The notes below the pieces were generated by a model. The model ran no database searches, was not told the origin of the DNA, and worked only from the letters and a program-made list of their open reading frames with translations. A stretch of 64,000 bases of DNA, taken from an uncultured Gammaproteobacteria bacterium. Its GTDB lineage: Bacteria > Patescibacteriota > Microgenomatia > Levybacterales > GWA1-39-11. Below are positions 1 through 64,000 of the stretch, piece after piece (the first letter of the stretch is position 1; every line of letters starts with the position of its first letter). Location: contig CAZDED010000005.1 of NCBI GenBank assembly GCA_964504535.1, positions 9,411-73,410 on the forward strand, given 5' to 3'. The position numbers were made by a program, and so were the translations under genes.

Positions 1-586
1 CCTATCACCGGAAGATGAAGCAAAAATTAAAGTATCTTTAGATTCTTCACAACACCTTATATCACTAGTAAGCGACATACTGGATGTATCAGCAATCGAA
101 GGAAAACGTATCAAGCTCAATCCTTCGCAAATTGATCTTAAAGCACTCATTCAAGCACAAATTGAAGAAATGCAGACTCTTGCCCAACAGAAGAATATCA
201 AGCTTGAAAGTAAAATAGAAAGTGAGAAAGTGATGGCATATGCGGATCCTGATAAGGTAAAACAAGTATTAACAAATCTTATCGGCAATGCATTTAAATT
301 TACTCCTGGAGGGGGAAGCATAACTATTTCGGCACGTATTGAAGGTAAAAATGCGAAAGTTTCGGTGGCAGACACCGGACCAGGAATCAAAAAAGATGAT
401 CTTTCAAAGTTATTTACAAAATTTGGGAAGCTTGAAACTTCATTTAGTAAGTCTGCAAATACTTCAGGTGTAGGTCTGGGGCTTTATATTAGTAAAAATC
501 TCATCGAAATGTCTCGAGGTGAGATTACAATTGAGTCTGAGGTGGGAAAGGGTACAACATTTAGTTTTACCCTGCCTGTTTCTTGA
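1..586 (+). CDS. sensor histidine kinase, C-terminal fragment (phosphoacceptor region and HATPase_c domain); 5' end lies outside the window
   Basis: The frame is open from nucleotide 2. The G1 and G2 boxes are present (GxGL, GGGSI, GTGLGL). It is followed by receiver-domain genes. Confidence 0.8.
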   Translation, partial: LSPEDEAKIKVSLDSSQHLISLVSDILDVSAIEGKRIKLNPSQIDLKALIQAQIEEMQTLAQQKNIKLESKIESEKVMAYADPDKVKQVLTNLIGNAFKFTPGGGSITISARIEGKNAKVSVADTGPGIKKDDLSKLFTKFGKLETSFSKSANTSGVGLGLYISKNLIEMSRGEITIESEVGKGTTFSFTLPVS

Positions 587-617
587 CTTGCTTGATGCGA
601 AGTGATAGTTTTTAGTT

Positions 618-983
618 ATGGATAATAAACACATACTACTTATTGAAGACGACCAGAATACAAGTGATATTTATTCAGGAATTTTAAAAACCCAGGGATA
701 CCAAGTAGATGTTGCGCTTGATGGACGTGAGGGGCTAGATAAGGCGTCTACAAATGCGTATGACCTCATATTGCTCGATATTATGATGCCAAAAATAGAT
801 GGACTTGAAACGCTTGCTGTTCTTAAGAAATATGATGCGCATAGAAAAGTTGCCCTTTTTTCCAATTTATCATCAACAGAGATTATCGAGAAAGCTATGA
901 AAATAGGAGCAGATGAATTTATTATGAAGTCAGACACCGATCCAGACAGTTTTCTGGTAAAGGTAAAGAGATTAACAAATTAA
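618..983 (+). CDS. single-domain response regulator (CheY-like receiver)
   Basis: Acidic pocket and phospho-acceptor Asp context (LLIEDD...LILLDIMMPKIDG). 121 aa with no output domain. Confidence 0.8.
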   Translation: MDNKHILLIEDDQNTSDIYSGILKTQGYQVDVALDGREGLDKASTNAYDLILLDIMMPKIDGLETLAVLKKYDAHRKVALFSNLSSTEIIEKAMKIGADEFIMKSDTDPDSFLVKVKRLTN

Positions 984-1034
984 CGGCAGCTTGTTTTTTC
1001 ACAATGTAAGGATTACAGTAGTTGAAAGGGTAAT

Positions 1035-1433
1035 ATGAGTAAAATATTAATTGTAGAAGATGATCCACTGATGTCTCGGATGTATCAAAAGATTTTTTCT
1101 TTTGAGAATTATGAAGTGATCCAAGCAGCGGATGGAGAAGAGGGTTTGGAGAAGGCAAAAACAGTAAATCCAACTATCATACTTTTAGACGTTATGATGC
1201 CTAAAATGAATGGTCTTGATGTGCTGGATAAGCTTAAACTTGATCCTTCAACCAAAGCAATCCCTGTCGTTATGCTGACTAATCTTGCCGGACAACGAGA
1301 TGCAGAAACAGCGATGGCAAAAGGAGCGGTCAAGTACATCATAAAAAGTGAATATGAGCCAAAACAAGTCGCAGACATGATAAAAGAAATATTGGCCGGG
1401 TACACCAGGGATGAAGTCCCAGAAAGTGCATAA
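1035..1433 (+). CDS. single-domain response regulator (CheY-like receiver), paralog of 618..983
   Basis: ILIVEDD...IILLDVMMPKMNG...K motif set. 132 aa. Confidence 0.8.
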   Translation: MSKILIVEDDPLMSRMYQKIFSFENYEVIQAADGEEGLEKAKTVNPTIILLDVMMPKMNGLDVLDKLKLDPSTKAIPVVMLTNLAGQRDAETAMAKGAVKYIIKSEYEPKQVADMIKEILAGYTRDEVPESA

Positions 1434-2073
1434 AACCGTGAAAAAAAAGCTTGCCCCGAGTAAAAAATCTACTGAAAATATTCCCGAAGAACTTCCCGTT
1501 GTTGAAAAAGTCGAAGAAATTAAGGCGACGACACGAAGAGATTCATTTTTCTACAATCAAGAACCTGAAACTCCCTCTGAAAGTACAATTGTCGAAGAAA
1601 GTGAACCCAAAATTGAACGTCAGAATAAAAAGCTATTTTTCTTAGGATTTGGAGTATTTATAGCAACGGTTATATGCACCTTAATTTTTGGATTACTATT
1701 TATGCAATTAAATGGATCCGGAAATGCGAAGCAATCGCAGGATACTATTTCGAATCCGGAACCTACCCCAACACCAACGCCAGCAACACTTGACCGGGAA
1801 TCTTGGACTTTTGAGGTACACAATGGCAGTGGAGTAGCTGGTGCGGCCGCAAAAGCTTCTGAAAAATTTGAAAAACTTGGATATAAAGTGACCAATACGG
1901 GAAATGCAGAGGAGGAAGTTACTATAACAGAACTTTACATTTCAAAAGATAAAAGTGAAGAAGAGACGCAACTTCTATTGGAAGATTTAAAATCTGATTT
2001 CGGAGAGCTGACTGTTACGGGAAAACTTACAGATTCAACCGCTTCAGTTCGAATTATTCTTGGAAAGGAATAG
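1411..2073 (+). CDS. membrane-anchored protein with C-terminal LytR_C (LCP-family C-terminal) domain
   Basis: A single TM helix is followed by a Pro/Thr linker. The C-terminus (WTFEVHNGSGVAGAA...VRIILGKE) is typical of LytR_C. Start is uncertain because it overlaps the upstream gene by 23 nt. Confidence 0.55.
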   Translation: MKSQKVHKTVKKKLAPSKKSTENIPEELPVVEKVEEIKATTRRDSFFYNQEPETPSESTIVEESEPKIERQNKKLFFLGFGVFIATVICTLIFGLLFMQLNGSGNAKQSQDTISNPEPTPTPTPATLDRESWTFEVHNGSGVAGAAAKASEKFEKLGYKVTNTGNAEEEVTITELYISKDKSEEETQLLLEDLKSDFGELTVTGKLTDSTASVRIILGKE

Positions 2074-2121
2074 GCCATATTCCTTGACAGCAAAGTTTCA
2101 TATTCCGTATGATAAAAACAT

Positions 2122-2973
2122 ATGAAAAAAGCTGCCCGCAACAAGAAAGAATCCTTTTTTGAAAAACAACAGGAGATAGTGGAAGAAATTGTAATTGAAG
2201 AGAAAAAAATTGCTAAATCGAAAATGAAATTGTTGTCACAAAGAAAATATCAGGTAGGATTATTAGTTTTGATAATTATTGTCGTGGGAGCTTTGGTGGC
2301 AGGGTATGGGTTTACTCAAAAAAATGACTTAGTTGATGGTGGAAAGCTGAGCCCTTCCCAGATATCAGCACTTGTTAATGAAGTGGGGGATAAGATGGTC
2401 ATTCCAAAAGGGGAGACTCCAACTATCGCAACGGTTACTGATATCACAAAACTTGAAGAACAACCGTTCTTTAGGAATGCTCAAAATGGCGATAAAGTCA
2501 TGATATTTGGGAGTACAAACACTGCAATTTTGTACCGTCCATCAATTCACAAAATAGTAACGGTAGCGCCTATTAATGCTCAGAATTCCCCGATAACAAC
2601 TAGCAATACAACCCCAACACCATTGCCATCAGGTGTAACTCCGAGCGTCAGTCCAACTCCCACATCTACACCAACAAAAGTAGCAATTCTTAACGGAACG
2701 AAAGTAGCCGGACTTGCCAAAAAAGCGGAAGATCTTCTAAAAAGCTCAAACATCGAGGTAGTTACTCTTGGGAATTCAGTTGGAGACTATCAAACAAGTT
2801 CAATCTCTAAAGTTGCAAGCTCAACAAAGCTTACAGATAATGACTTACAGTTAATAATTTCACCTACAAAATTAAAGGCTAAAGTAGTTGCTCTTCCTGC
2901 TGATGAAACAGTACCGGGAGGAGTAGAAGTAGTAATTATCCTCGGAAAAGATTTTGCTGACGCTCAACAATAA
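2122..2973 (+). CDS. membrane-anchored LytR_C domain protein (paralog of previous)
   Basis: N-terminal TM helix, Thr/Pro-rich linker, C-terminal VAILNGTKVAGLA...VVIILGKDF matching LytR_C. Confidence 0.55.
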   Translation: MKKAARNKKESFFEKQQEIVEEIVIEEKKIAKSKMKLLSQRKYQVGLLVLIIIVVGALVAGYGFTQKNDLVDGGKLSPSQISALVNEVGDKMVIPKGETPTIATVTDITKLEEQPFFRNAQNGDKVMIFGSTNTAILYRPSIHKIVTVAPINAQNSPITTSNTTPTPLPSGVTPSVSPTPTSTPTKVAILNGTKVAGLAKKAEDLLKSSNIEVVTLGNSVGDYQTSSISKVASSTKLTDNDLQLIISPTKLKAKVVALPADETVPGGVEVVIILGKDFADAQQ

Positions 2974-2975
2974 TA

Positions 2976-5720
2976 TTATCTTCTCGCCGCCCGCATATTG
3001 GAGGCCCACAAGAGAATGTCTGCGATTGACACTATTATAAATGGAAGTACTTTAAACACCCCGAATTGACCTATAAATACGATTTCTATAGCCAGAACAA
3101 GAATTAAAATAGCCTCAAATAGAGTAGATAAAAGATATTCCGTATACCACTTAACATTATTAAGACTCATACGAGGAGGCTTGCCTGTTTGTTCTATTAG
3201 TAAAACAATCCTGTCATTAAGATCATTCTTTTTGACCTTGATTGATGTACCAGAAAACCCTTTTTTATTAGTAGTTATTCTGATATCAACAGCCTCATGA
3301 ATCTTTACTAAAAACTCACCATGCTCATTGCTTTTTGTATGACCCAGAACTTTTCCTGAGTTTGAAAGGAAATAGAGTAGGACTCCTGCTACCGGCTCAT
3401 CTGAACCTGAAGTTGAGATGTTCCCATGAACAAGAAATGTGTGTACATCCTTTCTAAAAGGAAGAAATATGTGATACAAGAGAAACGTGGGAAATAAAAT
3501 GACTGGCACCGACATCCTTTTTGAGAGAGAGATGGTAAGAAGAAAAGCAAGAAACGATAGTAATAAAAAGGCAACAAGCTCAAAAAATCGATAAGACGAG
3601 CGAAGAGTTTGTATTGCTTGCTCAGAAGACTGGAAAAAATCAAGTGCAGTTGATAGGTAATATTGGCCAAGTGTCAGGATGTTAAATGGCAGGGGGGTAA
3701 GTTCGACGGTGGGGTAGGAAGATGACATATCAGGGTCAAGAGTGAACTCGAGTGATTGTTCTTTGTATCCAAGAATTTGAATAACAGCTTTGTATTTCCC
3801 AGGAGGAAGAACTGTCAAAACCTTCCCATCAGGCTCAGAATACGCAGGATTTTTTATAGGTGTTACGGAAGATGATAATAATTCATAAATCTTGAGACGT
3901 TGATTGTAGAAGTAGAACGTAATTTTTGCGTGCTCGATAGCAGCTTTTGTTGCACTATTTATGACTCGTAAAGGTTGGGAGACTGTAACATCTGAAATTT
4001 TTTGTTCTGAGATGTTGCCATTGTAATCCTGGACTTGCAATATGAGCTCATATTCTCCAGGCCGTACTCCGGCATTTAGTCTTCCCACAAAATGTCCCGG
4101 ACTTATTTCAGATACTGTTACGGAGTCCGAACTCGTGGTTTCAGGTTCAAAACTATTTATTCCAAGTACATTCTTACTTCTGAGAATTGCTTTTACTGCC
4201 TTTACATTAGAAGGATCTTTTATCATTACCTTAAAGGAGTAATTGGAAGTGTTGGGAATGATAAAGATACCTATTGGACTTTGGAGACGCGAACCGTCGA
4301 CTAGCAATACATCTTGGCTTGTTACAATCAATGAATTTATGTCTACTTGGGGTGGGTTTGAGGTTTGAGCTGTATCTAACAGATAAAGATCTGAGGTGGC
4401 AGATATCCCATTTTGTGTGGTTGCCAAGACTTTGAAATAGTATCTTGTGCGAGGTTTGAGGTTGGTAAGAGTTACTAAATGATCTTTCCTAAAGTCGTTG
4501 ACAACCTGAGATTCATTTAAATTACTTATAGACGTACCGTATGAAATGTTAATTTTTGAAGCCAGACTGGTTGATATATAAATTGAAGCCTGATCTTGGC
4601 TAATTGTTCTGATATCAATTACATTTATCCGTAATGATGAGCTAGTGTTTGGTTTTGGTCCCAGTCCATCAGATTTTCCATCAGTTCTACCATCAGTTCT
4701 GCCATCCCCTCCAGAACTGCCACCATAGGAAATCGCAGATGTCGGGGCATTTGGATTTTGAAAAGTAGACGTTATTGTTGAATCTGCGGTTTGGGTTACT
4801 GGGCCTAAAACTCTCCCATTGACCGTAAAAGTCACTGGTAATGAGCCGGTGTAGGATGAGCTTGTTTTGAGTTTGAAAGTCACAGTTTGGTCAGTAGTAT
4901 TGCCCGGTATAGTAGTTATAGTCCAATCTATTTTTCTGTTAACCGTGTCAACCACTGCTGGAGTGTTGTTGTAAGCATTTGAACTACTACCTATTACATA
5001 ATCGAGAATTTCCTCAGTTGGCGTTCCATTCCCTTCAACGGTTCCCAAATCCCAGCTAGCCTCAACAGTAATTGCAGCTGGATAACTGAGCAAGTTTGCG
5101 TAAGTCAGAGTATATGTTAGAGTCGTTTCTGGGGCAAAAGTACCGTTTGCAGGGTCTGTGATGGTAAGATCAGCACTAAAATCCGTGGGATTTGCAGCGA
5201 CAGTTGCTGTGACGGATATGCTTTCACTGGTGACTATTGAAACCGCATAGGCATGATAATCAACGACCTGGCTCGAGTTATTCATGGTTCTAAGAACCCC
5301 TACATAGGTTCCAGTTGATGCTGGAGTAGTCAGAGTATTTGAAGAAGCGAAGTTAAAGCAATACTGCGTGCCTGTTGACAGGTCGTTTGAGGGAAAAGTG
5401 ACTGTTTGGCCTGAGACTGCTGTTGCTGTGCCTATTCCAGGCAATGGAGTAGCACCTGAGGGTAGATTTGTCGTTGCGATAGTCCAATTTGAAGCCGTAG
5501 AATTTACACTAAACCCAGTCGGAAATATAACTTGAATCGAATTTTCTACGCCATTTGTTGAAGGTGTAGCACAAATAAGACCTCCAGTCACTTTTGAGAT
5601 CGCCAATCTGTCTAGACGCACTAAGGTTTCCAAATCTCCAGCATAGGCTAGATGAGGCAGGAGAGGGGTAAGAATGGGTATAAGTACTACCACAAAAAGG
5701 ATACGGGCAATAATACGCAT
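2976..5720 (-). CDS. large (914 aa) cell-surface protein: signal peptide, Thr/Ser-rich Ig/FN3-like beta repeats, GDGRTDGRTDGKSDG low-complexity stretch, C-terminal multi-TM region
   Basis: N-terminal MRIIARILFVVVLIPILTPLLPHLAYA signal. Long T/S/N-rich repetitive beta-strand sequence. Several hydrophobic helices near the C-terminus. Confidence 0.6.
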   Translation of the reverse strand: MRIIARILFVVVLIPILTPLLPHLAYAGDLETLVRLDRLAISKVTGGLICATPSTNGVENSIQVIFPTGFSVNSTASNWTIATTNLPSGATPLPGIGTATAVSGQTVTFPSNDLSTGTQYCFNFASSNTLTTPASTGTYVGVLRTMNNSSQVVDYHAYAVSIVTSESISVTATVAANPTDFSADLTITDPANGTFAPETTLTYTLTYANLLSYPAAITVEASWDLGTVEGNGTPTEEILDYVIGSSSNAYNNTPAVVDTVNRKIDWTITTIPGNTTDQTVTFKLKTSSSYTGSLPVTFTVNGRVLGPVTQTADSTITSTFQNPNAPTSAISYGGSSGGDGRTDGRTDGKSDGLGPKPNTSSSLRINVIDIRTISQDQASIYISTSLASKINISYGTSISNLNESQVVNDFRKDHLVTLTNLKPRTRYYFKVLATTQNGISATSDLYLLDTAQTSNPPQVDINSLIVTSQDVLLVDGSRLQSPIGIFIIPNTSNYSFKVMIKDPSNVKAVKAILRSKNVLGINSFEPETTSSDSVTVSEISPGHFVGRLNAGVRPGEYELILQVQDYNGNISEQKISDVTVSQPLRVINSATKAAIEHAKITFYFYNQRLKIYELLSSSVTPIKNPAYSEPDGKVLTVLPPGKYKAVIQILGYKEQSLEFTLDPDMSSSYPTVELTPLPFNILTLGQYYLSTALDFFQSSEQAIQTLRSSYRFFELVAFLLLSFLAFLLTISLSKRMSVPVILFPTFLLYHIFLPFRKDVHTFLVHGNISTSGSDEPVAGVLLYFLSNSGKVLGHTKSNEHGEFLVKIHEAVDIRITTNKKGFSGTSIKVKKNDLNDRIVLLIEQTGKPPRMSLNNVKWYTEYLLSTLFEAILILVLAIEIVFIGQFGVFKVLPFIIVSIADILLWASNMRAARR

Positions 5721-5794
5721 ATATTAAGTATCACGCATTACAAAGAGCGTATCAAGTATTTGATTCTCAAACAGATATTCCTCATAATTGTTAT

Positions 5795-6481
5795 ATGACA
5801 TACAAGACAAAAGAGAAGTCTTTTTTCGAAAAAACAATTGAAGAGGAGATAGTAAAGCCGGTTCAGGAAACAAAGGAGGATCTTCAGGAATTGGAGAAAA
5901 AAGGTGCTAAAAAAGTCCTGAAATGGTACGATTTCGGAGCCTCTTCTCTTCGTGATGAGATCAAAAGACGTCCTGCGCAATATTTTTTCTTATTCATAAC
6001 ATCCTTTATAGGGTCTGCATTGACTACTGGTGCTGCTTTAATAATTTTTTCAGGCAATCTTATCGCTCAGTTCGTCCCAAAACCGGTCCAAAAAGTGGAA
6101 AGTTCTCAGACTGTCAAAGTTCCTGTAGCTGCCACTAAATATGACCCATTACTTCTTGCTTCAAAATTGCGCAAAAATGAGACAGACTTCGAGCTCGTGG
6201 ATGTACGAAGTTCAGAGGAATTCAACCGAGGCCATATCATGGGTGCTGTGAGCCTTCCTGTTTATTCGACAGAAATGGTTGGCAAAAGTGGTGATGTCGA
6301 TGTGGCAAGCATAAAGGAGGCATTCAAGAAATATACTACAACTGACAAATTCCTTATCATTTACGCTCAAAATGCTTATGCAACTATCCCTTCAGATATA
6401 GCAGCCATCCTCTCAACTGGCAAAAAGGAAGTAAAAGCCCTTGCAGTTGGGTGGGAAGAGTGGCAACATCTCAATCAGTAA
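5795..6481 (+). CDS. membrane-anchored rhodanese-homology domain protein (catalytic Cys replaced; probably inactive)
   Basis: FELVDVRSSEEFNRGHIMGAVSLP matches rhodanese. The active-site loop reads YAQNAYA with no Cys. Confidence 0.6.
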   Translation: MTYKTKEKSFFEKTIEEEIVKPVQETKEDLQELEKKGAKKVLKWYDFGASSLRDEIKRRPAQYFFLFITSFIGSALTTGAALIIFSGNLIAQFVPKPVQKVESSQTVKVPVAATKYDPLLLASKLRKNETDFELVDVRSSEEFNRGHIMGAVSLPVYSTEMVGKSGDVDVASIKEAFKKYTTTDKFLIIYAQNAYATIPSDIAAILSTGKKEVKALAVGWEEWQHLNQ

Positions 6482-6731
6482 TTAGTAAATAGTAATTAGG
6501 AATTTCCAACAAATTGAAGCTATTAGTCCTATATTAAAAAAATATCCCTATAGTACGAAGCATGACAAGTCACATATAGGCCTAGAATATGAATCGTTAT
6601 TATCTCAGTTTGAGCCTAAAAATTATTACGGGATAATTTATTCTTAGAGCATTTGTTTCCTTTCTATTTGAGCTGATATTTAGTAAAATATACTTCGTGC
6701 CGAAGATGAAAATTTTCGGTGCAAAGAAAGC

Positions 6732-6820
6732 GTGCCGAGATGACGGAGCGGTCAATCGTAACAGACTGTAAATCTGTCGCCCGTTTGGGCTACATAGGTT
6801 CGAATCCTATTCTCGGCACA
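6732..6820 (+). tRNA. tRNA-Tyr (anticodon GTA), type II with long variable arm
   Basis: 7-bp acceptor GTGCCGA/TCGGCAC. Anticodon loop CTGTAAA. Variable hairpin GCCC-GTTT-GGGC. T arm ATAGG-TTCGAAT-CCTAT. Discriminator A, CCA not encoded. Confidence 0.8.
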
Positions 6821-6886
6821 AAAATAGATAAGAAGTTTTTTTGTGAAGAGAAAGGAGTCGACTGATAGATTTCAGTCCCCTTCGGG

Positions 6887-6972
6887 AACAGACTGTAAGC
6901 AAGCTTGAGACCGTTGGTCTTAAATCTGTCGCCCGTTTGGGCTACATAGGTTCGAATCCTATTCTCGGCACA
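6887..6972 (+). pseudogene. tRNA-Tyr 3' partial duplicate (anticodon loop to 3' end) interrupted by a 22-nt mini-hairpin insertion right after the anticodon
   Basis: acagactgtaa + gcaagcttgagaccgttggtct + taaatctgtcgcccgtttgggctacataggttcgaatcctattctcggcaca. The upstream sequence does not form a 5' acceptor or D arm. Confidence 0.5.
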
Positions 6973-7037
6973 CGAAATTTTTTTGAGTGTGACGAGAACA
7001 AACTTGCTTTATTCTCGGCACAAAATCCGCTAAATTT

Positions 7038-7100
7038 GCCCTGATGGCTCAGTGATCGCTCAATTTGCTTTGCAAATTGTAGAGCGCGTTCTTGAGACGG
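7038..7100 (+). repeat. tRNA-Thr-like 5' fragment carrying a 25-nt hairpin (caatttgc-ttt-gcaaattg) inserted in the D loop
   Basis: gccctgatggctcagtg | atcgctcaatttgctttgcaaattg | tagagcgcgttcttg. This parallels the genuine tRNA-Thr 5' half 14 nt downstream. Confidence 0.5.
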
Positions 7101-7113
7101 AAAAACTTTTTAT

Positions 7114-7185
7114 GCCCGAGTGGCTCAGTGGTAGAGCGCATTCTTGGTAAGAATGAGGTCCCGGGTCCGATTCCCGGCTTGGGCT
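7114..7185 (+). tRNA. tRNA-Thr (anticodon GGT)
   Basis: Acceptor GCCCGAG/CTTGGGC (one G-U pair). D arm GCTC-AGTGGTA-GAGC. Anticodon stem CATTC/GAATG with loop TTGGTAA. T arm CCGGG-TCCGATT-CCCGG. Confidence 0.8.
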
Positions 7186-7261
7186 CAAAAGTTTTTCCTC
7201 GCAATTTGGCGAAGCCAAATCGAAAGAACAGAGTGGTGACGACCATGCGAAGTATGGCCAA

Positions 7262-7437
7262 GCTTGAAAGGCTTATTCCCGCTCGGGGCTCAGTGATCGC
7301 TCAATTTGCATTGCAAATCGTAGAGCATTCTTGGTAAGTAGTCATGGGGACGACCCTGCATAGCAGGGCAAGGTTCTGAACTTATTCAGGTTCTTAGCAG
7401 AGCCAAGCCTGAAAGGCTTATTCCCGGCCGAGGCTCA
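7262..7437 (+). repeat. degenerate tRNA-Thr-derived copy with the same 25-nt D-loop hairpin insertion plus an ~85-nt insertion after the anticodon loop; probably non-functional
   Basis: gctcggggctcagtg | atcgctcaatttgcattgcaaatcg | tagagcattcttggtaag ... ttcccggccgaggctca. Flanking sequence gccaagc(t/c)tgaaaggcttattcccg is duplicated at 7256 and 7403. Confidence 0.45.
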
Positions 7438-7503
7438 AATATTTCCTCGCAGGTTTTCGTTTCTTTTTTGCAATAGCTTGCCTATCAGGAGTATAATATA
7501 GAG

Positions 7504-7809
7504 ATGTCAGAATTTATATCGGATGCTATTATTATGTTTCCTGACCGGAATTTGAGAGGTGGTCTTACTTTACATAGTGAACATGAGGATGGAAGACTAA
7601 TGAAAATGGAAGTCGATGAAAGTGTCGTTAATCGGCTTAAAAAGTTTGGATATAGTCAGGAAGCTGAAATTATGGATGTTTTGGTACCAATTAGCAATGT
7701 AGACGGAGAGGATATTATGCAAATGGATTCACCTGTATATCAGTGGGGGATGGAGATAGGGCAATTTATAGTAGCAAATGAGCCAAAAAATAAAATAAAT
7801 CTCTCCTAA
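7504..7809 (+). CDS. hypothetical protein (101 aa)
   Basis: ORF only; no recognisable motif. Confidence 0.35.
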   Translation: MSEFISDAIIMFPDRNLRGGLTLHSEHEDGRLMKMEVDESVVNRLKKFGYSQEAEIMDVLVPISNVDGEDIMQMDSPVYQWGMEIGQFIVANEPKNKINLS

Positions 7810-7882
7810 TACACCTTATTTACTTGCAATTCTAGGTAATAGCTAATATAATTTGTACTTACGTTAAAAACTTTCACATATT

Positions 7883-8062
7883 ATGGCAAAAAAATCTAAA
7901 GGAACACGTCTACAATTCGGTCTTCAATGCACCGTTTGTAAGAACGTTAACTACATAACACAACGCAACAAGCTCAATACGCCAGAAAAATTGGTGTTAA
8001 AGAAATTCTGCAATTTTTGTAAGAAAATTCAACCTCACAAGGAACGGGAAAAGTTGAAGTAG
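7883..8062 (+). CDS. rpmG: 50S ribosomal protein L33
   Basis: MAKKSKGTRLQFGLQCTVCKNVNYITQRNKLNTPEKLVLKKFCNFCKKIQPHKE carries the L33 CxxC...CxxC zinc ribbon. It is 59 aa, below the ORF-track cutoff. Confidence 0.85.
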   Translation: MAKKSKGTRLQFGLQCTVCKNVNYITQRNKLNTPEKLVLKKFCNFCKKIQPHKEREKLK

Positions 8063-8128
8063 TCTTCATTTTCTTTGTTTCACTAAAAAGATCCAACCCC
8101 ACAAAAAAAGAGAAAAACTCAAATAGCT

Positions 8129-8827
8129 TTACAGTAGTAGAAGAGAGAAGAGTCCGAAAGCTGCTCCAAGTAGTGCTCCACCAATGACGTCAGTTGTCCA
8201 ATGTTCTCCTAGACTGATCCGGGATACTAGCATCAGAATCGCATACAAAGAGACGACTCCAATGACAGGGAATCGTAAATATGTAGATATTTTTTTGCCC
8301 TTAATTAGAAGCATAATTATAATTATGAACAAGAAAATTACACGTAAAGAATGACCCGAAGGGTACGATGCATCAGTATGTACATAAAGCCCTGGGAATT
8401 GCATTGATAGATCAGTCGTACGAAGGAACATATGAGGTGGACCAGGCTGGGATAGGATGCCTTTTCCGATGATCTCAATGATATGTGCAGCTCCAAAAAA
8501 ACCAATAGTCAGAATTCCTATGATTTTATGTCTGAAAATTAATATCAAGATAAGAACAACTAAAGAAAATTCAAATCTTCCTGCTACGCTCAAAAAGGAG
8601 AAAAATTCATCAAATCTTAGAGGAATATCATCCTGAAGTCTTACAGTGGTGTTGAAGTCGAATTGCCTTAAAATATCACTTCTGACAATAAATGTGAATG
8701 CAGTGAACATTCCAAAGAAAATGACACCCAGAATAGTAAATGCCTTTTTATAATGTGGTGGAAATGAGGACATGAGCTCTTTTTTTATATGTTTGACTAC
8801 TTTTTGCATCGATATATATGGTAGCAA
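8129..8827 (-). CDS. PAP2-family (type 2 phosphatidic acid phosphatase) membrane phosphatase
   Basis: PAP2 motifs PSGHS and SRxxxxxHxxxD (SRISLGEHWTTDVIGG) with multiple TM helices. Confidence 0.75.
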   Translation of the reverse strand: MLPYISMQKVVKHIKKELMSSFPPHYKKAFTILGVIFFGMFTAFTFIVRSDILRQFDFNTTVRLQDDIPLRFDEFFSFLSVAGRFEFSLVVLILILIFRHKIIGILTIGFFGAAHIIEIIGKGILSQPGPPHMFLRTTDLSMQFPGLYVHTDASYPSGHSLRVIFLFIIIIMLLIKGKKISTYLRFPVIGVVSLYAILMLVSRISLGEHWTTDVIGGALLGAAFGLFSLLLL

Positions 8828-8860
8828 AAAACAGGTTTTAAATGCAAAAAAAAGACTGTA

Positions 8861-9079
8861 TTAAGTATTATTGCGAAGGGTTTCGTTCTGTGTCAGATCA
8901 AAAGAGGAGACGATGGGAGCTTCCTCAAGGAGAGTGTCAATTTCTCCAAGGAAGTGGCTTTGATCTTGCGAGAGTCCGGTAATATTCTGGCCATCTGTGA
9001 TTGCCTTTCTTTTAAGTTCAATAAGTTCAGGATCTTGGTAGTCCAAGTTCCTCAATGCTGCAGCAAGTTTCTCGTTCAT
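8861..9079 (-). CDS. hypothetical protein (72 aa)
   Basis: ORF only. Confidence 0.3.
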   Translation of the reverse strand: MNEKLAAALRNLDYQDPELIELKRKAITDGQNITGLSQDQSHFLGEIDTLLEEAPIVSSFDLTQNETLRNNT

Positions 9080-9251
9080 GTGTATATTTTATACCTCAAA
9101 ATTCTATATGCAAGCATTAGAAAATATTAGTTAGGGATCATTTTTTAGATGATGAATAATTTTTTATGGGGTATTTATCCTAGCAAACATATGTTTGAAT
9201 GGTAAATAGCCTACAATTGCTCATAGAATCTCAACCTTATACAATTTATAA

Positions 9252-9971
9252 ATGACAGAAGAAATCTCAGTTGATGAGCCTCCTCTTGTAAATCGAGATG
9301 CCTTACCTGATCCAGATCAGCAATGGGGAGACGTAAATTATATTCCCGATTTGCGACCATCGCTTCTTTATCTGCCTCCTGATATGGGTACATGGTCAGA
9401 TAAGTGGGGATTTACGGCGTTTGGGAGAACACCCTTTGAGGTATACATACAAGCTCGTGGAAGAATGACCAGAGAAGTATGTCAGGATGAAGTAAACAAA
9501 CTTAGCTCTCAAGAACTTGAAGCAGAACCTTTTCAATTTTTTTACCGTCACGCCGACATGATCTCAAGATTTGGAGTCCCAGATAGCGCAAGTAAATTCT
9601 TGCCTACGGTATGGAAAAGAGTAATAGATGAAGCCGAAGGTTTTGTGGAAACTGTTTATCCTGAGAACCCAAACTTCCAGGAGACTGTGAGAGCTGATAC
9701 ATTCAATTATTTATTTTGTATTCTTGAGCTCTATGGACAAGAAAGTTCCAATAATTTGAGTCCTGACAAAGTTGAAGAATTATATAATATGGGAATGGAT
9801 AAATACCCGAAATTTGTGCGCAGTGCGCTGCGTTTTGATAACAGAAATAAGATATTAGGAAAATCAATTGGCCTTTCAAGCAGGGTTAAGGCTTCATTGG
9901 AGTCGCTGTTATTAGATGAAAGTAGTGCGGGGAGCAATCAACTAAATGTATTAATTGCTTATATTAGCTAA
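9252..9971 (+). CDS. hypothetical protein (239 aa)
   Basis: ORF only; acidic N-terminus. Confidence 0.45.
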   Translation: MTEEISVDEPPLVNRDALPDPDQQWGDVNYIPDLRPSLLYLPPDMGTWSDKWGFTAFGRTPFEVYIQARGRMTREVCQDEVNKLSSQELEAEPFQFFYRHADMISRFGVPDSASKFLPTVWKRVIDEAEGFVETVYPENPNFQETVRADTFNYLFCILELYGQESSNNLSPDKVEELYNMGMDKYPKFVRSALRFDNRNKILGKSIGLSSRVKASLESLLLDESSAGSNQLNVLIAYIS

Positions 9972-10010
9972 ATTGATAGCTCAATATTACCTCAAGCCCT
10001 TGTATCTTCA

Positions 10011-10967
10011 TTGGCGCATTCAGACTCATCTCAGCAAGTTAGTAAAGTAATTGATGATATAGCTCCTAGACTAGGTATTGAACAAATACGAAAAACCCTT
10101 AGAGAATATGCGGAATCGAATGAGAGTTTTTTGCCAAAACTTAAGCAAACCTATGCATATGTGGGAATTGACAGTGCAAATGACATTGCTTTAAGCCTAA
10201 AAAATGATGTTTATAACAAGCTCGATTTTTCACTATATAACCCAAATGAAAAGCTGCAAAAGTTTGAAGAGCAGCTGCTTGAGGATGAATTCAAGGATAA
10301 GAAAGTTTTAGATGTAGCTTGTGGGACTGGTAGGCATGTGCTTGCAAATAGTAGTGCTGGTGTGAGTGTATCAGGTATAGATATAGTCCCAAAGCATGTC
10401 GAATACATAAAAAATAAAAACCCCGATACAGACGTGCAAATTGCTAGTTGGTTTGATATGCCATTTCCAGACAATAGTTATGAAGGCATATATTGTCTTG
10501 GTAGGTCATTTACCCACAATACAACAATTCCAGATGCCGTCGCTTGTCTGCGAGAAATGAGAAGAGTGTTGAACGATGATGGAATAGTTATTCTTGATCT
10601 TCCAGATCCTGCAAAAGGGGAATATAAAGATCTCATAGACCAAGTGTCTAGAGTACGAATATCCAAAGGATTGAAAGTGCTAAAAGGAATTATTAATGAT
10701 AGTCCGGATCAAGAGCATTATTTCGATAGATTTGTGCCCGATGACAAGCAATTTATTTTAATTGCAGAGCTTGCTGGATTTAAAGCCGAAAAGTTTGCAG
10801 AAAAACCGTATAAAGGAGTATCGGAGAGAGAAAACGTCAATACATATTGGAAATTAACCAAACAACATGAATTGACGACAAAAGTACAGTTGGACTGGAG
10901 AATGTCGACAATGAGAAATAGAGATCAGGCAATTGGTTCTCTTAGTTATGTTTCTTATCGACCGTGA
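10011..10967 (+). CDS. SAM-dependent methyltransferase (class I)
   Basis: Motif I VLDVACGTGRH with an acidic-loop context. The start codon appears to be TTG. Confidence 0.65.
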   Translation: MAHSDSSQQVSKVIDDIAPRLGIEQIRKTLREYAESNESFLPKLKQTYAYVGIDSANDIALSLKNDVYNKLDFSLYNPNEKLQKFEEQLLEDEFKDKKVLDVACGTGRHVLANSSAGVSVSGIDIVPKHVEYIKNKNPDTDVQIASWFDMPFPDNSYEGIYCLGRSFTHNTTIPDAVACLREMRRVLNDDGIVILDLPDPAKGEYKDLIDQVSRVRISKGLKVLKGIINDSPDQEHYFDRFVPDDKQFILIAELAGFKAEKFAEKPYKGVSERENVNTYWKLTKQHELTTKVQLDWRMSTMRNRDQAIGSLSYVSYRP

Positions 10968-11719
10968 ATAGTATTTCTCCACGCAAGGTCGAACCAAGCC
11001 TTCATAGACATCGCAACTGAGGGGTGGTGGATGACAATTCCGACAAGTCCTTCGTCTTTTTTGTAATGAATGATGGCAACTTTATCTCCATATATATCTA
11101 TTTCATGCTGAAAAGGAAAGAGTTTCGAGTCGACCATTCGGGTAGTTCTAAATTCTTCAGTATTTTTACTGGTATATGCTTTACTTTCACGACTGGAAGC
11201 AACGATAGCTTTGACATGAACTTTTTCTCTCACTCTTTTTCTCACAAATTTTGTCCTAAGCCAAGCATATAGTTCTGGCTCTACATCTGCAGCTTGGAGT
11301 AGAGCATAGATAGTTTTTTTTTCCACCAAGATATCCTCATAAATATCCTTCAATCCTTCAACTCCTTCATAAATTCTCACAATAGGGCGTTCTGTAGACA
11401 GGGTATAGCTCATAGCAAGTGCCGGGAGTAAGGCGTCAAAATCTTTTTTTGCCTGCTGGACTTTTTCTAGCTCTTCTTGTGCAAGAAGTGCAAGTTTTGT
11501 TGGGGATTCAGGACGTACATGGATGATTTTTTTGTAGTCTCTTTTTAGAATAAAGCCTTTTTTCTCTAATATTGCGAGCGCTTTGTAGACGGTAGGGCGC
11601 TTAAGGCCACACTTTTGGATAAGTGTGCCGACGGGAACTTCTCCACATTTGACCAAAACTTCATAGATTTTTGCCTCATTTTCAGAAAGACCGACGTTTT
11701 GTAAAGCTTGTAGTGACAT
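10955..11719 (-). CDS. TrmB-family transcriptional regulator
   Basis: N-terminal winged helix LSENEAKIYEVLVKCGEVPVGTLIQKCGLKRPTVYKALAILEKKGFI. A C-terminal TrmB-like domain follows. Confidence 0.7.
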   Translation of the reverse strand: MSLQALQNVGLSENEAKIYEVLVKCGEVPVGTLIQKCGLKRPTVYKALAILEKKGFILKRDYKKIIHVRPESPTKLALLAQEELEKVQQAKKDFDALLPALAMSYTLSTERPIVRIYEGVEGLKDIYEDILVEKKTIYALLQAADVEPELYAWLRTKFVRKRVREKVHVKAIVASSRESKAYTSKNTEEFRTTRMVDSKLFPFQHEIDIYGDKVAIIHYKKDEGLVGIVIHHPSVAMSMKAWFDLAWRNTIHGR

Positions 11720-12052
11720 ATTTGAGTATATTTATACCATCATAAGGTTGATTTGTCAATATATTATGCCACCATATAGTGTCAAAATATGGAAATAAAG
11801 CTGATATAAGGCTGTTTTTGTACAGGGATAGAAGATTTGAAAATATATATTATTGTCAAGAGTGTTGAACATTATATAACTATAAGATAAAATGTACCAC
11901 TGTTTTAAAGCAGTCAAGCAATAGCTGTTTGATGACCCTTGAAGCAGCGTACATTAACAATCTGCTGAAAAATACTCCTTTCGGAGACTTTTCCCATCAC
12001 AAATATGGTGGGCGAAATCTCCGACAAGGAGAATACAATGAGGAGGGGCGTT

Positions 12053-12820
12053 ATGTCCCAGGCATTTCCTATCCCTGCATCCATCCTTCAGCCCATTCCT
12101 GATCCCGTCCCGGAAGGCTACTTCCAGCGGTGGCAGGTCTACGTCGATGGGCAAGAGGCAACGCCTCAGCACATCACGATGGTGAATGTGGGGCAAGGAC
12201 TCCAGCTCGACTGGGGCTCTCACCCCGATGGCAAATGGTCGCAGTTCTGTTACCGCGAGAACCATGGAGGTGGCGTTGTCATCATTCCGCATGCAGTCAT
12301 GCCCGACGGGCGTGTCTACATCGGCGTCATCGACGCCAGGCGCCCTTTCCGCGATCCGCGGCCAGGGGCTGTCTTCATGGAGTTGCCGCGCGGTATGCGT
12401 GACAAGCTGGAATCGGCCACACAGGCCGCTCAGCGCGAAACGGAAGAAGAGACCGGCCATTCGGTTTCCGAAGGGTCGTATGTCGTGCTCGATGGTGATG
12501 GGGCCAACCCCAATTCCACCTTCTGGCTCACGTATGATCACAAGAACGAGACGCCGGATGGCGTCAGGTTCGTGACCGTCGAAGTCCCGGCCTCATCGCT
12601 CGTTCCCTCAAGGGACGGCGAAATGGTTTTGGACACCGCCGGACCCGTGGATTCCTTTGAAGGAATCGAGAAGTGTAGGTTCGTGCCCCTTACTATCCGT
12701 GAAACCGCGGGTGAAGGGGACATGTTCCTGCTCAGTGGAGCTTTCAAGCTCCAAGCGTACCTCATCGGACACTACGCCAACGTTTCCTTTCGGGATGGCG
12801 TGATGGTCGTGTCCAACTAG
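12053..12820 (+). CDS. Nudix hydrolase (ADP-ribose pyrophosphatase-like), encoded in GC-rich island A
   Basis: Nudix box GMRDKLESATQAAQRETEEETGH. High GC3 codon usage. AGGAGG sits 6 nt before the ATG at 12053; the ORF is open from 12005. Confidence 0.7.
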   Translation: MSQAFPIPASILQPIPDPVPEGYFQRWQVYVDGQEATPQHITMVNVGQGLQLDWGSHPDGKWSQFCYRENHGGGVVIIPHAVMPDGRVYIGVIDARRPFRDPRPGAVFMELPRGMRDKLESATQAAQRETEEETGHSVSEGSYVVLDGDGANPNSTFWLTYDHKNETPDGVRFVTVEVPASSLVPSRDGEMVLDTAGPVDSFEGIEKCRFVPLTIRETAGEGDMFLLSGAFKLQAYLIGHYANVSFRDGVMVVSN

Positions 12821-12838
12821 TCATTCAGCAGATCTCAG

Positions 12839-12860
12839 CCGGGTACCTCACGGTACCCGG
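12839..12860 (+). terminator. GC-rich hairpin ccgggtacc-tcac-ggtacccgg 18 nt after the island A stop codon (weak U-tract)
   Basis: Perfect 9-bp inverted repeat. Confidence 0.4.
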
Positions 12861-13106
12861 CACCATTTAAAACCTAATCAGCAGGGTTGGTAAATATTGG
12901 TACTACATCAATTCCAAGGATACAAGAAAGAGTTTGCCAGTTCCCATTCAAATATGTCTTATATATCGATATATCATGCAATAGTGGCTTATGTTTTTGA
13001 GTTAGTTGAAGCTTGCCGTGGACTAGTTGAAGGGTTAAAATAAGGAGTCTTAGGGTAGTAGCTTAGTGCGAATGAAATGAGCACCAAACTTACTTTTTGA
13101 CAATAT

Positions 13107-13180
13107 AGGGTCGTAGTTTACCGGTAGAATAGGGGTCTCCAAAACCCTTGAAGATGGTTCGATTCCATCCGGCCCTGCCA
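13107..13180 (+). tRNA. tRNA-Trp (anticodon CCA), CCA encoded
   Basis: Acceptor AGGGTCG/CGGCCCT. Anticodon stem GGGGT/ACCCT with loop CTCCAAA. T arm GATGG-TTCGATT-CCATC. D stem carries two G-U pairs. Confidence 0.7.
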
Positions 13181-13286
13181 GGCACCATTCGGAGCCTGGC
13201 TTCGCAAGGAGCCAGCGTAGATGGTGACGCAGTCAGGTATCGTATGGTACCTGACAACCTTAGTATCCTCCATGTAAACTTAACAA

Positions 13287-13547
13287 GTGAAATTATTTTA
13301 CGTCTATATTCTTCGCAATAGAGATAAATATTTTACCTACATCGGTTATTCTGAAGACTTAAAATTCCGTTTGAAAACTCACAATTCTGGACAAGTTATT
13401 TCAACTAAGCATTACGTTCCACTTGAACTAATCCATTACGAAGCATATAAAAATATGAAGGATGCAAAGAGAAGAGAGCAATATCTTAAATCCAATAAAG
13501 GCAAAACTACCTTAATAACAATGCTTAAAGAATACTTTTCAGAATAA
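13287..13547 (+). CDS. GIY-YIG nuclease family protein (UPF0213/YhbQ-like)
   Basis: FYVYILRN...YIGYSEDLKFRLKTHN matches the GIY-YIG core. Confidence 0.75.
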   Translation: MKLFYVYILRNRDKYFTYIGYSEDLKFRLKTHNSGQVISTKHYVPLELIHYEAYKNMKDAKRREQYLKSNKGKTTLITMLKEYFSE

Positions 13548-13584
13548 TAGCCCCAGAACTTTTACAACCCTCGAGCACAATTCT

Positions 13585-13992
13585 ATGCTCGACTTCGCGA
13601 AGCAATTCGAACTTCTTTGTTATAATATTTTAATGGAACAACTTGAAAATTGGCTCGAATTACTAAAGACCGCATGGGAGAAAAAGAATCCTGATCTAGC
13701 AATAGAGCTGTGTGCCGAAAAGTTTATTTGGTATGAAGCTCCTTTTCAGAATCCAATCACAACTAGGCAAGGTCTATTAGATGAATGGGAAAGTGTGCAA
13801 AATCATAAAGATATATCAATGAAGTACGAAATATTAAGCTTAACAGGTAATGTTGGCATCGCAAAATGGTCAGCAGTTTTTAAAAGACTATCTGAAGAAA
13901 CAAGCACAGAATTAGAAGGAATTTATTTAGTAAAACTAGATTCTCAAGGAAAATGCACAGAATTTCACCAGTGGTATAACTCTAAATATTGA
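13585..13992 (+). CDS. hypothetical protein, possibly SnoaL/NTF2-like fold
   Basis: 135 aa; only a weak resemblance. Confidence 0.35.
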   Translation: MLDFAKQFELLCYNILMEQLENWLELLKTAWEKKNPDLAIELCAEKFIWYEAPFQNPITTRQGLLDEWESVQNHKDISMKYEILSLTGNVGIAKWSAVFKRLSEETSTELEGIYLVKLDSQGKCTEFHQWYNSKY

Positions 13993-14103
13993 GAAAATGC
14001 GCCCAAAAATCCCTCACCCTCCCGGTGCAAGCGAACCTTGCCCAACCTCGAAAATTAAATCTCCGCTTGTTCTCAAGAAGACTCTCTGATAACCAGATTG
14101 CTT

Positions 14104-14502
14104 TTATGGAGTACGATTTCGGTCAGGATTATAGATCTGAGCATTTTCAAGAGCAACAACAGCACCATCAAAAAATCCTCGTAGTGAAAGTGCGTTTGAC
14201 ACTCTTTTCCATTCTTTAGTTATATGATATGGGTCCTGGCTCAACTGAGAAAACCATATCATTTCCCCTGAATCCTTCACGCCTTCATCAGGATGTACGT
14301 ATGCGGGAACGTTTCGTGTAAGAATATATACATTTGCGTTTTTGCCTTTATCAAAGACACGTTTTCTTCCATCTCGAAGGTCAAGCTCTCCTTCGATAGT
14401 CCAATCAGAACTCCAATCCCATGTGGACCTCTCTGGGTATTGATTCATGTAAGTCGTTGGGGGTAAGTAAATAGCAAAGTCTGCTTCGTCTGAACGGGGC
14501 AT
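14104..14502 (-). CDS. hypothetical protein (132 aa)
   Basis: ORF only, convergent with the upstream gene. Confidence 0.35.
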   Translation of the reverse strand: MPRSDEADFAIYLPPTTYMNQYPERSTWDWSSDWTIEGELDLRDGRKRVFDKGKNANVYILTRNVPAYVHPDEGVKDSGEMIWFSQLSQDPYHITKEWKRVSNALSLRGFFDGAVVALENAQIYNPDRNRTP

Positions 14503-14641
14503 ACCAATATGCTATTACCTCTTTCGTTAGAAGTCAATATTTAACGTAGTTACATTCCTCTATTTTTAGACTCAAATTTTATACTCCAGTGGGATTCGTT
14601 ACTGATATAATTCAATTATGAAAATAAGTAAAAAATTGTAG

Positions 14642-15178
14642 GCAAAAATTGACAAAGCTGTTAAAGAAAAAATCGATATTGTTCCCTACGACCCAAATTG
14701 GCCAATACAATTTGAAGTAGAAAAAAAATTCCTTATCGAGAGATTTCCAGCCCTTATTGTCCGAGTTGAACATTTTGGCAGTACTGCAGTTCCAAATCTT
14801 TCTGCAAAACCAGTTATCGATATGCTTATCGAAGTTTCAAGTTTGAATGAAACAAAAAAACAGATAGTTCCAGTTCTTAAATCACTTGGATATGATTATT
14901 TCTGGAGAACTGACATGGGCAAACCTTATACGTGGTTTATAAAAAGAGATCCAAGTGGAAAAAGAACACATCATCTTCATATGCATGAGAAAGATGCAGA
15001 GATTTGTGATAGATTGTATTTTAGAGATTTTCTTAAAGAGCATCCACAAACTGCTAAAGAATACCAAGAATTAAAAATTTACCTTGCGGAAAAATATCCT
15101 TACGACCGAGAGGCATATACAAAGGGTAAGACTGATTTTATTCTACCTATTTACTACAGAGGCAAAAAAAATTTATGA
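14642..15178 (+). CDS. GrpB-family protein (UPF0157, nucleotidyltransferase-like fold)
   Basis: IDIVPYDPNWPIQFE...HFGSTAVP...KPVIDMLIEV...HHLHMH matches GrpB. The domain extends upstream of the first ATG at 14822, and an in-frame TAG sits at 14639, so the start is probably non-ATG (ATT/GTT near 14648). Confidence 0.6.
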   Translation, partial: AKIDKAVKEKIDIVPYDPNWPIQFEVEKKFLIERFPALIVRVEHFGSTAVPNLSAKPVIDMLIEVSSLNETKKQIVPVLKSLGYDYFWRTDMGKPYTWFIKRDPSGKRTHHLHMHEKDAEICDRLYFRDFLKEHPQTAKEYQELKIYLAEKYPYDREAYTKGKTDFILPIYYRGKKNL

Positions 15179-15378
15179 AAAAAGATAATAAGTTCAATAT
15201 TATTTACTCAAGCAATGTACGGTAGGCTTATACGAAGCTAATTTTTATCTTATAGTTTTGATATTCGTTTCAATTTCTGTTAAAATATATCTATGCAAAC
15301 ATGATAAATCTAAGCTCAAAAATGCTGCTTAGAGGTGTCAAATTTGCCATTTTTAGCACTTTTACATTGCGGAAATTA

Positions 15379-15426
15379 GTGGTTACCACCTTACACATAA
15401 GATGTTGTGTTTGAGGTGGTAACCAT
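15379..15426. repeat. long hairpin at the left edge of GC-rich island B (stem ggttaccacc/ggtggtaacc, 24-nt loop with an internal acaca/tgtgt repeat)
   Basis: Perfect 10-bp inverted repeat read directly. Confidence 0.5.
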
Positions 15427-15447
15427 AGAAAGAGGAGGTCACACCAA

Positions 15448-15833
15448 ATTGTAGGGGCAACCCTGAATCCTCAGCGTGTCGAGGAGATTTTTCTTGACTG
15501 CCTCTTCAAGCGTGGAGAGGACACGACCAGCCACATCAAGGCCGAGGGTATCACCTCGGTGGTCGGGTTTCATCCCAACCGCCTCGAAACCCATAAGGCA
15601 GAGATCAAGGCTCTCTTGGACGATTGCCTGATGAGTTCAAGCTGACAGGCGGCGGCGGAATGTCATTCCTGAAAGCCTGCAACGACAAGCACGGCAACCA
15701 ATGGACCGGTCTCCATTAGCACATGGAGCAACTGTTCCAACTCGGAATTGCCATCGGCAAGGTGCAAACCCTTCTCCCTCGGGAGATGTGGTCGGCACTA
15801 CCGGGTGCAGTGCCGTACTACGCAATCATGTAG
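15448..15833 (+). pseudogene. disrupted GC-rich ORF: three collinear segments (…HKAEIKALLDDC / …LTGGGGMSFLKACNDKHGNQWTGLH* / HMEQLFQLGIAIGKVQTLLPREMWSALPGAVPYYAIM*) separated by one frameshift (~15600-15645) and one in-frame TAG (15717)
   Basis: Protein-like, high-GC3 translation continues across the frameshift and stop. AGGAGG at 15433 has no ATG downstream. Confidence 0.5.
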
Positions 15834-15888
15834 TCAGCCCAACCCTCACATCGTCAAGACAACGGTTCACAACCAGAGAAAGGAAGCC

Positions 15889-16254
15889 ATGTCACTTACG
15901 ATCACCGCTGATTTCCTCCAACGATTTGTAGGAGGACAGTTGGAGTATGAGAACACAATGGGGCATTATCGGTTTCGCGGCGAGATCGAACGTGTCTGGA
16001 TAGAGGGCAGCAAAAATGCAACAATGTACGTCCTCTTGAAGTGGCTTGCCGAGATGGGTGAGGACTCCAGATGGCACGGTGCCGTTGACACCCTCGATTA
16101 CTCGGTCGGCCTCGCCGAAACGAGTTTCAGTGAGGCTGACGACAGCACTGTCCATTATGTCTCAACGCTCATTCAAGAAAAGGGGACCTTTTTCCCTCCA
16201 GAAGGAAGTAGACTGGATCCGTTGGAGGTGGAAGGGCTCCAGCTTCCCTCCTAA
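15889..16254 (+). CDS. hypothetical protein (121 aa) of GC-rich island B
   Basis: ATG preceded by AGGAAG. High GC3. The longer ORF from 15748 runs through the pseudogene tail. Confidence 0.55.
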   Translation: MSLTITADFLQRFVGGQLEYENTMGHYRFRGEIERVWIEGSKNATMYVLLKWLAEMGEDSRWHGAVDTLDYSVGLAETSFSEADDSTVHYVSTLIQEKGTFFPPEGSRLDPLEVEGLQLPS

Positions 16255-16293
16255 CAAGTTCCGCATCACGAATCACTCGGGCAAAAGTGCACT

Positions 16294-16327
16294 GGGCCGC
16301 GACACGTTCGCGGCCCTTTTGCTTTTG
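16294..16327 (+). terminator. Rho-independent terminator gggccgcg-acacgtt-cgcggccc followed by ttttgcttttg
   Basis: Perfect 8-bp GC stem plus a U-tract. Confidence 0.7.
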
Positions 16328-16403
16328 TAAAGTAAAACAATATTTTCCGATATATTCGCTCGCGGGTTCAAGCTTGACCTTAACATATATATTTGAAATA
16401 CTG

Positions 16404-17198
16404 ATGTTTATGGAGATAATAGATCCTATTCAATCTCAAGCACCTATTCAAGCACCTACCGTTTTTTCATCACAACAACCTGTTGGTAGTCGGAAAAAAT
16501 ATATGGTTATGGGTTTGGTGGTTGCAATTCTATTGCTGATTGTAGGTATTGGAGGATACTTATTAGGAATAAGAAGTAACCTAGCTTCTAATGGAAATAA
16601 TGTAAATGAAAGAATATCCGTTACTCCCCAGAGTGATTCTCCTCCGGTTGTCGACCTATTACCTAGTAAAGTTCCAACTCCTACAACAAATCCAACAGCA
16701 GACTGGAGGATATATTTGAATAAAGACTGGAATCTAACAATTAAATACCCTCCAAATTTGTTTAAAAAAGACTACAATGATCTTGCTTATTTTACTTTTG
16801 AGCCTGAACCTACTGAAGGATGGGGCATGATGGGAGCTTCAAGCGCCATAAGAATTTCAAAGGTGGAGCCTTTTTTTACACCTGGATTAAAATTTGACGC
16901 ACTATCCAAAGCAGTGGTTGGATCAGATGTAAAAGAAGCACAAGAAGGGGTAGATATAAAAGTTACTAAAATAAAAAACACAAAAATTGGGAATTATGAT
17001 GCAGTTGAGTATATTCATGATGGGATCACGCCTCCTAAAACGGATGGAAGGGGACCAATTGGTTATTCACGCATACTACTTGTTAAAGTGAATAACGATA
17101 CGTTTATAGAACTTAAAAATTCTTCGTATGAGGTGCAAACAACAAAGAATAATGATGAGATTTTTAATCAAATGATATCGACACTACAAATTAAATAG
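16404..17198 (+). CDS. membrane-anchored hypothetical protein (start likely MFMEII; ORF open from 16287)
   Basis: AT-rich host-type codon usage; a TM helix near residue 40. Confidence 0.5.
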   Translation: MFMEIIDPIQSQAPIQAPTVFSSQQPVGSRKKYMVMGLVVAILLLIVGIGGYLLGIRSNLASNGNNVNERISVTPQSDSPPVVDLLPSKVPTPTTNPTADWRIYLNKDWNLTIKYPPNLFKKDYNDLAYFTFEPEPTEGWGMMGASSAIRISKVEPFFTPGLKFDALSKAVVGSDVKEAQEGVDIKVTKIKNTKIGNYDAVEYIHDGITPPKTDGRGPIGYSRILLVKVNNDTFIELKNSSYEVQTTKNNDEIFNQMISTLQIK

Positions 17199-17365
17199 TT
17201 CGCTAAAACATCATTTAGTTAAAAAACTTTTACACTGGATTAAGCCGAGAATTTCCTCAAGCCGCGTAAACTATCTTATAGTTTGACATTTGACCCCAAA
17301 TTTAGTATAATTCTTGTTCACCGATATGGTGAAAGTGCCTTCGCGATATGTGAAAGGAGAACAAT

Positions 17366-17896
17366 ATGCGATCAGGCGAATGGACGCAAAGCATGGCACT
17401 TGCTATGTCAGCGGCCGTCGGAGTCCTAACCATAACAGGTGGGACATATCCCTCGGAAGTCATCAAATACTTCCGCGGAATTACTCCTAGTCCTCAGCAC
17501 GTTTCACGGAAGCTGGGGTTGAAAACACACGAAGAATACTTCCAGTTGACCTTCGAGTCAATCGGAGATGTAGTCTTTCCTGTGATTATTGAGGTCGCTC
17601 TTTTGTGCGAAGATTGTAACCTCCACACCCATAACTGGGGAACATCCTTACCCAACTGTTACATGTTCCTGCAAATAAGTAAGTACTTACAAAGGTACTA
17701 TTGGAATAGAAATTATTATATGAATCAACAAGTAATAGAAGAACAGATCACAACAACTGAAGTTTCATCTCCTCTGCAAGCTATGAGAGCTACCAAACAA
17801 GCTCTAAATCCCCAAGTTAAGACTGAACACCCACAAAAAGTATTTGAAAAAAGAAAAAGATTTTTCGTTTTAACCAAGTCGTTTGGTATATCCTAG
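17366..17896 (+). CDS. hypothetical protein (176 aa)
   Basis: Strong AAAGGAG site before the ATG. The 5' half is moderately GC-rich. Confidence 0.45.
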   Translation: MRSGEWTQSMALAMSAAVGVLTITGGTYPSEVIKYFRGITPSPQHVSRKLGLKTHEEYFQLTFESIGDVVFPVIIEVALLCEDCNLHTHNWGTSLPNCYMFLQISKYLQRYYWNRNYYMNQQVIEEQITTTEVSSPLQAMRATKQALNPQVKTEHPQKVFEKRKRFFVLTKSFGIS

Positions 17897-17910
17897 TATT
17901 TATCGAAGTT

Positions 17911-18171
17911 TTGCTTATATTTAGGGCCGGATTTAAAGCAATAGGGGCAAACCCATCAAGTGGCTTTGTCAGCATGATCCATGGTGTCACAGATGTTATG
18001 GTAATACCTTTTCAGGGTATCATAGGAAGTGTAGTGAGTGGCAACTCGGTCATTGAATGGGCTTCAGTTATTGCTGGAGTAGTTTTTGCCTTAATCGCTT
18101 GGGGACTTGTGTATCTTCTGCAATTCATAAAGCCAATCACCCCTCATGAAGTAGAAGAGCAAATTGGATAG
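17911..18171 (+). CDS. small hypothetical membrane protein (86 aa)
   Basis: Two predicted hydrophobic helices. Confidence 0.4.
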   Translation: MLIFRAGFKAIGANPSSGFVSMIHGVTDVMVIPFQGIIGSVVSGNSVIEWASVIAGVVFALIAWGLVYLLQFIKPITPHEVEEQIG

Positions 18172-18218
18172 AGCATCTCATAGTTTATTTTTGGCCACAA
18201 ATCTGATATAATTTCATT

Positions 18219-18947
18219 ATGTCAGAAAGAAAATTATCTCCTGAAAGAATACATTCCATGTATTCCATTGGACGAAAACGTGCAATGGCTGGTCGTCCGA
18301 TCGTTACAGAAGCTGTAATCGGAATAAGAAATAGAGAACGTGTGAGGGAATATTTATTTGGATATGTAGGCTATGTTGAAGAGTCACTAGCCGAAATTGG
18401 TATAGAGGGTCCAGCAAGTCTAGGAATTCATGAATCATTTCAACACGTGGTCGTGCAGGATCCGACAGTTGAAGGCCTTTCTGGAATTGAAGGACTTAAT
18501 GATGGTATGAGGCTAAAAGAAGAGGACGATAGTTTTGGTTCACTTGGTTATGGTGAGTCAATTCATTATCAAGATGGTTACAAAATCGGGTCTGCCTTTG
18601 CTCGAGCGAATGTGAGAAAAGGTAATTTTGAAGCTATTCCTATGTCACAAAAAATTTCTCAAGAAGGGACACAAATGATAAAGCCCGTAATTAAGGGATG
18701 GCTTGAAGAGAATGGTGCATTAAAGTTCGACCCAAGCATTGTATTAGCATTAAATCCTGTTGTGCGGTTGGCTTTTGCTTACTGCATAAGTAATGGTAAT
18801 GCTGCGTTCGGGGACTATTCGAAAAAACTACAGGAAAGGTTAGAAACAAACACAGAGTATTCGGATGAGGTTAAAAAACTAATTACTGAAGGTATAAAGA
18901 GAAGTCCGCTACTTGCTACGAAAGCAAAATCTTCGATTTTGACGTAA
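18219..18947 (+). CDS. hypothetical protein (242 aa)
   Basis: ORF only. Confidence 0.45.
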   Translation: MSERKLSPERIHSMYSIGRKRAMAGRPIVTEAVIGIRNRERVREYLFGYVGYVEESLAEIGIEGPASLGIHESFQHVVVQDPTVEGLSGIEGLNDGMRLKEEDDSFGSLGYGESIHYQDGYKIGSAFARANVRKGNFEAIPMSQKISQEGTQMIKPVIKGWLEENGALKFDPSIVLALNPVVRLAFAYCISNGNAAFGDYSKKLQERLETNTEYSDEVKKLITEGIKRSPLLATKAKSSILT

Positions 18948-18980
18948 GGGGAAGAGGATTTACGACTGGTATCCTAAGAA

Positions 18981-19532
18981 TTAACCAAAAAGTTTTTTTT
19001 TAAATTCCGCAAATTTTTGAGGGTCATGTCTGATTCTAAAAATGTCATCTGAGATCATTTTTCCCCAAAAATCAGGACCGTCTACTTTTTCCAAAAACTC
19101 ATCAAAGGATACTTCAACAACCTCAATTTTTTCTCCACCATCAAGGGACGCCTCTTGTACCTTTTTTGCGTTTCTGGCAATAAAAAGATAGATGTCCCAT
19201 TCAATTTTTCCGCCCGCATGGTAAGTTTTAAGTAGTTCCCAGTCATCAGATTCAAGTCCAGCCTCCTCAAGAAGTTCACGTTTTGCAACGGACAAAGGTT
19301 CCTCCCCTTGTTCTTGTCTACCTCCTAAAAAGGTATAACAAAGGGATTTTGATGGTTGTTCTTCGTGGGATAAATATAGTTTTTCACCATTTACCGGGAT
19401 GATCTGGATTGTTGCAGAGCGTTTGAGAGCCTCAAAGGTTTTAGTTGTACCATCATACATTGTCTGTTCCCATTGATAGACATCAAATATAGTACCTGTA
19501 AAGACTTTTTTTGCCTGTGGTGGGATTCTCAC
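18981..19532 (-). CDS. Nudix hydrolase
   Basis: Nudix box GGRQEQGEEPLSVAKRELLEEAGL. Confidence 0.7.
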   Translation of the reverse strand: MRIPPQAKKVFTGTIFDVYQWEQTMYDGTTKTFEALKRSATIQIIPVNGEKLYLSHEEQPSKSLCYTFLGGRQEQGEEPLSVAKRELLEEAGLESDDWELLKTYHAGGKIEWDIYLFIARNAKKVQEASLDGGEKIEVVEVSFDEFLEKVDGPDFWGKMISDDIFRIRHDPQKFAEFKKKLFG

Positions 19533-19561
19533 ATCGATATTATATCTGATATAATTTTTTT

Positions 19562-19819
19562 ATGAGCAAGAAAAATGCTTTTAACACAGTAACTACATTC
19601 TCTAAAATTACGGCACTCGTACTTTTTGTAATGTTTCCAGTTGTAGCATTTTATTTGGGTGCTATGTACCAAGAACGGTTAGACAAGCCCTTTGTGCAAC
19701 AATATGTTGAGGTTAAAAAGCCAGTTCAAAAGGCATGTACAATGGAAGCAAAGCAGTGTCCTGATGGGAGTTATGTCGGGAGAAGCGGATCAAATTGCGA
19801 ATTTGCCAAGTGTCCTTAA
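19562..19819 (+). CDS. small membrane-anchored Cys-containing protein (85 aa)
   Basis: N-terminal TM helix and a C-terminal CxxxxxC...C pattern. Confidence 0.4.
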   Translation: MSKKNAFNTVTTFSKITALVLFVMFPVVAFYLGAMYQERLDKPFVQQYVEVKKPVQKACTMEAKQCPDGSYVGRSGSNCEFAKCP

Positions 19820-19831
19820 AGCTAAAACTAT

Positions 19832-20473
19832 ATGCTCCCCAATTTCTCTTTCGAAGAGCCACTATGGAATGACAAGTACACCGTTGTTGGCATTGATGAG
19901 GTGGGGCGTGGTGCTTTCGCAGGACCGGTTGGAATTGGGGGAGTAGTATTTCCGCCAAATCTTTCAGACTTGGAAAAACAAAAACTTCTTTCTTTGGGTA
20001 TAAATGACAGTAAAAAATTGAGTCCAGAAAAGAGGGAATACCTCGCAGAAATTATCAAAGAAAAATGTTTCTCCTATAATATTAGTTTTATCAATGTTGA
20101 AACCATCAACAGGATAGGTATTGGTAAAGCAGCATATATGGGTATGCGTGAAGTCGCTAAATCTATAAACTATAAACTCCGGACTACAAACTTGTATTTG
20201 CTCATTGATGCTTTTGAAATACCTGGGTTGAATATACCTCAAAAAGGGATCATCCATGGCGATACTTTGAGTATCTCAATTGCGGCGGCCTCAATTATCG
20301 CTAAAGTCGAACGAGACCTACTGATGGATAAGTTGGGTATTGACTTTCCTGAGTATGGATTTCAGGCAAATAAAGGGTATGGCACTGTAAAGCATAGGCA
20401 AGCAATCTCTCGTTTTGGGGTAAGCACAAACCATAGAACTGATTTTTGTAAAAAAACCGTAAGTAGTTTGTGA
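19832..20473 (+). CDS. rnhB: ribonuclease HII
   Basis: VVGIDEVGRGAFAGPV and the DDSK context. Confidence 0.85.
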   Translation: MLPNFSFEEPLWNDKYTVVGIDEVGRGAFAGPVGIGGVVFPPNLSDLEKQKLLSLGINDSKKLSPEKREYLAEIIKEKCFSYNISFINVETINRIGIGKAAYMGMREVAKSINYKLRTTNLYLLIDAFEIPGLNIPQKGIIHGDTLSISIAAASIIAKVERDLLMDKLGIDFPEYGFQANKGYGTVKHRQAISRFGVSTNHRTDFCKKTVSSL

Positions 20474-20509
20474 TTGACCTGATCATTTAGTACAATGTAA
20501 ACTTAAAAT

Positions 20510-21280
20510 ATGTTCGGTAACAAAACTGACAAAACTGTGTGGGAAAAATTCCCCGAGCTCAAAGGAATACCCGAGAATAAATTTCCTACACATCTACTCC
20601 TCATCCCTGATGGGAATGGCAGGTGGGCAAAGATGGCTCACAAGACAATAACTGATGGCCACAAGGCTGGGGCTGAGGTTATTAAGAATATCTACAATGA
20701 CTTGTGGCAGTTGCCAATAAAATTCATCAGTATTTGGGGATTTTCAGCAGACAATTGGTCAAGAACCCCCGAGGAAGCAGATGGGATAATGCATGTCATT
20801 GACGAGACTTTGAAAGTACTATTGCCACAAGCATTAGAGCGTAATGAAAGAATTATTCATATAGGGCGCAAAGATAGAATTCCTGCATTTTTGAGAGATG
20901 CTTTTGAGCATGCTGAAGAAATTACAAAAGAGAATACGGGAACGGTTCTGTCACTTTTAGTTGATTATGCAGGGCAAGACCAAGAACTTCGTATGATAAA
21001 AAAGATGATGAAAGACAAAATATCAGATATCACCTCAGAAACACTTCTAAAATATAGAGATGGTGGAGGGGTAGTTCCGCCGGCGGATTTGGTAGTTAGA
21101 ACTAGTGGCGAGAAAAGAACATCAGACCTTGGATGGTTAACCATAAATTCAGAGCTTGCTTTTATTTCAAAATTACTTCCAAATACAGGTTCAAAAGACA
21201 TCGTTGAGGCGATAATAGATTACACCAAAAGAGAAAGACGATTTGGCGGAAGACCCACCCCAATAGCTAAAAGCCAGTAG
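20510..21280 (+). CDS. uppS: undecaprenyl diphosphate synthase (cis-prenyltransferase)
   Basis: HLLLIPDGNGRWAK, WGFSADNWSR and a C-terminal RTSGE. Confidence 0.85.
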   Translation: MFGNKTDKTVWEKFPELKGIPENKFPTHLLLIPDGNGRWAKMAHKTITDGHKAGAEVIKNIYNDLWQLPIKFISIWGFSADNWSRTPEEADGIMHVIDETLKVLLPQALERNERIIHIGRKDRIPAFLRDAFEHAEEITKENTGTVLSLLVDYAGQDQELRMIKKMMKDKISDITSETLLKYRDGGGVVPPADLVVRTSGEKRTSDLGWLTINSELAFISKLLPNTGSKDIVEAIIDYTKRERRFGGRPTPIAKSQ

Positions 21281-21358
21281 TCATTAGACATTAGAACTTA
21301 CTAGTATTTACACTAACCCATAGTATCATTCAGCCTTGAATTTTAGTATAATAGAAGA

Positions 21359-22243
21359 GTGAAGAAGGAAATAAAACCTACTTATAAATCTGGGGTTGTT
21401 GCCATTTTGGGCAGGCCAAATGCCGGCAAATCAACACTCCTCAACGCACTTCTGGGTACAAAAGTTAGCATCACTTCACCAAAACCCCAAACAACACAAT
21501 TTTCAGTACAGGCTGTTTATGAGGATCCTGCCTCCAAAGATGGTCCTGGCCGTGGACAAATTATCTTTACAGACACCCCAGGAATTTTTGCAAAGACAGA
21601 CAATCCGAAAGCCCATGATATCAATTTGACTGCAGAGCATTCGTTGAAAGAAGGGGTTGATGTTGTAGTCTATGTTATTGATAAAACAAGGGAGCGTGGT
21701 GTCGAGGAGAATAAAGTGCTTGGCATAATAAGAAAGGTTGATGTACCAAAAATACTTGTCATAAATAAAGTTGACAAAAGAGAACCCGACTTTATAGAAC
21801 AATATAAATTTATGCAGGAAGAGTTTGATGCGACGATAGAGCTTTCAGCACGGACTCACAAAAATCTTAATGTCCTCATAGACACAATTTTTCTTTTCCT
21901 AAAAGAGGGGGAGCCTCTTGTGGAATCACAAGGCATGGCAACACCGGTTCTTAATATGAATTCAAAATTGTACCTAGAAGAGATGATACGGGAGAAAGCA
22001 TTTTTACGATTGAGACGAGAGGTTCCATACAGCATAAGGGTAGTTGTTGATGAGATTATCGAAAAACCACAAAAGAATATGACGGTAATTGAGGCACGGA
22101 TACTATGCCTTCCTCGGTACAAAAAAATGATAATTGGGGCGGGTGGATCCAAAATCAAAGAAATAGGATCTATGGCACGGCGTGAATTAGAACTTTCCAC
22201 CAACCGCAAAATATTTCTTTCACTCCGAGTTGAAGAAGAATAA
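21359..22243 (+). CDS. era: GTPase Era
   Basis: G1 GRPNAGKSTLLNAL, DTPG and NKVD motifs. C-terminal KH domain (GAGGSKIKEIG). Confidence 0.85.
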   Translation: MKKEIKPTYKSGVVAILGRPNAGKSTLLNALLGTKVSITSPKPQTTQFSVQAVYEDPASKDGPGRGQIIFTDTPGIFAKTDNPKAHDINLTAEHSLKEGVDVVVYVIDKTRERGVEENKVLGIIRKVDVPKILVINKVDKREPDFIEQYKFMQEEFDATIELSARTHKNLNVLIDTIFLFLKEGEPLVESQGMATPVLNMNSKLYLEEMIREKAFLRLRREVPYSIRVVVDEIIEKPQKNMTVIEARILCLPRYKKMIIGAGGSKIKEIGSMARRELELSTNRKIFLSLRVEEE

Positions 22244-22300
22244 ATCAATTTTTTCATTTCCAGTATTGACATTCTTTTTCATATAATATAATCTTGTCCC

Positions 22301-23011
22301 ATGGCAACAACAAAAACCGCAAAAAAGAGTACAATTGTTTCTAAAAAAACTCCGGTAAAAGTTTCAAAACAAGCAAAGACAGTAAATTCTTCATTTTCAG
22401 TATCTGATCTTCAAAAAAAAGTTCTTGATCCAAAAAATCGTCGTTCACTGATTCTTGCTATCATCGTCATCGTTCTTATACTAGCTATATATCTTGGCAA
22501 AAGCTTGTTTGTAGCCGCTCTCGTGAACGGACAACCTGTATCAAGACTCGCAATCATTCATGACCTTGAGAAGCAGAGTGGAAAAGCAGCGCTTGATGCA
22601 GTCATAACGCGGATGCTGGTTTTCCAAGAAGCTCAAAAAAAGAACATCACAGCTAGTGAAAAAGACATTGACGCAGAAATTGCAAGAATCAGGGCTCAAT
22701 TTCAAGCACAAGGACAAAATCTGGATCAACTTCTTGCCACACAAGGTCTTACAAAGGATAAATTCCGCGATGAGGTAAAAGTTCAAATTTTAGTTACCAA
22801 AATTCTCGGAAACCAGGTAAAGGTGACTGACAAAGAATTCAATGATTTTCTTTCTAAAAATCAGGATCTTCTAACAAATGAGAAAGATCAAAATGCTGCA
22901 AAAGCTTCGCTTCGTCAACAGATGGAGCAACAAAAATTGGCTCAAAAATATCAAGAATGGATCGCAACTGTAAAGAAAAACGCAAAAGTTAACACCTTCA
23001 TTAACTACTAA
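22301..23011 (+). CDS. membrane-anchored periplasmic protein, SurA N-terminal-domain-like (chaperone-like)
   Basis: A TM helix followed by a helical, Gln/Lys-rich domain. Weak resemblance only. Confidence 0.35.
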   Translation: MATTKTAKKSTIVSKKTPVKVSKQAKTVNSSFSVSDLQKKVLDPKNRRSLILAIIVIVLILAIYLGKSLFVAALVNGQPVSRLAIIHDLEKQSGKAALDAVITRMLVFQEAQKKNITASEKDIDAEIARIRAQFQAQGQNLDQLLATQGLTKDKFRDEVKVQILVTKILGNQVKVTDKEFNDFLSKNQDLLTNEKDQNAAKASLRQQMEQQKLAQKYQEWIATVKKNAKVNTFINY

Positions 23012-23085
23012 TCTCCATTTTTTAAGGGTACGAAATGATTTCTGCCTATTTTAGATATTTTTTTTCCAGCTTGATAGAACTTATG

Positions 23086-23117
23086 AAAAAGACCCCGAGC
23101 ATGCTCGGGGTCTTTGG
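23086..23117. terminator. bidirectional terminator: perfect 22-nt palindrome gaccccgagcatgctcggggtc flanked by AAAAA and TTTGG
   Basis: Sits between the convergent + gene (ends 23011) and the - strand island C operon (ends 23126). Confidence 0.7.
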
Positions 23118-23125
23118 AATTGAGA

Positions 23126-23425
23126 TTACTGGGACGAGTATGTCCCCTTGTCGTCAGCAAGCGTGACGCACGCCGTCTGTTTGATCCACTCACGGTCGTG
23201 ATGGGCGTACTGTTGGCATACCATTGTTGTGAGAATGGAACGATCACCTGGTACCTTGAAGTACATTCGGGCACGTTCTTCAAAGCTAGCAGTGACGCTT
23301 GCGATGATCTGCTCTCTCGTGACACCCCCAGGAAGGGGGTCAACCAGCGTGTAGTTGAGCGTGAGCATTCCAAGGTTCGTTGGCACGAGAACTTGGAGAA
23401 CTTCGCTTGGTGAGGTAGTGCTCAT
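23126..23425 (-). CDS. hypothetical protein (99 aa), second gene of GC-rich island C operon
   Basis: High GC3 on the minus strand. It starts 17 nt after the upstream stop. Confidence 0.5.
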   Translation of the reverse strand: MSTTSPSEVLQVLVPTNLGMLTLNYTLVDPLPGGVTREQIIASVTASFEERARMYFKVPGDRSILTTMVCQQYAHHDREWIKQTACVTLADDKGTYSSQ

Positions 23426-23442
23426 GACGTTACCATGAGAGG

Positions 23443-23796
23443 CTACCCTGCGGTTTCTTGAGGCATCGCCTCATTGGTCATCAGGTGTTCCTGGATGAGC
23501 TTCGCAAGTTCACGAAGGCCTTCTTCGGTCCGGGCAACAACTTCCACGCCAAGCCAGTTCAAGGACTTTGGGGTCCGTGCCAGCTTGGAGCGCGCCGCCA
23601 GGGGGAGGGCTCCTACGAGAGCCCAGGCTTCCTCCGAACGGAGGAGCTTGTGGCCAGTATGGGTCATGAAAGCGAATGCTTTCCAGTCCCGGTCGAAAGA
23701 TGAGGTGACGACGATGTGAGCAAGTCCAACGTCCTTCAGTTCCTTGGCGGCGAATTGCTTCCACCGCGTGTCTTGAAGGTCAATCCTTCTGATCAA
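23443..23796 (-). CDS. hypothetical protein (117 aa), first gene of GC-rich island C operon
   Basis: GC3 is about 70% on the minus strand. The overlapping + strand ORFs lack this bias. Confidence 0.5.
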   Translation of the reverse strand: MIRRIDLQDTRWKQFAAKELKDVGLAHIVVTSSFDRDWKAFAFMTHTGHKLLRSEEAWALVGALPLAARSKLARTPKSLNWLGVEVVARTEEGLRELAKLIQEHLMTNEAMPQETAG

Positions 23797-24118
23797 GCTA
23801 TGTCTCCGGTGTGAAGTGTCTGTTCCATTGCCGTTGGGGTACGAAACAGCTTCTCAAAGACATGTAAATCTTCAAAAAGCTATTTCGTACGGTAAGAAAT
23901 GAAGTAATCTCAATTGTTAATGTACATCATGAAATCCACGTAAGGCGCGCATGTGCCTCAAAGGATTTATGAGGAAAACTATTATACCTGCAATAGCCTT
24001 GATTGTGCAATTGCTAAGCATTGTGCTACTTGACTGTGAGTTTTGAGATACCGTACACTGAAATCAGTTTATAGTTGTAAAACTAGTAGCTGAGGACTAA
24101 TAACTCGTCTCTGCCCAT

Positions 24119-25468
24119 ATGATATTTCAAACTGTAGGTGAACTTGATGAAAATTTGCGAGAGGTATTCTCATTTGATGATGAGGATATAACGGTAAAGG
24201 ATGAAGCAAAGCTACGGGAATTTGGAATAGACCACCTTATATATACTGCTGTTCTTTCTGATGACCCCCAAGCACGACATCTCTGCCGCGTATATATCCG
24301 CAAATTAGCTAAAACCCTCGGTATTTTCCCCGCTTCAATTTTTCCTCTCTATCAAGCTTTTGGTTCAGGTGATGTAAAAGGATTCACCGTTCCAGCAATG
24401 AATATGAGGGCAATAACGTACGATGTTGCCCGGGAAGTATTCAAAAAATCAATCGTTCATGAGGCTAGTGCTTTTATTTTCGAGCTTTCCAGAAGCGAGG
24501 CAATTTACACAAAACAAAATCAGGATGAAGTGGCAATATGTGTTCTTGCAGCTGCGATAAAGGAAGGTTATGTCGGTCCCGTATTTCTGCAAGGAGATCA
24601 TTACCAATTTGACACAAAAAAATTCAAAGAATATCCTCAGGGACAAATTGATGAGATAGAGCTTGCAGTAAAAGATGCATTGACTGCGGGGTTTTACAAT
24701 ATTGACATCGACGCTTCTACGCTTGTTGATCTTTCCTTGCCGGAGAAAGCGGACCAACAGAAAAATAATTTCGAGATGACCGCAACGGTCACAAAATTTA
24801 TAAGAAGTATGCAGCCTATTGGTGTAACAGTTACAATTGGAGGAGAAATTGGGCATATCGGTGATGTGAATTCAGATGTAGAAGATTTTGAAGCATTTAT
24901 GGCAGGTTATCTTAGTGAATTAAATAAAAAAGATTTACAGATTATATCAAAAGTCAGCGTCCAGACAGGAACTTCACATGGAGGAACTCCCAATCCTGAC
25001 GGAACTTTAAAGGATGTAAGTGTGGATTTTGGTGTTCTGGAAAGTATCGGTAAAGTTGCACGTGATAAATATAAAATGGCAGGTCCTGTTCAACACGGAG
25101 CATCAACATTGCCACATGATATGTTTGGGAAATTTCCTGACGTTGGAACTGTTGAAATCCATCTAGCAACAGGATTTTTGACTATTGTATACGAAAATAT
25201 GTATGACTCAACTCGCAATAAATTATATGAGTATGTCAGGTCAAATTTTTCAGAAGAAAAAGAAGAAGGATGGACTGATGAGCAATTTATCTATAAATTA
25301 AGAAAGAAGGCTATCGGCCCTAATAAAAAAGATTTGTGGCTCATGCCGGAGGAAGAAAAAAATAATATCCGGGCAAAACTAGCAGAAGAACTGGAGAATC
25401 TATTTCAAAAACTTAATATTGTAGGTACTTCCCACACGGTAAGAAAATATATAGAAAATAAATCCTAA
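24119..25468 (+). CDS. class II aldolase family protein (fructose-bisphosphate aldolase-like, long form)
   Basis: Metal-ligand motifs LQGDHYQFD, GGEIGHIGD and QTGTSHGG parallel the class II FBA DHG, ELG and HG boxes. It lies next to pgk. Confidence 0.55.
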   Translation: MIFQTVGELDENLREVFSFDDEDITVKDEAKLREFGIDHLIYTAVLSDDPQARHLCRVYIRKLAKTLGIFPASIFPLYQAFGSGDVKGFTVPAMNMRAITYDVAREVFKKSIVHEASAFIFELSRSEAIYTKQNQDEVAICVLAAAIKEGYVGPVFLQGDHYQFDTKKFKEYPQGQIDEIELAVKDALTAGFYNIDIDASTLVDLSLPEKADQQKNNFEMTATVTKFIRSMQPIGVTVTIGGEIGHIGDVNSDVEDFEAFMAGYLSELNKKDLQIISKVSVQTGTSHGGTPNPDGTLKDVSVDFGVLESIGKVARDKYKMAGPVQHGASTLPHDMFGKFPDVGTVEIHLATGFLTIVYENMYDSTRNKLYEYVRSNFSEEKEEGWTDEQFIYKLRKKAIGPNKKDLWLMPEEEKNNIRAKLAEELENLFQKLNIVGTSHTVRKYIENKS

Positions 25469-25558
25469 GCACTAAATTCGAAGCACGAAACAAGTTTGGA
25501 ATTTTTTAGATTAGAGTTTGAAATTTGTTTCGAATTTCGATATTAGAATTTCGAATTT
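25469..25558 (+). repeat. MITE-like intergenic repeat, copy 1 (gcactaaa...ttcgaagcacgaaacaa | core | ttgtttcgaatttcgatatt...atttcgaattt)
   Basis: Fills the whole fba-pgk spacer. An imperfect inverted repeat of about 15 bp flanks the core. Confidence 0.6.
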
Positions 25559-25561
25559 TAC

Positions 25562-26740
25562 ATGATTGTATATATTGATAAAGCTCACATTAAAAACAAA
25601 AAAGTACTTCTTCGGGTAGATTTTAATGTCTCAATGAAGGGAACTCACATAACCGACGATGCGAGAATTCGTGCTGTACTTCCAACTATCAAAAAACTTC
25701 TGAAAGACAGTAACAAGTTGATTATTATATCGCATCTAGGGCGTCCCGATGGATGGGATGAACGTTTTAGATTAAAGCCGATAGCACAACGGCTTCATAA
25801 ATATCTTCCCCATGTGAAGCTTATGGTTATAGATGATTTTACATCTGAAGGTGCGAGAGAACATTTTGAAAACCAAAAGGAAGGAGAAATATTATTTCTA
25901 GAAAACATACGGTTTTTTAAAGAAGAGGAAGAGGCAGACCACGAATTTGCAAAAAAATTAGCTTCTCTTGCTGATGTATACGTGAATGATGCCTTTGGAG
26001 TAAGTCATAGGGATTGTGCATCAATTACTGAAGTACCAAAATATTTGCCCCATTTCGGGGGGTTACTTATGGAGCGTGAAGTAGAGACTATTGGGCATGC
26101 GCTCAAGCATCCCGCACATCCATTTGCAGCAATTATTGGGGGCGCAAAAGTCAGTACAAAGCTCAAGCTTCTGTATAAAATTACTGAAATTGCCGACTTT
26201 TTGATATTAGGTGGTGGGCTTGCCAATACGTTGCTTTACGCCTTAGGCTATCCGATCGGGAAAAGTTTGTGTGAAAAAGACATGATAGATGATGTTAAAA
26301 GAATTGTGAGACACGCCAAGGAAAAAAATACAAAGATACTATTGCCAAAGGAAGTAATTGTTGGTGATAGAAATGATGAAAAAGAGGCCGGTGTTGTCAA
26401 GAAAATTACAGAAATTGGAGCAAATGACACGATACTTGATATAGGACCTGAGGCACAAGCTGATTATGCAAAATCAATTCTGAGCTCTAAAACTCTTATT
26501 TGGAATGGGCCTGTTGGTGTTATCGAAAATCCTCAGTATGCTCGTGGAACTGATTTTTTGTACTACACAATTTCTCAGAATCCAAAAATGTTATCGATAG
26601 TTGGGGGGGGAGATACTTTGGCGGCAATCGAAAAAATGGAATATCTTGACTCAATATCGCATATATCGACAGGGGGTGGTGCGATGCTAGAATACATAGA
26701 AAATGGGACATTACCTGGCATAGAAGCTCTCAAAAAATAA
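25562..26740 (+). CDS. pgk: phosphoglycerate kinase
   Basis: VLLRVDFNVS, and the ISHLGRP, GGGA, GGGD boxes. Confidence 0.9.
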   Translation: MIVYIDKAHIKNKKVLLRVDFNVSMKGTHITDDARIRAVLPTIKKLLKDSNKLIIISHLGRPDGWDERFRLKPIAQRLHKYLPHVKLMVIDDFTSEGAREHFENQKEGEILFLENIRFFKEEEEADHEFAKKLASLADVYVNDAFGVSHRDCASITEVPKYLPHFGGLLMEREVETIGHALKHPAHPFAAIIGGAKVSTKLKLLYKITEIADFLILGGGLANTLLYALGYPIGKSLCEKDMIDDVKRIVRHAKEKNTKILLPKEVIVGDRNDEKEAGVVKKITEIGANDTILDIGPEAQADYAKSILSSKTLIWNGPVGVIENPQYARGTDFLYYTISQNPKMLSIVGGGDTLAAIEKMEYLDSISHISTGGGAMLEYIENGTLPGIEALKK

Positions 26741-26760
26741 TTGGATACAACCTATAATAA

Positions 26761-27825
26761 TTGACAATAACCAATTTTGAGGTTACAATATGTGATCATA
26801 TTATGTCAATTCCAATCGAAAGAGAATTTGAAACGATACGTCCCGATATTGAGAAAATAAGGTTTAAAGATTATATAAGGCACTTGCCCGAACCAGAAAA
26901 TCCAAGAACAGAAGCAATGGGTATAAGTATAATTCCGGACAATGGAATTGCTATGGATAGTGCAATTTGGATGCAGAGAGTGCAAGATGGTTATGAGTTA
27001 TCCTTGAGTGTGGTTGATATAGCATCCGGTGAGATGGGTCGCTTTTCGGGTCCTGACGCTGGCTTTGTTAAGGCGATCACTATCAAATCTGTTCTTGATT
27101 TAGAACTTGAGAGCCAAAAGTTTGAAATTAGTTTTACAAACCTTCAGTCACTTGCTGTCATTAGAGATTCTGACGTTATGCAATATATTAAAGATGATCA
27201 ATCGGAGCTTCATATATTGCTCAAACCTTATTTTCAAATTGCGCATTCATTAAAGGAAAAAAGAAAATATGAAGGTGCGCTCGATGATGCCTACAGTAAA
27301 GCATCTTCTTTTATTAGAGGCGATTATGCTGTACAAGACATACAGGTTGTGAGGAGAGAATTCTTACATTTGGCAAAAAAAGCAGTTGCAGAGAAATTCG
27401 CACAGGATAATACACTAGCGCTTTATGAAAATTGGTTTGAAAGTCAGAGTGGTATGCCTGTTGTGGAAATCAGTGCAGCCGAGGAGCAATTTGATAAGAA
27501 CCCCACGGAAACGAATGCTGCTGCAATTATTTCTTTAATAAAAAGTGGCATGGGAAAGAGGGTACACAATATAAATCCTGCCGGTCATGTGCTCTACAAC
27601 GATGAAGCACACTTGAAATTTACTATTCCAGCCAAAGAATTCTCAAGTTACATTAATCTTATTATATTGCATGGAGTGTTGACGGGAGATAATCCTTATA
27701 CCCCTCAGCAAATAGACATAGCAATAAATACTATCAATGGAAAAAAAGGCCTTAGTTCACCCTACTATTGGTTATCGCCACGAAGGAGAGTTATTAGTAA
27801 GAATCAAGGAGACTCTATTTCATAA
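26761..27825 (+). CDS. hypothetical protein with degenerate RNB-like (RNase II/R catalytic domain) similarity
   Basis: ISIIPDNGIAMDSAIWMQ...YELSLSVVDIASGE parallels the RNB IDxxxAxDxDDAxS...VHIADVS motifs, but the acidic residues are mostly replaced. Confidence 0.3.
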   Translation: MTITNFEVTICDHIMSIPIEREFETIRPDIEKIRFKDYIRHLPEPENPRTEAMGISIIPDNGIAMDSAIWMQRVQDGYELSLSVVDIASGEMGRFSGPDAGFVKAITIKSVLDLELESQKFEISFTNLQSLAVIRDSDVMQYIKDDQSELHILLKPYFQIAHSLKEKRKYEGALDDAYSKASSFIRGDYAVQDIQVVRREFLHLAKKAVAEKFAQDNTLALYENWFESQSGMPVVEISAAEEQFDKNPTETNAAAIISLIKSGMGKRVHNINPAGHVLYNDEAHLKFTIPAKEFSSYINLIILHGVLTGDNPYTPQQIDIAINTINGKKGLSSPYYWLSPRRRVISKNQGDSIS

Positions 27826-28016
27826 TTGTAAAATTGTTAAGTTTTTTCGAGAGTACCGATGTTACTCAACCAAACCCTCGTAATGCAGCAAAGATGAAGC
27901 CAAATTTCAGTTAGAAGTTCATGTTGGAGAAAATGGTATAAGCATTAAAACACACCTAGATATTATCTGTATGAAGTTCTCTTTCCGTTAAGTCTATAAT
28001 ATGAGTATAATTATAT

Positions 28017-29282
28017 TTGGTAAATATGCAGCAAAACAATCCGTGGATAAGAGCCCAAAAACAACTCAGAAAGATTGCAGAGAATATCGACTTAGACCAA
28101 TCTCTTCTTTCAAGACTTATGGAACCTGACAGGATTGTAACTGTTGCGCTTCCAGTGGTTCTTGATGACGAACAGATAAAGGTTTTTACCGGCTACAGAG
28201 TTCAGCATAACAATATCATGGGTCCATACAAAGGAGGACTTCGCTATCATCCAAATGTAGATATGGATGAGGTTAAAGCGTTAGCCTTTTGGATGACTAT
28301 GAAATGCGCAGTAGTTGATATTCCATTTGGGGGAGGAAAAGGTGGGATTACTGTTGACCCACAACTCCTTTCAGATGCAGAGATTGAATCCCTTTCCAGA
28401 ATTTTTGCAAATCGACTCGCTCCAGTTATTGGGCCAGAGTTGGATGTTCCTGCCCCTGATGTCAATACAACCCCCCAAATTATGAGCTGGATCATGGATG
28501 AATATGGAAAAGTTACCGGCGACACTTCTAATGCAGTAATTACTGGAAAACCAATCGAAAATGGAGGGTCACGAGGAAGGACTGAGGCAACTGGCCTTGG
28601 TGGCGTATATGTCCTGCTTCGAATGTTAAAGAACTTGGATATTGCACCTTCTGGCCTTACTGTTGCTGTTCAAGGAATAGGCAATGTCGGATATCATGCA
28701 GCCTATTTTTTAGAGAAAGAAGGGTTCAAAGTCATTGCAATATCAGACTCGAAAGAGGCAATCCATGTTCCAAATGGTCTCAATCCTGAAAAGACTTTAA
28801 AATGTAAAAAAGATAGAGGGATGCTTTCTAATTGTTATTGTGACAATGAGCGTTGTGATATAAAAGGGGGGACAATCATTAGTAACGAAGAGCTTTTAGA
28901 ATTGCCGGTCGACATTTTAGTGCCTGCCGCACTCGAGAACGTAATAGTGTCAGAAAATGCAGGCAAAATTAAAGCCAAAATGATTTTGGAATTGGCAAAC
29001 GGCCCAGTGACTGAGGATGCTGATGAGATTCTCAATAAGAAAGGGATTACAGTCATTCCAGACATATTAGCAAATTCAGGGGGAGTCGCGACATCTTATT
29101 ATGAGTGGTATCAAAATATGCATAAAGAGGTGTGGGAAAAAGAGGCTGTTTTTGAGAAATTAAAGCAGCAATTGGAGCGGGTAACTGACGAGGTCTACAA
29201 GTCTTCCATAGAAAATGGTGTTTCTCTTCGAGATGGAGCGTATATTTTAGCCCTCAAAAGACTTCAACGAAAATGGTTATAA
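28017..29282 (+). CDS. gdhA: NAD(P)-dependent glutamate dehydrogenase (Glu/Leu/Phe/Val dehydrogenase family)
   Basis: KGGLRYHP, the GGGKGG loop and a C-terminal Rossmann GIGNVG. Confidence 0.85.
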   Translation: MVNMQQNNPWIRAQKQLRKIAENIDLDQSLLSRLMEPDRIVTVALPVVLDDEQIKVFTGYRVQHNNIMGPYKGGLRYHPNVDMDEVKALAFWMTMKCAVVDIPFGGGKGGITVDPQLLSDAEIESLSRIFANRLAPVIGPELDVPAPDVNTTPQIMSWIMDEYGKVTGDTSNAVITGKPIENGGSRGRTEATGLGGVYVLLRMLKNLDIAPSGLTVAVQGIGNVGYHAAYFLEKEGFKVIAISDSKEAIHVPNGLNPEKTLKCKKDRGMLSNCYCDNERCDIKGGTIISNEELLELPVDILVPAALENVIVSENAGKIKAKMILELANGPVTEDADEILNKKGITVIPDILANSGGVATSYYEWYQNMHKEVWEKEAVFEKLKQQLERVTDEVYKSSIENGVSLRDGAYILALKRLQRKWL

Positions 29283-29296
29283 ATTTTTAGAAAAGT

Positions 29297-29322
29297 CCCC
29301 GGGCGCACTACAGCGCCCGAGG
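29297..29322. terminator. GC hairpin cccgggcgc-actaca-gcgcccg(a)gg between convergent gdhA and the island D gene; U-tract present on the minus-strand side
   Basis: Read directly; 7 bp plus an extension. Confidence 0.55.
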
Positions 29323-29345
29323 ACAGAACCAGATTTAGCTGGTGG

Positions 29346-29600
29346 CTAAAGCCGAGTGGCGAGGCACGTTGTCGTACGTTGAACGCCACCGATCGTCTGG
29401 ATGCTGCAGGTGACGATTTGGCCGACGCTGTCCAGGTCGTTGTGCGTGATCTTCACGATCACATCGTACGGACCGGTCACGGTGTTGATCTCGGAAAGCT
29501 GTCCGCTGTGGCCGTTTTGGGCAATCTCGGAAAGGCGCGTAGCAACGGCCTTTGACTTGCCGACTTCCGTCTCGATCAGAACGTAAGCGTTAACCGCCAT
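29346..29600 (-). CDS. stand-alone Lrp/AsnC C-terminal ligand-binding (RAM) domain protein, GC-rich island D
   Basis: VNAYVLIETEVGKSKAVATRLSEI...TGPYDVIVKITHNDLDSVGQIV is the canonical AsnC_trans_reg fold sequence. GGAGG lies 8 nt before the ATG. Confidence 0.7.
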   Translation of the reverse strand: MAVNAYVLIETEVGKSKAVATRLSEIAQNGHSGQLSEINTVTGPYDVIVKITHNDLDSVGQIVTCSIQTIGGVQRTTTCLATRL

Positions 29601-29637
29601 GACTCAAGCCTCCTGTCCCGCGAAGCGGGAACGACTA

Positions 29638-29657
29638 TGCACGGAATTATTCCGTGC
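29638..29657. promoter_or_regulatory. perfect 19-bp palindrome gcacggaat-t-attccgtgc in the 5' region of the island D gene (candidate operator); a second palindrome ccgcgcactgcgcgg lies at 29730..29744
   Basis: Read directly; positioned 40-60 nt upstream of the minus-strand start. Confidence 0.35.
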
Positions 29658-29964
29658 GGTCTTTGTGGATTGTGTTTTATGCACCTCCAGCTTGATCTGT
29701 TGTTAATGCGAACAAAGACGTAAACTCTCCCGCGCACTGCGCGGAAGGCCACATCTCAATTCACTGATGGTAATTATAGGTCTATAGTATATAAAATGCA
29801 ATGATCTGTGATTAAAATTGCGTTCTTAAAAAAATAGAAAAAAAGAAACTATCCCTAAAATTAGGAAGGGATTTTTGAAAAAAACGCGAGTGTTCCTTCG
29901 GAACCAAAGGCTTCATCATCGGGGTGAGCAAAAACGGCACCAACGAACAGTTTCATGTTTTTAT

Positions 29965-30441
29965 TTATGCTTGGTCTTCAATTTTACAAAGTATCCTTTT
30001 GTATAAATTTCTGTATTTTCTTCCAATAAAACCTACCATAAGTTGTGCAATTTCTACCTCAGTGAACTGCCAGTATGTTACGTTTGTCGGATTTTCAGTA
30101 GTACCTAGTTGAAGGGCAGATCTAGTTTTGCGAACACGATCTGGATGAGTTAATTCAACCAGTTCTCCAATTTCTGAGAGTGTGAATTCTCCATTTTCGA
30201 TATCCTCTCTAAAAAAATCTCTTAATGGTTTTCCAAATTCCTCAGACTTATACATTAATATGAAATCTTCTTCAGCAAGGGGCCAATGTTCCTGTAATTC
30301 TTTGACAAAAAGATCATTTTCTTTACCATCGTTAATTAGAGGGAATGGAATGGGAGTTGACAAGAAAAAGGGTTTAGTGGTGGTATCTTTCGATGGAGCA
30401 TTTTCAATAAGATGAAATGAAGACGAAAATTCTGATTCCAT
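29965..30441 (-). CDS. hypothetical protein (158 aa)
   Basis: ORF only. Confidence 0.4.
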   Translation of the reverse strand: MESEFSSSFHLIENAPSKDTTTKPFFLSTPIPFPLINDGKENDLFVKELQEHWPLAEEDFILMYKSEEFGKPLRDFFREDIENGEFTLSEIGELVELTHPDRVRKTRSALQLGTTENPTNVTYWQFTEVEIAQLMVGFIGRKYRNLYKRILCKIEDQA

Positions 30442-30459
30442 AAAATAAATCGAGGTATA

Positions 30460-31353
30460 TTAGATAATATTGAGTCTGATTGCGGGACTCATTGTAGATT
30501 TAAGCGTAACTGAAGCGATATTGTTGATGCCAACACTTGAAATAAAAGTATGTACATTATCTTTTAATTTGCTATCTTCAAATGAAATTTTTCCGACACG
30601 TGCATGGATGATAGGTGCTTCTGACTCAGTTTTGTAGTTGATTTGTCCGCCTGAAAGTTTTTTTACAGCCTCTTCTGGTTTTTCAGCAATTGTTCCATTT
30701 TTTGGGTTTGGCATAAGACCTCGTGGTCCTAGAACTCTTGCAACTTTAGCAAGGCTTGGCATCATGCTAGGTGTTGCAACCAAAAGATCAAAATTTATTT
30801 TTCCTTTTGCAACTTCAGCGATGATTGCGTCATCAGCAATTTTTATAACTAATGTTTTTCCTGTTCCGTGGGGAAGAGTGACTTGACCGCTAACGCCTTT
30901 TTCTTTTGTATTGATATGAAGCTCAACGGTTTCGTCAAATTTTGTTGATTTAAATTTCTTAAGTGCAGCCAAAGCTTGATCAAGGTCGTATTTTTGAGAA
31001 GAGGAGACAACGGTCATATTCTCTTTATGTCTTTTTGATTCAACTTTTGCTCTTGCCTTTGCGAATTTCTCCTTTTTTGTTTTCTTTTTTTCTTCCTTTG
31101 GAACTTCAGTTTCTTCTTTTACTGTTTCAATGGTGATTTCTTCAGGAGCCGCAGAAACTGTTTCAACAACAATCTCTTCTGCCTCTTCTTTCATTGACCC
31201 ATCAGTTTGGGGATTCGTTTTTTTACCAGCGGCGATTTTCTGTTCATTTTTAGCCGCAATTTTTTCTGCCTTTTTGGCTTCTCTTTTGGCTTTTAATTTT
31301 GCTTCGTCCTCTGGGGACGACTCATCAAATGCTTTAATTCTTATTTTACCCAT
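30460..31353 (-). CDS. rplA: 50S ribosomal protein L1 with ~115-aa Lys/Glu/Ala-rich N-terminal extension
   Basis: L1 core KFDETVELHINTKEKGVSGQVTLPHGTGK. Confidence 0.85.
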   Translation of the reverse strand: MGKIRIKAFDESSPEDEAKLKAKREAKKAEKIAAKNEQKIAAGKKTNPQTDGSMKEEAEEIVVETVSAAPEEITIETVKEETEVPKEEKKKTKKEKFAKARAKVESKRHKENMTVVSSSQKYDLDQALAALKKFKSTKFDETVELHINTKEKGVSGQVTLPHGTGKTLVIKIADDAIIAEVAKGKINFDLLVATPSMMPSLAKVARVLGPRGLMPNPKNGTIAEKPEEAVKKLSGGQINYKTESEAPIIHARVGKISFEDSKLKDNVHTFISSVGINNIASVTLKSTMSPAIRLNII

Positions 31354-31359
31354 ATATTT

Positions 31360-31785
31360 TTACTCCTGTACTTTAATTCCCATTGATCGGGCGGTTCCCA
31401 TAACAACTCGGGATGCCATTTCAACATCTTTTGTATTTAAATCGTCCATTTTCTTCATAGCAACTGACTCAATTTGAGCGCGATTTAGAGTTGCTGCAAC
31501 TTCACGTCCTGGTTTCATTGATCCCTTTTGGATTTTTAGTTCCATCTTGATGAGCTCACTCATCGGTGGTTTTTTAACGATGAATGAAAATGTTCTGTCT
31601 TCATATACCGAGATTACAACTGGAAGTAGAACTCCCTTTTGATCAGAGGTCTTTGCATTAAATGCCTGAACGAATTCCATAATAGGAAGTCCGTGGGGGC
31701 CAAGTGCAGTTCCTACTGGTGGTGCAGGAGTTGCTTCGCCGCCCTTAATAGCGAGTTTTATGTACGTCTTAACCTTTTTTGCCAT
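31360..31785 (-). CDS. rplK: 50S ribosomal protein L11
   Basis: MAKKVKTYIKLAIKGGEATPAPPVGTALGPHG. Confidence 0.9.
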   Translation of the reverse strand: MAKKVKTYIKLAIKGGEATPAPPVGTALGPHGLPIMEFVQAFNAKTSDQKGVLLPVVISVYEDRTFSFIVKKPPMSELIKMELKIQKGSMKPGREVAATLNRAQIESVAMKKMDDLNTKDVEMASRVVMGTARSMGIKVQE

Positions 31786-31798
31786 ATAGTGTTTGAGA

Positions 31799-32674
31799 TT
31801 ATATCTTTGCTACTTGAAGGAAGTCAAGCTCAACTGGTGTTTCTCGTCCAAAAATTGAGACCAAAACCTTGATTTTTCCCTTAGCTTCATCAATTGATTC
31901 AACGGTTCCCAAAAAGTCAGAGAATGGACCGTCAGTAATTTTAACAGCTTCACCATTTGAAAATTGAGCCTTGTAGACTGGATCTTTTTGTCCGACGAAT
32001 GCAACAATTGCTTGGACTTCATCATCTCTAATTGGAGTTGGTTTGTTTTGAGCTCCTACAAATGAGGTAACGCCAGGGGTTGTGCGGACAAGTACCCAAG
32101 CCTCATCTGATAGATCCATATTAACTAAAATGTATCCTGGGAAAATCTTTTCTTTGATTGTTTCTTTTTTGCCTCCGCGGACTCGGATGGTGTCACGAGT
32201 TGGAACGAGTGCATCAAAAATTCTTTCCTCAAATCCCATTGCCTGAACTCTTTGCATCAATGTTTTGGCAACTTTGTTCTCATGTCCTGAATAAGTGTGA
32301 ACGATGTACCATTTTCCTCGATACGCTTTTGGAGCGGGCATAGAAGGTTGGATTTTTTCCACAACAGCAGGTTTTGCTTCCTCGGCCGAATCAGCTGCAG
32401 CTTCCTCAATCATATCTGTTGCTTCTTCAGAAGATGCTTCTTCGTTGGGAGTTGGATCCTCAACTTCAGTTTCTTCAACGGGTGAATTAGCAGAATCTTG
32501 GATAGCATCAGCGACTACTTCAGATGACGCCTCAGCAACTGTTGCCTCAACAGGTACCTGTTCTTCGGAAGGAATAGCTTCAGACATCATGTCATCAAGA
32601 CTTGGCTCACCGCTGTCTGCAGTCGTAGTTTCTTCAACAACATCTTCGTTTTTTAAATCATCAGTAATATCCAT
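31799..32674 (-). CDS. nusG: transcription antiterminator NusG with ~120-aa acidic N-terminal extension
   Basis: NGN WYIVHTYSGHENKV; a KOW domain at the C-terminus. Confidence 0.8.
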   Translation of the reverse strand: MDITDDLKNEDVVEETTTADSGEPSLDDMMSEAIPSEEQVPVEATVAEASSEVVADAIQDSANSPVEETEVEDPTPNEEASSEEATDMIEEAAADSAEEAKPAVVEKIQPSMPAPKAYRGKWYIVHTYSGHENKVAKTLMQRVQAMGFEERIFDALVPTRDTIRVRGGKKETIKEKIFPGYILVNMDLSDEAWVLVRTTPGVTSFVGAQNKPTPIRDDEVQAIVAFVGQKDPVYKAQFSNGEAVKITDGPFSDFLGTVESIDEAKGKIKVLVSIFGRETPVELDFLQVAKI

Positions 32675-32676
32675 AT

Positions 32677-32925
32677 TTAGCTAACTAAAAGTTTGAGCAT
32701 TTGCGTAAAGACCATGTCGAGTCCTCCTAGATAGAGTCCGACTCCGACAGATATTCCAAGTACTATGATTGTGAGTCTAATAGTGTCAGCTCTAGTAGGC
32801 CACGTTACCTTTGAAATTTCTGCCCTAACCTCATTTACAAATTTGAATATATTCATTGGTATTATACTCACTACCCAAAAGAACCTAAAGCAAATGTCAA
32901 TTCTTAGATTCTCGGGATATAGCAT
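32677..32925 (-). CDS. secE: preprotein translocase subunit SecE
   Basis: FVNEVRAEISKVTWPTRADTIRLTIIVLGISVGVGLY. Position is the conserved secE-nusG-rplK-rplA order. Confidence 0.7.
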   Translation of the reverse strand: MLYPENLRIDICFRFFWVVSIIPMNIFKFVNEVRAEISKVTWPTRADTIRLTIIVLGISVGVGLYLGGLDMVFTQMLKLLVS

Positions 32926-33096
32926 ATTATTATACAGAGTTGAGGCGGAATTGTAAAGAGACTGTTGAGTATAGTCTCTTTGCCCATTCTCAACCCAGTG
33001 GGTTTCGAAGGGTAAAGATGTCCCGGGCCTGAATTGATTCTAGACTTTTGTGAAATTATCTATTAATCTTGTACATATGGGCAAGATAAGCGAAGC

Positions 33097-34017
33097 TTGT
33101 TTCTGCCACTGTTGAACAATATGCCAAAAATTAAAAAAGCAGTTATCCCCGCAGCAGGTTTTGGAACCCGATTTCTCCCTCAAACGAAGGCAATGCCGAA
33201 AGAAATGCTTCCGATAGTTGATAAGCCAATCGTTCAATATATTGTAGAAGAACTGGTAGATGCAGGCATTGAGGACATCATCATCGTTACGGGGTCACAC
33301 AAAAGAACTATCGAGGATCATTTTGATAGGCCATCAATGGAATTGGTAGAAAACCTACGGATGGGTGGGGAGAAGAAGATGAAATTTTTGGAAGAGGCCG
33401 AGAGGATTGCTTCAATGGCAAACTTCATTTATGTCAGGCAAAAAGGGCCGTATGGCAATGGAACGCCACTTCTTAATGTAAAGTCTATCGTTGGTGATGA
33501 GCCCTTCATATATACCTGGAGTGACGATTTTATTAAAGCAGAACCAAGATCTCGCTTCCAACAATTAATAGACATATACGAAAAATATAATTGTTCTGTT
33601 CTGGCATCTGTCCGGGCAAAATCAGACGAGGATTATGACAGATATGGATTTGCCGGAGGAGAGGAAATAGAAGATGGAGTAATTGATACCAAGACAATCA
33701 TCGAAAAACCAGGAAAGATAAATGCTCCTTCAGACATGGCAAATGTGAGTGGATATTTACTCACTCCAGACATTTTCGGATATTTGGAAAAGGCAATGGA
33801 AAATTTACGTGAAGGGGATGAATTGTACTATAACGATGCCCTCAAGCTCATGTTGGGTGATGGCAAAAGAGTATTGGCCGCTGAAATTAAAGGTGGGAAA
33901 TACTATGATACGGGGAACAAGATAGAATATATGAAGACTATCGTCGAATTTGCTCTCCAAAACCAAAGCATCGGTGGAGAATTTAAAGACTTTCTTCGAA
34001 CCCTCGATTTGTCATAA
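33097..34017 (+). CDS. galU: UTP--glucose-1-phosphate uridylyltransferase
   Basis: KAVIPAAGFGTRFLPQTKAMPKEMLPIVDKP. Confidence 0.85.
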   Translation: MFLPLLNNMPKIKKAVIPAAGFGTRFLPQTKAMPKEMLPIVDKPIVQYIVEELVDAGIEDIIIVTGSHKRTIEDHFDRPSMELVENLRMGGEKKMKFLEEAERIASMANFIYVRQKGPYGNGTPLLNVKSIVGDEPFIYTWSDDFIKAEPRSRFQQLIDIYEKYNCSVLASVRAKSDEDYDRYGFAGGEEIEDGVIDTKTIIEKPGKINAPSDMANVSGYLLTPDIFGYLEKAMENLREGDELYYNDALKLMLGDGKRVLAAEIKGGKYYDTGNKIEYMKTIVEFALQNQSIGGEFKDFLRTLDLS

Positions 34018-34092
34018 GTCCATGTAAGACTTAAAAGGAGCCCCTCTTTATTTCTTCTTGAGTTCAAGTTCATCTTCGTTTAAACTTACAGT

Positions 34093-35823
34093 ATGCATAT
34101 TGTTCACTCTATCGCTTCTGAAATAGGGCAAATCGCGAAAAAATTCTCAGAAGAATTCCTAGAATTTGATGTTTCTGTAGGTTCAAATAGTAGCAAAGGA
34201 GACATTACAACAAATATCGCCCTCGTACATTTCAAGAAATTAGGATTTAACTCACCACATGAAGCAGCAGACGCAACTGTTGCCGAATATAAACTTCATG
34301 AAGAAGAATTGGGTGAACACTCAACATTTAAAAACATTGAGGTAGCAGGGCCAGGTTTTATCAATTTTTATTTCAATCAAACATTTCTTTCTTCTGTTTT
34401 AAAATCAGTCATTCAAGATGGTAATCAGTTTGGTAAGAATGAAAAACTAAATTCTCAAACAAATAAAACAATCGTTGAATTTGGGGATCCAAACCCTTTC
34501 AAAGAAATTCATATCGGGCATCTTCGGAATTTTTGTATTGGAGAGTCTTTTTGCCGGCTTTTAGAGTCTCAAGGTGACACAGTCATCCGTGCAAATTATC
34601 AGGGAGATGTCGGCCTTCATGTAGCAAAGGCAATGTGGGGGTTACTAAAAAGAGAGGAAGAATTCTTAGATTCTGGTAAATCTGAGGATGAAAAAGTAAA
34701 GATTTTAGCCGAGTCTTATGTGGAAGGTGCAACTGAGTTTGAAAATAATGAAACTGTTAAGCAAGAAATCATTGATATCAACAAGAAAATATATGGTGAC
34801 GATGAGAGTCTATATCAGTTGTGGGAGGAAGGTAGAAAAGTTAGCCTTGAACACTTTGAAGAACTCTATAAAAAGATCGGAGTACGTTATGACAAATACT
34901 TTTTTGAGTCCACGACTGCAAAAAAAGGAAAAGAAGTGGTTCTTTCTCATATAGATGATGGTGTTTTTGAAAAAGATGATGGGGCAGTCGTATACAGAGG
35001 AGAACAGGATGGGTTGCATACTCGTGTTTTTTTGACATCCCAAGAATACGCAACCTATGAAGGAAAGGACCTAGCGCTTGCCATCTTGAAAAATGAAGAC
35101 GATGAGTACGATATATCGGTAATTTTGACAGGAAATGAGCAACAAGAATACTTTCAGGTAATGCTTGCGGCTCTTAAAAGAATTGAGCCAAGCCTTGCAT
35201 CAAGAACAAGTCATTTTACTTTTGGACACGTAAAGCTTAAAGAAGGAAAGATGTCTTCACGTACTGGAGACGTAATATCTGCAAATTGGTTGATTGACGA
35301 GGCGATAAAAAGGGTTCGTACGCAATTTTCGGATATGGACGAAGGAACCTCTGAAAAAGTAGGAATAGGAGCTGTGAAATATTCTATGCTTAAATTTGCA
35401 ATTCCATCTGAGATCCATTTTTCTTTTGAAGAATCAATTTCGTTGGAAGGAAACAGTGGGCCATATTTGCAGTATGCGTATGTCAGGACGCAAAGTGTTT
35501 TGCAAAAAGCAGGAAGTCAGAGTACAGAAAACAGGGGACAGGGGACAGTTAAGGCTGGAAGTTTGGAAAATGAGGAATCTGACCTATTACGTTTTCTTAC
35601 ACAATATCCGTACCATGTAGAAAATGCCTCAGTCGAATTCGCTCCAAATTTACTGTGTAACTATCTATTTGAATTAGCACAAAAATTCAACCTCTTTTAT
35701 CAGAAATGCAAAATCATAGATTCAGAAAATGAGTCATTTCGGTTGGAACTTACAAAGGCCGTGGGGATAGTTCTTCAGAATGGCCTGCAACTTCTTGGCA
35801 TCGAAACAGTTGAAAAAATGTAA
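34093..35823 (+). CDS. argS: arginine--tRNA ligase
   Basis: HIGH motif PFKEIHIGHLRN; a DALR anticodon-binding domain at the C-terminus. Confidence 0.9.
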   Translation: MHIVHSIASEIGQIAKKFSEEFLEFDVSVGSNSSKGDITTNIALVHFKKLGFNSPHEAADATVAEYKLHEEELGEHSTFKNIEVAGPGFINFYFNQTFLSSVLKSVIQDGNQFGKNEKLNSQTNKTIVEFGDPNPFKEIHIGHLRNFCIGESFCRLLESQGDTVIRANYQGDVGLHVAKAMWGLLKREEEFLDSGKSEDEKVKILAESYVEGATEFENNETVKQEIIDINKKIYGDDESLYQLWEEGRKVSLEHFEELYKKIGVRYDKYFFESTTAKKGKEVVLSHIDDGVFEKDDGAVVYRGEQDGLHTRVFLTSQEYATYEGKDLALAILKNEDDEYDISVILTGNEQQEYFQVMLAALKRIEPSLASRTSHFTFGHVKLKEGKMSSRTGDVISANWLIDEAIKRVRTQFSDMDEGTSEKVGIGAVKYSMLKFAIPSEIHFSFEESISLEGNSGPYLQYAYVRTQSVLQKAGSQSTENRGQGTVKAGSLENEESDLLRFLTQYPYHVENASVEFAPNLLCNYLFELAQKFNLFYQKCKIIDSENESFRLELTKAVGIVLQNGLQLLGIETVEKM

Positions 35824-36335
35824 AGGGTGGTGCCGGAAAGCAGGACTATCACCCCATGATGCCCTAGGGCATCAAGTGAGTCCCACGATGGGGACATCAA
35901 CTTTCCGGCGTTTAAAACACACTGCGTTATTGGGATCTTAGCGCCTCTGCGCCGTGGCTGTCGTCTTCAGCGGCTGATCGGGAACCCCGTCACCGTTGTA
36001 AGGCCTGAAGCCATTCGACCGCTGCTGCTTGCGATCGGCAGCTGCCTGTTCGCGGCTTGTTTCCGTTTCTTCTCCCGGTCCGAGTGATTCACGAAGAGAC
36101 CCTCATCGACCGACCGTTCTGGGCCCTCCGATGAGAGACGGTGGCGGTGGGAACGTATGTGCTAACGTTCCCATGCATCCGGTCTTGTAGGACCTTCCGC
36201 TTGTTGCGCCATGCCTTGAAGGAGTTGCTACTCCTCCACGTATCTTTCGCTTTGCTCAAGTACCTTTACCTCTCCTGGAGTGGATTGATCCCGTTTTACG
36301 CAGTGTAGTTTTTCAATGATCTTAAAAGCAGAACC
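35824..36335. other. GC-rich non-coding island E: no ORF of 60 aa or more in any frame, dense hairpins (candidate structured ncRNA or decayed foreign DNA)
   Basis: An 82-nt nested structure lies at 35825..35906 (gccggaaag...ctttccggc enclosing gatgcc-ctag-ggcatc and ccccat/atgggg). Further perfect stems: gggaacgt/acgttccc, ctcatcg/cgatgag, ggcagctgcc. Confidence 0.3.
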
Positions 36336-36430
36336 GCTCTTACGCTAAGTGCACTAGCACTAGCATAAGTTAAGAATCCGCTCTCGTGATGCAGATATTA
36401 TACACCTGCATAGTATAAATACTAGATTTC

Positions 36431-37741
36431 TTGCAACGGCACTTTAGGTGTGAGAGAATTGTTCTCACAATGCACTACCACAGAAATATTCTTTCCAATG
36501 GCACCAGAGTAATTGTTGTTCCGGTTCTTGGAGTTGAAAGTGCTACAACTCTTGTCATGTACGGAACAGGGAGTAGGTATGAGGAGAAGAAGCATAACGG
36601 TATTTCCCACTTTTTGGAGCACATGGCTTTTAAAGGCACGACCAACAGACCATCAGCTCGCGAAATTTCAGCTCTTATTGATGGAATAGGGGGGGATTTT
36701 AATGCTTTTACCAGCAAAGAATACACCGGATACTACATAAAATCGGCGACAAGTCATGTCCATTTGTGCCTCGATGTACTTTCTGACATGTTAAAGAATC
36801 TTCTTATGGATCCAGAGGAAATTGAGCGCGAAAAGGGGGCAATTGCTGGTGAGATAGGCATGAATGAGGACAATCCGATGAGAAATATAGGAGATATTTA
36901 CGAAGGTCTTTTGTATGGAGACACCCCTCTTGGATGGGATACTGCTGGCACTCCTGAGATCATAAAATCACTGTCCCGCCAGGACTTTCTAGAATACATG
37001 GGAGATCACTATAGCGCTCACAATATGACTGTTGTGGTTGCGGGGAACGTTCATGTCGAGTCTACTCTAAAAGAAATTGAAAAATATTTCGGAGATGTTA
37101 AGAGATTTGATGTCAAGTCGTATCTACCTGTTCACGACAAGCAAACAAAACATCAAGTTTTTATAAAGCAGAAAAAAACAGAACAAGCGCATTTTGCGTT
37201 GGGTGTCAGAACGGTAGGACTTTCTGACAAAAAAGACAGATATCCACTGAGTGTTTTGGCTTCAATTTTAGGTGGAGGAATGTCCTCACGACTTTTTTAC
37301 GAAATCCGAGAAAGACGAGGATTGTCTTATTATGCCCACACGAGTTCAGAGCATTATCTTGACGCAGGATATTTGGCAACATGGATAGGAGCTGATCCTA
37401 AAAGGGTTGAGGAAGCAGTCAAAGTTACTGTCGAGGAGTACGCGAAAATTACTGTTAAAGGTGAAATTACTGAAGAAGAGCTGACAAAAGCAAAAGAATT
37501 TATGAAGGGGCACTTTGTATTGGGGCTTGAGGATACCAGATCTATTGCTGTCATGTATGCATCTCAGGAAATACTTGAGCATTGCTTAACTGATCCAAAA
37601 GATATCATGGAAAAGGTTGATGCAGTAACTTTGGATGATATCCATAGAGTAGCGAAGGAATACTTAGATACGAGGGCAATGAGCCTTGGTATGATCGGTA
37701 ATTTTGAAGAACCTGAAAAATTTGAAAGACTTCTGAAATAA
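36431..37741 (+). CDS. M16-family zinc peptidase (pitrilysin-like)
   Basis: Inverted zinc motif HFLEHMAFKGT...E. Confidence 0.8.
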   Translation: MQRHFRCERIVLTMHYHRNILSNGTRVIVVPVLGVESATTLVMYGTGSRYEEKKHNGISHFLEHMAFKGTTNRPSAREISALIDGIGGDFNAFTSKEYTGYYIKSATSHVHLCLDVLSDMLKNLLMDPEEIEREKGAIAGEIGMNEDNPMRNIGDIYEGLLYGDTPLGWDTAGTPEIIKSLSRQDFLEYMGDHYSAHNMTVVVAGNVHVESTLKEIEKYFGDVKRFDVKSYLPVHDKQTKHQVFIKQKKTEQAHFALGVRTVGLSDKKDRYPLSVLASILGGGMSSRLFYEIRERRGLSYYAHTSSEHYLDAGYLATWIGADPKRVEEAVKVTVEEYAKITVKGEITEEELTKAKEFMKGHFVLGLEDTRSIAVMYASQEILEHCLTDPKDIMEKVDAVTLDDIHRVAKEYLDTRAMSLGMIGNFEEPEKFERLLK

Positions 37742-37744
37742 ATT

Positions 37745-38491
37745 CTATTCCTCATTAGTCTCTAATATCTCTCTGGGTTGCATCATTGCAAGAATTTTTA
37801 CATAATCATCATTTTTAGCTCTTCTTATTTTAAATTCTAAATTGTGTGGGATGGGTCCGTAGGCTACAGTAGCAAATCTCTCATCAACCGGACCAAAAAA
37901 TCCGCTTAAGAATTTTTTACCATCTTTTGTCGGGATAATAATCCGACCACCATTAGCATACAATCTTTCTGCTTTTCTAAGTATCCGTGCACCTTCTGGG
38001 ATTTTATCAGTGAAGCTTTCATAAAGAATATCCATAGCATGACCTGTCAAAAAAGAGAGAGGAACTGCATATATAAGACCCAGATGGTTCAAATATTGAG
38101 CAAGAGTTACAAGCTTGTTACCGGAGGAACTTTTCATCAAGCTTATCAATTGCGTATGTTCGGACGGTGAAATTTCATGTAAGTCGTTATAGTCAAGAGG
38201 GTCAACTCTTTCACGTTCGATAAGACTTTTTATTGTATTAAAATGTTGATCGGAAGTTGCATCTAACGCATGGTCAAGAGCCAGTTGTGCAGCTTCATCA
38301 TATAGGTGGTACGAAAAATCCTGGGAGTACGGCTTGCTTTCTCCTTTTTGAACTTTCACGTCTTCGTACAAAATCGAATCAACAAATTTTATTGCCCAAA
38401 ATCCGGGATTAGGTTCTGTATACTTATTTTTTAAAAATTCAAAGAGTTGTGGGTTGGGTATTTCAGACATAGGGTGGATTATACTCCTCAT
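37745..38491 (-). CDS. hypothetical protein (248 aa)
   Basis: ORF only. Confidence 0.45.
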   Translation of the reverse strand: MRSIIHPMSEIPNPQLFEFLKNKYTEPNPGFWAIKFVDSILYEDVKVQKGESKPYSQDFSYHLYDEAAQLALDHALDATSDQHFNTIKSLIERERVDPLDYNDLHEISPSEHTQLISLMKSSSGNKLVTLAQYLNHLGLIYAVPLSFLTGHAMDILYESFTDKIPEGARILRKAERLYANGGRIIIPTKDGKKFLSGFFGPVDERFATVAYGPIPHNLEFKIRRAKNDDYVKILAMMQPREILETNEE

Positions 38492-38545
38492 AGCACCAAT
38501 TTTTGTACTTGATTTTTAATTTGCATCTCCGTACAATAGCAGGAG

Positions 38546-39007
38546 ATGGAGAAAACTGTAGTTTTGGTCAAACCTGATGGAGTCCAGCGCGGATTAATAG
38601 GTGAAATAATATCTAGATTTGAAAAAAAAGGTCTCAAGCTTTCGGCTCTCAAAATGATGAACATGACAGATGAGATCATTGATGAATGGTATGCACATCA
38701 CAAAGAGAGATCATTTTTTCCTGCTCTAAAGAGTTTTATGATTTCATATCCGATTGTTGCGATGGTGTGGGAGGGAGTTGAAGCGGCATCGGTTATTAGA
38801 AAAATGATAGGTATTACTCAAGCACGCCAAGCAGAGCCAGGAACAATAAGAGGAGACTTTGCTATCAGTACCCAGATGAATTTGATTCATGCTTCTGAAT
38901 CAAATGAAGCAGCTGTCAAAGAGTTGGGTATATTATTCTCAGATTCTGATCTTTTCTCTTGGGAGAGGACAGATTCTCCTCATCTTTACGGAGCAGACGA
39001 GCGGTAG
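38546..39007 (+). CDS. ndk: nucleoside diphosphate kinase
   Basis: VVLVKPDGVQRGLIGEIISRFEKKGLKL; the NLIHASES context. Confidence 0.9.
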   Translation: MEKTVVLVKPDGVQRGLIGEIISRFEKKGLKLSALKMMNMTDEIIDEWYAHHKERSFFPALKSFMISYPIVAMVWEGVEAASVIRKMIGITQARQAEPGTIRGDFAISTQMNLIHASESNEAAVKELGILFSDSDLFSWERTDSPHLYGADER

Positions 39008-39049
39008 GTATTTTTTATTACTTTTTCCTCGTAGAAGTTCAGAGAGCCT

Positions 39050-39694
39050 CTAAGTAATTTTATCAAGATCGATAGCCTCAGACAGTTGAAAAGTATTCAC
39101 ACGGGTTCTAATAAGACCTTTTAAATACCCACCTGTTTTTAGTTTTTCACCCAAATCTCGAGCCAAAGAACGGATATAAACCCCTGGTCCAGTGGTCACA
39201 TTTAGCCTCAAAATGGGGTAGTCGTACTCCAAAATCTCTATGTTTTTAATGATGACAGCTCGTGGCTCAAGCTTTACTTCCTCGCCGTGACGAACCCGTC
39301 TGTGGGAAGGTTTTCCCGATATTTTCACGGAGCTATAAATTGGGGGTGTCTGCATGATATTTCCTATAAATAATTTGATCGATTCTTTGATTTCAGAAAT
39401 ATTGGGCAGACTTTTAACATTTACATTTTGCTTTTCACCTTCTTCATCATCTGTCGTAGAATTTGCTCCCAAAAAAATAGTTGCTATGTATTCTTTTTCG
39501 CCTTTTACGAATTCATCTAAGCGTTTTGTGTTTTCTCGGCCAACAGCAATGACTAAAACTCCAGAGGCCAATGGATCCAAGGTTCCACCGTGACCAACAC
39601 GTCTAACGCCTGTTTTTTTACGAACAATATCCACAACATCATGAGATGTGATGCCGACGGGCTTGTTGACTGCAAATATTCCGTTGTTTTCCAT
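39050..39694 (-). CDS. truB: tRNA pseudouridine(55) synthase
   Basis: VGHGGTLDPLASGVLVIAVG. Confidence 0.85.
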   Translation of the reverse strand: MENNGIFAVNKPVGITSHDVVDIVRKKTGVRRVGHGGTLDPLASGVLVIAVGRENTKRLDEFVKGEKEYIATIFLGANSTTDDEEGEKQNVNVKSLPNISEIKESIKLFIGNIMQTPPIYSSVKISGKPSHRRVRHGEEVKLEPRAVIIKNIEILEYDYPILRLNVTTGPGVYIRSLARDLGEKLKTGGYLKGLIRTRVNTFQLSEAIDLDKIT

Positions 39695-39722
39695 TTGTTA
39701 TATAATCGAACAAGTCAATTAT

Positions 39723-41072
39723 ATGAATCTTTTAGACAATATCAAACAAAAAGCACTCGAGGAAAATCTTTTGATAAGAAAAACAGACGAGGAAAAATAC
39801 GGCAAAAAAAATGGTATTTCAGTTAGGAGGCTTTCTAATGGGGCAAGAATCTTATCCGTTCAAAGAATTGTTGGGGACAGTAGAGTTTCAACGGTGAGTT
39901 TTAATATGCATTCCGGTGGGTACCTTGATCCAAAGGGTTATGAAGGCGCACACCACTTTTTAGAACATTTATTTTTTACGCAAAAACTGCGCAATCTTTA
40001 TCAGAAGTATCTTATCGAATCAAATGCATTTACATCCCAAGACAAAATTTCTTTTTATACTCGTGGAGGATTTAATACAAAAGTAAAAGACTTTGGTTTA
40101 CAAAAAGTTTTGAAAGCAACTGTGGACTCAATTATTTATCCCGAAACATTAGACAATACGGAAAGTTTTGAATTTAGCAAAGAAATAATTTTAAGAGAAA
40201 TTGACGAATTTTATGCAGATTATCGAAGGTATATGTTTGATGAATTATATAAATTAACACTTGTTGAAGATAACCCTTTTTATGGAAGTGCTCTTGGATA
40301 TCGAGAGTCAGTAATAAGAATAACTCCTGAAATTGTAAAAAAAGTGCTAAACGGCCATATTTCTACCCAAAATATGATAGCAACCATTTTTTCAGAAGGA
40401 AATGGCGCTGAGAGTCATGAACTTTCAAATGTTGTTGCCGATTTGCTTGAAAAATTTCCACGCACTCAAAAAGTTGATGAGATTAAATGGGAGAACATAG
40501 CCAAAACAAAAAAACTTCCCTTCGGAAAAACAGTTAGACATTCTGTAAAAATACAATCAAATATTGTTTCAATAAATTATGCTTGGATGATACCTATAGA
40601 ATACTTATCTAAAGATGACAGGATCACCCGTCTTTTAGGACCATTTCTTTCTGAGCTTTTTAATATTGAGGGACGGGAAAAAGGGCTAGGGTATTCACTA
40701 TATTTTTATCCAAGATATTTTTTCCCAAAGAGCATGTTGATAACGGCGAGCGTTTTATGTCCAGTCGAAGAACTTGATAAAACGCAGACACGAATGGAAC
40801 AAGTCGTTACGACAACTCTTAGAAGACCTCTTGTGGACAAACAGCTTTTTGAAGAGCTCTTATCAACTGAAAAAAACAGGCAGAGTATCGAGCCTATATA
40901 TTCAGGAGGAAGAATGGATACGGCTTACGACTCAGTTAAATGGTTTGACCTTCTCTTTAACAGTGAAAGAATGCGTGAATTGTTTTTAGAATTAAAAGAA
41001 AATGATCTCCTAACGATGCTAAAAAAAATTACCGATCAAAAACCAGCAATTTATATTCTCGGAAATATCTGA
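39723..41072 (+). CDS. M16-family peptidase, second copy (ORF open from 39648; start moved to MNLLDN to avoid overlap with truB)
   Basis: HHFLEHLFF HxxEH motif. Confidence 0.6.
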   Translation: MNLLDNIKQKALEENLLIRKTDEEKYGKKNGISVRRLSNGARILSVQRIVGDSRVSTVSFNMHSGGYLDPKGYEGAHHFLEHLFFTQKLRNLYQKYLIESNAFTSQDKISFYTRGGFNTKVKDFGLQKVLKATVDSIIYPETLDNTESFEFSKEIILREIDEFYADYRRYMFDELYKLTLVEDNPFYGSALGYRESVIRITPEIVKKVLNGHISTQNMIATIFSEGNGAESHELSNVVADLLEKFPRTQKVDEIKWENIAKTKKLPFGKTVRHSVKIQSNIVSINYAWMIPIEYLSKDDRITRLLGPFLSELFNIEGREKGLGYSLYFYPRYFFPKSMLITASVLCPVEELDKTQTRMEQVVTTTLRRPLVDKQLFEELLSTEKNRQSIEPIYSGGRMDTAYDSVKWFDLLFNSERMRELFLELKENDLLTMLKKITDQKPAIYILGNI

Positions 41073-41073
41073 T

Positions 41074-41841
41074 ATGAAATTTAAGTTCATTACATTAAAC
41101 ATCTGGAATGGGGGAGAATTATTCGATGCAGTTATAGAATTTTTGCAAGATGAAAATCCTGACATTGCGGTATTTCAGGAAGTGTATGATGGTGGTAGTC
41201 CTTCACAAGAACCTAGATTCCGGTCAATGGAAGTTTTACATGAGGCACTCCCCGACCTTAAATTTTCTACTTTTGATGGAACAATCATTGATCATGGGAA
41301 CGGGGATCTTCCTTGGGGTAATGCTGTTTTTTCAAAATTTCCGATTGTCGCAAAAAATAATGTATTGTTTGAAGATAAAGTGGGAGACTTCGATTTTGTT
41401 ACGAGAAATGATTTTCAGAATGTAACCCAAGGTATGTGTGGGGCGACGATTGAGGTTAGCGGCAAAAAAATAGATGTCTATAGCATCCATGGGGTGTGGG
41501 GTACGCATGGTCAAGATACCCCGGAAAGAACTAAAATGGGTACAACAATCATCGACTCATTAAAAGACGTGTCGCCATTGATAATTGCCGGAGACACCAA
41601 TCTGTATCCTGACACCCAATTTGTAAAAGATGTTTGCGAAAATCTCAAATTGACTAATATTTTCGGAACCGAGTTGGTCACTACTTTTAATATGAAATAT
41701 AAAGATCCGGAAAAAACAGGATACGCGACCTCTCCGGTAGACATGGTCATGGCAAGTCCGGAGCTTACGGTTGTTTCCAAAGAGATGCCATTGGTTGACG
41801 CATCTGATCACTACCCATTAAAAGTTATATTTAATCTTTGA
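41074..41841 (+). CDS. endonuclease/exonuclease/phosphatase (EEP) family protein
   Basis: FITLNIWNG, DIAVFQEV, GDTNL and SDHYPL motifs. Confidence 0.75.
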   Translation: MKFKFITLNIWNGGELFDAVIEFLQDENPDIAVFQEVYDGGSPSQEPRFRSMEVLHEALPDLKFSTFDGTIIDHGNGDLPWGNAVFSKFPIVAKNNVLFEDKVGDFDFVTRNDFQNVTQGMCGATIEVSGKKIDVYSIHGVWGTHGQDTPERTKMGTTIIDSLKDVSPLIIAGDTNLYPDTQFVKDVCENLKLTNIFGTELVTTFNMKYKDPEKTGYATSPVDMVMASPELTVVSKEMPLVDASDHYPLKVIFNL

Positions 41842-41882
41842 TGGGCAAGATCTTCTTACCCATTAAAAGTTATATTCGAAGT

Positions 41883-42602
41883 TTAGTTGGCTTTAAGTGA
41901 GGCAATAACAGAATCCATTTGAGAAAGAATTACTTCGTCAGGACTGGTTGGCGCGGTGTAGGTTATGGCACCAAATGAAGTTGGGGATCCAAAAGATCCT
42001 TTAGTTGAGGGGTTGCTTGCGCAGAATGTGTAGGTCGGGATAGGGGGGTTGCCACTGGTTATCACGACTCTTCTAAAAGTTGTATCCCCCGCTTTTATCT
42101 CGACAAATTCCTTATTACTATAATCTTGAGACATTTCTGATGGAGCATCTCCCTTGAAAGTGCATCCACTTCCTCCCATTGGTGCTTGGTAAATTTTTAT
42201 ACTATATTCCCCTTTTGTTAGGGTCAATAAATCAGAAATCTCATCTCTTTTCGTATCCTTTTGCCAGTCATTCGGATACGAAATTGTGTAGGCAGATGCC
42301 GAATTGTCTTTTAATTTCGTGCTTGTATATACAAGCACTTTCATTTTAGTTGATGGGGTACTTGTAATTGGAGTTTCTACAGTGGTAGTTGGAGTCGGTT
42401 GGGTTGTAGTTGGTGGGACGGTAATTGCAGCTTCGGGCTTTTTTTGCATCCCCAGATACGCTGCAGCTGCTACCACAACAAGTGCAAGAAATATTATTGC
42501 GCCAACTAGTGGAACATTATTGCTTTTGTGAACTACAACCGCTTGTGGGGTGGGGGTGTTCGCTTGAGATATTGGTGCTGCCGGGGATGTTGCTTCTTCC
42601 AT
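41883..42602 (-). CDS. membrane-anchored secreted protein with Pro/Thr-rich linker
   Basis: An N-terminal TM helix followed by TTTQPTPTTT. Confidence 0.45.
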   Translation of the reverse strand: MEEATSPAAPISQANTPTPQAVVVHKSNNVPLVGAIIFLALVVVAAAAYLGMQKKPEAAITVPPTTTQPTPTTTVETPITSTPSTKMKVLVYTSTKLKDNSASAYTISYPNDWQKDTKRDEISDLLTLTKGEYSIKIYQAPMGGSGCTFKGDAPSEMSQDYSNKEFVEIKAGDTTFRRVVITSGNPPIPTYTFCASNPSTKGSFGSPTSFGAITYTAPTSPDEVILSQMDSVIASLKAN

Positions 42603-42645
42603 ATATTTATTCTTCCATGATCCGGATGATATTACAAGTTGTATG

Positions 42646-43899
42646 TTACTTCAAAATGGTAATCCTCTGTTGCCATCCTTTGTCATTTGCGAATTGAAAT
42701 GCATCCGTAGGTTTGCCTTTGATTTCTTTTGTTCCAACCATTCTTCCATCTCTTAAGACTCCTGCACTTATAAATCCCTCACCGGTCCCGATGACTACAT
42801 GGCCTTTTCCTTCTTTCAACTCAACTATCTCAGTTACTTTCCCTGGCTCTGGTGAGTCACCAGATTCGACTCTCCCTTCATAGAGAGTTACCATATTACC
42901 TTCTTGATCTTCCACCCAAGCGCCTGGGTTAAATGTGCCTGCATCAATCATTGCTTTTATGGAATGCGCAGGTTTGGTCAAGTCAATCTTTACATGCTTC
43001 TTTTCAATCGGTGGTTGATAATTTCCTTCCCCATCTACTTGAGGCTGTCCGCGGAAAATGAGTCCCATATCTTTTGCTATAGCCATCTTATTGGTGATCT
43101 CAAGCATATATTCAACACCTTGAGGGAAAAGTACATTGTTAAATGCCGATATTACTGTTGTTGCATCTTCAGGTAGCGTAACTAATTTTTCCGCAAGAAT
43201 AGGTCCTTTATCGAGAGTATCATTTGGATCATTTTCTTTTGATCCCGTCGGTAGGGGTTTTTTATTCATACCATGTTCACTAGGAATTAGTTCATCTCCA
43301 CGACTAAGAGAATAAACACACATTCCTATTGCTGGATTTCCATTTTCATCTGTTAGTTCATTAATTCTTTGCCAATTAGGAGCAGAGCGTCCCCGATACC
43401 CATCCTCTTTTGCTCTAGACGGATGCCATCCCCAGAAATCCATCGGCGCTATTTCTGCTACATCTTGCGGAACAGTTGCAGTTAGGCTCGCAGCAATCAG
43501 TATGTCTGGTTCAAAATCCTTTAAATTTTTAGCTGCATCAGGTTGTGTAAGACTGCTGAATTTAAAATTCGGTATTCCAAACTCCTTTGCGGTAGCACGT
43601 ACTGCATCTGGCTCTTTACCATCGACCATTGCAGGGCCTACAACAAATACTATTTCATGACCAGCTTCGATAGCCCCTCTTACATATCGGTCTGCAAATT
43701 TACCTGATCCCATGACACCAATTTTTAGAGGGTTGAACGGAGTGTTAGGATCAATATCCCAATGATCTATTCTGTCATCAACAAATTCAAACTGGGTATG
43801 AACATCTGGTGTTTCAATCGAGTGAGGACTAGCTTTTCCTTCTAACTCTGCTGCCATTGTAAAAAAAGTATATACGTAGCGGATACTAGTTTGCAACAA
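42646..43899 (-). CDS. hypothetical protein with Rossmann-like N-terminal region, weak formyltransferase-like similarity
   Basis: IGVMGSGKFA and WGWHPSRAKEDGYRG are only loosely similar to the HPSLLPxxRG box. Confidence 0.35.
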   Translation of the reverse strand: MLQTSIRYVYTFFTMAAELEGKASPHSIETPDVHTQFEFVDDRIDHWDIDPNTPFNPLKIGVMGSGKFADRYVRGAIEAGHEIVFVVGPAMVDGKEPDAVRATAKEFGIPNFKFSSLTQPDAAKNLKDFEPDILIAASLTATVPQDVAEIAPMDFWGWHPSRAKEDGYRGRSAPNWQRINELTDENGNPAIGMCVYSLSRGDELIPSEHGMNKKPLPTGSKENDPNDTLDKGPILAEKLVTLPEDATTVISAFNNVLFPQGVEYMLEITNKMAIAKDMGLIFRGQPQVDGEGNYQPPIEKKHVKIDLTKPAHSIKAMIDAGTFNPGAWVEDQEGNMVTLYEGRVESGDSPEPGKVTEIVELKEGKGHVVIGTGEGFISAGVLRDGRMVGTKEIKGKPTDAFQFANDKGWQQRITILK

Positions 43900-43925
43900 T
43901 TATTTTAGTCCTCTATAATGCCACA

Positions 43926-44240
43926 ATGGCAGAAAAACATTTCCCGGAAGAAAAGATTGCAGAAGGTGTTTTGAAACAGAAAATAGCTGATGGTACTAAT
44001 GATTTTTCAGTAAGAATGGAGCCGGGAAGTGAGATTGAAATGCGTACGAGTGAACACGAATATTTATGGGTAGTAGAGTCGGGCGTTGGTCTTTTGACTA
44101 TGATTGAGGCGGGTCACGAGCACAGAAGGAATATAAGAGTTAGTAGTGGAATTGGTGGAGAGCTTCACGTTGGAGATCAATTCGGAGTTTTGAATATTGG
44201 ACGCGAAATTTTAGAAGTATTGGTTACAAAAAATCTCTAG
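43926..44240 (+). CDS. hypothetical protein (104 aa), possibly cupin-like
   Basis: ORF only. Confidence 0.35.
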   Translation: MAEKHFPEEKIAEGVLKQKIADGTNDFSVRMEPGSEIEMRTSEHEYLWVVESGVGLLTMIEAGHEHRRNIRVSSGIGGELHVGDQFGVLNIGREILEVLVTKNL

Positions 44241-44244
44241 TTTG

Positions 44245-44317
44245 CGACCCCGAGAGGAGTCGAACCTCCAGTCTTTCCCTTAGGACGGGACTGCTCAATC
44301 CATTAAGCTACGGGGTC
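44245..44317 (-). tRNA. tRNA-Arg (anticodon CCT)
   Basis: On the minus strand: acceptor GACCCCG/CGGGGTC, D arm GCTT-AATGGATT-GAGC, anticodon loop GTCCTAA, T arm GGAGG-TTCGACT-CCTCT. Confidence 0.75.
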
Positions 44318-44383
44318 TCGTCACAAAGTATTTTATCATAGTGACCCGTGGGTAACTTATTGACTAATAGTTGAGCTTGCAAT

Positions 44384-45250
44384 ATGATAGTAGTCATGGC
44401 GGAAGGTCTCACAAAAAAGCAAATCAAGGAACTTCGGAAGCTTGAAAAGATGCAGTCCAGAAACATGGAAGAGAAGAACGGGACTGTTAAATGGATAGCA
44501 ATCACGGTAATTTCTGCAATATTTCTCCTTTTGTTTGTGGGTATCATTGTAGTTGCGAAGAACAAAAATAAACCACAAACTGCAAGTGGAAGCGCGCAAT
44601 TTGCTAACAATGGGCACACCCGAATGTTGACTAAAGAAGGGAAGGATGCAACTAATTCTGCAAATCCTGCTCAAAAAGTGGTGACTGTGGTTGAATATGG
44701 TGACCTCCAGTGTCCGGCATGTAAATCCTATCATCCAGTAGTTACAGAATTATTGAAAGCATTTCCTGAGCAATTAAAACTGGTTTTCAAAAATTACCCA
44801 CTGACACAGGTGCATCCAAATGCGATGGCAGCATCAGTTGCTGCTGAGGCAGCGGCAAAGCAAGGGAAATTTTATGCATTTGTAGATGCTGCATATGAAA
44901 AGCAAGAAGAATGGGCAGGGCTTGACGACCCACAAAGCAAATTTGAAGAATATGTAAAGGCGCTTGGTATGAATGTCGATCAGTTCAGAAAAGACCAAAA
45001 GGATCCTGCAATCGCTAAATTGATAGCAGATCAAAATACGGAGGGTATACAAAATGGGGTTACAGGAACACCATCATTTTTTGTGGAAGGAAAAAAGATA
45101 GAAAATCCAGCAAGTCTTGAGGATTTTAAAAAGATTATTTTACAAGAGTTAAAGTCAATCACCGGCTCCGACATAGTCCCTCAAAATCCAACAGGAACTA
45201 GCGCCAGCCCTACTACGGCGGTTCCTGAAAAGCTGCCATTACAGCAATAA
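44384..45250 (+). CDS. membrane-anchored thioredoxin-fold thiol:disulfide oxidoreductase (DsbA/BdbD-like)
   Basis: CPACKSYHP CxxC active site; an N-terminal TM helix. Confidence 0.75.
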   Translation: MIVVMAEGLTKKQIKELRKLEKMQSRNMEEKNGTVKWIAITVISAIFLLLFVGIIVVAKNKNKPQTASGSAQFANNGHTRMLTKEGKDATNSANPAQKVVTVVEYGDLQCPACKSYHPVVTELLKAFPEQLKLVFKNYPLTQVHPNAMAASVAAEAAAKQGKFYAFVDAAYEKQEEWAGLDDPQSKFEEYVKALGMNVDQFRKDQKDPAIAKLIADQNTEGIQNGVTGTPSFFVEGKKIENPASLEDFKKIILQELKSITGSDIVPQNPTGTSASPTTAVPEKLPLQQ

Positions 45251-45255
45251 ATCAT

Positions 45256-45798
45256 ATGTCACCACTAGCTCAGATTTTAATTTCTGTTCTTTCCACAGGA
45301 ACTCTTTTACTTCAGATAGCAAGTTTCGTTCTAGTTGTAGTCCTATTTTTTGGAGTTCTAAAACCTAAAAATAAAACGATCAAGAAAATAAAAACCCTTA
45401 TATCTGATAACTACGTCGTTATAATACTGATTGTAAGCGGACTGGCAACTGCCGGAAGTCTAGCGCTTTCTGAGATAGTCAATTTTGCTCCATGCAAATT
45501 GTGCTGGTATCAGAGGGTAATGACATATCCGCAGGTATTGATAGCATTTGTAGCTCTTATTACAAATGATCAAAAAATTAAAAAATTTATTTTGCCATTA
45601 TCCATTATTGGGTTTGTTATAGCGACATATCACATATTGCTACAAGTTTTTCCTACAGCATTTCAGTGTAATGATGAGGTAGCAAAATGTAGTGCTATAC
45701 AATTTGCACAATTTGGTTATATTACAATTCCTGTCATGGCTTTTTCTACTTTTATATTTATTATTCTAATAAGCTTGGTAAAAAAAAGAGAGGATTAG
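45256..45798 (+). CDS. disulfide bond formation protein B-like (DsbB/BdbC family)
   Basis: APCKLCWYQRVMTYP and a second Cys pair (CNDEVAKC); 4 TM helices. Confidence 0.7.
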   Translation: MSPLAQILISVLSTGTLLLQIASFVLVVVLFFGVLKPKNKTIKKIKTLISDNYVVIILIVSGLATAGSLALSEIVNFAPCKLCWYQRVMTYPQVLIAFVALITNDQKIKKFILPLSIIGFVIATYHILLQVFPTAFQCNDEVAKCSAIQFAQFGYITIPVMAFSTFIFIILISLVKKRED

Positions 45799-45815
45799 TG
45801 TCTTTGAGGGTCTTA

Positions 45816-46103
45816 TTATTTCCCCGGTTCCTGAGTGATGTTTTGAACAGCCCCATGAGTAGGCTCACCTTTTGCCTCAGATTCTGCAGTGTTAAAGACT
45901 CCGTGTTTGTAGCCTACAAGAGCAAGAGCTGACAATGTTACCCCAGCAGCTAAGGCCAAAAGTTTTTGCTTTGCAGATAATGGATGATGTTCAGGTGTAG
46001 GTGTACCCTCTAGAAATTGGGCTGTTGTAGATGCCTCATGATCAAAATTCTCCAATTTACGTGTCTGTCGGCCGACTTGTCCATTTTCACCAGATTCATG
46101 CAT
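45816..46103 (-). CDS. hypothetical protein (95 aa) with hydrophobic segment
   Basis: ORF only. Confidence 0.35.
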   Translation of the reverse strand: MHESGENGQVGRQTRKLENFDHEASTTAQFLEGTPTPEHHPLSAKQKLLALAAGVTLSALALVGYKHGVFNTAESEAKGEPTHGAVQNITQEPGK

Positions 46104-46122
46104 ACAGATAGTATGTAATTTT

Positions 46123-46605
46123 TTGGGATACCTGTCAAGTTCTGCCTTATTATGTATAATTAATTACATGACCCAAGAAATATTGGTAAGAGCACTTATC
46201 ATCAGAGACAGAAAGATTTTGGTGTGTCAAACCGTTGGGAAAGATTATTTTTTTCTGCCCGGCGGACACGTGGAATTTGGAGAGAGTATGCAAGATGCCT
46301 TGCACCGAGAGCTTATTGAGGAATTGAACGCACGCGTAATTGCTTCGTCATACATTGGTAGTGTTGAAAATATTTTTGAGCAGAATGAAGTAAAAAAGCA
46401 CGAACTCAGTTTTGTTTTTCATGTTGATATCGATTTGCGCGACGTTGTTTCAAAAGAGGAGCACATTTCCTTTTATTGGCTGACTTTTGAAGAATTTATT
46501 GATGCTAAAGTCATGCCACCTGCTATGAAAGACGCAATTATTGAATGGACCGCTGAGAAGGAAACATTTTTTATAGAAGAGAAAAGTTCAGGCAATAGTA
46601 ACTAG
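46123..46605 (+). CDS. Nudix hydrolase
   Basis: Nudix box GGHVEFGESMQDALHRELIEELNA. Confidence 0.75.
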   Translation: MGYLSSSALLCIINYMTQEILVRALIIRDRKILVCQTVGKDYFFLPGGHVEFGESMQDALHRELIEELNARVIASSYIGSVENIFEQNEVKKHELSFVFHVDIDLRDVVSKEEHISFYWLTFEEFIDAKVMPPAMKDAIIEWTAEKETFFIEEKSSGNSN

Positions 46606-46615
46606 TCACTGACCA

Positions 46616-47371
46616 ATGGCTGTCCCACCACAACATCATCAGAAATCATCCAGAAGAAATCAAATCATTTGGTTCCTTATTCTAAGAACTCTTGGTAATT
46701 TTTTGATCTTATTTACTATATTTGGATTCGGATTTACTTTCGGTCCCGCTGTTTTTTATGAAGCCCGTTACCAAGTAGCCCAAAGATTTAATATCCATTA
46801 CAAAGTCGGACAAGTAGTACAACAGGGACCGACAGAACTTGGAAAAATCATTCAGAAAGAGCAATTGGCAAAATCTCAACCAAGCATTTTTAATGCTGTT
46901 CTTTCAGGAAAAAGGGAGGAGATACTGTATCCTGCAGATCCAGCATTTTCTGTAGTCATCCCAAAAATTGGCGCAAATGAAAGGATCATAGCAAATGTCG
47001 ATCCAGACAATGAGGAAGAATATCTCAAAATATTGCTGAATAACATAGCTCATGCCAAAGGAACGGCTTTTCCCGGGGTCAATGGAACAACATATTTATT
47101 TGCACACAGTACTGATAATTTTTGGAATGTAGGTCGATATAATGCCGTGTTTTATTTACTGAATAAAATGGAGGTAGGGGATGATGTTGTGATATTTTTA
47201 AATGGAAAAAGATTTAACTACGCAGTCAGCGAAACTAAAATTATCGATCCCTCAGACACACATTTTATTGCCAGTAATTTGGGACAAGGGGAGCGGGTAA
47301 TTTTGCAGACATGTTGGCCACCAGGAACCGCATGGAAGAGGCTATTGATTTTTGCTACACCCAAGCCTTAA
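46616..47371 (+). CDS. sortase-family transpeptidase
   Basis: LFAHS His and the ILQTCWP (TLxTC) catalytic Cys motif; an N-terminal TM anchor. Confidence 0.7.
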   Translation: MAVPPQHHQKSSRRNQIIWFLILRTLGNFLILFTIFGFGFTFGPAVFYEARYQVAQRFNIHYKVGQVVQQGPTELGKIIQKEQLAKSQPSIFNAVLSGKREEILYPADPAFSVVIPKIGANERIIANVDPDNEEEYLKILLNNIAHAKGTAFPGVNGTTYLFAHSTDNFWNVGRYNAVFYLLNKMEVGDDVVIFLNGKRFNYAVSETKIIDPSDTHFIASNLGQGERVILQTCWPPGTAWKRLLIFATPKP

Positions 47372-48002
47372 AATACATCAAATGGCCACACATTCTTTTA
47401 CTGTCAAAGAATCTTTAAAATACGGTTGGGATACTTTTAAAAAGAACTGGCAATTTTTAATTGCAGTATTTGCAATTGTTGTTCTTGCCGGCATGATCCC
47501 AAACTGGCTACATGATTGGTCACGGGACAACATGCCAAATGTATCTTTTGTTTTTTCTATCATCAGCTGGCTTATACAAATGATCACTGGCATTGGAGTT
47601 ATCGTTATCAGTCTGAAAATAGTGGATGGGAAAAAACCAAATATTTCAGATCTGTATACTCATTCTTCACTCCTTCTCAATTATTTCCTCGGGTCATTAA
47701 TTTACGGACTTGTAACTATCGGAGGATTTATTTTGCTTATTATTCCTGGAATAATTTGGGGAATTAAGTATCAATATATAACGTATTTGATCATAGATCA
47801 GGGAATGAGTCCAATGGATGCTTTTAGAAAAAGCGGGAAGATAACACAAGGGCACAAAACAAAACTTTTCTGGCTCGGAATTTCATATATAGGGATAACA
47901 CTTCTTGGCATTCTTGTATTTGGGATTGGTCTTATTATCTCCTGGCCCATCATTGCTCTTTCTGGAGCATACGTCTATCGAAAGCTTTCCCCTAAGAAAT
48001 AA
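47352..48002 (+). CDS. integral membrane protein (6 predicted TM segments)
   Basis: Hydrophobicity pattern only. Confidence 0.5.
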   Translation: MLHPSLKIHQMATHSFTVKESLKYGWDTFKKNWQFLIAVFAIVVLAGMIPNWLHDWSRDNMPNVSFVFSIISWLIQMITGIGVIVISLKIVDGKKPNISDLYTHSSLLLNYFLGSLIYGLVTIGGFILLIIPGIIWGIKYQYITYLIIDQGMSPMDAFRKSGKITQGHKTKLFWLGISYIGITLLGILVFGIGLIISWPIIALSGAYVYRKLSPKK

Positions 48003-48101
48003 AGTTGGTATTGTTTGTAACTCTTTTTCATAGATTGTACCTCTTGTCTACTCGTTAAATTCATGTAAATCTATATGTAGCTTCCTTGCCCCGGCTACAA
48101 A

Positions 48102-48587
48102 ATGACTGCCCAACTGTACACCTCTGTTTTTTATTTCTTGTTTTTATTTTTTGTTGTGCCATTTAGTTTGCTTACTTCTGCAATAGTTAAAACGGGCTTT
48201 TTGACCGGAGTCAACGCTTTTGTTGTTGTTTCTTACTCTATGAATCCGTCAGTTCCTATGGGAAGTGTTATTTATACAAAAAAAGAATCAACCTATAAAA
48301 AAGGGGATATAATTGCCTTTCCGTTAAAAGGTAAAACAATTTCACACAGAGTAGATGATGTTATAAAAATAGGTAGCCAGATTTACTATTCAACGAAAGG
48401 GGATGCAAACGCCATCTCCGATTTTGATTTAGTTGAAAGAGGAAGCATCTTAGGAAGGGCTGTTTTTTTCTTGCCATTTGTAGGTGAAATAATAGTAGCG
48501 CTGAGAAACCAAAATTTAATCCTCTTAGGAGCCGTCTTGCCCACGCTTCTTTTCCTCGGTAGGAAAATAGTACCCCATAGTTTTTGA
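48102..48587 (+). CDS. signal peptidase I (S26 family, SipW/archaeal-type)
   Basis: SYSMNPS Ser box, GDIIAF, and ISHRVDDV His box. Confidence 0.7.
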   Translation: MTAQLYTSVFYFLFLFFVVPFSLLTSAIVKTGFLTGVNAFVVVSYSMNPSVPMGSVIYTKKESTYKKGDIIAFPLKGKTISHRVDDVIKIGSQIYYSTKGDANAISDFDLVERGSILGRAVFFLPFVGEIIVALRNQNLILLGAVLPTLLFLGRKIVPHSF

Positions 48588-48767
48588 TTTTTCCCATTTT
48601 GTGCTATAATAACTTGTTTTTGCCCACCTTTTGGCGTGTTGCATGTCAAAATCAACGGGCTTAGCACGTTAACAAGTTGCTTGATATTTTTTAAGGTTGC
48701 GGCTTTCTGCTAATCTATGGTTGGTAGGAAGCCGTAACCTATATTCTGCGGCAAGGAGACAACAGGG

Positions 48768-49556
48768 ATGACCTACCTTGAGGCTATCACCACGACACTC
48801 AAAAGCGCAACATCTCGCTGGGCAGCGGTAGCGCCCGCTTTCCTCAAGCTGCCCGAAGGGCAGGTCGTCGTCGTCCACGTGCTCATCCGCGGCGAACAGT
48901 TCGTTGGACGAGTATCAATGCCGGCGGAGATCACCAGCCAGGCGCGTGCCATCCAGTCGCTTGGCATTCAGACCCTTGGGTTCTACCGCTTCGATGCGGG
49001 CCTCTGGGAGATGGCTTGGAAATTGCTCCAAGCCATCGACGAGTCCACGAAGAACGCACCCAAGCTGTTCGAAGAAGAGCTTCTCAAGAGGCTGCTTTCA
49101 GAGGGCGTAGTCAGGGATGACCTGATCACGCCGGTTCCCGACGATATGGAGGAGTTCTTCCTTCATCGCGTCGGGACGGAGCAGGCCATCGTTATGGCCT
49201 CCGCCGAGGAGGACATCTTCAACGTTCCCGAGAATCCGCTCGGCCGCCTCATCGCGCCCAAGGGGACAGTGGCCATGTATTGGCCAGCCATCGAGAAGGA
49301 GCGAGATGACGTGCGCAAAGCGCGCGAACAGGACCCCATCCTCGGCACCCCGTTTGTAGTAATCCATCACCACTCCTCGCAAGAGGAGACGGACGAGCGG
49401 ACTAGGAGCCGTTTCCGCCGCAACCGCGTCACCACCGAGACCGAGCCGGTTCCCGGAATGGGAGCATCGGAGAGCAAGGATCGTGGTGAGCCTTCCTACG
49501 TTCCGGCCGGTCTCGCAAGGACCCGCCGCGGTCAAGCCGGTCAAGACCTCGGCTAA
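48768..49556 (+). CDS. hypothetical protein (262 aa), GC-rich island F
   Basis: AAGGAG before the ATG. High GC3. Followed by a strong terminator. Confidence 0.6.
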   Translation: MTYLEAITTTLKSATSRWAAVAPAFLKLPEGQVVVVHVLIRGEQFVGRVSMPAEITSQARAIQSLGIQTLGFYRFDAGLWEMAWKLLQAIDESTKNAPKLFEEELLKRLLSEGVVRDDLITPVPDDMEEFFLHRVGTEQAIVMASAEEDIFNVPENPLGRLIAPKGTVAMYWPAIEKERDDVRKAREQDPILGTPFVVIHHHSSQEETDERTRSRFRRNRVTTETEPVPGMGASESKDRGEPSYVPAGLARTRRGQAGQDLG

Positions 49557-49585
49557 CAAGCCGACGCACATCAAGCAACTCCCGT

Positions 49586-49620
49586 CCCCCGATTGCAGAA
49601 ACGCAACCGGGGGACTTTTC
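49586..49620 (+). terminator. Rho-independent terminator cccccgattgc-agaaac-gcaaccggggg + acttttcc
   Basis: 11-bp stem with one mismatch, plus a U-tract. Confidence 0.7.
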
Positions 49621-49632
49621 CTACGCTAAAGC

Positions 49633-50469
49633 TTGAGCTTTGAACGTATTTTTGGTACAGTGGGTATCAAATATATGCAAAGCATTTCCCCAAAATTTCA
49701 ACGTAAAAGAATTATCATAACAATTACGGTTCTTATCATTCTTTCAATTCTTATTTTTATGAACAGACTTTCCGGTCCTGTTTTGTTTTTGGAAGGTTTA
49801 GTTCAGTCTATCTTTGAGGTTCCAAAGAGTATCATGTATTCACTGGGAAAAAAAGAGAATGATCAAAAGATACTACAGCTTACTAAAAAAAATCGCGAAT
49901 TAGAGCAAAAATTAGTCGAGTATCAAATAATTAGAAACGATAACAATGCGCTTCGTAGTCAGTTCAATATAAGTTCGGATACCTCTCAAAGTCTTGTTGC
50001 CACAAAAATAATTGGATTTCAGGGAGAGAGCAAACTTCCTTCCGAATTTATTATCAATGCTGGAAAAAAGCATGGTATTAAAAAAGGAATGACGGTAATT
50101 TTTGAAAAATATCTCATTGGGAAAGTAGAAACGGTTGGTCAGAATTATTCGGTGGTCACAACACCTGTGAGTCCCAAGTTTAGAGTTTTGGCAAAACTTC
50201 CCGAAACAAACGCTAATGGACTCTTGATTGGAAGAAGTGATTTTATGTTATTTGATGGAGTTGTTATAACAGACACTCTGAAAAATAATGGAATTATCGT
50301 AACAAAAGGAGAGGTCGGGCGCGATGGGATAGGTGTTGTCCCGGATATGATTATCGGAAAAATAACTTCTATCTCAAAAAACGAAACCTCGCCATTTCAA
50401 AGTGCTGAGATCATGCCAATTATTGATTATTCAAAACTCGTGGATGTATTTGTTATCTCTCAAATGTGA
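49633..50469 (+). CDS. mreC: rod shape-determining protein MreC
   Basis: N-terminal TM helix and coiled coil (NRELEQKLVEYQ). The C-terminal beta domain follows. Confidence 0.7.
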   Translation: MSFERIFGTVGIKYMQSISPKFQRKRIIITITVLIILSILIFMNRLSGPVLFLEGLVQSIFEVPKSIMYSLGKKENDQKILQLTKKNRELEQKLVEYQIIRNDNNALRSQFNISSDTSQSLVATKIIGFQGESKLPSEFIINAGKKHGIKKGMTVIFEKYLIGKVETVGQNYSVVTTPVSPKFRVLAKLPETNANGLLIGRSDFMLFDGVVITDTLKNNGIIVTKGEVGRDGIGVVPDMIIGKITSISKNETSPFQSAEIMPIIDYSKLVDVFVISQM

Positions 50470-50888
50470 AGAACTATCAATTAGCATTTCTCATAATTAT
50501 TCTTTGTAGTGTTGCTCTAATGCTTGAAACAACCGTTATAAATTTCCCTGCGGTTTTTTTGATCGGTTCAGTTTTGGCTATTTTAGTAAAACGTACACCA
50601 ATGCTTATTGGAGTCTTTATTCTCAGTTTTATTATAGATGCACTGCGAGTATCGAATTTTGGGATTACAGCACTTTTTATACTGGGCACGCTTTCAATAG
50701 TCTTGCTTTATGAGAAATATTCTGGCTCAGATGACTTACTGGTAGCGTCTTTTGTCATTGCAGTTATGTTATTTTTGTATGCTCATTTTCTACTATACTC
50801 AACAACATTGATTGTTATATTTTTTGGGCTTTCATTTTTAACTCTATATATCGTTAGCATTTTAAAAAAGAAAGGAAAATTATTATGA
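50466..50888 (+). CDS. mreD: rod shape-determining protein MreD-like membrane protein
   Basis: 140 aa with 4-5 TM helices, overlapping mreC by 4 nt and preceding PBP2. Confidence 0.5.
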   Translation: MKNYQLAFLIIILCSVALMLETTVINFPAVFLIGSVLAILVKRTPMLIGVFILSFIIDALRVSNFGITALFILGTLSIVLLYEKYSGSDDLLVASFVIAVMLFLYAHFLLYSTTLIVIFFGLSFLTLYIVSILKKKGKLL

Positions 50889-52660
50889 AGAGAAGACACA
50901 GACCTATAGGCCATGCATTTTCAGATCATGTGTTTGAAGAACATTTGAAAAGAAAACGTGGATTTTCAGGTTCAAGACTTGAAGGGTTTGGTAGATTTAT
51001 TCCTCTTCTTATTCTTTCTCTTGTTTTTGCACTGCTTGCAATGCGTCTTTTTACATTACAGGTAGTGCGAGCTTCATATTACTCAAGATTATCTGATGCA
51101 AATAGAATACGTACGGAGTTAATAACGGCACCCCGTGGCATAATTTTTGACAGGAATGGGGAGGCATTGGTGCGCAACATTCCAGCATTTGGGACTATAA
51201 AAAATAATAAAGTAGAGTGGTTGGATAGGGACGTTGCTTTGAAGATGGCATCCAATGGAACAAGCGTTCTTGCAATTGTAAAAAGAGATTATTTATATAA
51301 AGACATTTTCTCACACGTCATAGGATATGTAGGACAAGTTAATAGTGATGAATTATTACTTCCTGATTTTAGTGATTATGGAATATCAGATTTTACGGGG
51401 AGGATGGGTCTTGAGGAACAGTATGAAAAATTTCTTCATGGGCAAAATGGAAAACAATTATATGAAGTGAATGCAAAAGGTGAGCGTATACGGCTTTTGG
51501 GTGAAGAGGAGGCAAGACAAGGAGCGGTTCTCAAAACCACTCTTGATGTCGGTCTTCAGAAGGCTGCAGCAAAAGCGATGGAAAAGATAGATAAGGGCGC
51601 TGTTGTAGTTACCGACCCGCGAGATGGATCTGTGATGGCTCTTTATTCAAAACCATCTTTTGATCCTAATTTATTTACAAGAGAACCATCATACAAACCT
51701 GAAGGAGCATATCAGAAGAAAGAAGATATTTTGCTTGATGATGAAAAATTTCCTCTTCTTGACCGAGTTATTGCGGGAGTATATCCACCCGGTTCCACTT
51801 TCAAAATTGTTACTTCCCTTGCTGCACTTTCATCAAATGCCATAAAGCCGGAGACAGAATTTGAAGACACCGGAATACTATCTATTGGAGGAAGTAATTT
51901 CGGTACGTGGAATTACTTGGAAACAGGAAGAAAAGAAGGATTTATGAATGTTGAGCGTGCGCTTGTCCGATCAAATGACATCTTCTTTTACGATGCAGCC
52001 ATGAAAACGGGGATTGATACATTGTCATCATGGTCAAAAAAATTAGGTCTTGGGGAAAAAACAGGTATTGATATACCGGGAGAAGTAAAAGGCACGGTTC
52101 CAAATCCTGCTTGGAAAAAAGAAGAGATTGGGGAGCAGTGGTATCTTGGTGACACAATCAACATGAGTATCGGACAAGGCTTTTTGGAAACGACACCAAT
52201 GCAGGTTAACCTATACACACAATTGGTTGCTAATGGAGGTGAGTTGATAAAACCACACTTGTTGTTTGGGGATGTAAGAATTATTAAAAAAGATTTTATA
52301 GCGAAAGAAAATATTGATGTTGTAAAAAATGGCATGAGGGGTGCTTGTGAGCCAGGTGGTACAGGATACCCACTATTTGGATTTAAAGTAAAAAATGAGC
52401 GATTGAAAATTGATGACCTTGATTATGTAAGAGATGCATCAGCAGGAGCTAATTTTGTACATGTCACAATGGGTTGTAAGACCGGAACTTCTGAGGCACA
52501 TGGAGACAATGCGAAGTCTCATGCATGGTTTACCGTATTTGCTCCTTTCTATAATCCGGAAATTGCAATAACGGTTCTTGCAGAAAATGCAGGACAGGGT
52601 AGTGATATTGCAGCCCCCGTTGCTCGCGATATCTTAAAGGAATATTTTGAGAAAAAATAG
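50885..52660 (+). CDS. mrdA: penicillin-binding protein 2 (class B transpeptidase)
   Basis: STFK, SxN (SNDIFF) and KTGT boxes. Confidence 0.85.
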   Translation: MKRRHRPIGHAFSDHVFEEHLKRKRGFSGSRLEGFGRFIPLLILSLVFALLAMRLFTLQVVRASYYSRLSDANRIRTELITAPRGIIFDRNGEALVRNIPAFGTIKNNKVEWLDRDVALKMASNGTSVLAIVKRDYLYKDIFSHVIGYVGQVNSDELLLPDFSDYGISDFTGRMGLEEQYEKFLHGQNGKQLYEVNAKGERIRLLGEEEARQGAVLKTTLDVGLQKAAAKAMEKIDKGAVVVTDPRDGSVMALYSKPSFDPNLFTREPSYKPEGAYQKKEDILLDDEKFPLLDRVIAGVYPPGSTFKIVTSLAALSSNAIKPETEFEDTGILSIGGSNFGTWNYLETGRKEGFMNVERALVRSNDIFFYDAAMKTGIDTLSSWSKKLGLGEKTGIDIPGEVKGTVPNPAWKKEEIGEQWYLGDTINMSIGQGFLETTPMQVNLYTQLVANGGELIKPHLLFGDVRIIKKDFIAKENIDVVKNGMRGACEPGGTGYPLFGFKVKNERLKIDDLDYVRDASAGANFVHVTMGCKTGTSEAHGDNAKSHAWFTVFAPFYNPEIAITVLAENAGQGSDIAAPVARDILKEYFEKK

Positions 52661-52702
52661 GCCTTGAATATACACATCTTCTGCTTTATATTCTAGAAAG
52701 AA

Positions 52703-54124
52703 ATGTTAAGAAATCTTGAATCCTCAATGCAAACTGCTCAAAACGGATATGGATCTCCTGACATAATTGATACTGGTCCCTTTATTCCACCAAACGACCA
52801 AATTGGACTATTTGAAGAAGAGCTTCTTCCTTTTTCTCATCGAATTCCTGAAGCACAGCAAGAGACTTTAAGCCTCCAGTTAGAGGGAGTTGAAGCTGAA
52901 AAAGAGGGCAATGTGCAGCAAGGTGAATTTGAGAGACATGATCTTTCGGAATTAAATACAGTTGTACAACAACGAAAAATTTATGACGACATAGATATTT
53001 TGGCAAATAATATTAAAGAAGAAGGACTATTGATTCACCCCCTATTAGTTGCAAGGTATACATCGGAAGAGCAAGCACACGCATATTTAGTTGCTGCTTA
53101 TGGAACTGTTGGCAAAAAAATCCCACCGAATGAAAGAAGAAGGCTCGTTGATTTAAGACAATCAACTTATGATGGAAAACCTTGTTGGTACATTGTAATT
53201 GCAGGACACAGAAGACTAAGAGCTTTAGAAATGTTGGAGGAGGAAAGCTCAGTGGTTCAAGTCTTTGATAATATGCATCCATTAAGAGCTCTTAAAGTGC
53301 AGGTTTCTGAAAATACTTCAAAGCTCCCAAAAGATTTTGAAAGAGCTGAGCAAAATGGAGATCTTTGGTCTGTTGATAAAGCACTGGATCCGAAGTTAAC
53401 TGTTGAACAATTTGCAAAAAGAGTTGGACATAGACCAGAAGTAATTAGACGCGATCTTTTATATTATAGTCTTCCCGACGAGTTAAAAAATCTCGTTGTA
53501 CCACAAGGACAAGAAGATACAGGTCATGGAAACACGAAAGTAGTATCGCAATCGCTTATGCCATTTCGGGTTGCTAGTCAACTTGGGAGAATGGTAGAAA
53601 AGGGGGTGCCAAAGCATGATGTGCTTTTCTTGGCACGAAGATTTTGGGATGAGGGACTATCTAGCGAAGAAGCTGCAAGTAAAAGAGTGAGCGAATATTT
53701 AAAAGCATTTGAGCAAGGAAATCTGAGTATGGATAGTCTTTTCAACATTAAAGCCGAAGAAACTGCAAAGTTACAAAATAACAGAGAGGCTGGAAAAAGA
53801 TTTGTTGACCCATTTAATTCTGCCATAAGATATTTTATGCAAGTCGCAAAGGCAAAAGCATACGGTTTGCCAACAGATCAGGACGGTATTTCTTATAGAT
53901 CGGCAGCAACGCGTATGAGAATATTAACATTGGTAGTTAGAGATTTGATACCGGAAATGAGATCACATTTAACAAAAGAAGGTAAAGAAGAGATTGCAAG
54001 GACGATGGCAGAATGGGAAGAATTGGCTAAAGAGTATGGTGGTATAGGTTCAGGTGTAGGGATAGCAAACGATGCAATGGAAATATATCTGAATAAAGAA
54101 TTCAAGCTAGAGGATGCTCAATAA
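52703..54124 (+). CDS. ParB/Sulfiredoxin-domain protein (473 aa) with HTH, no adjacent parA
   Basis: The ParB N-domain arginine patch YIVIAGHRRLRAL. HTH LTVEQFAKRVGHRPEVIRRDL. Confidence 0.6.
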   Translation: MLRNLESSMQTAQNGYGSPDIIDTGPFIPPNDQIGLFEEELLPFSHRIPEAQQETLSLQLEGVEAEKEGNVQQGEFERHDLSELNTVVQQRKIYDDIDILANNIKEEGLLIHPLLVARYTSEEQAHAYLVAAYGTVGKKIPPNERRRLVDLRQSTYDGKPCWYIVIAGHRRLRALEMLEEESSVVQVFDNMHPLRALKVQVSENTSKLPKDFERAEQNGDLWSVDKALDPKLTVEQFAKRVGHRPEVIRRDLLYYSLPDELKNLVVPQGQEDTGHGNTKVVSQSLMPFRVASQLGRMVEKGVPKHDVLFLARRFWDEGLSSEEAASKRVSEYLKAFEQGNLSMDSLFNIKAEETAKLQNNREAGKRFVDPFNSAIRYFMQVAKAKAYGLPTDQDGISYRSAATRMRILTLVVRDLIPEMRSHLTKEGKEEIARTMAEWEELAKEYGGIGSGVGIANDAMEIYLNKEFKLEDAQ

Positions 54125-54684
54125 AATTTAGCGGTTCCAATAATATCATCTAATAATTTCTTATTTCCAAAAACTTCATCAGCATTATCTGCAAAAATTG
54201 CGAAATTATAAATATAGTTACCATTCTTAAACAAATTGTAATAGTAATACGCGTCTGCTTTTTCTTCGAGGTTTGAAATTCTTATTCCTTCCATTGTTCC
54301 AAGTTTTATCTTTTGCCGGTTGTAGTTTTTGATGTGTAAATTTTTATCAACAAATTGATCGATTGTTCCTTCAAATTTCCATCCATTTGCTTCAAAGTAA
54401 ACATTATAGGAATTAGGATCTGACGTTTTTTTTGATTTTTTGTTTGCCTCTAACTGCTTTAGAGTAATGTCAATTGGACCAGTAGAATCAACCTTGAAAT
54501 TACTAAGTAGCCCTTCTGGGTATTTAAAGGAGAAGTGATATTGGGAATTTTTGTATTCTTTCCATCCGGAAGTTACGTTAGCATCCTCCTGTGGTATAAC
54601 AATTGGTTTTTCTGATCTTAAGAAAGGAGCAAGGAACAACAAAATCCCAAGTGTGATTAGAGCGGCTGCAATTGATTTTTTCAC
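54118..54684 (-). CDS. secreted/membrane-anchored hypothetical protein (188 aa)
   Basis: N-terminal signal/TM MKKSIAAALITLGILLFLAPFL. Confidence 0.45.
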   Translation of the reverse strand: MKKSIAAALITLGILLFLAPFLRSEKPIVIPQEDANVTSGWKEYKNSQYHFSFKYPEGLLSNFKVDSTGPIDITLKQLEANKKSKKTSDPNSYNVYFEANGWKFEGTIDQFVDKNLHIKNYNRQKIKLGTMEGIRISNLEEKADAYYYYNLFKNGNYIYNFAIFADNADEVFGNKKLLDDIIGTAKFY

Positions 54685-54830
54685 TTTAGGAAAACCGGAG
54701 AAATGCCCAAATCAAAAAAGCAACAATAAAACCAAAGCCGGCAATAATTATATTTAGCAATTTATTTTTAAACATGACAACAATTAAAAGTATGAAACTA
54801 ATTTTTCTTGCTGTCAAATGATACTATGAA

Positions 54831-55943
54831 ATGATGTTGGATAAATACTCCTTGGGGTTTTCGCTAAGTAATCTTGGGCCAAAAAGTTTTCTAAAATTAA
54901 TCAACGAGTTTGGAGCAGCTGAACGGGCATGGAATGCATCAGAAAAAGAATATGAAAGACTTGGCATTGTAAAAATTACGTATAGGAAGTTCGATGAATT
55001 TCGCAGAACCTATAATAGCATCCAGTATACTGGATGGTTAAAAAAGGAAAAAGTTGAATTCATTGGATTTGGGGATAAGCGTTATCCTACGTCTTTAAAA
55101 AATATAGAAAATCCTCCAATAGGGTTATTTTGTAAAGGAAATCTGACACTTCTGCGTCATCCCGGGCTTGACCCGGGATCCAGTTCATTAAGGATTGGTG
55201 TAGTTGGTACGAGAAGGATAACTCAATATGGAAGGGATGTAACCAGTATGTTGGTTACGGATCTAGTCAAAAATGGAGTAGTAATTGTAAGTGGTCTTGC
55301 GCTCGGTGTTGACGGTCTAGCCCATCATGTAGCGCTTTTAAATCATGGGTATGCGATTGCAGTACTGGCGTGCGGAGTTGACTGTTGTCTGCCATCAGAA
55401 AATTACAATTTATATTCTCAGATATTGCAGCAAAATGGACTTATAATTTCTGAGTATCCGCTGTCACAACCTCCCAACAAAGGAACTTTTTTGGCCCGAA
55501 ATAGAATAGTGGCAGCAATTTCTGACGGATTACTTATAACAGAAGCAGCGGAGGGGAGTGGTTCATTAGTTACTGCTGAGTATTCGTTGCAGTATGGAAA
55601 AAAAGTATTTGCTGTTCCAGGACAGATAACATCCAGGATGTCTGATGGGAGTCTTGAGTTATTAAAAAAAGGAGCGACTTTGGTCAGTAATGCTGAAGAC
55701 ATCCTTGCGAAATTCGAAATACGAAATTCGAAATCCGAAACAAACATCAAATCTCAAATAAAAAAACTTAAACTATCAAAAGAAGAGGAGAAGATAGTTT
55801 TGTTGATTGAAAATGAAGGACTCACTATTGATGAAATTGCAAGAGAATCTAAATTGCCCATCTCTAAAATATTTATTTTGATATCCAATCTAGAACTGTC
55901 TGGGGTAGTGAAGAATAGTGGAGGAAAGATCTCAATTAAATAG
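54831..55943 (+). CDS. dprA: DNA processing protein DprA (Smf)
   Basis: Rossmann core GVVGTRRITQYGRDV...IVSGLALGVDGLAHHVALL. Confidence 0.8.
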   Translation: MMLDKYSLGFSLSNLGPKSFLKLINEFGAAERAWNASEKEYERLGIVKITYRKFDEFRRTYNSIQYTGWLKKEKVEFIGFGDKRYPTSLKNIENPPIGLFCKGNLTLLRHPGLDPGSSSLRIGVVGTRRITQYGRDVTSMLVTDLVKNGVVIVSGLALGVDGLAHHVALLNHGYAIAVLACGVDCCLPSENYNLYSQILQQNGLIISEYPLSQPPNKGTFLARNRIVAAISDGLLITEAAEGSGSLVTAEYSLQYGKKVFAVPGQITSRMSDGSLELLKKGATLVSNAEDILAKFEIRNSKSETNIKSQIKKLKLSKEEEKIVLLIENEGLTIDEIARESKLPISKIFILISNLELSGVVKNSGGKISIK

Positions 55944-57393
55944 CAAGATTGGGTATAGATTTTGTAATACCTGTTTTTTCTTGGAGTATTGCAGGTACGA
56001 GCCAGAGTTGCCCTGCCTTTATCCTTTGAAGAAGAGTTGGGCTTTCCATTACTGCCATCATATGAGATCGTAATTTAGCGCGTGCATTTCGATCGGAAGA
56101 GGAGGTAGATTTCTCAGGAACCGATTCAGAAAGGAAGGCTATATATGGAGATCTCATTTTGCCGATCTTATCTGCAAGTGCAACTTTAGTTTCTAAATGG
56201 GAAACAGAATCCTCATAATTTGCTACATTCGCACCAAAAGATTGAATGCGCGGATCGTTTTGTCCAACTCTCAGGCCATTGGTAGATGAAGAGATATATT
56301 GTTCGTTGTGTGCGGATACTGGTTGATCTCCACCTTGGTACAATCCGGTTGAATATTGTGAGGCTACAGCTCTTGCCTCGAAAAATCTAAAAGCTTGCTT
56401 CTGGTTTTCAGTGTAGCCCGCCATATTTTGATCGATAAAAGATTCTATATATTCTCTAAATGTTTTGCTTTGTCTTAGTAATATCTTCTCAATATTGTAC
56501 ATTGCATACTCTCTGGAGATAAGTGTTGCAGGATCAGTGAAATTATTTCTAAATAGTCCTGGTTGACCTAGTCTCTGAATTGTTTCCAAGTCATCTGATT
56601 TGAGAATCGCTTTTGTCAATTGAGTAGAGCTTAGGGTTTTGACTCCGTCTACAGTAAATCCTGCTGTTCTAGTATCATACATGGCAGTAAGACCTGCATT
56701 TTTAAGTGGTGAATAGCCACGTGCGAGGGCTGATCTATTAAAGGTAGCTCCTACTGCAACACCGGTATTTGCCAACATTTGTCTAAAAGCATCTCTATAT
56801 GATCCATCATTGGGAAGTGAGCCATTGCCAATCATAAGTTCTACTGCAGCGCATGTTATAGAATCTGGCTTATCCGAATCTTCATGTCCTGTACTAAATT
56901 GTAAAATTTCAGAGCTTTCTTTAAGCGGCCTATCTCCAATTGACTCAATAATTCTTGGGTTTGCTAATTCTAGTTCTCCATCTAGCGGGGAGCGGGTAAC
57001 CGGTACAAGACCAGCCTTAGTTTCTGAAATATCAAATACAGGACTACCTACAAGCACTGGGACAAGTCTTCCGTCGATACAAATAAATATACCAATCGAG
57101 CAAATTCCCCTCAGTTCTTTTTTTTGGCGTTGCGATATTGATTGAAATTCAGGTGACGAAACATATCTTGCGGAAATGTCGCTCGAATTTAAAAATTCAG
57201 CTGCACTTTCCTCAACAGCTTCAACTATTTCAAGTGATGTTGTGGAGGGATCTGCAAAGGGTATTAGTCTGTTGTGATGTGAAGACAAATACGACTGAAG
57301 ATCTTTACGATATGGTTGAAATTTGTTCTCTTCTGATTCACTGCCGAAAAATGAGCCAGGTGAATCTTGCGGTGCTCTTTCAAATTCAAACAT
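55936..57393 (-). CDS. hypothetical protein (485 aa), no recognisable domain
   Basis: A long ORF with host-type codon usage. Confidence 0.5.
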   Translation of the reverse strand: MFEFERAPQDSPGSFFGSESEENKFQPYRKDLQSYLSSHHNRLIPFADPSTTSLEIVEAVEESAAEFLNSSDISARYVSSPEFQSISQRQKKELRGICSIGIFICIDGRLVPVLVGSPVFDISETKAGLVPVTRSPLDGELELANPRIIESIGDRPLKESSEILQFSTGHEDSDKPDSITCAAVELMIGNGSLPNDGSYRDAFRQMLANTGVAVGATFNRSALARGYSPLKNAGLTAMYDTRTAGFTVDGVKTLSSTQLTKAILKSDDLETIQRLGQPGLFRNNFTDPATLISREYAMYNIEKILLRQSKTFREYIESFIDQNMAGYTENQKQAFRFFEARAVASQYSTGLYQGGDQPVSAHNEQYISSSTNGLRVGQNDPRIQSFGANVANYEDSVSHLETKVALADKIGKMRSPYIAFLSESVPEKSTSSSDRNARAKLRSHMMAVMESPTLLQRIKAGQLWLVPAILQEKTGITKSIPNLAI

Positions 57394-57484
57394 AGAGAGA
57401 TATTATAGGACTATGCATCCAAAGTTTCAATAGTTTAATTAATTATTATTGCAAAATGTAAATTATTTACTATAATACTCAAAT

Positions 57485-57889
57485 ATGTCTCAAGTTGATG
57501 ATACGTTTTTTACTTCAGTTGGGTGCATGGATGGACGTGTTCAAAATGCAGTTAACAGTTATGCTTCCTTAGTTTTTGGAGCCGAGTATCCCGATACTGT
57601 AACAAAAGCTGGATTAGATGGGTTGCTTGCTCATGACGAACTAGATCAAAACGAGCATGACTCTATTGAAAAAATGATTATGGTTTCAGTTGATAAGCAC
57701 AAAAGTGTCGGAATTGTTGTACATGGGCATGAACATTGTGCAGGAAATCCAGTGGAAGAAAAACAACATAAAATCGATATCAAAAAGTCTGTTTTGAAAG
57801 TAAAAAAAATGTTGAAAGGAAAAAAAGTAGAGGTAAAGGGAGTTTATATAAGACTTAGTCCGAGAGTCAGAATCATAGATGTTGTTTGA
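57485..57889 (+). CDS. beta-carbonic anhydrase-like protein (short, 134 aa)
   Basis: Zinc-ligand motifs CMDGR (CxDxR) and HEHCAG (HxxCG). Confidence 0.5.
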   Translation: MSQVDDTFFTSVGCMDGRVQNAVNSYASLVFGAEYPDTVTKAGLDGLLAHDELDQNEHDSIEKMIMVSVDKHKSVGIVVHGHEHCAGNPVEEKQHKIDIKKSVLKVKKMLKGKKVEVKGVYIRLSPRVRIIDVV

Positions 57890-57987
57890 TTTCTTGATTT
57901 TGAGCTAGATATCTGTTAAACTACTACTTAGATCCAAAGACAGCTGGCGCAAAAGAAGTCCAGCCGAGGAGAACATAAGTTTTCAAA

Positions 57988-58012
57988 CGTCGATGGATCG
58001 GCGTTTTTTTTT
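57988..58012 (+). promoter_or_regulatory. rplJ leader hairpin + U9 (attenuator/terminator-like) immediately upstream of rplJ
   Basis: gtcgat-gg-atcggc followed by ttttttttt, 9 nt before the rplJ start. Confidence 0.45.
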
Positions 58013-58020
58013 GGTCAAAT

Positions 58021-58539
58021 ATGCCAAGTTCAAAAAATATAACATCACTACAAGACATTAAAGAAAAGGTCGAAAAGGCTCAAGCTATCTTTTTGGTAGA
58101 CTATGCTGGACTTACCCATATCCAACTTGAAGAATTCAGACATGAGTTAGCCTCTTCGAAAGGTGAAATTGCAATTCTCAAAAACACGCTCGTAAATATA
58201 GCTCTTCAGGATAAGAAAATTGATGCTGCTGATAGACTTAAAGGTCCACACGCAGTAATCTTTGCATATGAAGATCCTATCGGTACAGCAAAAGCACTCG
58301 TTGCATTCAATAAAAAATATCAACTCCCAACAATCAAATTCGGAGTCTTTGAGAATTCTATAATTGAAGAAGGAATGGTAACAGCACTTTCAACTATTCC
58401 TCCAAAAGAGGTACTTATCGCAAAACTTTTGGGATTACTCAATTCACCAATCACAAGTCTTGTATACGATCTTAACTACAACATTCAAAAATTAGCACAA
58501 CTATTAAGCGCTATTGAGAAAAAGAAGGCAAGCGCTTAA
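58021..58539 (+). CDS. rplJ: 50S ribosomal protein L10
   Basis: VDYAGLT...L. Confidence 0.85.
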   Translation: MPSSKNITSLQDIKEKVEKAQAIFLVDYAGLTHIQLEEFRHELASSKGEIAILKNTLVNIALQDKKIDAADRLKGPHAVIFAYEDPIGTAKALVAFNKKYQLPTIKFGVFENSIIEEGMVTALSTIPPKEVLIAKLLGLLNSPITSLVYDLNYNIQKLAQLLSAIEKKKASA

Positions 58540-58650
58540 GAAGCACTAAACACTAATTTCGAAGCACGAAACAAATTCAAAAGTTTCAAACATTATAAAT
58601 TGAGATTTTGGGATTGTTTCGAATTTCGATATTCGGATTTCGAATTTAGC
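58540..58650 (+). repeat. MITE-like intergenic repeat, copy 2 (same arms as 25469..25558, different core) occupying the rplJ-rplL spacer
   Basis: aagcactaaa...ttcgaagcacgaaacaa ... ttgtttcgaatttcgatattcggatttcgaattt. Confidence 0.6.
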
Positions 58651-58674
58651 AAGAATTGGAGGTGACGACATATT

Positions 58675-59073
58675 ATGGCAAAAATGAAACAAGAAGAACT
58701 ATTAACAGCAATTGAAGAAATGTCAGTTCTAGAACTTTCAGAGCTTGTAAAAGCATTGGAAGAGAAATTCGGCGTAACAGCAGCACAACCCATGATGGCA
58801 GCAGCTCCAGCAGGAGCAGGTGCAGCAAGTGGAGAGGCAGCTGAAGAAGCAGAAGAACAGACGATCTTTAATGTCGTCATTACTGCATCCGGAGCTAACA
58901 AACTAGGCGTTATTAAGACTTTGCGAGAATTAGCCCCAACTTTGGGACTTAAAGAAGCAAAAGACTTAGTTGATGCTGCTCCAAAAGAAGTTTTGATGCA
59001 GGTTAACAAGAAAACAGCAGATGAAGCTAAAGAGAAACTTACCGCCGCAGGCGCAACAGTTGAACTTAAATAG
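58675..59073 (+). CDS. rplL: 50S ribosomal protein L7/L12
   Basis: [12 protein letters not shown]...Ala-rich hinge...[26 protein letters not shown]; GGAGGTGA RBS. Confidence 0.9.
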
Positions 59074-59125
59074 TTTCTGAAGGTTACTCCTTCAAACGAA
59101 GGAGCAAGCTTCGCTTACAAAAGAA

Positions 59126-59150
59126 CCTCGATTTGATCGGGGTTTTTTTG
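59126..59150 (+). terminator. Rho-independent terminator cctcgat-ttg-atcgggg + ttttttt after rplL
   Basis: 7-bp stem (one G-U pair) plus U7. Confidence 0.55.
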
Positions 59151-59201
59151 TGGCTAAAGATGGCTTTAAATTTAAATAAAGTTTTCTGCTAAAATAAATA
59201 T

Positions 59202-60617
59202 ATGATTACGACAGAATCAGCACAGACTGGTTTACCAGATGAACAAAGAAACTTGGTTCCACCAAGAACAGAGGTAGTAAAAGAGATTTATACAAATTCT
59301 GTATCAAGCGTTGATAGAAAAGTTATTGATGAGAGGATGAAATTTTATGAAACTGGAGACGTTAAGGTATTTGATAGCATACAAAATCTGCGAGAAGAAG
59401 TAGGATCCCTTGATGGTTGGAAGAAAACAAAAGAAAATGCACAAAAAGAAATGTCTGAAGTTCCCGCAGACGTTTTAGAAAGCATACTTGAGAGATTCTC
59501 TCCTTTTATTAAAAATTTGCCTGCCGGACATAGTAAAGGCCATTTCCTTAGAGATACAGTAAATCTTTCAATGGCTTTTCAAGATTCATCACTTGCGGAT
59601 TATGATGCAACAGAAGTTCTCGTTGGATTATTTGGAGCAATGTTTCATGATATAGGTAACTCAGTCGTTGACAGATATCAAGAACAAAAAAGATTTTCGG
59701 GACACGCTGAAGTAGGAGCACACCTTTTTGGGGAAGTGTCAAAAGGTTTGATGGGTGACAATCTTCGAAAGATGGTAATGCTAGCAATTGCAGGACACAC
59801 GCATTACACAAAAGATATTGTCGTAACTAAAGAGGGGGAGTCTAAAACAAAAAAACCATATGATGACGAAGTAGTTGATGGGAACAGAATGGCTTTCTGG
59901 TGGACACGACAGGCGGACCGCCTGGATATTCAAGGCTCTGTTGGCGATATTAGGCACATAATCACAAAGGCTGATCCTACTGAGGATTTTGGAGATGGTC
60001 AGTTCCATCAGGTTTGGGATACACCTGAAAGAGACTTCAAGCACCAATTCAGTCCGGTTTTTAGAACCCCAGAACAAAGAGCTTCGAAAGAAAAACCTGA
60101 ATCTACCAACAATGTTTTGGAGCATTTAAAGATGTTTGCAGATTCAAATTTTAATCCAAACTTGCCCTATGCAAAACATGATAATCCTTTTTATTCAAGA
60201 CTCATAAAGGAAGCAGCTGATGATCAAAGTGAATTTATTTCAGCAGTTGCAGGCGAAAAACCAAATATGTCTCCTCAGGATGCCAATACTGCATTTGAAA
60301 GATTTTTTAAAATGTGCCAAATGATAGAACCTGCCCAGAATACGGGGGAGGCAGTCGAAAAATTGCGCAAGAAGTTCAGCCTTCTAACACCCGACGAGCG
60401 TTCACAGTGGGCAAATGGTTTTAGTGTTTTGACTCAGAGGATTTATCCACGAAGATATGAAAGGTTCAAGGCAATACTTAACTATCCTACACCCGCTAAA
60501 ATTCAAGATAAGAATGAAGCTGCCCGTCAAAAAGTAAGCGATATTATCAATAATCATATGTACCCACTTGCTGCTGAAGTTTGGGAACAATTTAATCCTG
60601 CGAAAATTGCTGCATAA
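59202..60617 (+). CDS. HD-domain phosphohydrolase-like protein (471 aa)
   Basis: H...HD...D metal motif (GHSKGH, MFHDIGN, HAEVGAH, DRLD). Confidence 0.55.
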   Translation: MITTESAQTGLPDEQRNLVPPRTEVVKEIYTNSVSSVDRKVIDERMKFYETGDVKVFDSIQNLREEVGSLDGWKKTKENAQKEMSEVPADVLESILERFSPFIKNLPAGHSKGHFLRDTVNLSMAFQDSSLADYDATEVLVGLFGAMFHDIGNSVVDRYQEQKRFSGHAEVGAHLFGEVSKGLMGDNLRKMVMLAIAGHTHYTKDIVVTKEGESKTKKPYDDEVVDGNRMAFWWTRQADRLDIQGSVGDIRHIITKADPTEDFGDGQFHQVWDTPERDFKHQFSPVFRTPEQRASKEKPESTNNVLEHLKMFADSNFNPNLPYAKHDNPFYSRLIKEAADDQSEFISAVAGEKPNMSPQDANTAFERFFKMCQMIEPAQNTGEAVEKLRKKFSLLTPDERSQWANGFSVLTQRIYPRRYERFKAILNYPTPAKIQDKNEAARQKVSDIINNHMYPLAAEVWEQFNPAKIAA

Positions 60618-60685
60618 GTATAATTCTTCATTGTGAGTGCCACGAACATATACTTTTTGACCTTAATTTGTTATAATCCAGAATT

Positions 60686-61306
60686 ATGGTAGAGAGAAAA
60701 TTAATTCCATACGATCCAAATCGTTTACCACCAGAAAAAGCTGATTTACAGATTGATGGTGTAGATTCTGACTTTTCTGGGATAACTGCAAGGAGTGGTT
60801 TTGCTGGAGTTGAGCGTATGATGGTAGAGCGTGATGGGGCAATTCTATTTGACACGATAAAAATTAATCCTTCACCTGGAGTGTTCGTTTTGCCAGTAAG
60901 GATAAATCATCAAAAGCTAGCGGAATACTTGTTGGTTAACGAATGGAAAGATAAGCTCGGAAAAAGGATTACCCAAATCCCCCAGGGAAGAGTTAACAAT
61001 GGAGAGACCGAAACAGAAGCTGCTAAGCGCGAAGTTAGAGAAGAGACCGGCCATGAACCATTCGGGCTTGTATTAGTTGGCAGGCAAGTTTTCGATTCTG
61101 CATACATGTCCAAAGAGCAGCCTTTTTATTTGGCACTGGTTCCTTATGGACAAGAAAGACAGGATTTAGAACTTGAAGGTGGGGAAGACATAGAAAAGCT
61201 TTCTTGGATGAGGCCTGAGGAAGTTAGAAAACTTCCAATAATTGATGGTAAAACAACAATTGGTATAGCCCTTGCTGAAAAAGTTCTAAATCCAAATCTC
61301 CTCTAA
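60686..61306 (+). CDS. Nudix hydrolase
   Basis: Nudix box GRVNNGETETEAAKREVREETGH. Confidence 0.7.
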   Translation: MVERKLIPYDPNRLPPEKADLQIDGVDSDFSGITARSGFAGVERMMVERDGAILFDTIKINPSPGVFVLPVRINHQKLAEYLLVNEWKDKLGKRITQIPQGRVNNGETETEAAKREVREETGHEPFGLVLVGRQVFDSAYMSKEQPFYLALVPYGQERQDLELEGGEDIEKLSWMRPEEVRKLPIIDGKTTIGIALAEKVLNPNLL

Positions 61307-61412
61307 AGTATTCCTTTTTTGAACTGATTCATGTATAATATCTACCTATACCGAATATTATTCTTCGGTTCTATTTTTGCTTAGGGCAACTTTAGATATA
61401 AGAAAAAAAATT

Positions 61413-61655
61413 ATGGCAATGAAATGCGACAACTGTAGTAAGGGAATTATGTATGGGCATAAAGTCAGCCATGCAAAAAACCGCACAAATAGAACCTGGA
61501 AACCAAACCTTCACAATAAAAGAGTTGTGATTGAGGGGCGTGCAATGAATCTAAAACTTTGTGCAAAGTGTATAAGACTTTTCAAAAAAGCAGCACAAGT
61601 TGTAAAAGAACAAAAAGAAGCCTCATCTACAACTCCGGTTGTTGCAACTGCTTAA
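61413..61655 (+). CDS. rpmB: 50S ribosomal protein L28 with C-terminal extension (ORF open from 61377)
   Basis: MAMKCDNCSKGIMYGHKVSHAKNRTNRTWKPNLH matches L28. Confidence 0.8.
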   Translation: MAMKCDNCSKGIMYGHKVSHAKNRTNRTWKPNLHNKRVVIEGRAMNLKLCAKCIRLFKKAAQVVKEQKEASSTTPVVATA

Positions 61656-61710
61656 AAGGTATTTAATTTTTACCTCATTTTCTTTATTTTTAACCTAACC
61701 TGTAGTAAAA

Positions 61711-62874
61711 TTGCTGACAATGGAATTTGATATTATTCATGGAGAGCAAGAAACCGATAATTCCAAAACAGCCCGTACAACACTGGGTCAACTTCATCCA
61801 GAAATCCGCGTTAACAACGTATTCGAGCAATCTACGCCCGTTGAAATACAGACAGATGAGATACCAGGCGGAAGGAAATACTCACTGCTAATAGAAGAGC
61901 CCTTGAGGAGTAGTGACCTAAGGAAAATTCTTGAAAGTTCATCAGACCAGAAATATGAACATCAGATTGCAGTTTCGTATTTAAGAGATGATATAGATGA
62001 GTTTGGGGGAAGACAGAAGAGTTATCTGCATGAAATGGGTAGACTTCTGGATATGCATGATGATACAGCTTTTGTAAATGATTTGCTGAGAAGCTTTGAT
62101 TCACACAAAGAAATATGGAGAAATACAGTAGGTTCGCAAGGGTTTGCCCAAGTTCTCATACGCGATTTTGACATTTATAACTCTCCGTATTTTGCCACAG
62201 CTAAATTTGTTGTCGATTATTTATCATCAAAAAGAAGTCCTCTAACAGAAAGTGATCGGATCAATCTAAATAGAAGGATGCTTGTAGAAAGATTCGGTAA
62301 GTTGGCATTACCTCAGCGTTTGACAATAATTGATACAGAGATGTCTCAATTTGGTGATGAACAAGAGGAAGAACAAACCCTAAGAATCAAAGATATAAAA
62401 GGTCTAAATTTTTCAATCGAGCATGAAGGAGAGAAATGGCATCTTACTGGAAAATGGGACGAAATAGTAGGATATTATCCAAAAAATACATATGCAATTA
62501 GAAGAGGCTATGATGCTGCAATCATTAGTCATTCTAGTAATGGTTTTACGATTTCACCGAATTCTGAGTTTCTTGTTCCTGCGATTGCTTGGAAAATTGA
62601 CAGCAATGGAAGAAGTCTAATAATTCCTTCAAGTTTTGGAAAAAATGTTTTGACAAGACATGTAAAAGGAAAGCCTTCCTTATCATTGTCTTATCAACTC
62701 AGCGAGCGTCATAAATCGAATTCAGTTGCTGGTTTGACTGTATTACAGTATGTTTTGGGATATCAAGAAGCTGCCGGTATACCACCAGAGCATATTCCTG
62801 AGATGGCTTTGCTGAGACGGAGAGAGTTATTGCGTAGTGGTTTTATAAAAAAGGCTGAAGACCTGGTTAAATAA
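61711..62874 (+). CDS. hypothetical protein (387 aa)
   Basis: ORF only. Confidence 0.45.
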   Translation: MLTMEFDIIHGEQETDNSKTARTTLGQLHPEIRVNNVFEQSTPVEIQTDEIPGGRKYSLLIEEPLRSSDLRKILESSSDQKYEHQIAVSYLRDDIDEFGGRQKSYLHEMGRLLDMHDDTAFVNDLLRSFDSHKEIWRNTVGSQGFAQVLIRDFDIYNSPYFATAKFVVDYLSSKRSPLTESDRINLNRRMLVERFGKLALPQRLTIIDTEMSQFGDEQEEEQTLRIKDIKGLNFSIEHEGEKWHLTGKWDEIVGYYPKNTYAIRRGYDAAIISHSSNGFTISPNSEFLVPAIAWKIDSNGRSLIIPSSFGKNVLTRHVKGKPSLSLSYQLSERHKSNSVAGLTVLQYVLGYQEAAGIPPEHIPEMALLRRRELLRSGFIKKAEDLVK

Positions 62875-63709
62875 GATGAAGATTTTCTAATAATTCTTTT
62901 CCTTTTTCACCAAATCCATTGACAAAGTCTTTATAGTTCATTGGGTTTTTTCCTTCAACTTGAATTCTTCCTTCCGGCAACATTTTTACAATTTTGGTTT
63001 GCCCATTAAGACTTGTTGTGAACCAGACCCCTGGCCAAGGGTAGAAAGCACGTATCATGTTTTGGAGTTGGGAGTTAGAAGTTGGGAGTTTTGAAAGGTC
63101 TATACAGCCATCTTGTTTTGTGATCTTATAGCTCCATGTTTCTTTTGAGTGGTCTTGTGGGGTTTCAGTTATTGTTGTTCCGTTTTCAAGTTTTATGACA
63201 ATCTCCTCAACCATGTTTGCTCCAATTTCAAAAAGAATTGAGAGTAGGTCTTCTGAAGTTTCATTTCCAATCAGATTATACGGCTTTTGAGAAAGGATAG
63301 GGCCATGATCAATTTCGCTATCTAATTTTATAAGAGTTACTCCTGTTATTGTTTCGCCATTAAGAAGAGCATATTGGACGGGGGAGGGGCCTTTGTATTT
63401 TGGAAGGAGAGAGGGATGGATATTTATGATGCCGTTGTCAAAACTATCTATTGTAGATTTTGGAATAAAGGCACCGTAGGATGAGAGAATGGCAACATTA
63501 TGATTTAAGATTTGAGAATTGAAGGTTGAGAGTTCTTTAGCAGTGGAACAGATGAGTATCTTAACACTGTTCTTTTTACAAAAATTAATGAGTTGGGAAT
63601 TTGGATTTTTATCATTCGTGACAACCAGATCCAATCCATGTGGCAAAAGTTTTTCAACGACTGGAATTGTAAAATCGCCACTTCCAAAAAAAACTATTTT
63701 TTGTTGCAT
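62867..63709 (-). CDS. fmt: methionyl-tRNA formyltransferase
   Basis: IHPSLLPKYKGPSPVQYALLNGE, and the N-terminal KIVFFGSGDF. Confidence 0.85.
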   Translation of the reverse strand: MQQKIVFFGSGDFTIPVVEKLLPHGLDLVVTNDKNPNSQLINFCKKNSVKILICSTAKELSTFNSQILNHNVAILSSYGAFIPKSTIDSFDNGIINIHPSLLPKYKGPSPVQYALLNGETITGVTLIKLDSEIDHGPILSQKPYNLIGNETSEDLLSILFEIGANMVEEIVIKLENGTTITETPQDHSKETWSYKITKQDGCIDLSKLPTSNSQLQNMIRAFYPWPGVWFTTSLNGQTKIVKMLPEGRIQVEGKNPMNYKDFVNGFGEKGKELLENLHLI

Positions 63710-63718
63710 ATGGTTATT

Positions 63719-64000
63719 TTAACTTTTTTTGCGTTCTTTTATATAGTCTTGTGCCTTTTTTCCTTCAATTGGGCCAAGCCCTTTATCATTTGAGATGGCT
63801 TTGAGAATGCGTGCTGCAAAACGGAAATATGACCCATTTATATCTTCATGTTTCATAACCAGTCGAGTCCTAGCTGCAAAAAAATGTGCAAAATGTTGGT
63901 TGTAACTATGAGGCCACGTCATAGATCCATCAATATTTACAAATCTGGGCATTATACTACCACCCCTGAATTCTTGATAAGAAAGTCCATCGATGGCGCC
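63719..64000 (-). CDS. hypothetical protein, partial (N-terminus beyond window end); weak peptide-deformylase-like motifs
   Basis: The frame stays open to nucleotide 64000. DGLSY and KHEDING loosely recall the PDF EGCLS and HExxH boxes, and the gene lies next to fmt. Confidence 0.3.
   Translation of the reverse strand, partial: GAIDGLSYQEFRGGSIMPRFVNIDGSMTWPHSYNQHFAHFFAARTRLVMKHEDINGSYFRFAARILKAISNDKGLGPIEGKKAQDYIKERKKS

Follow-up and report, generated by a model that had tools for sequence, protein, structure and literature searches.

CPR bacteria have tiny genomes and single-copy tRNA genes, so family-wide debris around two essential tRNAs is unexpected, and the question is what such debris represents: extra tRNA genes, scars of integrated elements, functional RNAs, or relics of recombination. 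We analyzed a locus of this kind in a stretch of 64,000 nucleotides (64 kb, hereafter the window) from an uncultured Levyibacteriota bacterium, in which a single functional tRNA-Tyr and a single functional tRNA-Thr lie amid broken versions of both. A first-pass annotation had described tRNA-derived debris around two intact tRNAs at a site of repeated recombination. This description was borne out, and all five of the repeat items it listed were present at or near the positions it gave. Outside the two functional tRNAs, positions 6694-7451 are tRNA-derived debris. They comprise upstream 5' half-copies, downstream 3' part-copies, an acceptor-only mini-helix, and one fused copy, each broken by short hairpins at tRNA loop positions (Table 1). 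The locus was reproduced in five independent assemblies, two of them from ENA at 99.5% identity and the other three Logan contigs at 100%, which rules out an assembly artefact. The 52-nt exact repeat it contains is far above chance; lone 10-12-nt matches are individually not significant.

Results

Two functional tRNAs were identified in the patch, and no further valid tRNA was found there by ARAGORN with default settings, ARAGORN with introns allowed (-i), or Rfam RF00005. Inconsistent calls (Asn, Pro, Leu, and others) appeared only at thresholds of 70-80%. The first-pass annotation had doubted that the insertion-bearing copies could be functional intron-containing tRNAs. We agree and reject that reading, since ARAGORN could not fold the copies into valid tRNAs even with introns allowed, so the refuting outcome that the annotation had named did not occur. 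The functional tRNA-Tyr sequence is identical in 10 of 16 related loci, and its type II architecture is a bacterial feature. The tRNA-Thr is enclosed by a perfect 12-nt inverted repeat (leader 7099-7110, GGAAAAACTTTT; trailer 7187-7198, AAAAGTTTTTCC), and the cloverleaf together with this 12-bp stem has a fold z of -4.0. No Rfam family other than tRNA was found in the window region (E up to 10) or in 14 relatives (gathering score). The other tRNAs of the window (Trp, Arg) were observed without fragments. A 93-nt "tRNA-Phe" call at 50899-50991 was discarded; it lies within an ORF, fails Rfam-type criteria, and is unrelated to the Tyr/Thr locus.

Table 1. Features of the tRNA-Tyr/tRNA-Thr patch in window coordinates
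Feature	Position	Strand	Composition	Basis
tRNA-Tyr 5' half-copy remnant, in leader	6694..6733	+		CGTGCCGA at 6696-6703 repeats 6731-6738
Functional tRNA-Tyr(GTA)	6734-6818	+	type II, long variable arm, CCA not encoded	ARAGORN; Rfam RF00005, 59.7 bits
T2, full-length degenerate tRNA-Tyr copy	6838..6972	+		repeat search; fold z -3.2; orthologues in L011, L031, L033
T2 anticodon-loop insert	6899..6923	+	22 nt GCAAGCTTGAGACCGTTGGTCT: GCAAGCTTG plus hairpin AGACC-GTT-GGTCT; flanking TAA duplication	
M module, acceptor-only mini-helix	6987..7025	+	5' arm GTGTGACGAGAA, filler CAAACTTGCTTTA, 3' arm TTCTCGGCACA	
Copy A, tRNA-Thr 5' half-copy	7038..7098	+		allele comparison; orthologue upstream of the real tRNA-Thr in L017
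Functional tRNA-Thr(GGT)	7114-7185, within unit 7099..7198	+		ARAGORN; Rfam, 64.5 bits
Trailer hairpin	7204-7220, in 7202..7292	+	ATTTGGC-GAA-GCCAAAT	
X1, old tRNA-Thr 3' half	follows trailer hairpin, in 7202..7292	+		repeat and allele comparison
Copy B, second broken tRNA-Thr	7287..7451	+	fused at GGCTCA to the end of X1	

Upstream of the real tRNA-Tyr, its 5' end recurs within a small imperfect hairpin, as had been claimed. At the equivalent position in five related loci (L020, L021, L022, L030, and L033), tRNA positions 1-12, an insert, and positions 14-26 are followed by CGAAGRCAAAACAA, and the leader remnant in the window is an internally deleted orthologue of this longer 5' pseudo-half. 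Downstream, a copy of the 3' two-thirds of tRNA-Tyr with a 22-nt insert had been reported. The repeat and the insert are there, but the copy (T2) is full-length, with a degenerate 5' third (6838-6886) whose first element is the 3' end and trailer of the real tRNA in inverted form (6838-6852 vs 6810-6824), with two small hairpins after it. The T2 core (6887-6972) is 100% identical to tRNA-Tyr positions 27-86, in blocks of 12 nt (6887-6898 = 6760-6771) and 52 nt (6921-6972 = 6769-6820). In relatives, the stem of the insert hairpin is kept and its loop varies (GTT, TGC, TGA, AGC). It was observed that the T2 flanks diverge while the core stays identical: in the window and in L033 the core matches the common allele at 64/64 positions, and in L011 it matches, again at 64/64, a resident allele with a lineage-specific acceptor change. 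A third copy of the tRNA-Tyr 3' end had also been noted correctly (TATTCTCGGCACAAAA, 7010-7025 = 6808-6823), and it belongs to the M module.

For tRNA-Thr, two copies sharing an identical hairpin insertion had been described. Both are present, yet the shared stretch (GGCTCAGTG, hairpin, and TAGAGC; 7046-7085 vs 7287-7326) is 95% identical (38/40) rather than fully so. In copy A, the hairpin block (7055-7078) is located after GGCTCAGTG, and the anticodon arm has no anticodon (CGTTC-TTG-AGACG). Its acceptor strand GCCCTGA is the working allele of L023, L024, and L035; positions 1-17 match allele Thr6 at 100%, and positions 18-33 match Thr5 at 100%. X1 consists of the 3' strand of the anticodon stem, a hairpin insert that replaces the 5' side of the T-arm, and then ATTCCCGCTCGGGGCTCA. 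Its acceptor strand pairs with the GCCCTGA of copy A, and its positions 57-73 are 94% identical to Thr5/6. What had been taken for a single second copy at 7262-7437 is a composite, in which the 3' end of one old gene, extending to 7292, joins a second copy (7287-7437) by fusion at GGCTCA. This copy B has a D-arm with the hairpin block of copy A (7296-7320), TAGAGC-ATTCTTGGTAAG (7321-7338), an insert of 81 nt (7339-7419) that is structured and has a co-varying hairpin, the 3' end ATTCCCGGCCGAGGCTCA (7420-7437), and its original 3' flank (7438-7451). The 3' end is 100% identical to the working allele of L017, and the flank matches that of the L017 tRNA. The reported duplication of the tRNA-Thr 3' flank was recovered as an 80% match (7420-7444 vs 7170-7194) and an 87% match (7437-7451 vs 7189-7203). 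The working gene lies nested between an old 5' half and an old 3' half.

The same kinds of pieces were found in 14 of the 16 related Levyibacteriota loci, whose rhodanese proteins share 48-100% identity with one another and 56-91% with that of the window; a metagenome scan added only three further loci. Relatives show the order tRNA-Tyr, Tyr 3' pieces, variable DNA, Thr 5' pieces, tRNA-Thr. Fold-back copies come after the Thr 5' halves. The tRNA-Tyr orientation is flipped in seven loci, and the Tyr-Thr spacing ranges from 35 nt to 2.2 kb. Sequence divergence across the locus is mosaic, with abrupt jumps, and the rhodanese tree and the tRNA alleles disagree. Occurrence is patchy: L035 has no pieces, L024 has only degenerate traces upstream of tRNA-Thr, L017 and L028 have no Tyr pieces, and L011 has no Thr pieces. 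Because relatives carry the same debris, the locus is a long-standing recombination hot spot across this Levyibacteriota family, rather than a set of extra tRNAs. Two comparisons illustrate the process. In L033, the working Tyr allele, which is common to L035, differs from the flanking 5' pseudo-half and T2 copy, both of which match the common allele at 100%, a configuration that would show replacement of tRNA-Tyr. L021 and L022 encode identical rhodanese proteins and are 98.6% identical upstream and 87% downstream, with the Tyr unit inverted and a 1.4-kb segment present or absent; this pair appears to show a recombination junction.

We give about even weight, for and against, to the explanation that the patch is a graveyard, in which recombination at a hot spot serially replaced or duplicated both tRNA genes and left relics nested around them. 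It is favored because the Thr pieces of the window carry acceptor-stem alleles that work in other lineages, because the working Tyr allele of L033 differs from the old pieces around it, and because there are only two valid tRNAs and the fragments recur in relatives with varying orientation and spacing. Four of the six SNPs between the 99.5%-identical strains in 6600-7500 are located in 7202..7292. This cluster in X1, together with the degenerate copies in L018, L026, L027, L029, and L031, points to relic decay where the sequence is unconstrained. Under this explanation, new or duplicated copies of tRNA-Tyr and tRNA-Thr, some of them alleles of other lineages, would repeatedly have landed within the resident gene or next to it. 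A single intact copy of each tRNA would remain, and the displaced ones would survive in part, their 5' halves in the leader and their 3' parts in the trailer, all of them, we infer, non-functional. Junctions fall at tRNA loop positions, where the join is made by short hairpins or by inverted, folded-back copies of adjacent tRNA sequence, and some copies are fused through microhomology, such as GGCTCA, a motif that the D-arm of tRNA-Thr shares with its 3' end. As to the route, incoming or sister DNA may have recombined, homologously or illegitimately, with templates switched where tRNA DNA is prone to form hairpins; such switching would also account for hairpin arms staying complementary. No recombination intermediate, donor element, or enzyme was identified.

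Several observations weigh against relics. Some pieces, namely the T2 core, are conserved better than neutral relics should be, hairpins co-vary, the 5' half-copies are probably transcribed, and only tRNA-Tyr and tRNA-Thr are affected. Given that one copy is conserved perfectly and that co-variation is seen in some of the hairpins, we considered a function at the RNA level, in which the half-tRNAs and hairpins would be selected parts of tRNA precursors or separate tRNA-like RNAs. An outer tRNA-like clamp, formed by pairing of the old 5' half with the old 3' half, might present the inner tRNA to RNase P/RNase Z; leader/trailer regulatory hairpins or decoys for tRNA-binding proteins are other options. 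The 6-bp hairpin in the Thr insert is 100% paired in eight sequences, with four pairs altered on both sides (a result reached by 0/500 shuffles). The M helix is 84% paired across eight relatives, also with four pairs altered on both sides, and in L029 a GG to AT change restores its perfect pairing. Sense-strand G-U pairs occur among the co-varying hairpins, and the perfect tRNA-Thr leader/trailer stem co-varies in L017 and L020. Taken as a whole, 7030-7445 has a fold z of -3.8, and in this fold the real tRNA is enclosed by the old anticodon stem. The 5' half-copies are probably transcribed because they sit between a conserved promoter and the real tRNA, and the T2 core is perfectly kept in L033 although the working allele there differs. 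However, the distribution is patchy (L035, L024, L017, L028, L011), many copies are visibly decaying, arms required for a tRNA fold are missing, and Rfam gives no family match beyond tRNA. Template switching can, in addition, keep arms complementary at the DNA level without selection. We consider such a function unlikely.

The first-pass annotation had offered att-site scars as one reading. On it, elements whose attP copies a tRNA 3' part would have integrated repeatedly and later been deleted, leaving attL/attR-like duplicates. Direct repeats of the tRNA 3' part do lie downstream of both intact tRNAs (Tyr 6887-6972 and 7010-7025; Thr 7222-7292 and 7420-7437). The T2 identity block runs from the 5' strand of the anticodon stem to the 3' end, with short 3'-end copies downstream, and both sublocations are reportedly typical of tRNA att sites. 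The Tyr-Thr DNA of relatives is variable, with GC-rich, foreign-looking stretches. These repeats, and repeated recombination, stand. However, no integrase or recombinase was found within ~6 kb in the window (Pfam scan of 10 neighbouring ORFs, 2122 to 13992), nor in the Tyr-Thr interval of the relatives that possess such an interval (ORFs, Pfam, gene tables). No recognizable element was found between or beside the repeats. In relatives, the variable DNA does not lie between repeats of a single tRNA, and it carries conserved family genes (small membrane proteins, a PaaX/Cas2-like protein); genes from the relatives' Tyr-Thr interval are absent from the window. The 5' halves upstream of both tRNAs are not a product of 3'-overlapping att sites, and the "elements" between duplicates are just 30-70 nt. 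A phage attP was rejected, as the Tyr 3' part occurs in no IMG/VR viral contig. Integration scars are, on balance, decidedly unlikely.

Finally, hairpin blocks may have entered the tRNA copies at loop positions as mobile mini-elements or intron remnants. Nearly all breakpoints fall in D-, anticodon-, or T-loops, the hairpin block that the window has in a D-loop (7055-7078) sits in an anticodon loop in L020, and the motif TAAGCAA(A)GCTTG recurs at junctions in copies of either tRNA, Tyr or Thr. Intron hosts and positions are known as well: PMC13011429 (citing Castelle et al. 2018) places group I introns of Patescibacteria at 35/36 in tRNA-Tyr(GUA) and divergent group I introns at 36/37 in tRNA-Thr(GGU). 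The inserts here are 22-85 nt, however, far under the 184-894 nt reported for group I introns (PMC13011429). A search with RF00028 gave no match at E up to 10; that model misses divergent Thr(GGU) introns (PMC13011429), so a remnant of such an intron may have gone unmatched. The 5' side of the T2 insert can end in U, but none of its possible placements ends in G. By inspection, no bulge-helix-bulge (a 4-bp helix flanked by 3-nt bulges) can form at the T2 junction, and none was seen. Copies lack the acceptor 5' strand or the T-arm, and the pieces do not sum to a complete tRNA. The T2 insert has a TAA duplication. The family of tRNA-derived mobile mini-elements that had been suggested is not supported, since within the 64 kb the hairpin motifs are confined to this locus. 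The "D-loop insert" also aligns to the normal trailer hairpin after GGCTCA, so fusion is possible instead of insertion. We regard mini-elements or introns as very unlikely.

Two other candidates were set aside. Cyanobacterial small dispersed repeats are ruled out by the organism, a member of the Levyibacteriota, and by the lack of HIP1 sites. A "LAGLIDADG" motif eyeballed in a 199-aa ORF beside the L011 tRNA-Thr was unsupported as a homing endonuclease by Pfam, NCBIfam, and PDB searches. Small GIY-YIG genes adjoin tRNAs in L025, in the window (13287-13547), and in L031; such genes are widespread in CPR and have no link to the fragments.

Discussion

If replacement and duplication produced this patch, the locus would be one where tRNA genes are swapped between lineages, serve as recombination anchors, and leave nested relics. 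In practice, loci of this kind can mislead both completeness checks based on tRNAs and tRNA finders that allow for introns. Should the co-varying hairpins and half-tRNAs instead prove functional or mobile, bacteria would have a tRNA-associated RNA or element of a new kind.

The closest resemblance in arrangement is offered by several known systems, each of which matches in part. Like the attL/attR remnants of bacteria and archaea, the locus has the 3' part of a tRNA repeated in direct orientation downstream of the intact gene and is variable between relatives. Unlike them, it yielded no integrase or element, has 5' halves upstream and hairpin breaks at loop positions, includes variable DNA unbracketed by repeats, and holds fragments with alleles of other lineages. 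Plastid genomes have tRNA pseudogenes at rearrangement endpoints, and there, as here, fragments accompany inversions and rearrangements and tRNA genes are recombination substrates. In contrast, the fragments described here are nested around a working gene, conserved across a bacterial family, and joined by co-varying hairpins.

The intron-bearing tRNAs of Patescibacteria belong to the same phylum and have the same two tRNA identities, with anticodon-loop inserts at or near the same positions. The inserts at this locus differ in their length of 22-85 nt, in having no group I signature, and in also hitting D- and T-loops; moreover, arms are missing from the copies that host them, and a working gene free of introns exists alongside. 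Archaeal tRNA genes in pieces, reportedly with multiple small introns or split and permuted, share with this locus short hairpin inserts at several loop positions and similar inserts at different positions, and one copy here is likewise a fusion of a 3' end to a 5' part. They differ in that this organism is a bacterium, no bulge-helix-bulge motif was seen, the pieces are incomplete, and intact ordinary genes are present. It is quite improbable, in our estimate, that an active insertion process aimed at loops gave rise to the recurring hairpin blocks and to the nesting, in which a tRNA gene sits within the loop of an older one, with hairpins constrained at the RNA level. Such a process could take the form of a self-propagating tRNA-gene cassette, of small hairpin elements entering tRNA loops, or of both, and, if true, it would be a bacterial counterpart of the archaeal tRNA genes in pieces.

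Results

ARAGORN and Rfam identified two tRNAs in the patch of tRNA-derived pieces at 6694-7451: tRNA-Tyr(GTA), whose long variable arm is of the bacterial kind, and tRNA-Thr(GGT). Sequence re-inspection and a repeat search confirmed the tRNA-end duplicates and tRNA-like copies described around them in the first-pass annotation. An assembly artefact was ruled out, because the same arrangement was found in two ENA assemblies (99.5% identity) and three Logan contigs (100%).

Features of the patch and its borders (window positions), with the tRNA positions of fragment ends
Feature	Position	Remark
Rhodanese-domain gene	5795-6481	One border of patch
Shortened tRNA-Tyr 5' half-copy	6694-6733	In leader of working gene
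tRNA-Tyr(GTA)	6734-6818	Working gene
T2, full-length tRNA-Tyr copy	6838-6972	Degenerate 5' third
M, acceptor-only mini-helix	6987-7025	
Copy A, tRNA-Thr 5' half	7038-7098	Anticodon arm without anticodon
tRNA-Thr(GGT)	7114-7185	Working gene
Trailer hairpin	7204-7220	After working tRNA-Thr
X1, old tRNA-Thr 3' half	7222-7292	Hairpins in place of T-arm 5' side
Copy B, tRNA-Thr copy	7287-7451	Joined to X1 at GGCTCA
101-aa ORF, then rpmG		Other border of patch
Thr fragment ends	17/18, 20/21, 33/34, 34-36, 38, 53-57	tRNA positions
Tyr fragment ends	12/13, 26/27, 36-38, 43/44, 63-68	tRNA positions

On the Tyr side, the order runs from the 5' half-copy through the working gene and T2 to M. The 3' two-thirds of tRNA-Tyr are repeated at 6887-6972 as blocks of 12 and 52 nt (both 100% identity), interrupted in the anticodon loop by a 22-nt insert that comes with a duplicated TAA, and the last 16 nt are present again at 7010-7025. 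According to the repeat search, the first stretch of T2's 5' third repeats the 3' end and trailer of the working gene in inverted orientation. Patescibacteria carry introns in exactly these two tRNAs (35/36 in Tyr(GUA), 36/37 in Thr(GGU); PMC13011429), which favours reading the inserts as intron remnants or mobile mini-elements. However, at 22-85 nt they are short, they show no group I features, and within the 64 kb they are not dispersed, leaving this reading, and the mini-element family first proposed, very unlikely. With introns allowed, ARAGORN called only the two real tRNAs; further calls, mutually inconsistent, appeared only at 70-80% thresholds, so the intron-containing tRNA genes once suggested were not recovered.

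On the Thr side, the repeat search found a perfect 12-nt leader/trailer inverted repeat flanking the working tRNA-Thr, with a predicted fold of cloverleaf plus 12-bp stem (z -4.0). The acceptor strand of copy A, GCCCTGA, pairs with TCGGGGC in X1, which suggests that the two are halves of a single older tRNA-Thr gene; the working gene appears to sit in the older gene's anticodon loop, between G34 and G35. Two Thr-like copies do share a D-arm and hairpin block, though at 95% over 40 nt (7046-7085 vs 7287-7326) rather than identically, and the duplicated tRNA-Thr 3' end and flank was located at 7420-7451. The supposed D-loop insertion within the D-arm and hairpin block lines up with the ordinary trailer hairpin found after GGCTCA; it can therefore be a fusion of 3' end to D-arm via this shared hexamer instead. 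Against two 99.5%-identical strains (L002, L003), 6600-7500 holds six differences, four of them within 30 nt of X1 (7253-7281), a SNP cluster in which the decay of old copies is visible. At 7253, a T to C difference turns a hairpin G-U pair into G-C.

Nearly all fragment ends lie inside tRNA loops or at their edges, the exception being a 3'-end mini-copy starting at position 75, and hairpins are present at the junctions. Junctions in both Tyr and Thr copies repeatedly show TAAGCAA(A)GCTTG, a motif that is limited to this locus within the 64 kb. Where a Thr 5' half ends at position 20, an imperfect inverted self-copy comes next and tracks the local allele (shuffles scoring as well: 6/2000 in L006, 7/2000 in L030, both related loci). 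In eight sequences, the Thr insert's 6-bp hairpin shows 100% pairing with four pairs changed on both sides, matched by 0/500 shuffles; pairing in the M helix is 84%, and its four double changes include CTGGAA/TTCCAG in L026 and GATGAGAA/TTCTCATC in L029.

Sixteen related loci (L-numbered) were found via the rhodanese protein, which is 56-91% identical to that of the window and 48% to 100% among loci; source MAGs include Candidatus Levyibacteriota (CPR/Patescibacteria). When all tRNA alleles were used as a BLAST panel, fragments were detected in 14 of the 16 loci and none in L035; the search missed L024, where there are only degenerate traces upstream of Thr. The same fragment classes recur across these genomes: 5' halves that follow a conserved promoter (TAAAAT) and precede the working tRNA, 3' parts downstream of working genes, M, T2 with the same insert (stem kept; loop GTT, TGC, TGA or AGC), and a Thr 3' half whose T-loop holds a structured insert. 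The locus shows great plasticity. L006, L017, L018, L021, L023, L026 and L029 have tRNA-Tyr inverted, tRNA-Thr lies on the other strand in L023, L033 and L035, and the two tRNAs are 35 nt (L022) to 2.2 kb (L018) apart. The rhodanese proteins of L021 and L022 are identical, yet identity between the two loci drops from 98.6% upstream of the tRNA locus to about 87% downstream, the Tyr unit is inverted, and a 1.4-kb segment is present in only one; segments of different histories therefore meet here, at a recombination junction that joins parts of the genome differing in ancestry.

An integrase-driven origin of the repeats as att scars would fit the tRNA 3' repeats, the part of this earlier reading that stood. 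Against it, no integrase was found among 10 ORFs scanned between 2122 and 13992 or in the Tyr-Thr intervals of the relatives, duplication is not confined to 3' parts (5' halves lie upstream), and the variable Tyr-Thr DNA is not bracketed by the repeats and bears family-conserved genes (small membrane proteins, a PaaX/Cas2-like protein). We regard att scars as distinctly improbable.

Several side observations were made in these intervals. Within otherwise 39% GC DNA, some stretches are GC-rich and bear overlapping ORFs on both strands (L006 1687-2250, L018 about 6950-7570, L021 6164-7300, the last with a run of N); they look foreign or non-coding. Small membrane-protein genes located between tRNA-Tyr and tRNA-Thr have in their 5' UTR, after a TATAAT promoter, a stem that is conserved and co-varies (such as AATCTGCCGTTC...GGAATGGCGGATT, with TGCC/GGCA becoming TTCC/GGAA); this stem occurs in L011 (about 5290-5350), L006, L024, L025, L027, L029, L030 and L035, is absent from the window, and had no Rfam match at gathering score.

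Elsewhere in the window (~39% GC), no tRNA fragments were found near tRNA-Trp (13107) or tRNA-Arg (44244). Unlike tRNA-Tyr and tRNA-Thr, tRNA-Trp (13107-13180) encodes its CCA end; a GC-rich, hairpin-rich stretch (13181-13290) immediately follows, as does a small GIY-YIG nuclease-domain ORF (13287-13547, Pfam E 1.6e-14), with comparable genes in L025 (4404-4640, just upstream of tRNA-Tyr) and L031 (8084-8347, after tRNA-Trp). A 93-nt 'tRNA-Phe(gaa)' called by ARAGORN at 50899-50991, inside ORF 50885-52660, looks like a false positive.

Judged by allele identity, the window's Thr pieces are not copies of the resident tRNA-Thr. Positions 1-17 of copy A match at 100% the allele working in L023, L024 and L035, the X1 3' end is 94% identical to the L021-L024 type, and the copy B 3' end and flank equal the working gene and flank of L017, the closest relative (91% rhodanese identity). 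The working tRNA-Tyr of L033 has the GCTGCGA acceptor also seen in L035. The 5' pseudo-half and T2 copy that flank it are each 100% identical to the common allele, and the working gene differs from them at four base pairs. Alleles of both tRNAs are incongruent with the rhodanese tree. These data fit a history in which other alleles took the place of the working gene while the older gene stayed behind in fragments.

Discussion

The best-supported reading, which we put at roughly even chances, is a long-lived recombination hot spot, where tRNA genes were repeatedly duplicated or replaced and old copies kept as nested relics. The route may have combined recombination, homologous or illegitimate, in which incoming or sister DNA used conserved tRNA segments as anchors, with template switching at hairpin-prone tRNA DNA. 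Such switching would yield loop-centred breakpoints, fold-back copies and inversions, and would keep hairpin arms complementary without selection. Decay also shows in degenerate copies from L018, L026, L027, L029 and L031. Against a purely neutral view, the T2 core is perfectly conserved in three lineages, co-variation occurs with sense-strand G-U pairs, and 5' halves are positioned inside a probable transcript; for these reasons an RNA function of the pieces or hairpins is retained, as an unlikely alternative.

Partial tRNA duplicates at variable loci are already known. What differs in the recombination hot spot proposed here is the nested gene-in-gene arrangement, the inserts at all three loops, the alleles of other lineages carried by the fragments, and the persistence across a CPR family.

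Follow-up and report, generated by a model that had tools for sequence, protein, structure and literature searches.

The six GC-rich islands (I1 to I6) of the 64-kb window, that is, of the whole stretch of DNA analysed here, are best explained as cassette mRNAs that are probably antiterminated through boxA and Nus factors and clamped at their ends, with a GC-richness held by selection, probably on RNA structure. We hold this reading with moderate confidence. It builds on directly observed features, namely a shared architecture, pairing of the transcript ends with covariation, restriction to one clade, orthology with a lasting GC bias at third codon positions (GC3) and excess predicted RNA structure, from which we infer how the end helix acts and why GC content is high. 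The cassettes constitute one long-lived, lineage-specific family within a clade of Candidatus Levybacteria, and each is a complete transcription unit (Table 1).

Composition and integrity of the islands

Sliding-window analysis revealed six sharp steps in GC content, from a background of ~0.35-0.42 to 0.52-0.63 (window mean 0.394), at ~11940-12920, 15380-16380, 23080-23860, 29240-29780, 35760-36320 and 48660-49700, borders that agree to within tens of bases with those given by an earlier sequence-only reading. tRNA genes account for further blips above 0.49 (7041-7430 and 13061-13280). GC3 was bimodal across all 74 ORFs examined, with values of 0.59-0.74 for the six island ORFs and 0.23-0.42 for all others; none of the 74 had an intermediate GC3 between 0.42 and 0.59. 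Computation of GC and GC3 thus confirms the compositional steps noticed by that reading, and its description of cassette-like units, each with its own ribosome-binding site and terminator, is borne out by the Shine-Dalgarno (SD) sequences and GC hairpin terminators found in the islands. The contents also match those that it listed: a Nudix protein (I1; weak NUDIX match of the 271-aa ORF in Pfam, E 9e-7), a pseudogene with a 121-aa ORF (I2; no family match for the latter), a two-gene operon (I3), a RAM protein (I4; Lrp/AsnC RAM-domain match of the 84-aa protein in Pfam, E 6e-8), an ORF-less segment (I5, which holds a decayed gene and no intact ORF) and a 262-aa protein (I6; no Pfam match).

Chimeric assembly or binning, whereby GC-rich fragments of other organisms would have been stitched into an AT-rich contig, was considered too, and some public contigs do consist of an island alone (~0.9 kb; L005 and L006). 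However, I1 and I6 with both flanks recur at 100% identity in independent Logan/ENA assemblies from other samples: the junctions are identical in ENA assemblies and in those made independently from three other runs. MAGs of different studies contain orthologous cassettes between the same flanks, and the AT-rich leaders co-vary with the GC-rich cargo as a single unit. A chimeric origin can be practically dismissed.

Table 1. Elements of the six cassettes in the window (L numbers are sequence handles).
Feature	Positions	Strand	Remark
I1 promoter-like site TTGAAC-17-TAAAAT	11865..11893	+	~60 nt upstream of boxA-like motif, like other cassettes
I1 boxA-like motif ACATTAACAA	11951..11960	+	preceded by predicted hairpin; kept in homologues (ACATTAACAA in L093, ACATTAAAAA in L092)
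I1 leader arm ATCTGCTGAA of leader-trailer helix	11960..11969	+	
I1 cargo ORF, 271 aa from ATG 12005	12005..12820	+	weak NUDIX domain; GC3 0.70
I1 trailer arm TTCAGCAGAT	12824..12833	+	
I1 terminator hairpin GCCGGGTACC-TCAC-GGTACCCGGC	12838..12861	+	
I2 promoter-like site TTGATA-17-TAAAAT with TG	15258..15286	+	
I2 truncated motif ACAT, then leader arm TGCGGAAATT	15364..15377	+	
I2 leader hairpin, then SD AGAGGAGG	15380..15427	+	
I2 first gene, disrupted by frameshifts and an in-frame stop	15445..15835	+	ORF fragments continuing one another
I2 cargo ORF, 121 aa	15889..16254	+	GC3 0.59
I2 trailer arm AAGTTCCGCA	16256..16265	+	
I2 terminator	16294..16316	+	
I3 promoter-like site TGCACA-17-TATAAT	23981..24009	-	TATAAT and -35 region unchanged across 5 species
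I3 boxA-like motif ACATTAACAA	23914..23923	-	homologous position: CACTTTGAAAA in L018, GTTCTTTGAAAA in L020 and L024
I3 leader arm AATTGAGATTACT	23903..23915	-	
I3 cargo ORF 1, 117 aa	23443..23796	-	GC3 0.66; two-gene operon with ORF 2
I3 cargo ORF 2, 99 aa	23126..23425	-	L016 homologue 58% identical
I3 trailer arm AGTAATCTCAATT	23118..23130	-	
I3 terminator hairpin	23087..23114	-	
I4 -10 box TATAAT	29772..29777	-	kept in L018, L019
I4 boxA-like motif GCATTAACAA	29700..29709	-	same place: TGCTCTTGAACAA in L023, CGCTCTCTGACAA in L022
I4 leader arm CAGATCAAGCTGGAGG	29684..29699	-	
I4 cargo ORF, 84-aa stand-alone RAM (Lrp/AsnC ligand-binding) domain	29346..29600	-	
I4 trailer arm CCACCAGCTAAATCTGG	29329..29345	-	
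I4 terminator	29295..29324	-	
I5 extended -10 (TGTATAAT)	36397..36404	-	
I5 boxA-like motif CATTGAAAAA	36309..36318	-	
I5 leader arm ACACTGCGT	36298..36306	-	
I5 decayed cargo without intact ORF, readable as three frame pieces	35940..36260	-	
I5 trailer arm ACGCAGTGT	35919..35927	-	kept in L099
I5 long terminal hairpin (GCCGGAAAG...CTTTCCGGC)	35832..35909	-	adjoins ArgRS stop
I6 conserved-unit left edge and promoter (TGcTATAAT)	48575..48610	+	L007 homology starts here, L007 copy at other site
I6 boxA-like motif ACGTTAACAA	48666..48675	+	CATTAACAA in all relatives
I6 leader arm AGTTGCTTGAT	48675..48685	+	
I6 leader hairpin, 20 bp, then SD AAGGAG	48695..48739	+	
I6 cargo ORF, 262 aa, clade-restricted orphan family	48768..49556	+	GC3 0.73
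I6 trailer arm ATCAAGCAACT	49570..49580	+	
I6 terminator hairpin and conserved-unit right edge	49586..49620	+	

Shared architecture and pairing of the transcript ends

In gene orientation, all six cassettes display the same order of elements: promoter, hairpin, boxA-like motif, a cassette-specific arm of 9-17 nt, strong leader hairpin, strong consensus SD sequence, one or two GC-rich ORFs, complementary arm and terminator. The promoters are of the sigma-70 type, the 5' arm begins 0-4 nt after the boxA-like motif, and its reverse complement is located right behind the stop codon, 4-6 nt upstream of the intrinsic terminator. Across cassettes the motif takes the forms CATTAACAA, TTCTTTGAAAA and GCTCTTGAACAA, with a variant in I5 and a truncated copy (ACAT) in I2, and homologous positions carry the variants ACATTAACAA, CACTTTGAAAA, GTTCTTTGAAAA and TGCTCTTGAACAA. 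It lies on the strand of the gene, 54-127 nt upstream of the start codon in I1, I3, I4 and I6, or 102-127 nt if I1 starts at the alternative ATG 12053, behind GAGGAGGGG. Its significance is confined to co-location with the cassettes; a 12-nt weight matrix gave no enrichment over the whole window (8 matches versus 8.25 in shuffles).

Cofolding of leader and trailer predicted an end helix for each of the six cassettes in the window, and such helices, 9-17 bp long, were seen in 21 cassettes of 8 families. The longest exact complement was 7-13 nt for cognate arms, compared with a mean of 7.0 nt for non-cognate arms, only 6.5% of which attained 9 nt. In a homology-based alignment of five frames from the I3 site, pairing holds for 95.4% of cells, and compensatory changes affect 5 of the 13 pairs, a covariation score matched by none of 500 shuffles, whereas slid controls pair only at 14-43%. 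Compensatory changes in the arms are also present in the RAM and Nudix families, as in the I1 homologue L092 (ATCTGTTGAAAG / CTTTCAACAGAT), and several end helices contain G-U pairs on the sense strand.

Clade-restricted distribution and site dynamics

The combination of motif, arm pair, GC-rich interior and terminator has ~20 non-redundant occurrences in 334 kb of DNA from the clade, compared with none in the 1.04 Mb of CPR loci from elsewhere. Searches of sibling genomes, which the sequence-only reading had proposed, recovered the same cassettes at matching sites: 5 sister species share the RAM cassette, at least 5 genomes share I6, and L093 and L016 share I1 and I3, respectively, with the orthologues coming from MAGs of unrelated projects. 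Although 38-79% of four-fold degenerate sites differ between orthologues and are thus partly to fully turned over, GC at these sites is still 0.54-0.82, compared with 0.16-0.36 in host genes. Empty sites were found too, the I3 site being vacant in L023 (213 bp), and other species hold different cargo there inside homologous frames.

These results bear on the earlier proposal of six independent, unameliorated insertions into a Saccharibacteria-like genome. Recent acquisition from high-GC donors, such as the actinobacterial host of an episymbiont, would fit the strong compositional contrast and foreign-looking codon usage, the presence/absence polymorphism at the sites and the many homologues of the RAM cargo in other phyla (50-58% identity). 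It is nonetheless very unlikely, being largely refuted by the sister species that hold the same cassettes at the same sites with conserved AT-rich leaders, by orthologues that stay GC-rich despite synonymous turnover and by the lack of any ORF with intermediate GC3; the same-site orthologues of I1, I3, I4 and I6 in related CPR genomes are themselves at odds with independent insertion. Nor does an actinobacterial donor appear. Among 5.8 billion proteins, only 5 relatives could be detected for the I1 protein family and 9 for that of I6 (8 matches when 1.84 billion representatives were searched with a profile), in related CPR contexts in every case whose contig was looked up. No outside protein is as close to the clade's RAM proteins as these are to one another; their nearest outside relatives are only 50-58% identical, and the named ones among them are Dehalococcoidia/Tepidiformaceae (Chloroflexota), not Actinobacteria. 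Moreover, the organism belongs to Candidatus Levybacteria/Levyibacteriota (Microgenomates), with no known actinobacterial association. The high GC content thus appears to be kept up actively and not to be left over from a recent transfer.

The other earlier suggestion, a mobile GC-rich cassette family, comes closer to the data: entire cassettes can be gained, lost or moved to another site. Their inheritance is mostly vertical, but the sites act as hot spots. I6 and the Nudix cassette are each found at two different genomic sites, and homology between I6 and its L007 copy spans exactly the promoter-to-terminator unit (identity of 72-78% in the leader, 83-86% in the trailer and 52-67% in the ORF, versus 22-23% outside the unit). 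Within conserved frames the cargo is replaced or diverges fast, and certain cassettes are in decay, as seen in I5 and in the first of the two I2 genes.

Such mobility, the bracketing of cargo by inverted repeats of 9-13 bp and the differing cargo of homologous I3-site frames could also mean that the repeats act at the DNA level, as terminal repeats of transposable cassettes or as sites at which recombination inverts a phase-variable segment, rather than as RNA pairing partners. We consider this quite unlikely. The repeats differ between cassette families and therefore offer no common recombinase site, and several helices preserve their pairing only with the help of G-U, which is a mismatch in DNA and on the opposite strand. 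Transposase, integrase and invertase genes are absent in and next to every cassette, no target-site duplications were seen, and in the moved unit the conserved block is bounded by promoter and terminator instead of by the repeats. Finally, cargo is co-directional with the promoter in all cassettes examined, whereas an active inverton would be expected to be flipped sometimes.

Folding and codon usage of the cargo

Cargo RNAs are predicted to fold more stably than shuffled controls in I1 (z = -5.9), I3 (-4.4), I6 (-4.1), I5 (-3.0) and I2 (-2.7), as well as in orthologues (-2.0 to -4.4), compared with -0.4 to -1.05 for host genes and 0.06 to 0.34 for Era genes of genomes with 55-65% GC; the RAM cargo has no excess folding (z about 0). 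Selection for transcript secondary structure is the most likely cause of the GC-richness. For a conserved ORF-internal structure, RNAalifold gave no net covariation among five I6 homologues (covariation term +11.2), a result that lends no support to selection on a specific cargo fold. Cargo also departs from host genes in a CAI-like index (0.44-0.53 versus 0.69 +/- 0.03) and in the fraction of C on the sense strand (0.29 versus 0.18).

The excess structure (z -2 to -6), the rRNA-like framing, the better conservation of frames than of ORFs and the persistence of frame, arms and excess structure in I5 despite its broken ORF raise the alternative that the islands serve first of all as genes for structured RNAs, either non-coding or dual-function, handled like rRNA precursors, with secondary or incidental ORFs. 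This is unlikely in view of the Pfam domains in I1 and I4, the order GC3>GC1>GC2 in the chosen frames, the strong, correctly spaced SD sequences, the in-frame indels of homologues and protein-level conservation of 55-90%. Further, no Rfam family matched, even at E<=1, and a conserved internal fold finds no support in net covariation.

A model drawn from rRNA operons

For cassette mRNAs with clamped ends, rRNA operons, an established antitermination system, are the source of the proposed mechanism. NusB and NusE (S10) would assemble on the boxA-like RNA and render RNA polymerase processive and termination-resistant; the modified polymerase would hold the 5' arm at its RNA exit channel until the emerging 3' arm pairs with it, clamping the mRNA ends as a leader-trailer helix beside the terminator hairpin. 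This helix might serve to protect the ends, or might next undergo processing. Expression would thereby become possible for an mRNA that is rich in C, heavily folded and poorly matched to the codon usage of the host, and that is probably translated slowly. Judging by its sequence and position, the motif may be a functional boxA on which Nus factors act. The boxA consensus published for gamma-proteobacteria is GYTCTTTAANA (PMC5725501). The nusB, rnc and rho genes are absent from the 64-kb window. A NusG gene is present in it.

We found no description of protein-coding genes with rRNA-like flanking signals. In rrn operons, boxB, boxA and boxC follow in this order within the leader-trailer helix, for which a tethering model has been put forward (PMC10250234). 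The cassette helices, at 9-17 bp, are short compared with classical RNase III substrates, but the layout of the cassettes resembles that of rRNA-operon leaders, with boxB, boxA and a leader/trailer helix.

GC-rich islands are discrete and genuine

Sliding-window analysis recovered the six GC-rich blocks picked out by the sequence-only reading (I1-I6, numbered left to right), with GC stepping up to 52-63% at essentially the borders it had proposed, against a window mean of 39.4%; the only other local maxima were tRNA genes. GC at third codon positions (GC3) was strictly bimodal across 74 ORFs, ranging from 0.59 to 0.74 in the island ORFs (n = 6) and from 0.23 to 0.42 in all others, with none between. 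As expected of genomic islands, composition is deviant in GC, GC3 and codon usage, and ORF and domain analysis bore out the contents that the same reading had given for I1-I6 (see table). The islands are clustered, all six lying within 38 kb; the other 26 kb of the window has none, and no further ones were found in 18 kb past its ends (8-10 kb on each side).

Chimeric assembly could be excluded, since I1 and I6 with their flanks were 100% identical in independent assemblies of other runs and orthologous cassettes were present in MAGs from unrelated studies. Several public contigs, among them two of 0.9 kb (L005, L006), consist of the I6 island alone, ending no more than ~50-90 nt from the ORF ends, which suggests that assembly graphs often break at island borders through coverage or GC bias or strain-level presence/absence.

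Blastn-short revealed nothing shared among the islands past chance 11-mers, so they are not copies of one repeat. No Rfam family matched any window island at the gathering threshold or at E<=1, and none did so at gathering score in the clade loci scanned; rather than encoding rRNA, the bodies consist of ORFs with Shine-Dalgarno (SD) sequences and Pfam domains. PADLOC returned no defence-system match for ten cargo proteins, PHROGs yielded a weak Nudix match only, and the AlphaFold model of the I6 protein (pLDDT 57.6; no Foldseek match in the PDB below E 0.2) was uninformative.

Features of the window and of loci or contigs from related genomes or public assemblies (L numbers); z is the folding score against dinucleotide-preserving or synonymous-codon shuffles
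Feature	Sequence	Position (strand)	Content	Motif	Folding z
I1	window		271-aa protein, weak NUDIX match	ACATTAACAA	-5.9
I2	window		frameshifted remnant (broken first gene) and 121-aa ORF	truncated to ACAT	-2.7
I3	window		operon of 117-aa and 99-aa ORFs	ACATTAACAA	-4.4
I4	window		84-aa RAM-domain protein	GCATTAACAA	about 0
I5	window		no intact ORF; cargo readable only as three frame pieces	CATTGAAAAA	-3.0
I6	window		262-aa protein without family match	ACGTTAACAA	-4.1
I6-family cassette	L007				-4.0
Nudix cassette	L092				-4.4
Cargo	L020				-2.0
Host genes					-0.4 to -1.05
Era genes from 55-65% GC genomes					0.06 to 0.34
I6 leader hairpin	window	48695-48739 (+)	20 bp, then U-rich stretch
I4-site unit	L020	18868-19080	small predicted membrane protein
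I4-site unit	L024	18431-18676	small predicted membrane protein
Genes between PGK and I4	window	26761-29282 (+)	RNB-domain gene and glutamate dehydrogenase (GDH) gene
AT-rich stretch	L099	1250-2630	two ORFs
GC-rich islands	L026	12160-13100, 5030-6510	short ORFs only
GC-rich island	L027	560-1850	short ORFs only
Consensus promoter	window	17283-17311 (+)	TTGACA-17-TATAAT
ORF past this promoter	window	17366-17896	no Pfam match; GC3 0.42
L1 gene	window	30460-31353 (-)	297 aa
NusG gene	window	31799-32674 (-)	291 aa
TruB ORF	window	39050-39694 (-)
M16-like peptidase ORF	window	39648-41072 (+)	start GTG 39648
PBP2 ORF	window	50885-52660
tRNA-Phe(GAA) call	window	50899-50991 (+)	93 nt, ARAGORN
L10-leader-like match	window	57916-58019 (+)	36.7 bits (gathering 44), E 0.026
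ORF past this match	window	58021-58539
L10 leader match	L011	20933-21041	passes gathering score

All six islands share one transcriptional frame

Read in gene orientation, all six islands have a common layout, in which a promoter with a good -10 box is followed by a hairpin, a short motif, a cassette-specific arm (9-16 nt, 0-4 nt past the motif), a strong leader hairpin, an AGGAGG-type SD sequence and the GC-rich ORF or ORFs (the cargo), with the reverse complement of the arm just past the stop codon, followed after 4-6 nt by a GC hairpin terminator. The motif, of the CATTAACAA/TTCTTTGAAAA type, always lies on the strand of the gene, 55-65 nt past the -10 box and 54-127 nt upstream of the start codon (102-127 nt if I1 starts at ATG 12053). 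Variants occupy homologous positions across sister genomes (ACATTAACAA, CACTTTGAAAA, CTCTCTGACAA, GTTCTTTGAAAA in L020 and L024, and TGCTCTTGAACAA in L023), and all I6 relatives carry CATTAACAA.

Sister genomes hold 15 more cassettes with this layout. The motif together with an arm pair, a GC-rich interior and a terminator gave about 20 non-redundant occurrences within 334 kb from the clade, compared with none in 1.04 Mb of other CPR loci. Scored with a weight matrix, the motif is not significantly enriched in the window, only its position and orientation relative to the cassettes being significant. A relaxed regular expression for motif and arms produced many false positives in AT-rich DNA, from which only the GC-rich interior and the terminator separate the cassettes, and the consensus promoter and terminator scan, with totals not above shuffled expectation, is useful for individual sites only.

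The leader hairpin of I6 was flagged as terminator-like and could be a leader attenuator read through by an antitermination complex. Outside the islands, a perfect consensus promoter precedes the ORF with the highest GC3 among non-island ORFs. GC-rich islands also occur in more distant clade members (L026, L027), with no recognisable motif and arm frame on the expected strand; some of the products are small and hydrophobic, and the L026 genes appear to run in the opposite direction.

The cassette ends form a covarying helix

Cofolding of leader and trailer predicted an end helix in six of the six window cassettes, and across 21 cassettes the helices measure 9-17 bp, with arms 337-1181 nt apart. 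The longest exact complement is 7-13 nt between cognate partners, compared with a mean of 7.0 nt between non-cognate ones, only 6.5% of which reach 9 nt. In a homology-based, gap-free alignment of five frames from the I3 site, 95.4% of cells pair and 5 of 13 pairs contain compensatory double changes, a covariation score matched by none of 500 shuffles; when the alignment is slid by 1-3 columns, pairing falls to 14-43%. The family of I1 (Nudix cassette) shows a compensatory change from ATCTGCTGAA/TTCAGCAGAT to ATCTGTTGAAAG/CTTTCAACAGAT or the reverse, and compensatory arm changes occur in the family of I4 (RAM cassette, with an Lrp/AsnC RAM domain) too. Complementary flanks with covariation, as in an rRNA-type leader-trailer helix, are thus present, and these patterns indicate that the arms pair and that the pairing is under selection.

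A less likely reading has the arms as DNA repeats belonging to a transposon or inverton. Several helices keep their pairing through U-G on the sense strand, some of it surviving only in this way, which favours an RNA-level helix over a DNA-level repeat. Moreover, the arms are family-specific, no recombinase was seen, cargo orientation is uniform, and the unit that moves extends from promoter to terminator, not from arm to arm. Neither shared terminal repeats nor target-site duplications typical of transposable elements and MITEs were found, no transposase lies nearby, and in all cassettes examined the cargo is co-directional with promoter and terminator, with no invertase seen. A more speculative extension of the RNA-level helix is that the end-clamped RNA is processed, circularised or exported.

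Cassettes are old residents of a Levybacteria clade

The genes around the cassettes are cellular housekeeping genes (ArgRS, Era, PGK, L1/L11/NusG/SecE, MreC, PBP2 and sortase). An Era-based scan with one genome per species gave 76 loci, among which the close named relatives were Candidatus Levybacteria/Levyibacteriota; the genome is therefore not that of a member of the Saccharibacteria, a possibility that the sequence-only reading had raised. GC islands of the cassette kind are present in the closest relatives (Era 60-97% identical) and essentially absent from 64 more distant CPR loci. In L018, L019, L022 and L023, the RAM cassette occupies the same site as in the window, with PGK (or GDH) on one side and the L1 operon on the other. 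I6 is found at the same site (between a signal-peptidase-like gene and MreC) in L011-L015 and L095, and at another (between glyoxalase and DprA) in L007-L010; the Nudix cassette keeps its site in L093 and has a different one in L092, and L016 has an I3 orthologue. At four-fold degenerate sites, cassette orthologues differ at 38-79% and host orthologues at 46-76%, and GC at these sites is 0.54-0.82 in cassettes versus 0.16-0.36 in host genes.

The I1 and I6 proteins have 5 and 9 relatives, respectively, among 5.8 billion proteins, and a profile search of 1.84 billion representatives with I6 gave 8 matches; every contig looked up for these relatives had a related CPR context, with the gene in a GC island. 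Outside homologues of the RAM protein reach 50-58% identity, the named ones being from Dehalococcoidia/Tepidiformaceae, and the RAM proteins of the clade are nearer to one another than to any outside homologue. As to a viral origin, three scans of viral contigs with the I1, I4 and I6 proteins detected no relatives.

These data overturn the interpretation that first suggests itself for GC-rich islands in an AT-rich genome, namely recent lateral transfer. Neither absence from close relatives nor close donor homologues, as expected of recent islands, were found; recent transfer is contradicted by orthologous cassettes at the same sites in sister species, by GC kept despite synonymous turnover, and by cassette dynamics (homologous frames and relocation of whole units). 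The sequence-only proposal of six independent, unameliorated insertions from an actinobacterial host is unsupported, because the cassettes are old, as judged from same-site orthologues and turned-over four-fold sites, are still GC-rich and have no visible donor. Its second suggestion, a mobile GC-rich cassette family, comes close to the data.

Among the host genes, the tRNA-Phe(GAA) call inside the PBP2 ORF, where the Rfam tRNA model is silent at the gathering threshold and at E<=1, is probably a false positive. A sub-threshold match to the ribosomal protein L10 leader lies directly upstream of an ORF, with a counterpart at the equivalent place in L011. NusG has an N-terminal extension of ~120 aa ahead of the NusG domain, and L1 a long one ahead of its best Ribosomal_L1 stretch (residues 180-290). 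The TruB and M16-like peptidase ORFs overlap head to head by 47 nt if the GTG start of the latter holds, although translation probably begins further downstream.

Frames persist while cargo differs

At the I3 site, L023 has an intergenic stretch of 213 bp and no cassette, the window and L016 share one cargo family, and L017, L018, L020, L022 and L024 have another. The frames at this site are homologous across species (-35/-10, hairpin, motif, arm, leader hairpin, trailer arm and terminator), whereas the ORFs are not. Between I6 of the window and that of L007, which lie at different sites, homology spans exactly promoter to terminator, with 72-78% identity in the leader, 52-67% in the ORF and 83-86% in trailer plus terminator; outside the unit, the two are 22-23% identical. 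In L094 the frame is almost unaltered around an I6-family cargo that has diverged strongly, and I5, though decayed in its ORF, keeps motif, arms and terminal hairpin. An AT-rich stretch of ~1.4 kb lies between ArgRS (89% identical) and an I5-type cassette in L099. More speculatively, the conserved frames might act as docking platforms for cargo swapping.

At the I4 site, the RAM protein is replaced in L020 and L024 by small predicted membrane proteins, whose units share a terminator different from the usual one, and the RAM-like proteins of L022 and L023 are only ~32% identical. RNB-domain and GDH genes separate PGK from the RAM cassette in the window; in most sister genomes the cassette directly follows PGK, and L016 has GDH, apparently without the RNB gene. 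With these variable genes, the I4 site is a hot spot for ordinary AT-rich genes too.

Excess folding and the maintenance of high GC

Cargo of the other five window islands, and of the cassettes from L007, L092 and L020, folds in excess of shuffled controls, and the RAM cargo does not (see table). Era genes from GC-rich genomes are likewise without excess folding, which is therefore not generic to GC-rich coding sequence. If selection favours a strongly folded transcript, this would keep GC high against the AT bias of the host; as an alternative, biased gene conversion during frequent exchange could keep the islands GC-rich. Bearing on the proposed selection for folding, RNAalifold detected no net covariation in five I6 homologues that would mark a conserved internal fold, the covariation term being positive (penalising). 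A purely non-coding RNA role is unlikely in view of Pfam domains, SD sequences, in-frame indels and protein-level conservation, and a dual coding and RNA role is possible.

The frame resembles an rRNA operon leader

Leaders of rRNA operons contain boxB, boxA and boxC in that order, with boxC within the leader-trailer helix (PMC10250234). BoxA recruits NusB/NusE to form an antitermination complex, which in the current rrn model retains the leader strand at the RNA exit channel until the trailer has emerged (PMC10250234; PMC4807359, PMC12360218). At the level of sequence and predicted structure, the cassette layout, with a hairpin, a boxA-like motif and a long-range helix around the transcribed body, is that of an rRNA operon leader. 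The gamma-proteobacterial boxA consensus is GYTCTTTAANA (PMC5725501), and boxA drifts with phylogenetic distance (PMC5725501, PMC7665894). Upstream of suhB and CRISPR arrays, boxA shields poorly translated transcripts from Rho (PMC5725501, PMC7665894). The cargo fits this protection logic, having codon usage far from that of the host (CAI-like index 0.44-0.53 versus 0.69 +/- 0.03 for host genes) and a C-rich sense strand (0.29 versus 0.18), and we infer that the motif may be a functional boxA. No rRNA genes were found in the 22 of 114 loci scanned with Rfam or among called features 8-10 kb past both window ends; the window encodes NusG, and not nusB, rnc or rho.

A clade-specific cassette family

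The islands belong to a family of autonomous, GC-rich cassettes specific to the clade, whose frame is rRNA-like and whose two ends are joined by a covarying helix. All components belong to known kinds, namely boxA-type leaders, leader-trailer helices and moron-like units. In the literature searched, there was no description of GC-rich islands in Levybacteria/Patescibacteria, of boxA plus a leader-trailer helix around mRNAs, or of a compositional contrast kept over the long term, and there is a fair chance that the cassettes deserve a category of their own. Only tentatively do we propose an undescribed class of bacterial element, in which dispersed, exchangeable mini-operons would use rRNA-precursor logic (boxA-modified polymerase and a co-transcriptional leader-trailer helix) to express folded GC-rich mRNAs, their composition long held apart from the AT equilibrium of the host. 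If true, this reduced CPR genome would contain a compartment of accessory genes that is insulated in its composition.

An anomaly that outlasts synonymous turnover challenges composition-based detection of horizontal transfer and the inevitability of amelioration. BoxA/Nus antitermination and leader-trailer machinery are familiar mainly from rRNA, lambdoid phages and CRISPR arrays; the cassettes suggest their co-option as a modular expression frame for protein-coding accessory genes, by which a universal transcription system would have gained a new role. The family also offers a testable set of cis elements for an uncultivated CPR lineage, where gene regulation is almost uncharted, and its cargo is a pool of fast-evolving, clade-restricted orphan proteins that are candidates for lineage-specific, possibly host-interaction, functions.

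Comparison with known systems

As in the rRNA system (PMC10250234, PMC4807359), a post-promoter hairpin precedes a boxA(-like) motif and the 5' helix strand, the 3' strand lies past the body, the sequence of the helix can change as long as its strands stay complementary, and the body exceeds the surrounding genome in both GC content and structure. The cassettes differ in that the body is a protein-coding mRNA with SD and ORFs, the helix spans 9-17 rather than 25-40 bp, the 5' arm lies 0-4 nt past the motif rather than 18-19 nt downstream, each unit has its own intrinsic terminator, and a role of Nus factors is putative. With the suhB leader and CRISPR arrays (PMC5725501, PMC7665894) the cassettes share a boxA, putative in their case, within the 5' leader of transcripts other than rRNA and the proposed purpose of guarding translation-poor transcripts from premature Rho termination; those cases, however, are single loci, lacking a leader-trailer helix and compositional distinctness, whereas the cassettes are a dispersed family.

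Like integron cassettes, the islands are small, mostly single-gene units with diverse cargo, largely without assigned function, that varies at conserved positions. Unlike them, they are dispersed instead of arrayed, have no attI or attC (and no integrase among the window genes scanned), carry their own promoter where integron cassettes are usually promoterless, and have repeats that bracket the ORF, 0.3-1.2 kb apart, where attC is compact. Phage morons are autonomous promoter-gene-terminator units of deviant composition between conserved genes. The cassettes resemble them in having one or two genes, their own promoter and terminator, a composition unlike that of their neighbours, and an intergenic insertion between conserved genes that varies in presence among relatives; they lie, however, among chromosomal housekeeping genes (ArgRS, Era, PGK, L1/L11/NusG, MreC, PBP2) and not in a (pro)phage, and the boxA-like motif and end helix are not known as moron features. 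Finally, pairing of 5' and 3' mRNA ends is known from hok (fbi/tac), B. subtilis hbs and S. aureus icaR, where, as in the cassettes, the 5' leader pairs with the 3' UTR of the same mRNA, there affecting stability or translation; those are individual genes with idiosyncratic pairings, whereas in the cassettes the pairing is family-wide and coupled to a motif and GC-rich cargo.

Follow-up and report, generated by a model that had tools for sequence, protein, structure and literature searches.

A 10-base inverted repeat around a GC-rich Nudix gene of Candidatus Levyibacteriota most probably forms an RNA helix that closes the mRNA

Background

In the Bacillus subtilis hbs mRNA, a 14-bp helix that pairs the 5' UTR with the 3' UTR modulates cleavage by RNase Y (Braun, Durand and Condon 2017, PMC5737220). 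The helix that we propose here for a GC-rich Nudix hydrolase gene is similar in several respects. In hbs, about 14 bp connect the 5' UTR with the part of the 3' UTR immediately 5' of the terminator; the single-stranded RNase Y site of the leader is next to this helix or covered by it, and the helix links mRNA stability to translation (PMC5737220). The two differ in that hbs is one housekeeping gene, compositionally ordinary, with RNase Y as the acting enzyme, whereas here the factor is only putative and the units, which we call cassettes, make up a family of several genes. Its members have the motif in common, arms particular to each gene, bodies rich in GC, and structure throughout the coding sequence.

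A segment of the Staphylococcus aureus icaR 3' UTR likewise pairs with its own 5' UTR and controls the fate of the mRNA, but it does so by masking the Shine-Dalgarno sequence and creating an RNase III site (PMC3868564). By contrast, the closing helix here (the clamp) is only 10-13 bp long, and because its 5' arm lies about 70 nt 5' of the Shine-Dalgarno sequence, there is no evident way for it to control translation directly. Type I toxin mRNAs (hok fbi/tac; Helicobacter pylori aapA1, PMC6733600) are also locked into a compact, stable form by a covarying 5'-3' closing helix, and opening or 3' trimming alters their activity; they are 200-400 nt long, their products are small toxic peptides, and each is partnered by an antisense RNA. 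The mRNAs described here are 0.5-1 kb long, their proteins look ordinary, and an antisense gene was not seen.

Phage 'morons' are additional genes that bring a promoter and a terminator of their own and stand out from their neighbours in composition. Our units resemble them in being autonomous from promoter to terminator, in having a GC content unlike their flanks, in lying between conserved genes and in varying in presence (cassette G), but they are chromosomal and have been passed down vertically through deep divergence, and what defines them is a motif together with an RNA clamp. RNA phages and viruses, MS2 for example, have coding RNA with pervasive structure and functional long-range helices; the cassettes share with them long-range helices and more structure than composition predicts, but are DNA-encoded cellular transcripts with sigma-70-like promoters and no replicase. 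We found no earlier published description of such clamped cassettes in the full-text literature.

Results

The stretch of DNA analysed, hereafter the window, is 64,000 nucleotides long. A sequence-only reading of it had pointed to a perfect 10-bp inverted repeat bracketing a GC-rich Nudix gene (island A), and the repeat and its coordinates were confirmed (Table 1). The GC hairpin that it had placed behind the gene at 12839-12860 is also present, with a span that had to be corrected to 12838-12861. Its count of four AT-rich Nudix genes elsewhere in the window came down to three.

Table 1. Features of island A, its sibling cassettes and other genes named in the text (window coordinates)
Feature	Position	Strand	Remarks
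Sigma-70-like promoter TTGAAC-17-TAAAAT	11865..11893	+	Nudix unit; promoter scan
Leader hairpin, about 48 nt	11901..11948	+	whole-transcript minimum-energy fold; ends just 5' of motif
Single-stranded motif GTACATTAACAA	11949..11960	+	family consensus G-Y-W-C-A-T-T-A-A-M-A-A
Clamp 5' arm ATCTGCTGAA	11960-11969	+	pairs with 3' arm over 864 nt; pair probability 0.96
Long imperfect leader hairpin CTCCTTTCGGAGAC...TCTCCGACAAGGAG	11975..12031	+	minimum-energy fold; between clamp and ribosome-binding site
Shine-Dalgarno GAGGAGG	12040..12046	+	6 nt 5' of ATG 12053; conserved in orthologs
Nudix hydrolase ORF	12053..12820	+	255 aa; stop TAG 12818-12820; similar to ADP-ribose/ADP-sugar pyrophosphatases
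Clamp 3' arm TTCAGCAGAT	12824-12833	+	3 nt after stop codon
GC hairpin GCCGGGTACC-tcac-GGTACCCGGC	12838-12861	+	10-bp stem, 4-nt loop; terminator position; then ACCATTTAAAA
tRNA-Trp	13107-13180		3' end faces away from island
Cassette B	15356..16316	+	5' arm GCACTTTT 15356-15363; 3' arm AAAAGTGC 16283-16290; terminator 16294-16316
AT-rich Nudix gene	18981-19532	-	confirmed
Cassette C	23091..23925	-	motif 23914-23925; 5' arm AATTGAGATTACT 23903-23915; 3' arm 23118-23130, overlaps stop; terminator 23091-23112; two small ORFs
Cassette D	29297..29710	-	motif 29700-29710; imperfect 5' arm 29684-29699; 3' arm 29330-29345, abuts stop; terminator 29297-29322
Cassette E	35832..36321	-	motif variant GATCATTGAAAA 36310-36321; 5' arm 36298-36313; 3' arm 35914-35927 (9 bp, bulge, 5 bp); compound terminator 35832-35909
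AT-rich Nudix gene	46123-46605	+	confirmed
Cassette F	48664..49615	+	motif GCACGTTAACAA 48664-48675; 5' arm AGTTGCTTGAT 48675-48685; ORF 48768-49556; 3' arm 49570-49580; terminator 49584-49615
AT-rich Nudix gene	60686-61306	+	confirmed

The Nudix gene has a GC content of 0.59 and a GC3 of 0.70, against a GC content of 0.39 for the whole window and a GC3 of 0.30 for host genes. Its product matches the Pfam NUDIX family (PF00293; 29.6 bits, cut-off 21.1, E = 8e-07) and carries a Nudix box, GMRDKLESATQAAQRETEEETGH, that agrees with the superfamily pattern GX5EX7REUXEEXGU; this box (residues 114-136, G-MRDKL-E-SATQAAQ-RE-T-E-EE-T-G-H) is largely invariant across five lineages. Sequence matches in the PDB are to NudF/NUDT5 (E about 1e-4), and the best fold matches are to NUDT5 and ADPRases (E about 1e-6), with TM-scores of 0.4-0.5 for a model whose pLDDT is 61.7 and whose N-terminal 70 residues are of low confidence. 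The protein is thus a divergent Nudix hydrolase that, by these similarities, appears to resemble ADP-ribose pyrophosphatases. Purifying selection clearly acts on it and on the cassette F protein, with an invariant Nudix box and numerous columns without change.

The -10 region of the Nudix promoter, ACTATAAGATAAAAT, is conserved in the orthologous loci L001 and L004, and TAGAAT boxes occupy the equivalent position in L005 and L007. We infer from this promoter that the transcript starts near 11900 and, from the positions of promoter and hairpin, that it includes both arms; the hairpin would mark its 3' end, and the arms would presumably pair in vivo. The structure of the hairpin is kept in L001, L004 and L008 while its sequence is not. 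A strict terminator scan did not call it on account of the weak T-run in its tail, ACCATTTAAAA; terminators of canonical type stand at the same position in sibling cassettes, with clearer T-runs in C, D and F. Four nucleotides separate the 3' arm from the hairpin. On the 5' side, the consensus fold of the leader contains pairs changed on both sides, the first leader hairpin recurs at the equivalent position in whole-transcript folds of cassettes C, D, E, F and G, and consensus folds of the second, long hairpin show G-U and compensatory changes in helices 2 and 3. None of the cassette leaders gave a covariance-model match in Rfam at the gathering threshold, nor did relaxing E to 0.5 yield one.

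The Nudix gene had been described as the only GC-rich ORF, a description that does not hold, as the window contains five further GC-rich islands. Their plan is that of island A and is found in related genomes as well: a sigma-70-like promoter, a leader hairpin, a single-stranded motif GYWCATTAAMAA, a gene-specific 5' arm, a GC-rich body, a complementary 3' arm beside the stop codon, and a terminator hairpin. Six copies of CRTTAACAA occur in the window where 1.6 are expected, and four of the six are in sense orientation where a GC-rich island begins on its 5' side. The motif is unpaired in all folds, no intramolecular partner consistent across cassettes was found for it, and it is conserved in the orthologs of A, F and G. 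We also considered it as a promoter, but it was not among the promoters called by the scan.

Perfect complements of 10, 11 and 13 nt begin at the last A of CRTTAACAA in A, F and C, respectively; the complement is imperfect or bulged in D and E, weak in B, and 9 nt long in cassette G, which is present in L013 and L014 and absent from the window and from L009. Arm sequences differ from cassette to cassette and the motif is found only on the 5' side. The cargo is equally varied: the 262-aa ORF of cassette F belongs to no known family, the 84-aa ORF of cassette D is an Lrp/AsnC ligand-binding domain, and cassette E has only short ORFs, none of them convincing.

Taken alone, the 10-bp repeat is unremarkable and within chance. 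The 1.7 kb in which it lies contain 12 inverted pairs of at least 9 nt, a perfect 11-mer among them, and a random anchor finds a complement within 2.5 kb with P = 0.031 for at least 10 nt, 0.0087 for at least 11 and 0.0007 for at least 13. It is conservation, covariation and recurrence that make the repeat significant. When 5' and 3' arms from different cassettes were mismatched, the complement averaged 5.9 nt, and only 1 of 59 host genes reached a 10-nt complement. A 14-mer that includes the motif was also matched in IMG/VR; of the first 105 usable sites, all of them chance copies that served as a negative control, 2 had a complement of at least 10 nt, neither with a GC-rich body or terminator, and cassette features were seen at none of the 105. 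In the JGI metagenomes all 37 matches to a 19-mer of cassette F were chance matches, none of them a cassette, and a protein scan there returned nothing. One candidate with an 11-nt complement, L147, was rejected as unrelated AT-rich DNA. A looser detector, allowing up to two motif mismatches and G-U pairs, gave three matches on the reversed window, so only strict detection criteria were used.

Arm pairing is kept in all five ortholog lineages, all of them Candidatus Levyibacteriota, as 11 bp in L001, 10 bp shifted outward by one in L004, 12 bp in L005/L008, and 7 bp plus 4 bp in L007. The core of the arms has undergone only two substitutions and both are compensated, C-G to U-A in L005/L008 and A-U to C-G in L007. 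Family F covaries independently, with a G-C to A-U change in L174 (GTTACTTGATAT / ATATCAAGTAAC). The covariation statistic for the clamp by itself is modest (20 of 500 shuffles, with five lineages per family), and because no clamp contains a single G-U pair, the clamp alone cannot tell RNA pairing from symmetry at the DNA level.

When whole transcripts were folded to minimum energy, the clamp formed in six of the seven cassettes (all but B), with pair probabilities of at least 0.95 and spans of 380-920 nt; that of cassette C pairs at 13 of 13 positions (0.95) and that of cassette E reaches 0.99. The clamp is the outermost helix of the island A minimum-energy fold, and also of the RNAalifold consensus folds of families A and F, where the covariation terms are slightly unfavourable (+5.9 and +5.6, respectively). 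In the alignment of family A the consensus fold pairs 84.8% of cells against 40-46% in slid controls, with 55 pairs changed on both sides against 9-18, values reached by none of 500 shuffles, although the consensus folds were derived from the very alignments used for these counts and the contrast with controls is inflated accordingly.

Coding regions take part in this structure, which far exceeds what codon composition predicts. Relative to synonymous shuffles, the folding z-score is -4.3 for A, -5.5 for F and -3.1 for C1, and ranges from -2.4 to -6.8 among ortholog coding sequences, as against -0.8 to +0.6 for six AT-rich host genes and a remote AT-rich Nudix gene; cassette D shows no excess structure (z = +0.7). 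The z-score is more negative in the sense than in the antisense direction in four of four cases, and the consensus structure over the Nudix coding sequence is conserved in five lineages.

The Nudix gene is not a recent import, a MITE or a tRNA-targeted island. A divergently transcribed TrmB-family regulator gene adjoins the Nudix unit in four of five lineages, and identity to the window falls in parallel across lineages for TrmB (90, 70 and 57%) and Nudix (87, 55 and 47%). Close homologs in word-indexed searches are confined to five lineages. A profile search, proposed by the sequence-only reading as the way to a donor, did return distant relatives (full HMMER search), but those that carry names are Patescibacteria, the one locus checked has a host-like GC content of 39.5%, and neither the word-indexed nor the HMMER searches identified a homolog from a GC-rich organism. 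Co-divergence with AT-rich neighbours and relatives that are ordinary AT-rich Patescibacteria Nudix genes are thus what argue against recent import, and they do not support the description of the gene as a redundant foreign paralog. The same reading had allowed that vertical conservation with AT-rich orthologs would count against it, and only half of this was found: inheritance is vertical, and the orthologs are all GC-rich (54-61%).

The nearby tRNA-Trp had been put forward as an integration hotspot. Its 3' end faces away from the gene and no integrase is present among the scanned ORFs, so the hallmarks of a tRNA-targeted island are missing; the linkage is absent in L001, L002 and L004, and in L008 the tRNA lies 2.3 kb upstream. 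Some mobility does exist, since units occupy different loci in some lineages, orthologs of island A being found at the TrmB locus or at an RNase HII locus and cassette F in two contexts.

Discussion

Taken together, these observations make an RNA helix, with the two 10-base arms as its strands, the most likely explanation of the repeat, rather than the ends of a jumping gene. The long-range stem looping out the whole gene, which the sequence-only reading had offered as its other possibility, is the part of that reading borne out by pairing kept in five lineages, by two compensatory pairs and by the position of the clamp as outermost helix. Judged by sequence, the locus would count among bacterial 5'/3'-UTR long-range interactions: the UTR segments are complementary and covary, and they probably share a transcript. 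We favour base pairing over a protein-binding site because the arms fall within the transcript as we reconstruct it, the motif is one-sided, and arm sequences are cassette-specific. With moderate confidence we therefore read island A as a self-contained transcription unit in a Candidatus Levyibacteriota (candidate phyla radiation) chromosome, whose divergent Nudix mRNA is heavily structured and closed by the clamp.

Several explanations would act on DNA instead. A perfect inverted repeat around a compositionally odd gene, together with cassettes at varying loci or present in some lineages and absent from others (A, F, G), is what a MITE-like cassette mobilised by a transposase in trans and landed near tRNA-Trp would produce. 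This suggestion is largely refuted and now highly improbable: no direct repeat that could be a target-site duplication abuts the arms, the arm 10-mer does not recur exactly anywhere else in the window, the motif is on one side only, and arms differ in every cassette; the conserved GC-rich block reaches past both arms, to the motif and leader upstream and the hairpin downstream; no transposase lies in any unit or among the scanned cargo and neighbours; and the gene co-diverges with its neighbours without conserved linkage to the tRNA. Cassette G is instructive here, as the inserted unit begins about 130 nt 5' of its 5' arm and takes in an AT-rich promoter and DNA upstream of it, well outside the arms. 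An inverton, in which a site-specific recombinase inverts the ORF while promoter and terminator stay in place, and gene conversion keeps the arms complementary as crossover sites, would suit the geometry of promoter outside, ORF inside and arms of 10-13 bp, and would also account for concerted change in both arms and for the lack of G-U pairs. We nevertheless consider it very unlikely, because all independent assemblies show only the sense orientation relative to motif and promoter (A in the window and L001-L008, F at seven loci, G at two), differing arms leave no shared recombinase site, the motif is one-sided, no recombinase adjoins the units, and the excess structure of coding sequences, its sense-over-antisense bias and the conserved internal helices would go unexplained. 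Integron gene cassettes were rejected because the units have their own promoters, are dispersed rather than arrayed and have no integrase among the scanned ORFs; the motif CATTAACAA does not fit the attC consensus GTTRRRY and sits 5' of the ORF. Retron, integron, IS200/IS605 and hammerhead-type elements were set aside likewise, there being no reverse transcriptase, attC or conserved catalytic core and the arms varying between cassettes.

The compositional contrast of the Nudix gene, with a 10-mer within chance when taken alone, could also suggest a gene recently acquired from a GC-rich donor that happens to carry an inverted repeat. To this we attach next to no probability: orthologs at 47-87% identity are all GC-rich, four of five lineages have the gene at the TrmB-adjacent locus with a divergence that tracks the neighbours, no homolog from a GC-rich organism came to light, the arms are conserved and covary, and six islands have a single design. 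Both 'recent' import and 'chance' repeat are already refuted; an ancient import may have occurred. The TrmB-family gene beside the unit in four of five lineages raises the further idea that this regulator, or another factor, binds both 10-mers as paired DNA operators and loops the gene. That is scarcely credible given that L005/L008 keep the arms without TrmB, that other cassettes have different arms and no TrmB neighbour, that compensated substitutions would require parallel change in the protein, and that the position of the 3' arm relative to stop and terminator points to a role in the transcript. Less improbable than any of these, though still unlikely, is that the folded, closed RNA is itself the functional product and coding just a part of what it does; it could be packaged, exported or reverse-transcribed, with the motif as its handle. 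Conserved structure spans the whole transcript in a manner closer to RNA-virus genomes than to ordinary mRNAs, cassette E lacks a convincing ORF, and units relocate without visible DNA machinery; yet no reverse transcriptase, capsid or export gene is in or beside the units (about 35 window ORFs scanned against Pfam), purifying selection on proteins A and F speaks for the proteins, and the relocated G unit has DNA from upstream of its promoter, which would be missing from an RNA intermediate.

If the clamped mRNA is the correct reading, the GC-richness of the islands would be mainly a footprint of selection for folded RNA, as in the rRNA and tRNA genes of AT-rich genomes. A closed and heavily paired message would be shielded from single-strand-specific RNases, and the exposed motif beside the clamp could be the recognition or cleavage site of a putative trans-acting factor, by analogy with RNase Y at B. 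subtilis hbs. The 3' arm would fall within the footprint of a ribosome at the stop codon, in which case each termination event would pull the clamp apart and make processing or decay dependent on translation. Closure may thereby control RNase access and couple decay to translation. More tentatively, and with somewhat less than even confidence, we suggest that the GC-rich islands could represent an undescribed class of closed, superfolded mRNA units rather than imported DNA, in which a gene-specific clamp is combined with a shared motif read by a putative lineage-specific factor. This would amount either to a phylum-level post-transcriptional system or to a vehicle at the RNA level, and would give a set of accessory genes transcripts that last long and resist RNases.

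If true, compositional islands could no longer be taken by default for horizontal transfer: GC-richness that persists through divergence to about 50% protein identity, and that is accompanied by conserved and excess structure in the mRNA, speaks for selection acting on the RNA. Bacterial mRNAs clamped 5'-3' would also be seen for the first time as a family of several genes defined by a motif, and this in a phylum whose RNA biology is scarcely known. Two questions become testable: how messages are stabilised in ultra-small cells with few ribosomes, and whether structure shapes coding sequences genome-wide, as in designed 'superfolder' mRNAs. The rule of motif plus clamp is simple enough for a scan of all Patescibacteria genomes. 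Within the window, one member of the family, cassette B, looks decayed, with a weak clamp (pair probability 0.15), a degenerate motif and broken reading frames.

Conservation of the arm pairing

Taken alone, the 10-bp inverted repeat around the Nudix gene of cassette A is not beyond chance: the surrounding 1.7 kb holds twelve inverted pairs 9 nt or longer, including one perfect 11-mer, and a random anchor in the window finds a complement of at least 10 nt within 2.5 kb in 3.1% of cases. The case for function comes from comparison with relatives and not from the repeat by itself. The sequence-only reading had described a repeat-bracketed Nudix ORF followed by a hairpin, which a check of the sequence confirmed, with the repeat positions exact. 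The ORF (GC 0.59, GC3 0.70 vs a host-gene mean GC3 of 0.30, n=25) stands in a window of ~39% GC with ordinary chromosomal gene content (ArgRS, PGK, aldolase, glutamate dehydrogenase, L10, PBP, tRNAs) and three AT-rich Nudix genes elsewhere. Sequence and fold comparison, using a low- to medium-confidence structure model (pLDDT 61.7), places the protein tentatively nearest the ADP-ribose/ADP-sugar pyrophosphatases NudF, NUDT5 and Mt-ADPRase.

The Nudix family is tiny, with five lineages among 5.8 billion proteins; orthologs are 87, 55, 50 and 47% identical to the window copy, and the sole genome-collection relative is on a Candidatus Levyibacteriota contig. All are GC-rich (54-61%) on contigs of ~38% GC. 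Four of the five lineages share the order methyltransferase, TrmB (opposite strand), Nudix; in the fifth (L005/L008) the unit sits upstream of RNase HII, a site that in the window is without a cassette. The non-coding flanks are conserved, and arm pairing is kept in all lineages: 11 bp in L001, 10 bp moved outward by one in L004, 12 bp in L005/L008 (ATCTGTTGAAAG / CTTTCAACAGAT), and CTCTGCT...AAAG / CTTT.CAGCAGAG in L007. The 7-bp core of this clamp (the proposed long-range 5'-3' helix) has two substitutions in total, both compensated (C-G to U-A; A-U to C-G), and the covariation signal in a shuffle test of these five sequences is modest (20/500).

A recurrent design

The A 5' arm is preceded by GTACATTAACAA. 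The window has six copies of the core motif CRTTAACAA vs 1.6 expected, and four of these, all sense-oriented, border GC-rich islands on their 5' side. Counted from the motif's last A, cassettes A, F and C each carry a perfect complement; the other units have shorter or imperfect clamps (table). In every unit the 3' arm lies 0-7 nt from a downstream GC hairpin; the stop codon is 0-15 nt from the arm in A, C, D and F and 33 nt in G, and a sigma-70-like promoter lies 47-65 nt upstream of the motif. Mismatched 5' and 3' zones gave a mean complement of 5.9 nt, and one of 59 host genes had at least 10 nt, in a low-complexity match. Among 105 chance copies of a motif-containing 14-mer in viral contigs, two had a complement of at least 10 nt, neither with a GC-rich body or terminator, and none of 37 chance copies of the F 19-mer in JGI metagenomes was a cassette. 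A second word, AATAGCTKTT, is found in the leaders of A, C, G and the L007 ortholog at a varying offset from the motif.

Coordinates of cassettes and other features (window positions unless a relative's locus is named)
Feature	Position	Strand	Remark
A 5' arm, ATCTGCTGAA	11960-11969	+	10-nt perfect complement
A 3' arm, TTCAGCAGAT	12824-12833	+	TAG stop codon three bases away
A GC hairpin	12838-12861		10-bp stem
Nudix ORF	12053-12820		near-canonical Nudix box; above Pfam threshold
F arms	5' 48675; 3' 49570	+	11-nt perfect complement
C arms	5' 23903-23915; 3' 23118-23130	-	13-nt perfect complement
D clamp			imperfect helix, 13/16
Cassette E	35832-36385	-	clamp 9 bp, bulge, 5 bp
Cassette B	15297-16316		weak clamp, 8 bp
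Cassette G	L013 3879-5000; L014 4100-5340		clamp 9 bp; corresponding window site 49616-49640
AATAGCTKTT	11921-11932; L013 3950-3960; L007 ~1271-1285		
AATAGCTKTT	23867-23880	-	
D leader, GAATTGAGAT	29750-29765	-	complementary to C 3' arm, 10 nt
E leader, AGTGCACTT	36340-36350	-	complementary to B 3' arm (16283-16290, +), 9 nt
12-mer CC[C/A]GGCACCATT	12856-12867; 13178-13189		
Two GC hairpins	13178-13262		
GIY-YIG nuclease ORF	13287-13547		86 aa
GC-rich hairpin region	L008 7680-7960		non-coding
tRNA-Thr(GGT)	7114-7186		within 7034-7437
tRNA-like partial copies	7040-7100; 7285-7437		
tRNA-Phe call	50899-50991		93 nt
RF00557 match	57916-58019		36.7 bits vs gathering 44
L10 gene	58021-58539		

Family F has nine homologs, with genes at 54-64% GC and flanks at 36-43%; its protein is less conserved than its leader and arms, and in L174, the most diverged of them at 43% identity, one clamp pair is changed on both sides, from G-C to A-U. 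Cassette B, with a degenerate motif, a clamp pair probability of 0.15 and frames interrupted by stops and frameshifts, looks like a decaying family member. Cassette E has the complete architecture and a large compound terminator with ORFs of just 41-56 aa, and may be a non-coding member. Cassette G, inserted between the F terminator and the MreC promoter, carries small ORFs, one zinc ribbon-like, between flanks CATTTCCTAC and CATTTCCAAC. Across cassettes, leader and 3'-arm matches of at least 9 nt number three in 42 mismatched comparisons vs ~0.65 expected, which could be cross-talk or chance.

Transcript structure or mobile element

The sequence-only reading offered two accounts of the repeat, terminal repeats of a small mobile element or a stem looping out the gene, and regarded the gene as foreign and near an integration hotspot at tRNA-Trp. 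Only the stem survives. A MITE is contradicted by an arm sequence with no other copy in the window, by the lack of a target-site duplication, and by conservation that continues past both arms. Linkage to tRNA-Trp, which faces away from the gene, is inconsistent between lineages. Against a foreign origin, cargo divergence follows that of neighbours: in L001, L004 and L007, TrmB is 90, 70 and 57% identical to the window copy and Nudix 87, 55 and 47%; in L009, L013 and L014, DUF975 is 95, 71 and 72% identical and the F protein 70, 58 and 59%. A full HMMER scan with Nudix returned 183 distant representatives (E up to 1e-10), and those bearing names are from Patescibacteria; the one examined is in an ordinary operon at 39.5% GC, equal to its flanks, and this locus has no motif and no clamp. 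Relocation does happen to units spanning promoter to terminator, since they occupy differing loci or are absent among lineages (A at two loci, F in two contexts, G in L013/L014 only).

Several features point to arm pairing in the transcript rather than in DNA. Both arms lie between predicted promoter and hairpin, the conserved motif accompanies the 5' arm alone, and arm sequences are unlike between cassettes, which argues against a shared protein-binding site. Thermodynamic folding of whole transcripts recovered the clamp in 6/7 units at a pair probability of 0.95 or more across spans of 380-920 nt, in a common plan of leader hairpin, unpaired motif, clamp, body, clamp, short spacer and terminator hairpin; RNAalifold made it the outermost helix in families A and F. 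Measured against synonymous-codon shuffles, the coding regions of A (z -4.3), F (-5.5) and C1, one of cassette C's ORFs (-3.1), are far more structured than codon composition predicts, as are A and F orthologs (-2.4 to -6.8); six AT-rich host genes gave -0.8 to +0.6, a remote AT-rich Nudix gene -0.1 and the D coding region +0.7. Sense z was more negative than antisense in 4/4 cases. In the consensus fold of the five-lineage A alignment, 84.8% of cells were paired vs 40-46% in slid controls and 55 pairs were changed on both sides vs 9-18, a contrast inflated by deriving the fold from the same alignment; G-C/G-U alternations were numerous. Conservation at four-fold sites is somewhat higher in cassettes than in the host genes that flank them, despite faster-diverging cassette proteins. 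No Rfam family matches the cassette leaders.

Proposed function

Computation supports a conserved, covarying 5'-3' helix with a shared unpaired motif and excess conserved mRNA structure. A closed, heavily paired message would resist single-strand-specific RNases, and the GC-richness may be the compositional footprint of structured RNA, as in the rRNA and tRNA genes of otherwise AT-rich genomes. On reaching the stop codon, a ribosome would sit over the 3' arm and prise the clamp apart, which could tie decay or processing to translation. The motif may be an entry or recognition site for a trans-acting factor, with access set by the adjoining clamp, an idea with precedent in B. subtilis, where the hbs 5'/3'-UTR helix affects cleavage by RNase Y (PMC5737220). 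The cassettes belong to the same kind of phenomenon as known bacterial 5'/3'-UTR interactions but differ in forming, in a candidate-phyla-radiation lineage, a multi-gene family that is defined by its motif and consists of GC-rich mRNAs with a global fold and a predicted function; no earlier account of such cassettes came up in full-text searches.

Other features of the window

The two copies of the 12-mer lie just past the A hairpin and just past tRNA-Trp, which is followed immediately by two GC hairpins and, downstream, by a stand-alone small GIY-YIG nuclease ORF. In L008, a non-coding stretch dense in hairpins lies downstream of tRNA-Trp. The tRNA-Thr gene sits between two tRNA-like partial copies with insertions in the D-arm and past the anticodon arm, which may be duplicates that were disrupted or tRNA genes with introns. 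A tRNA-Phe called by ARAGORN within the penicillin-binding-protein ORF is without Rfam support and is probably a false positive. The sub-threshold match to RF00557 (ribosomal L10 leader) immediately precedes the L10 gene and probably marks a real but divergent leader.
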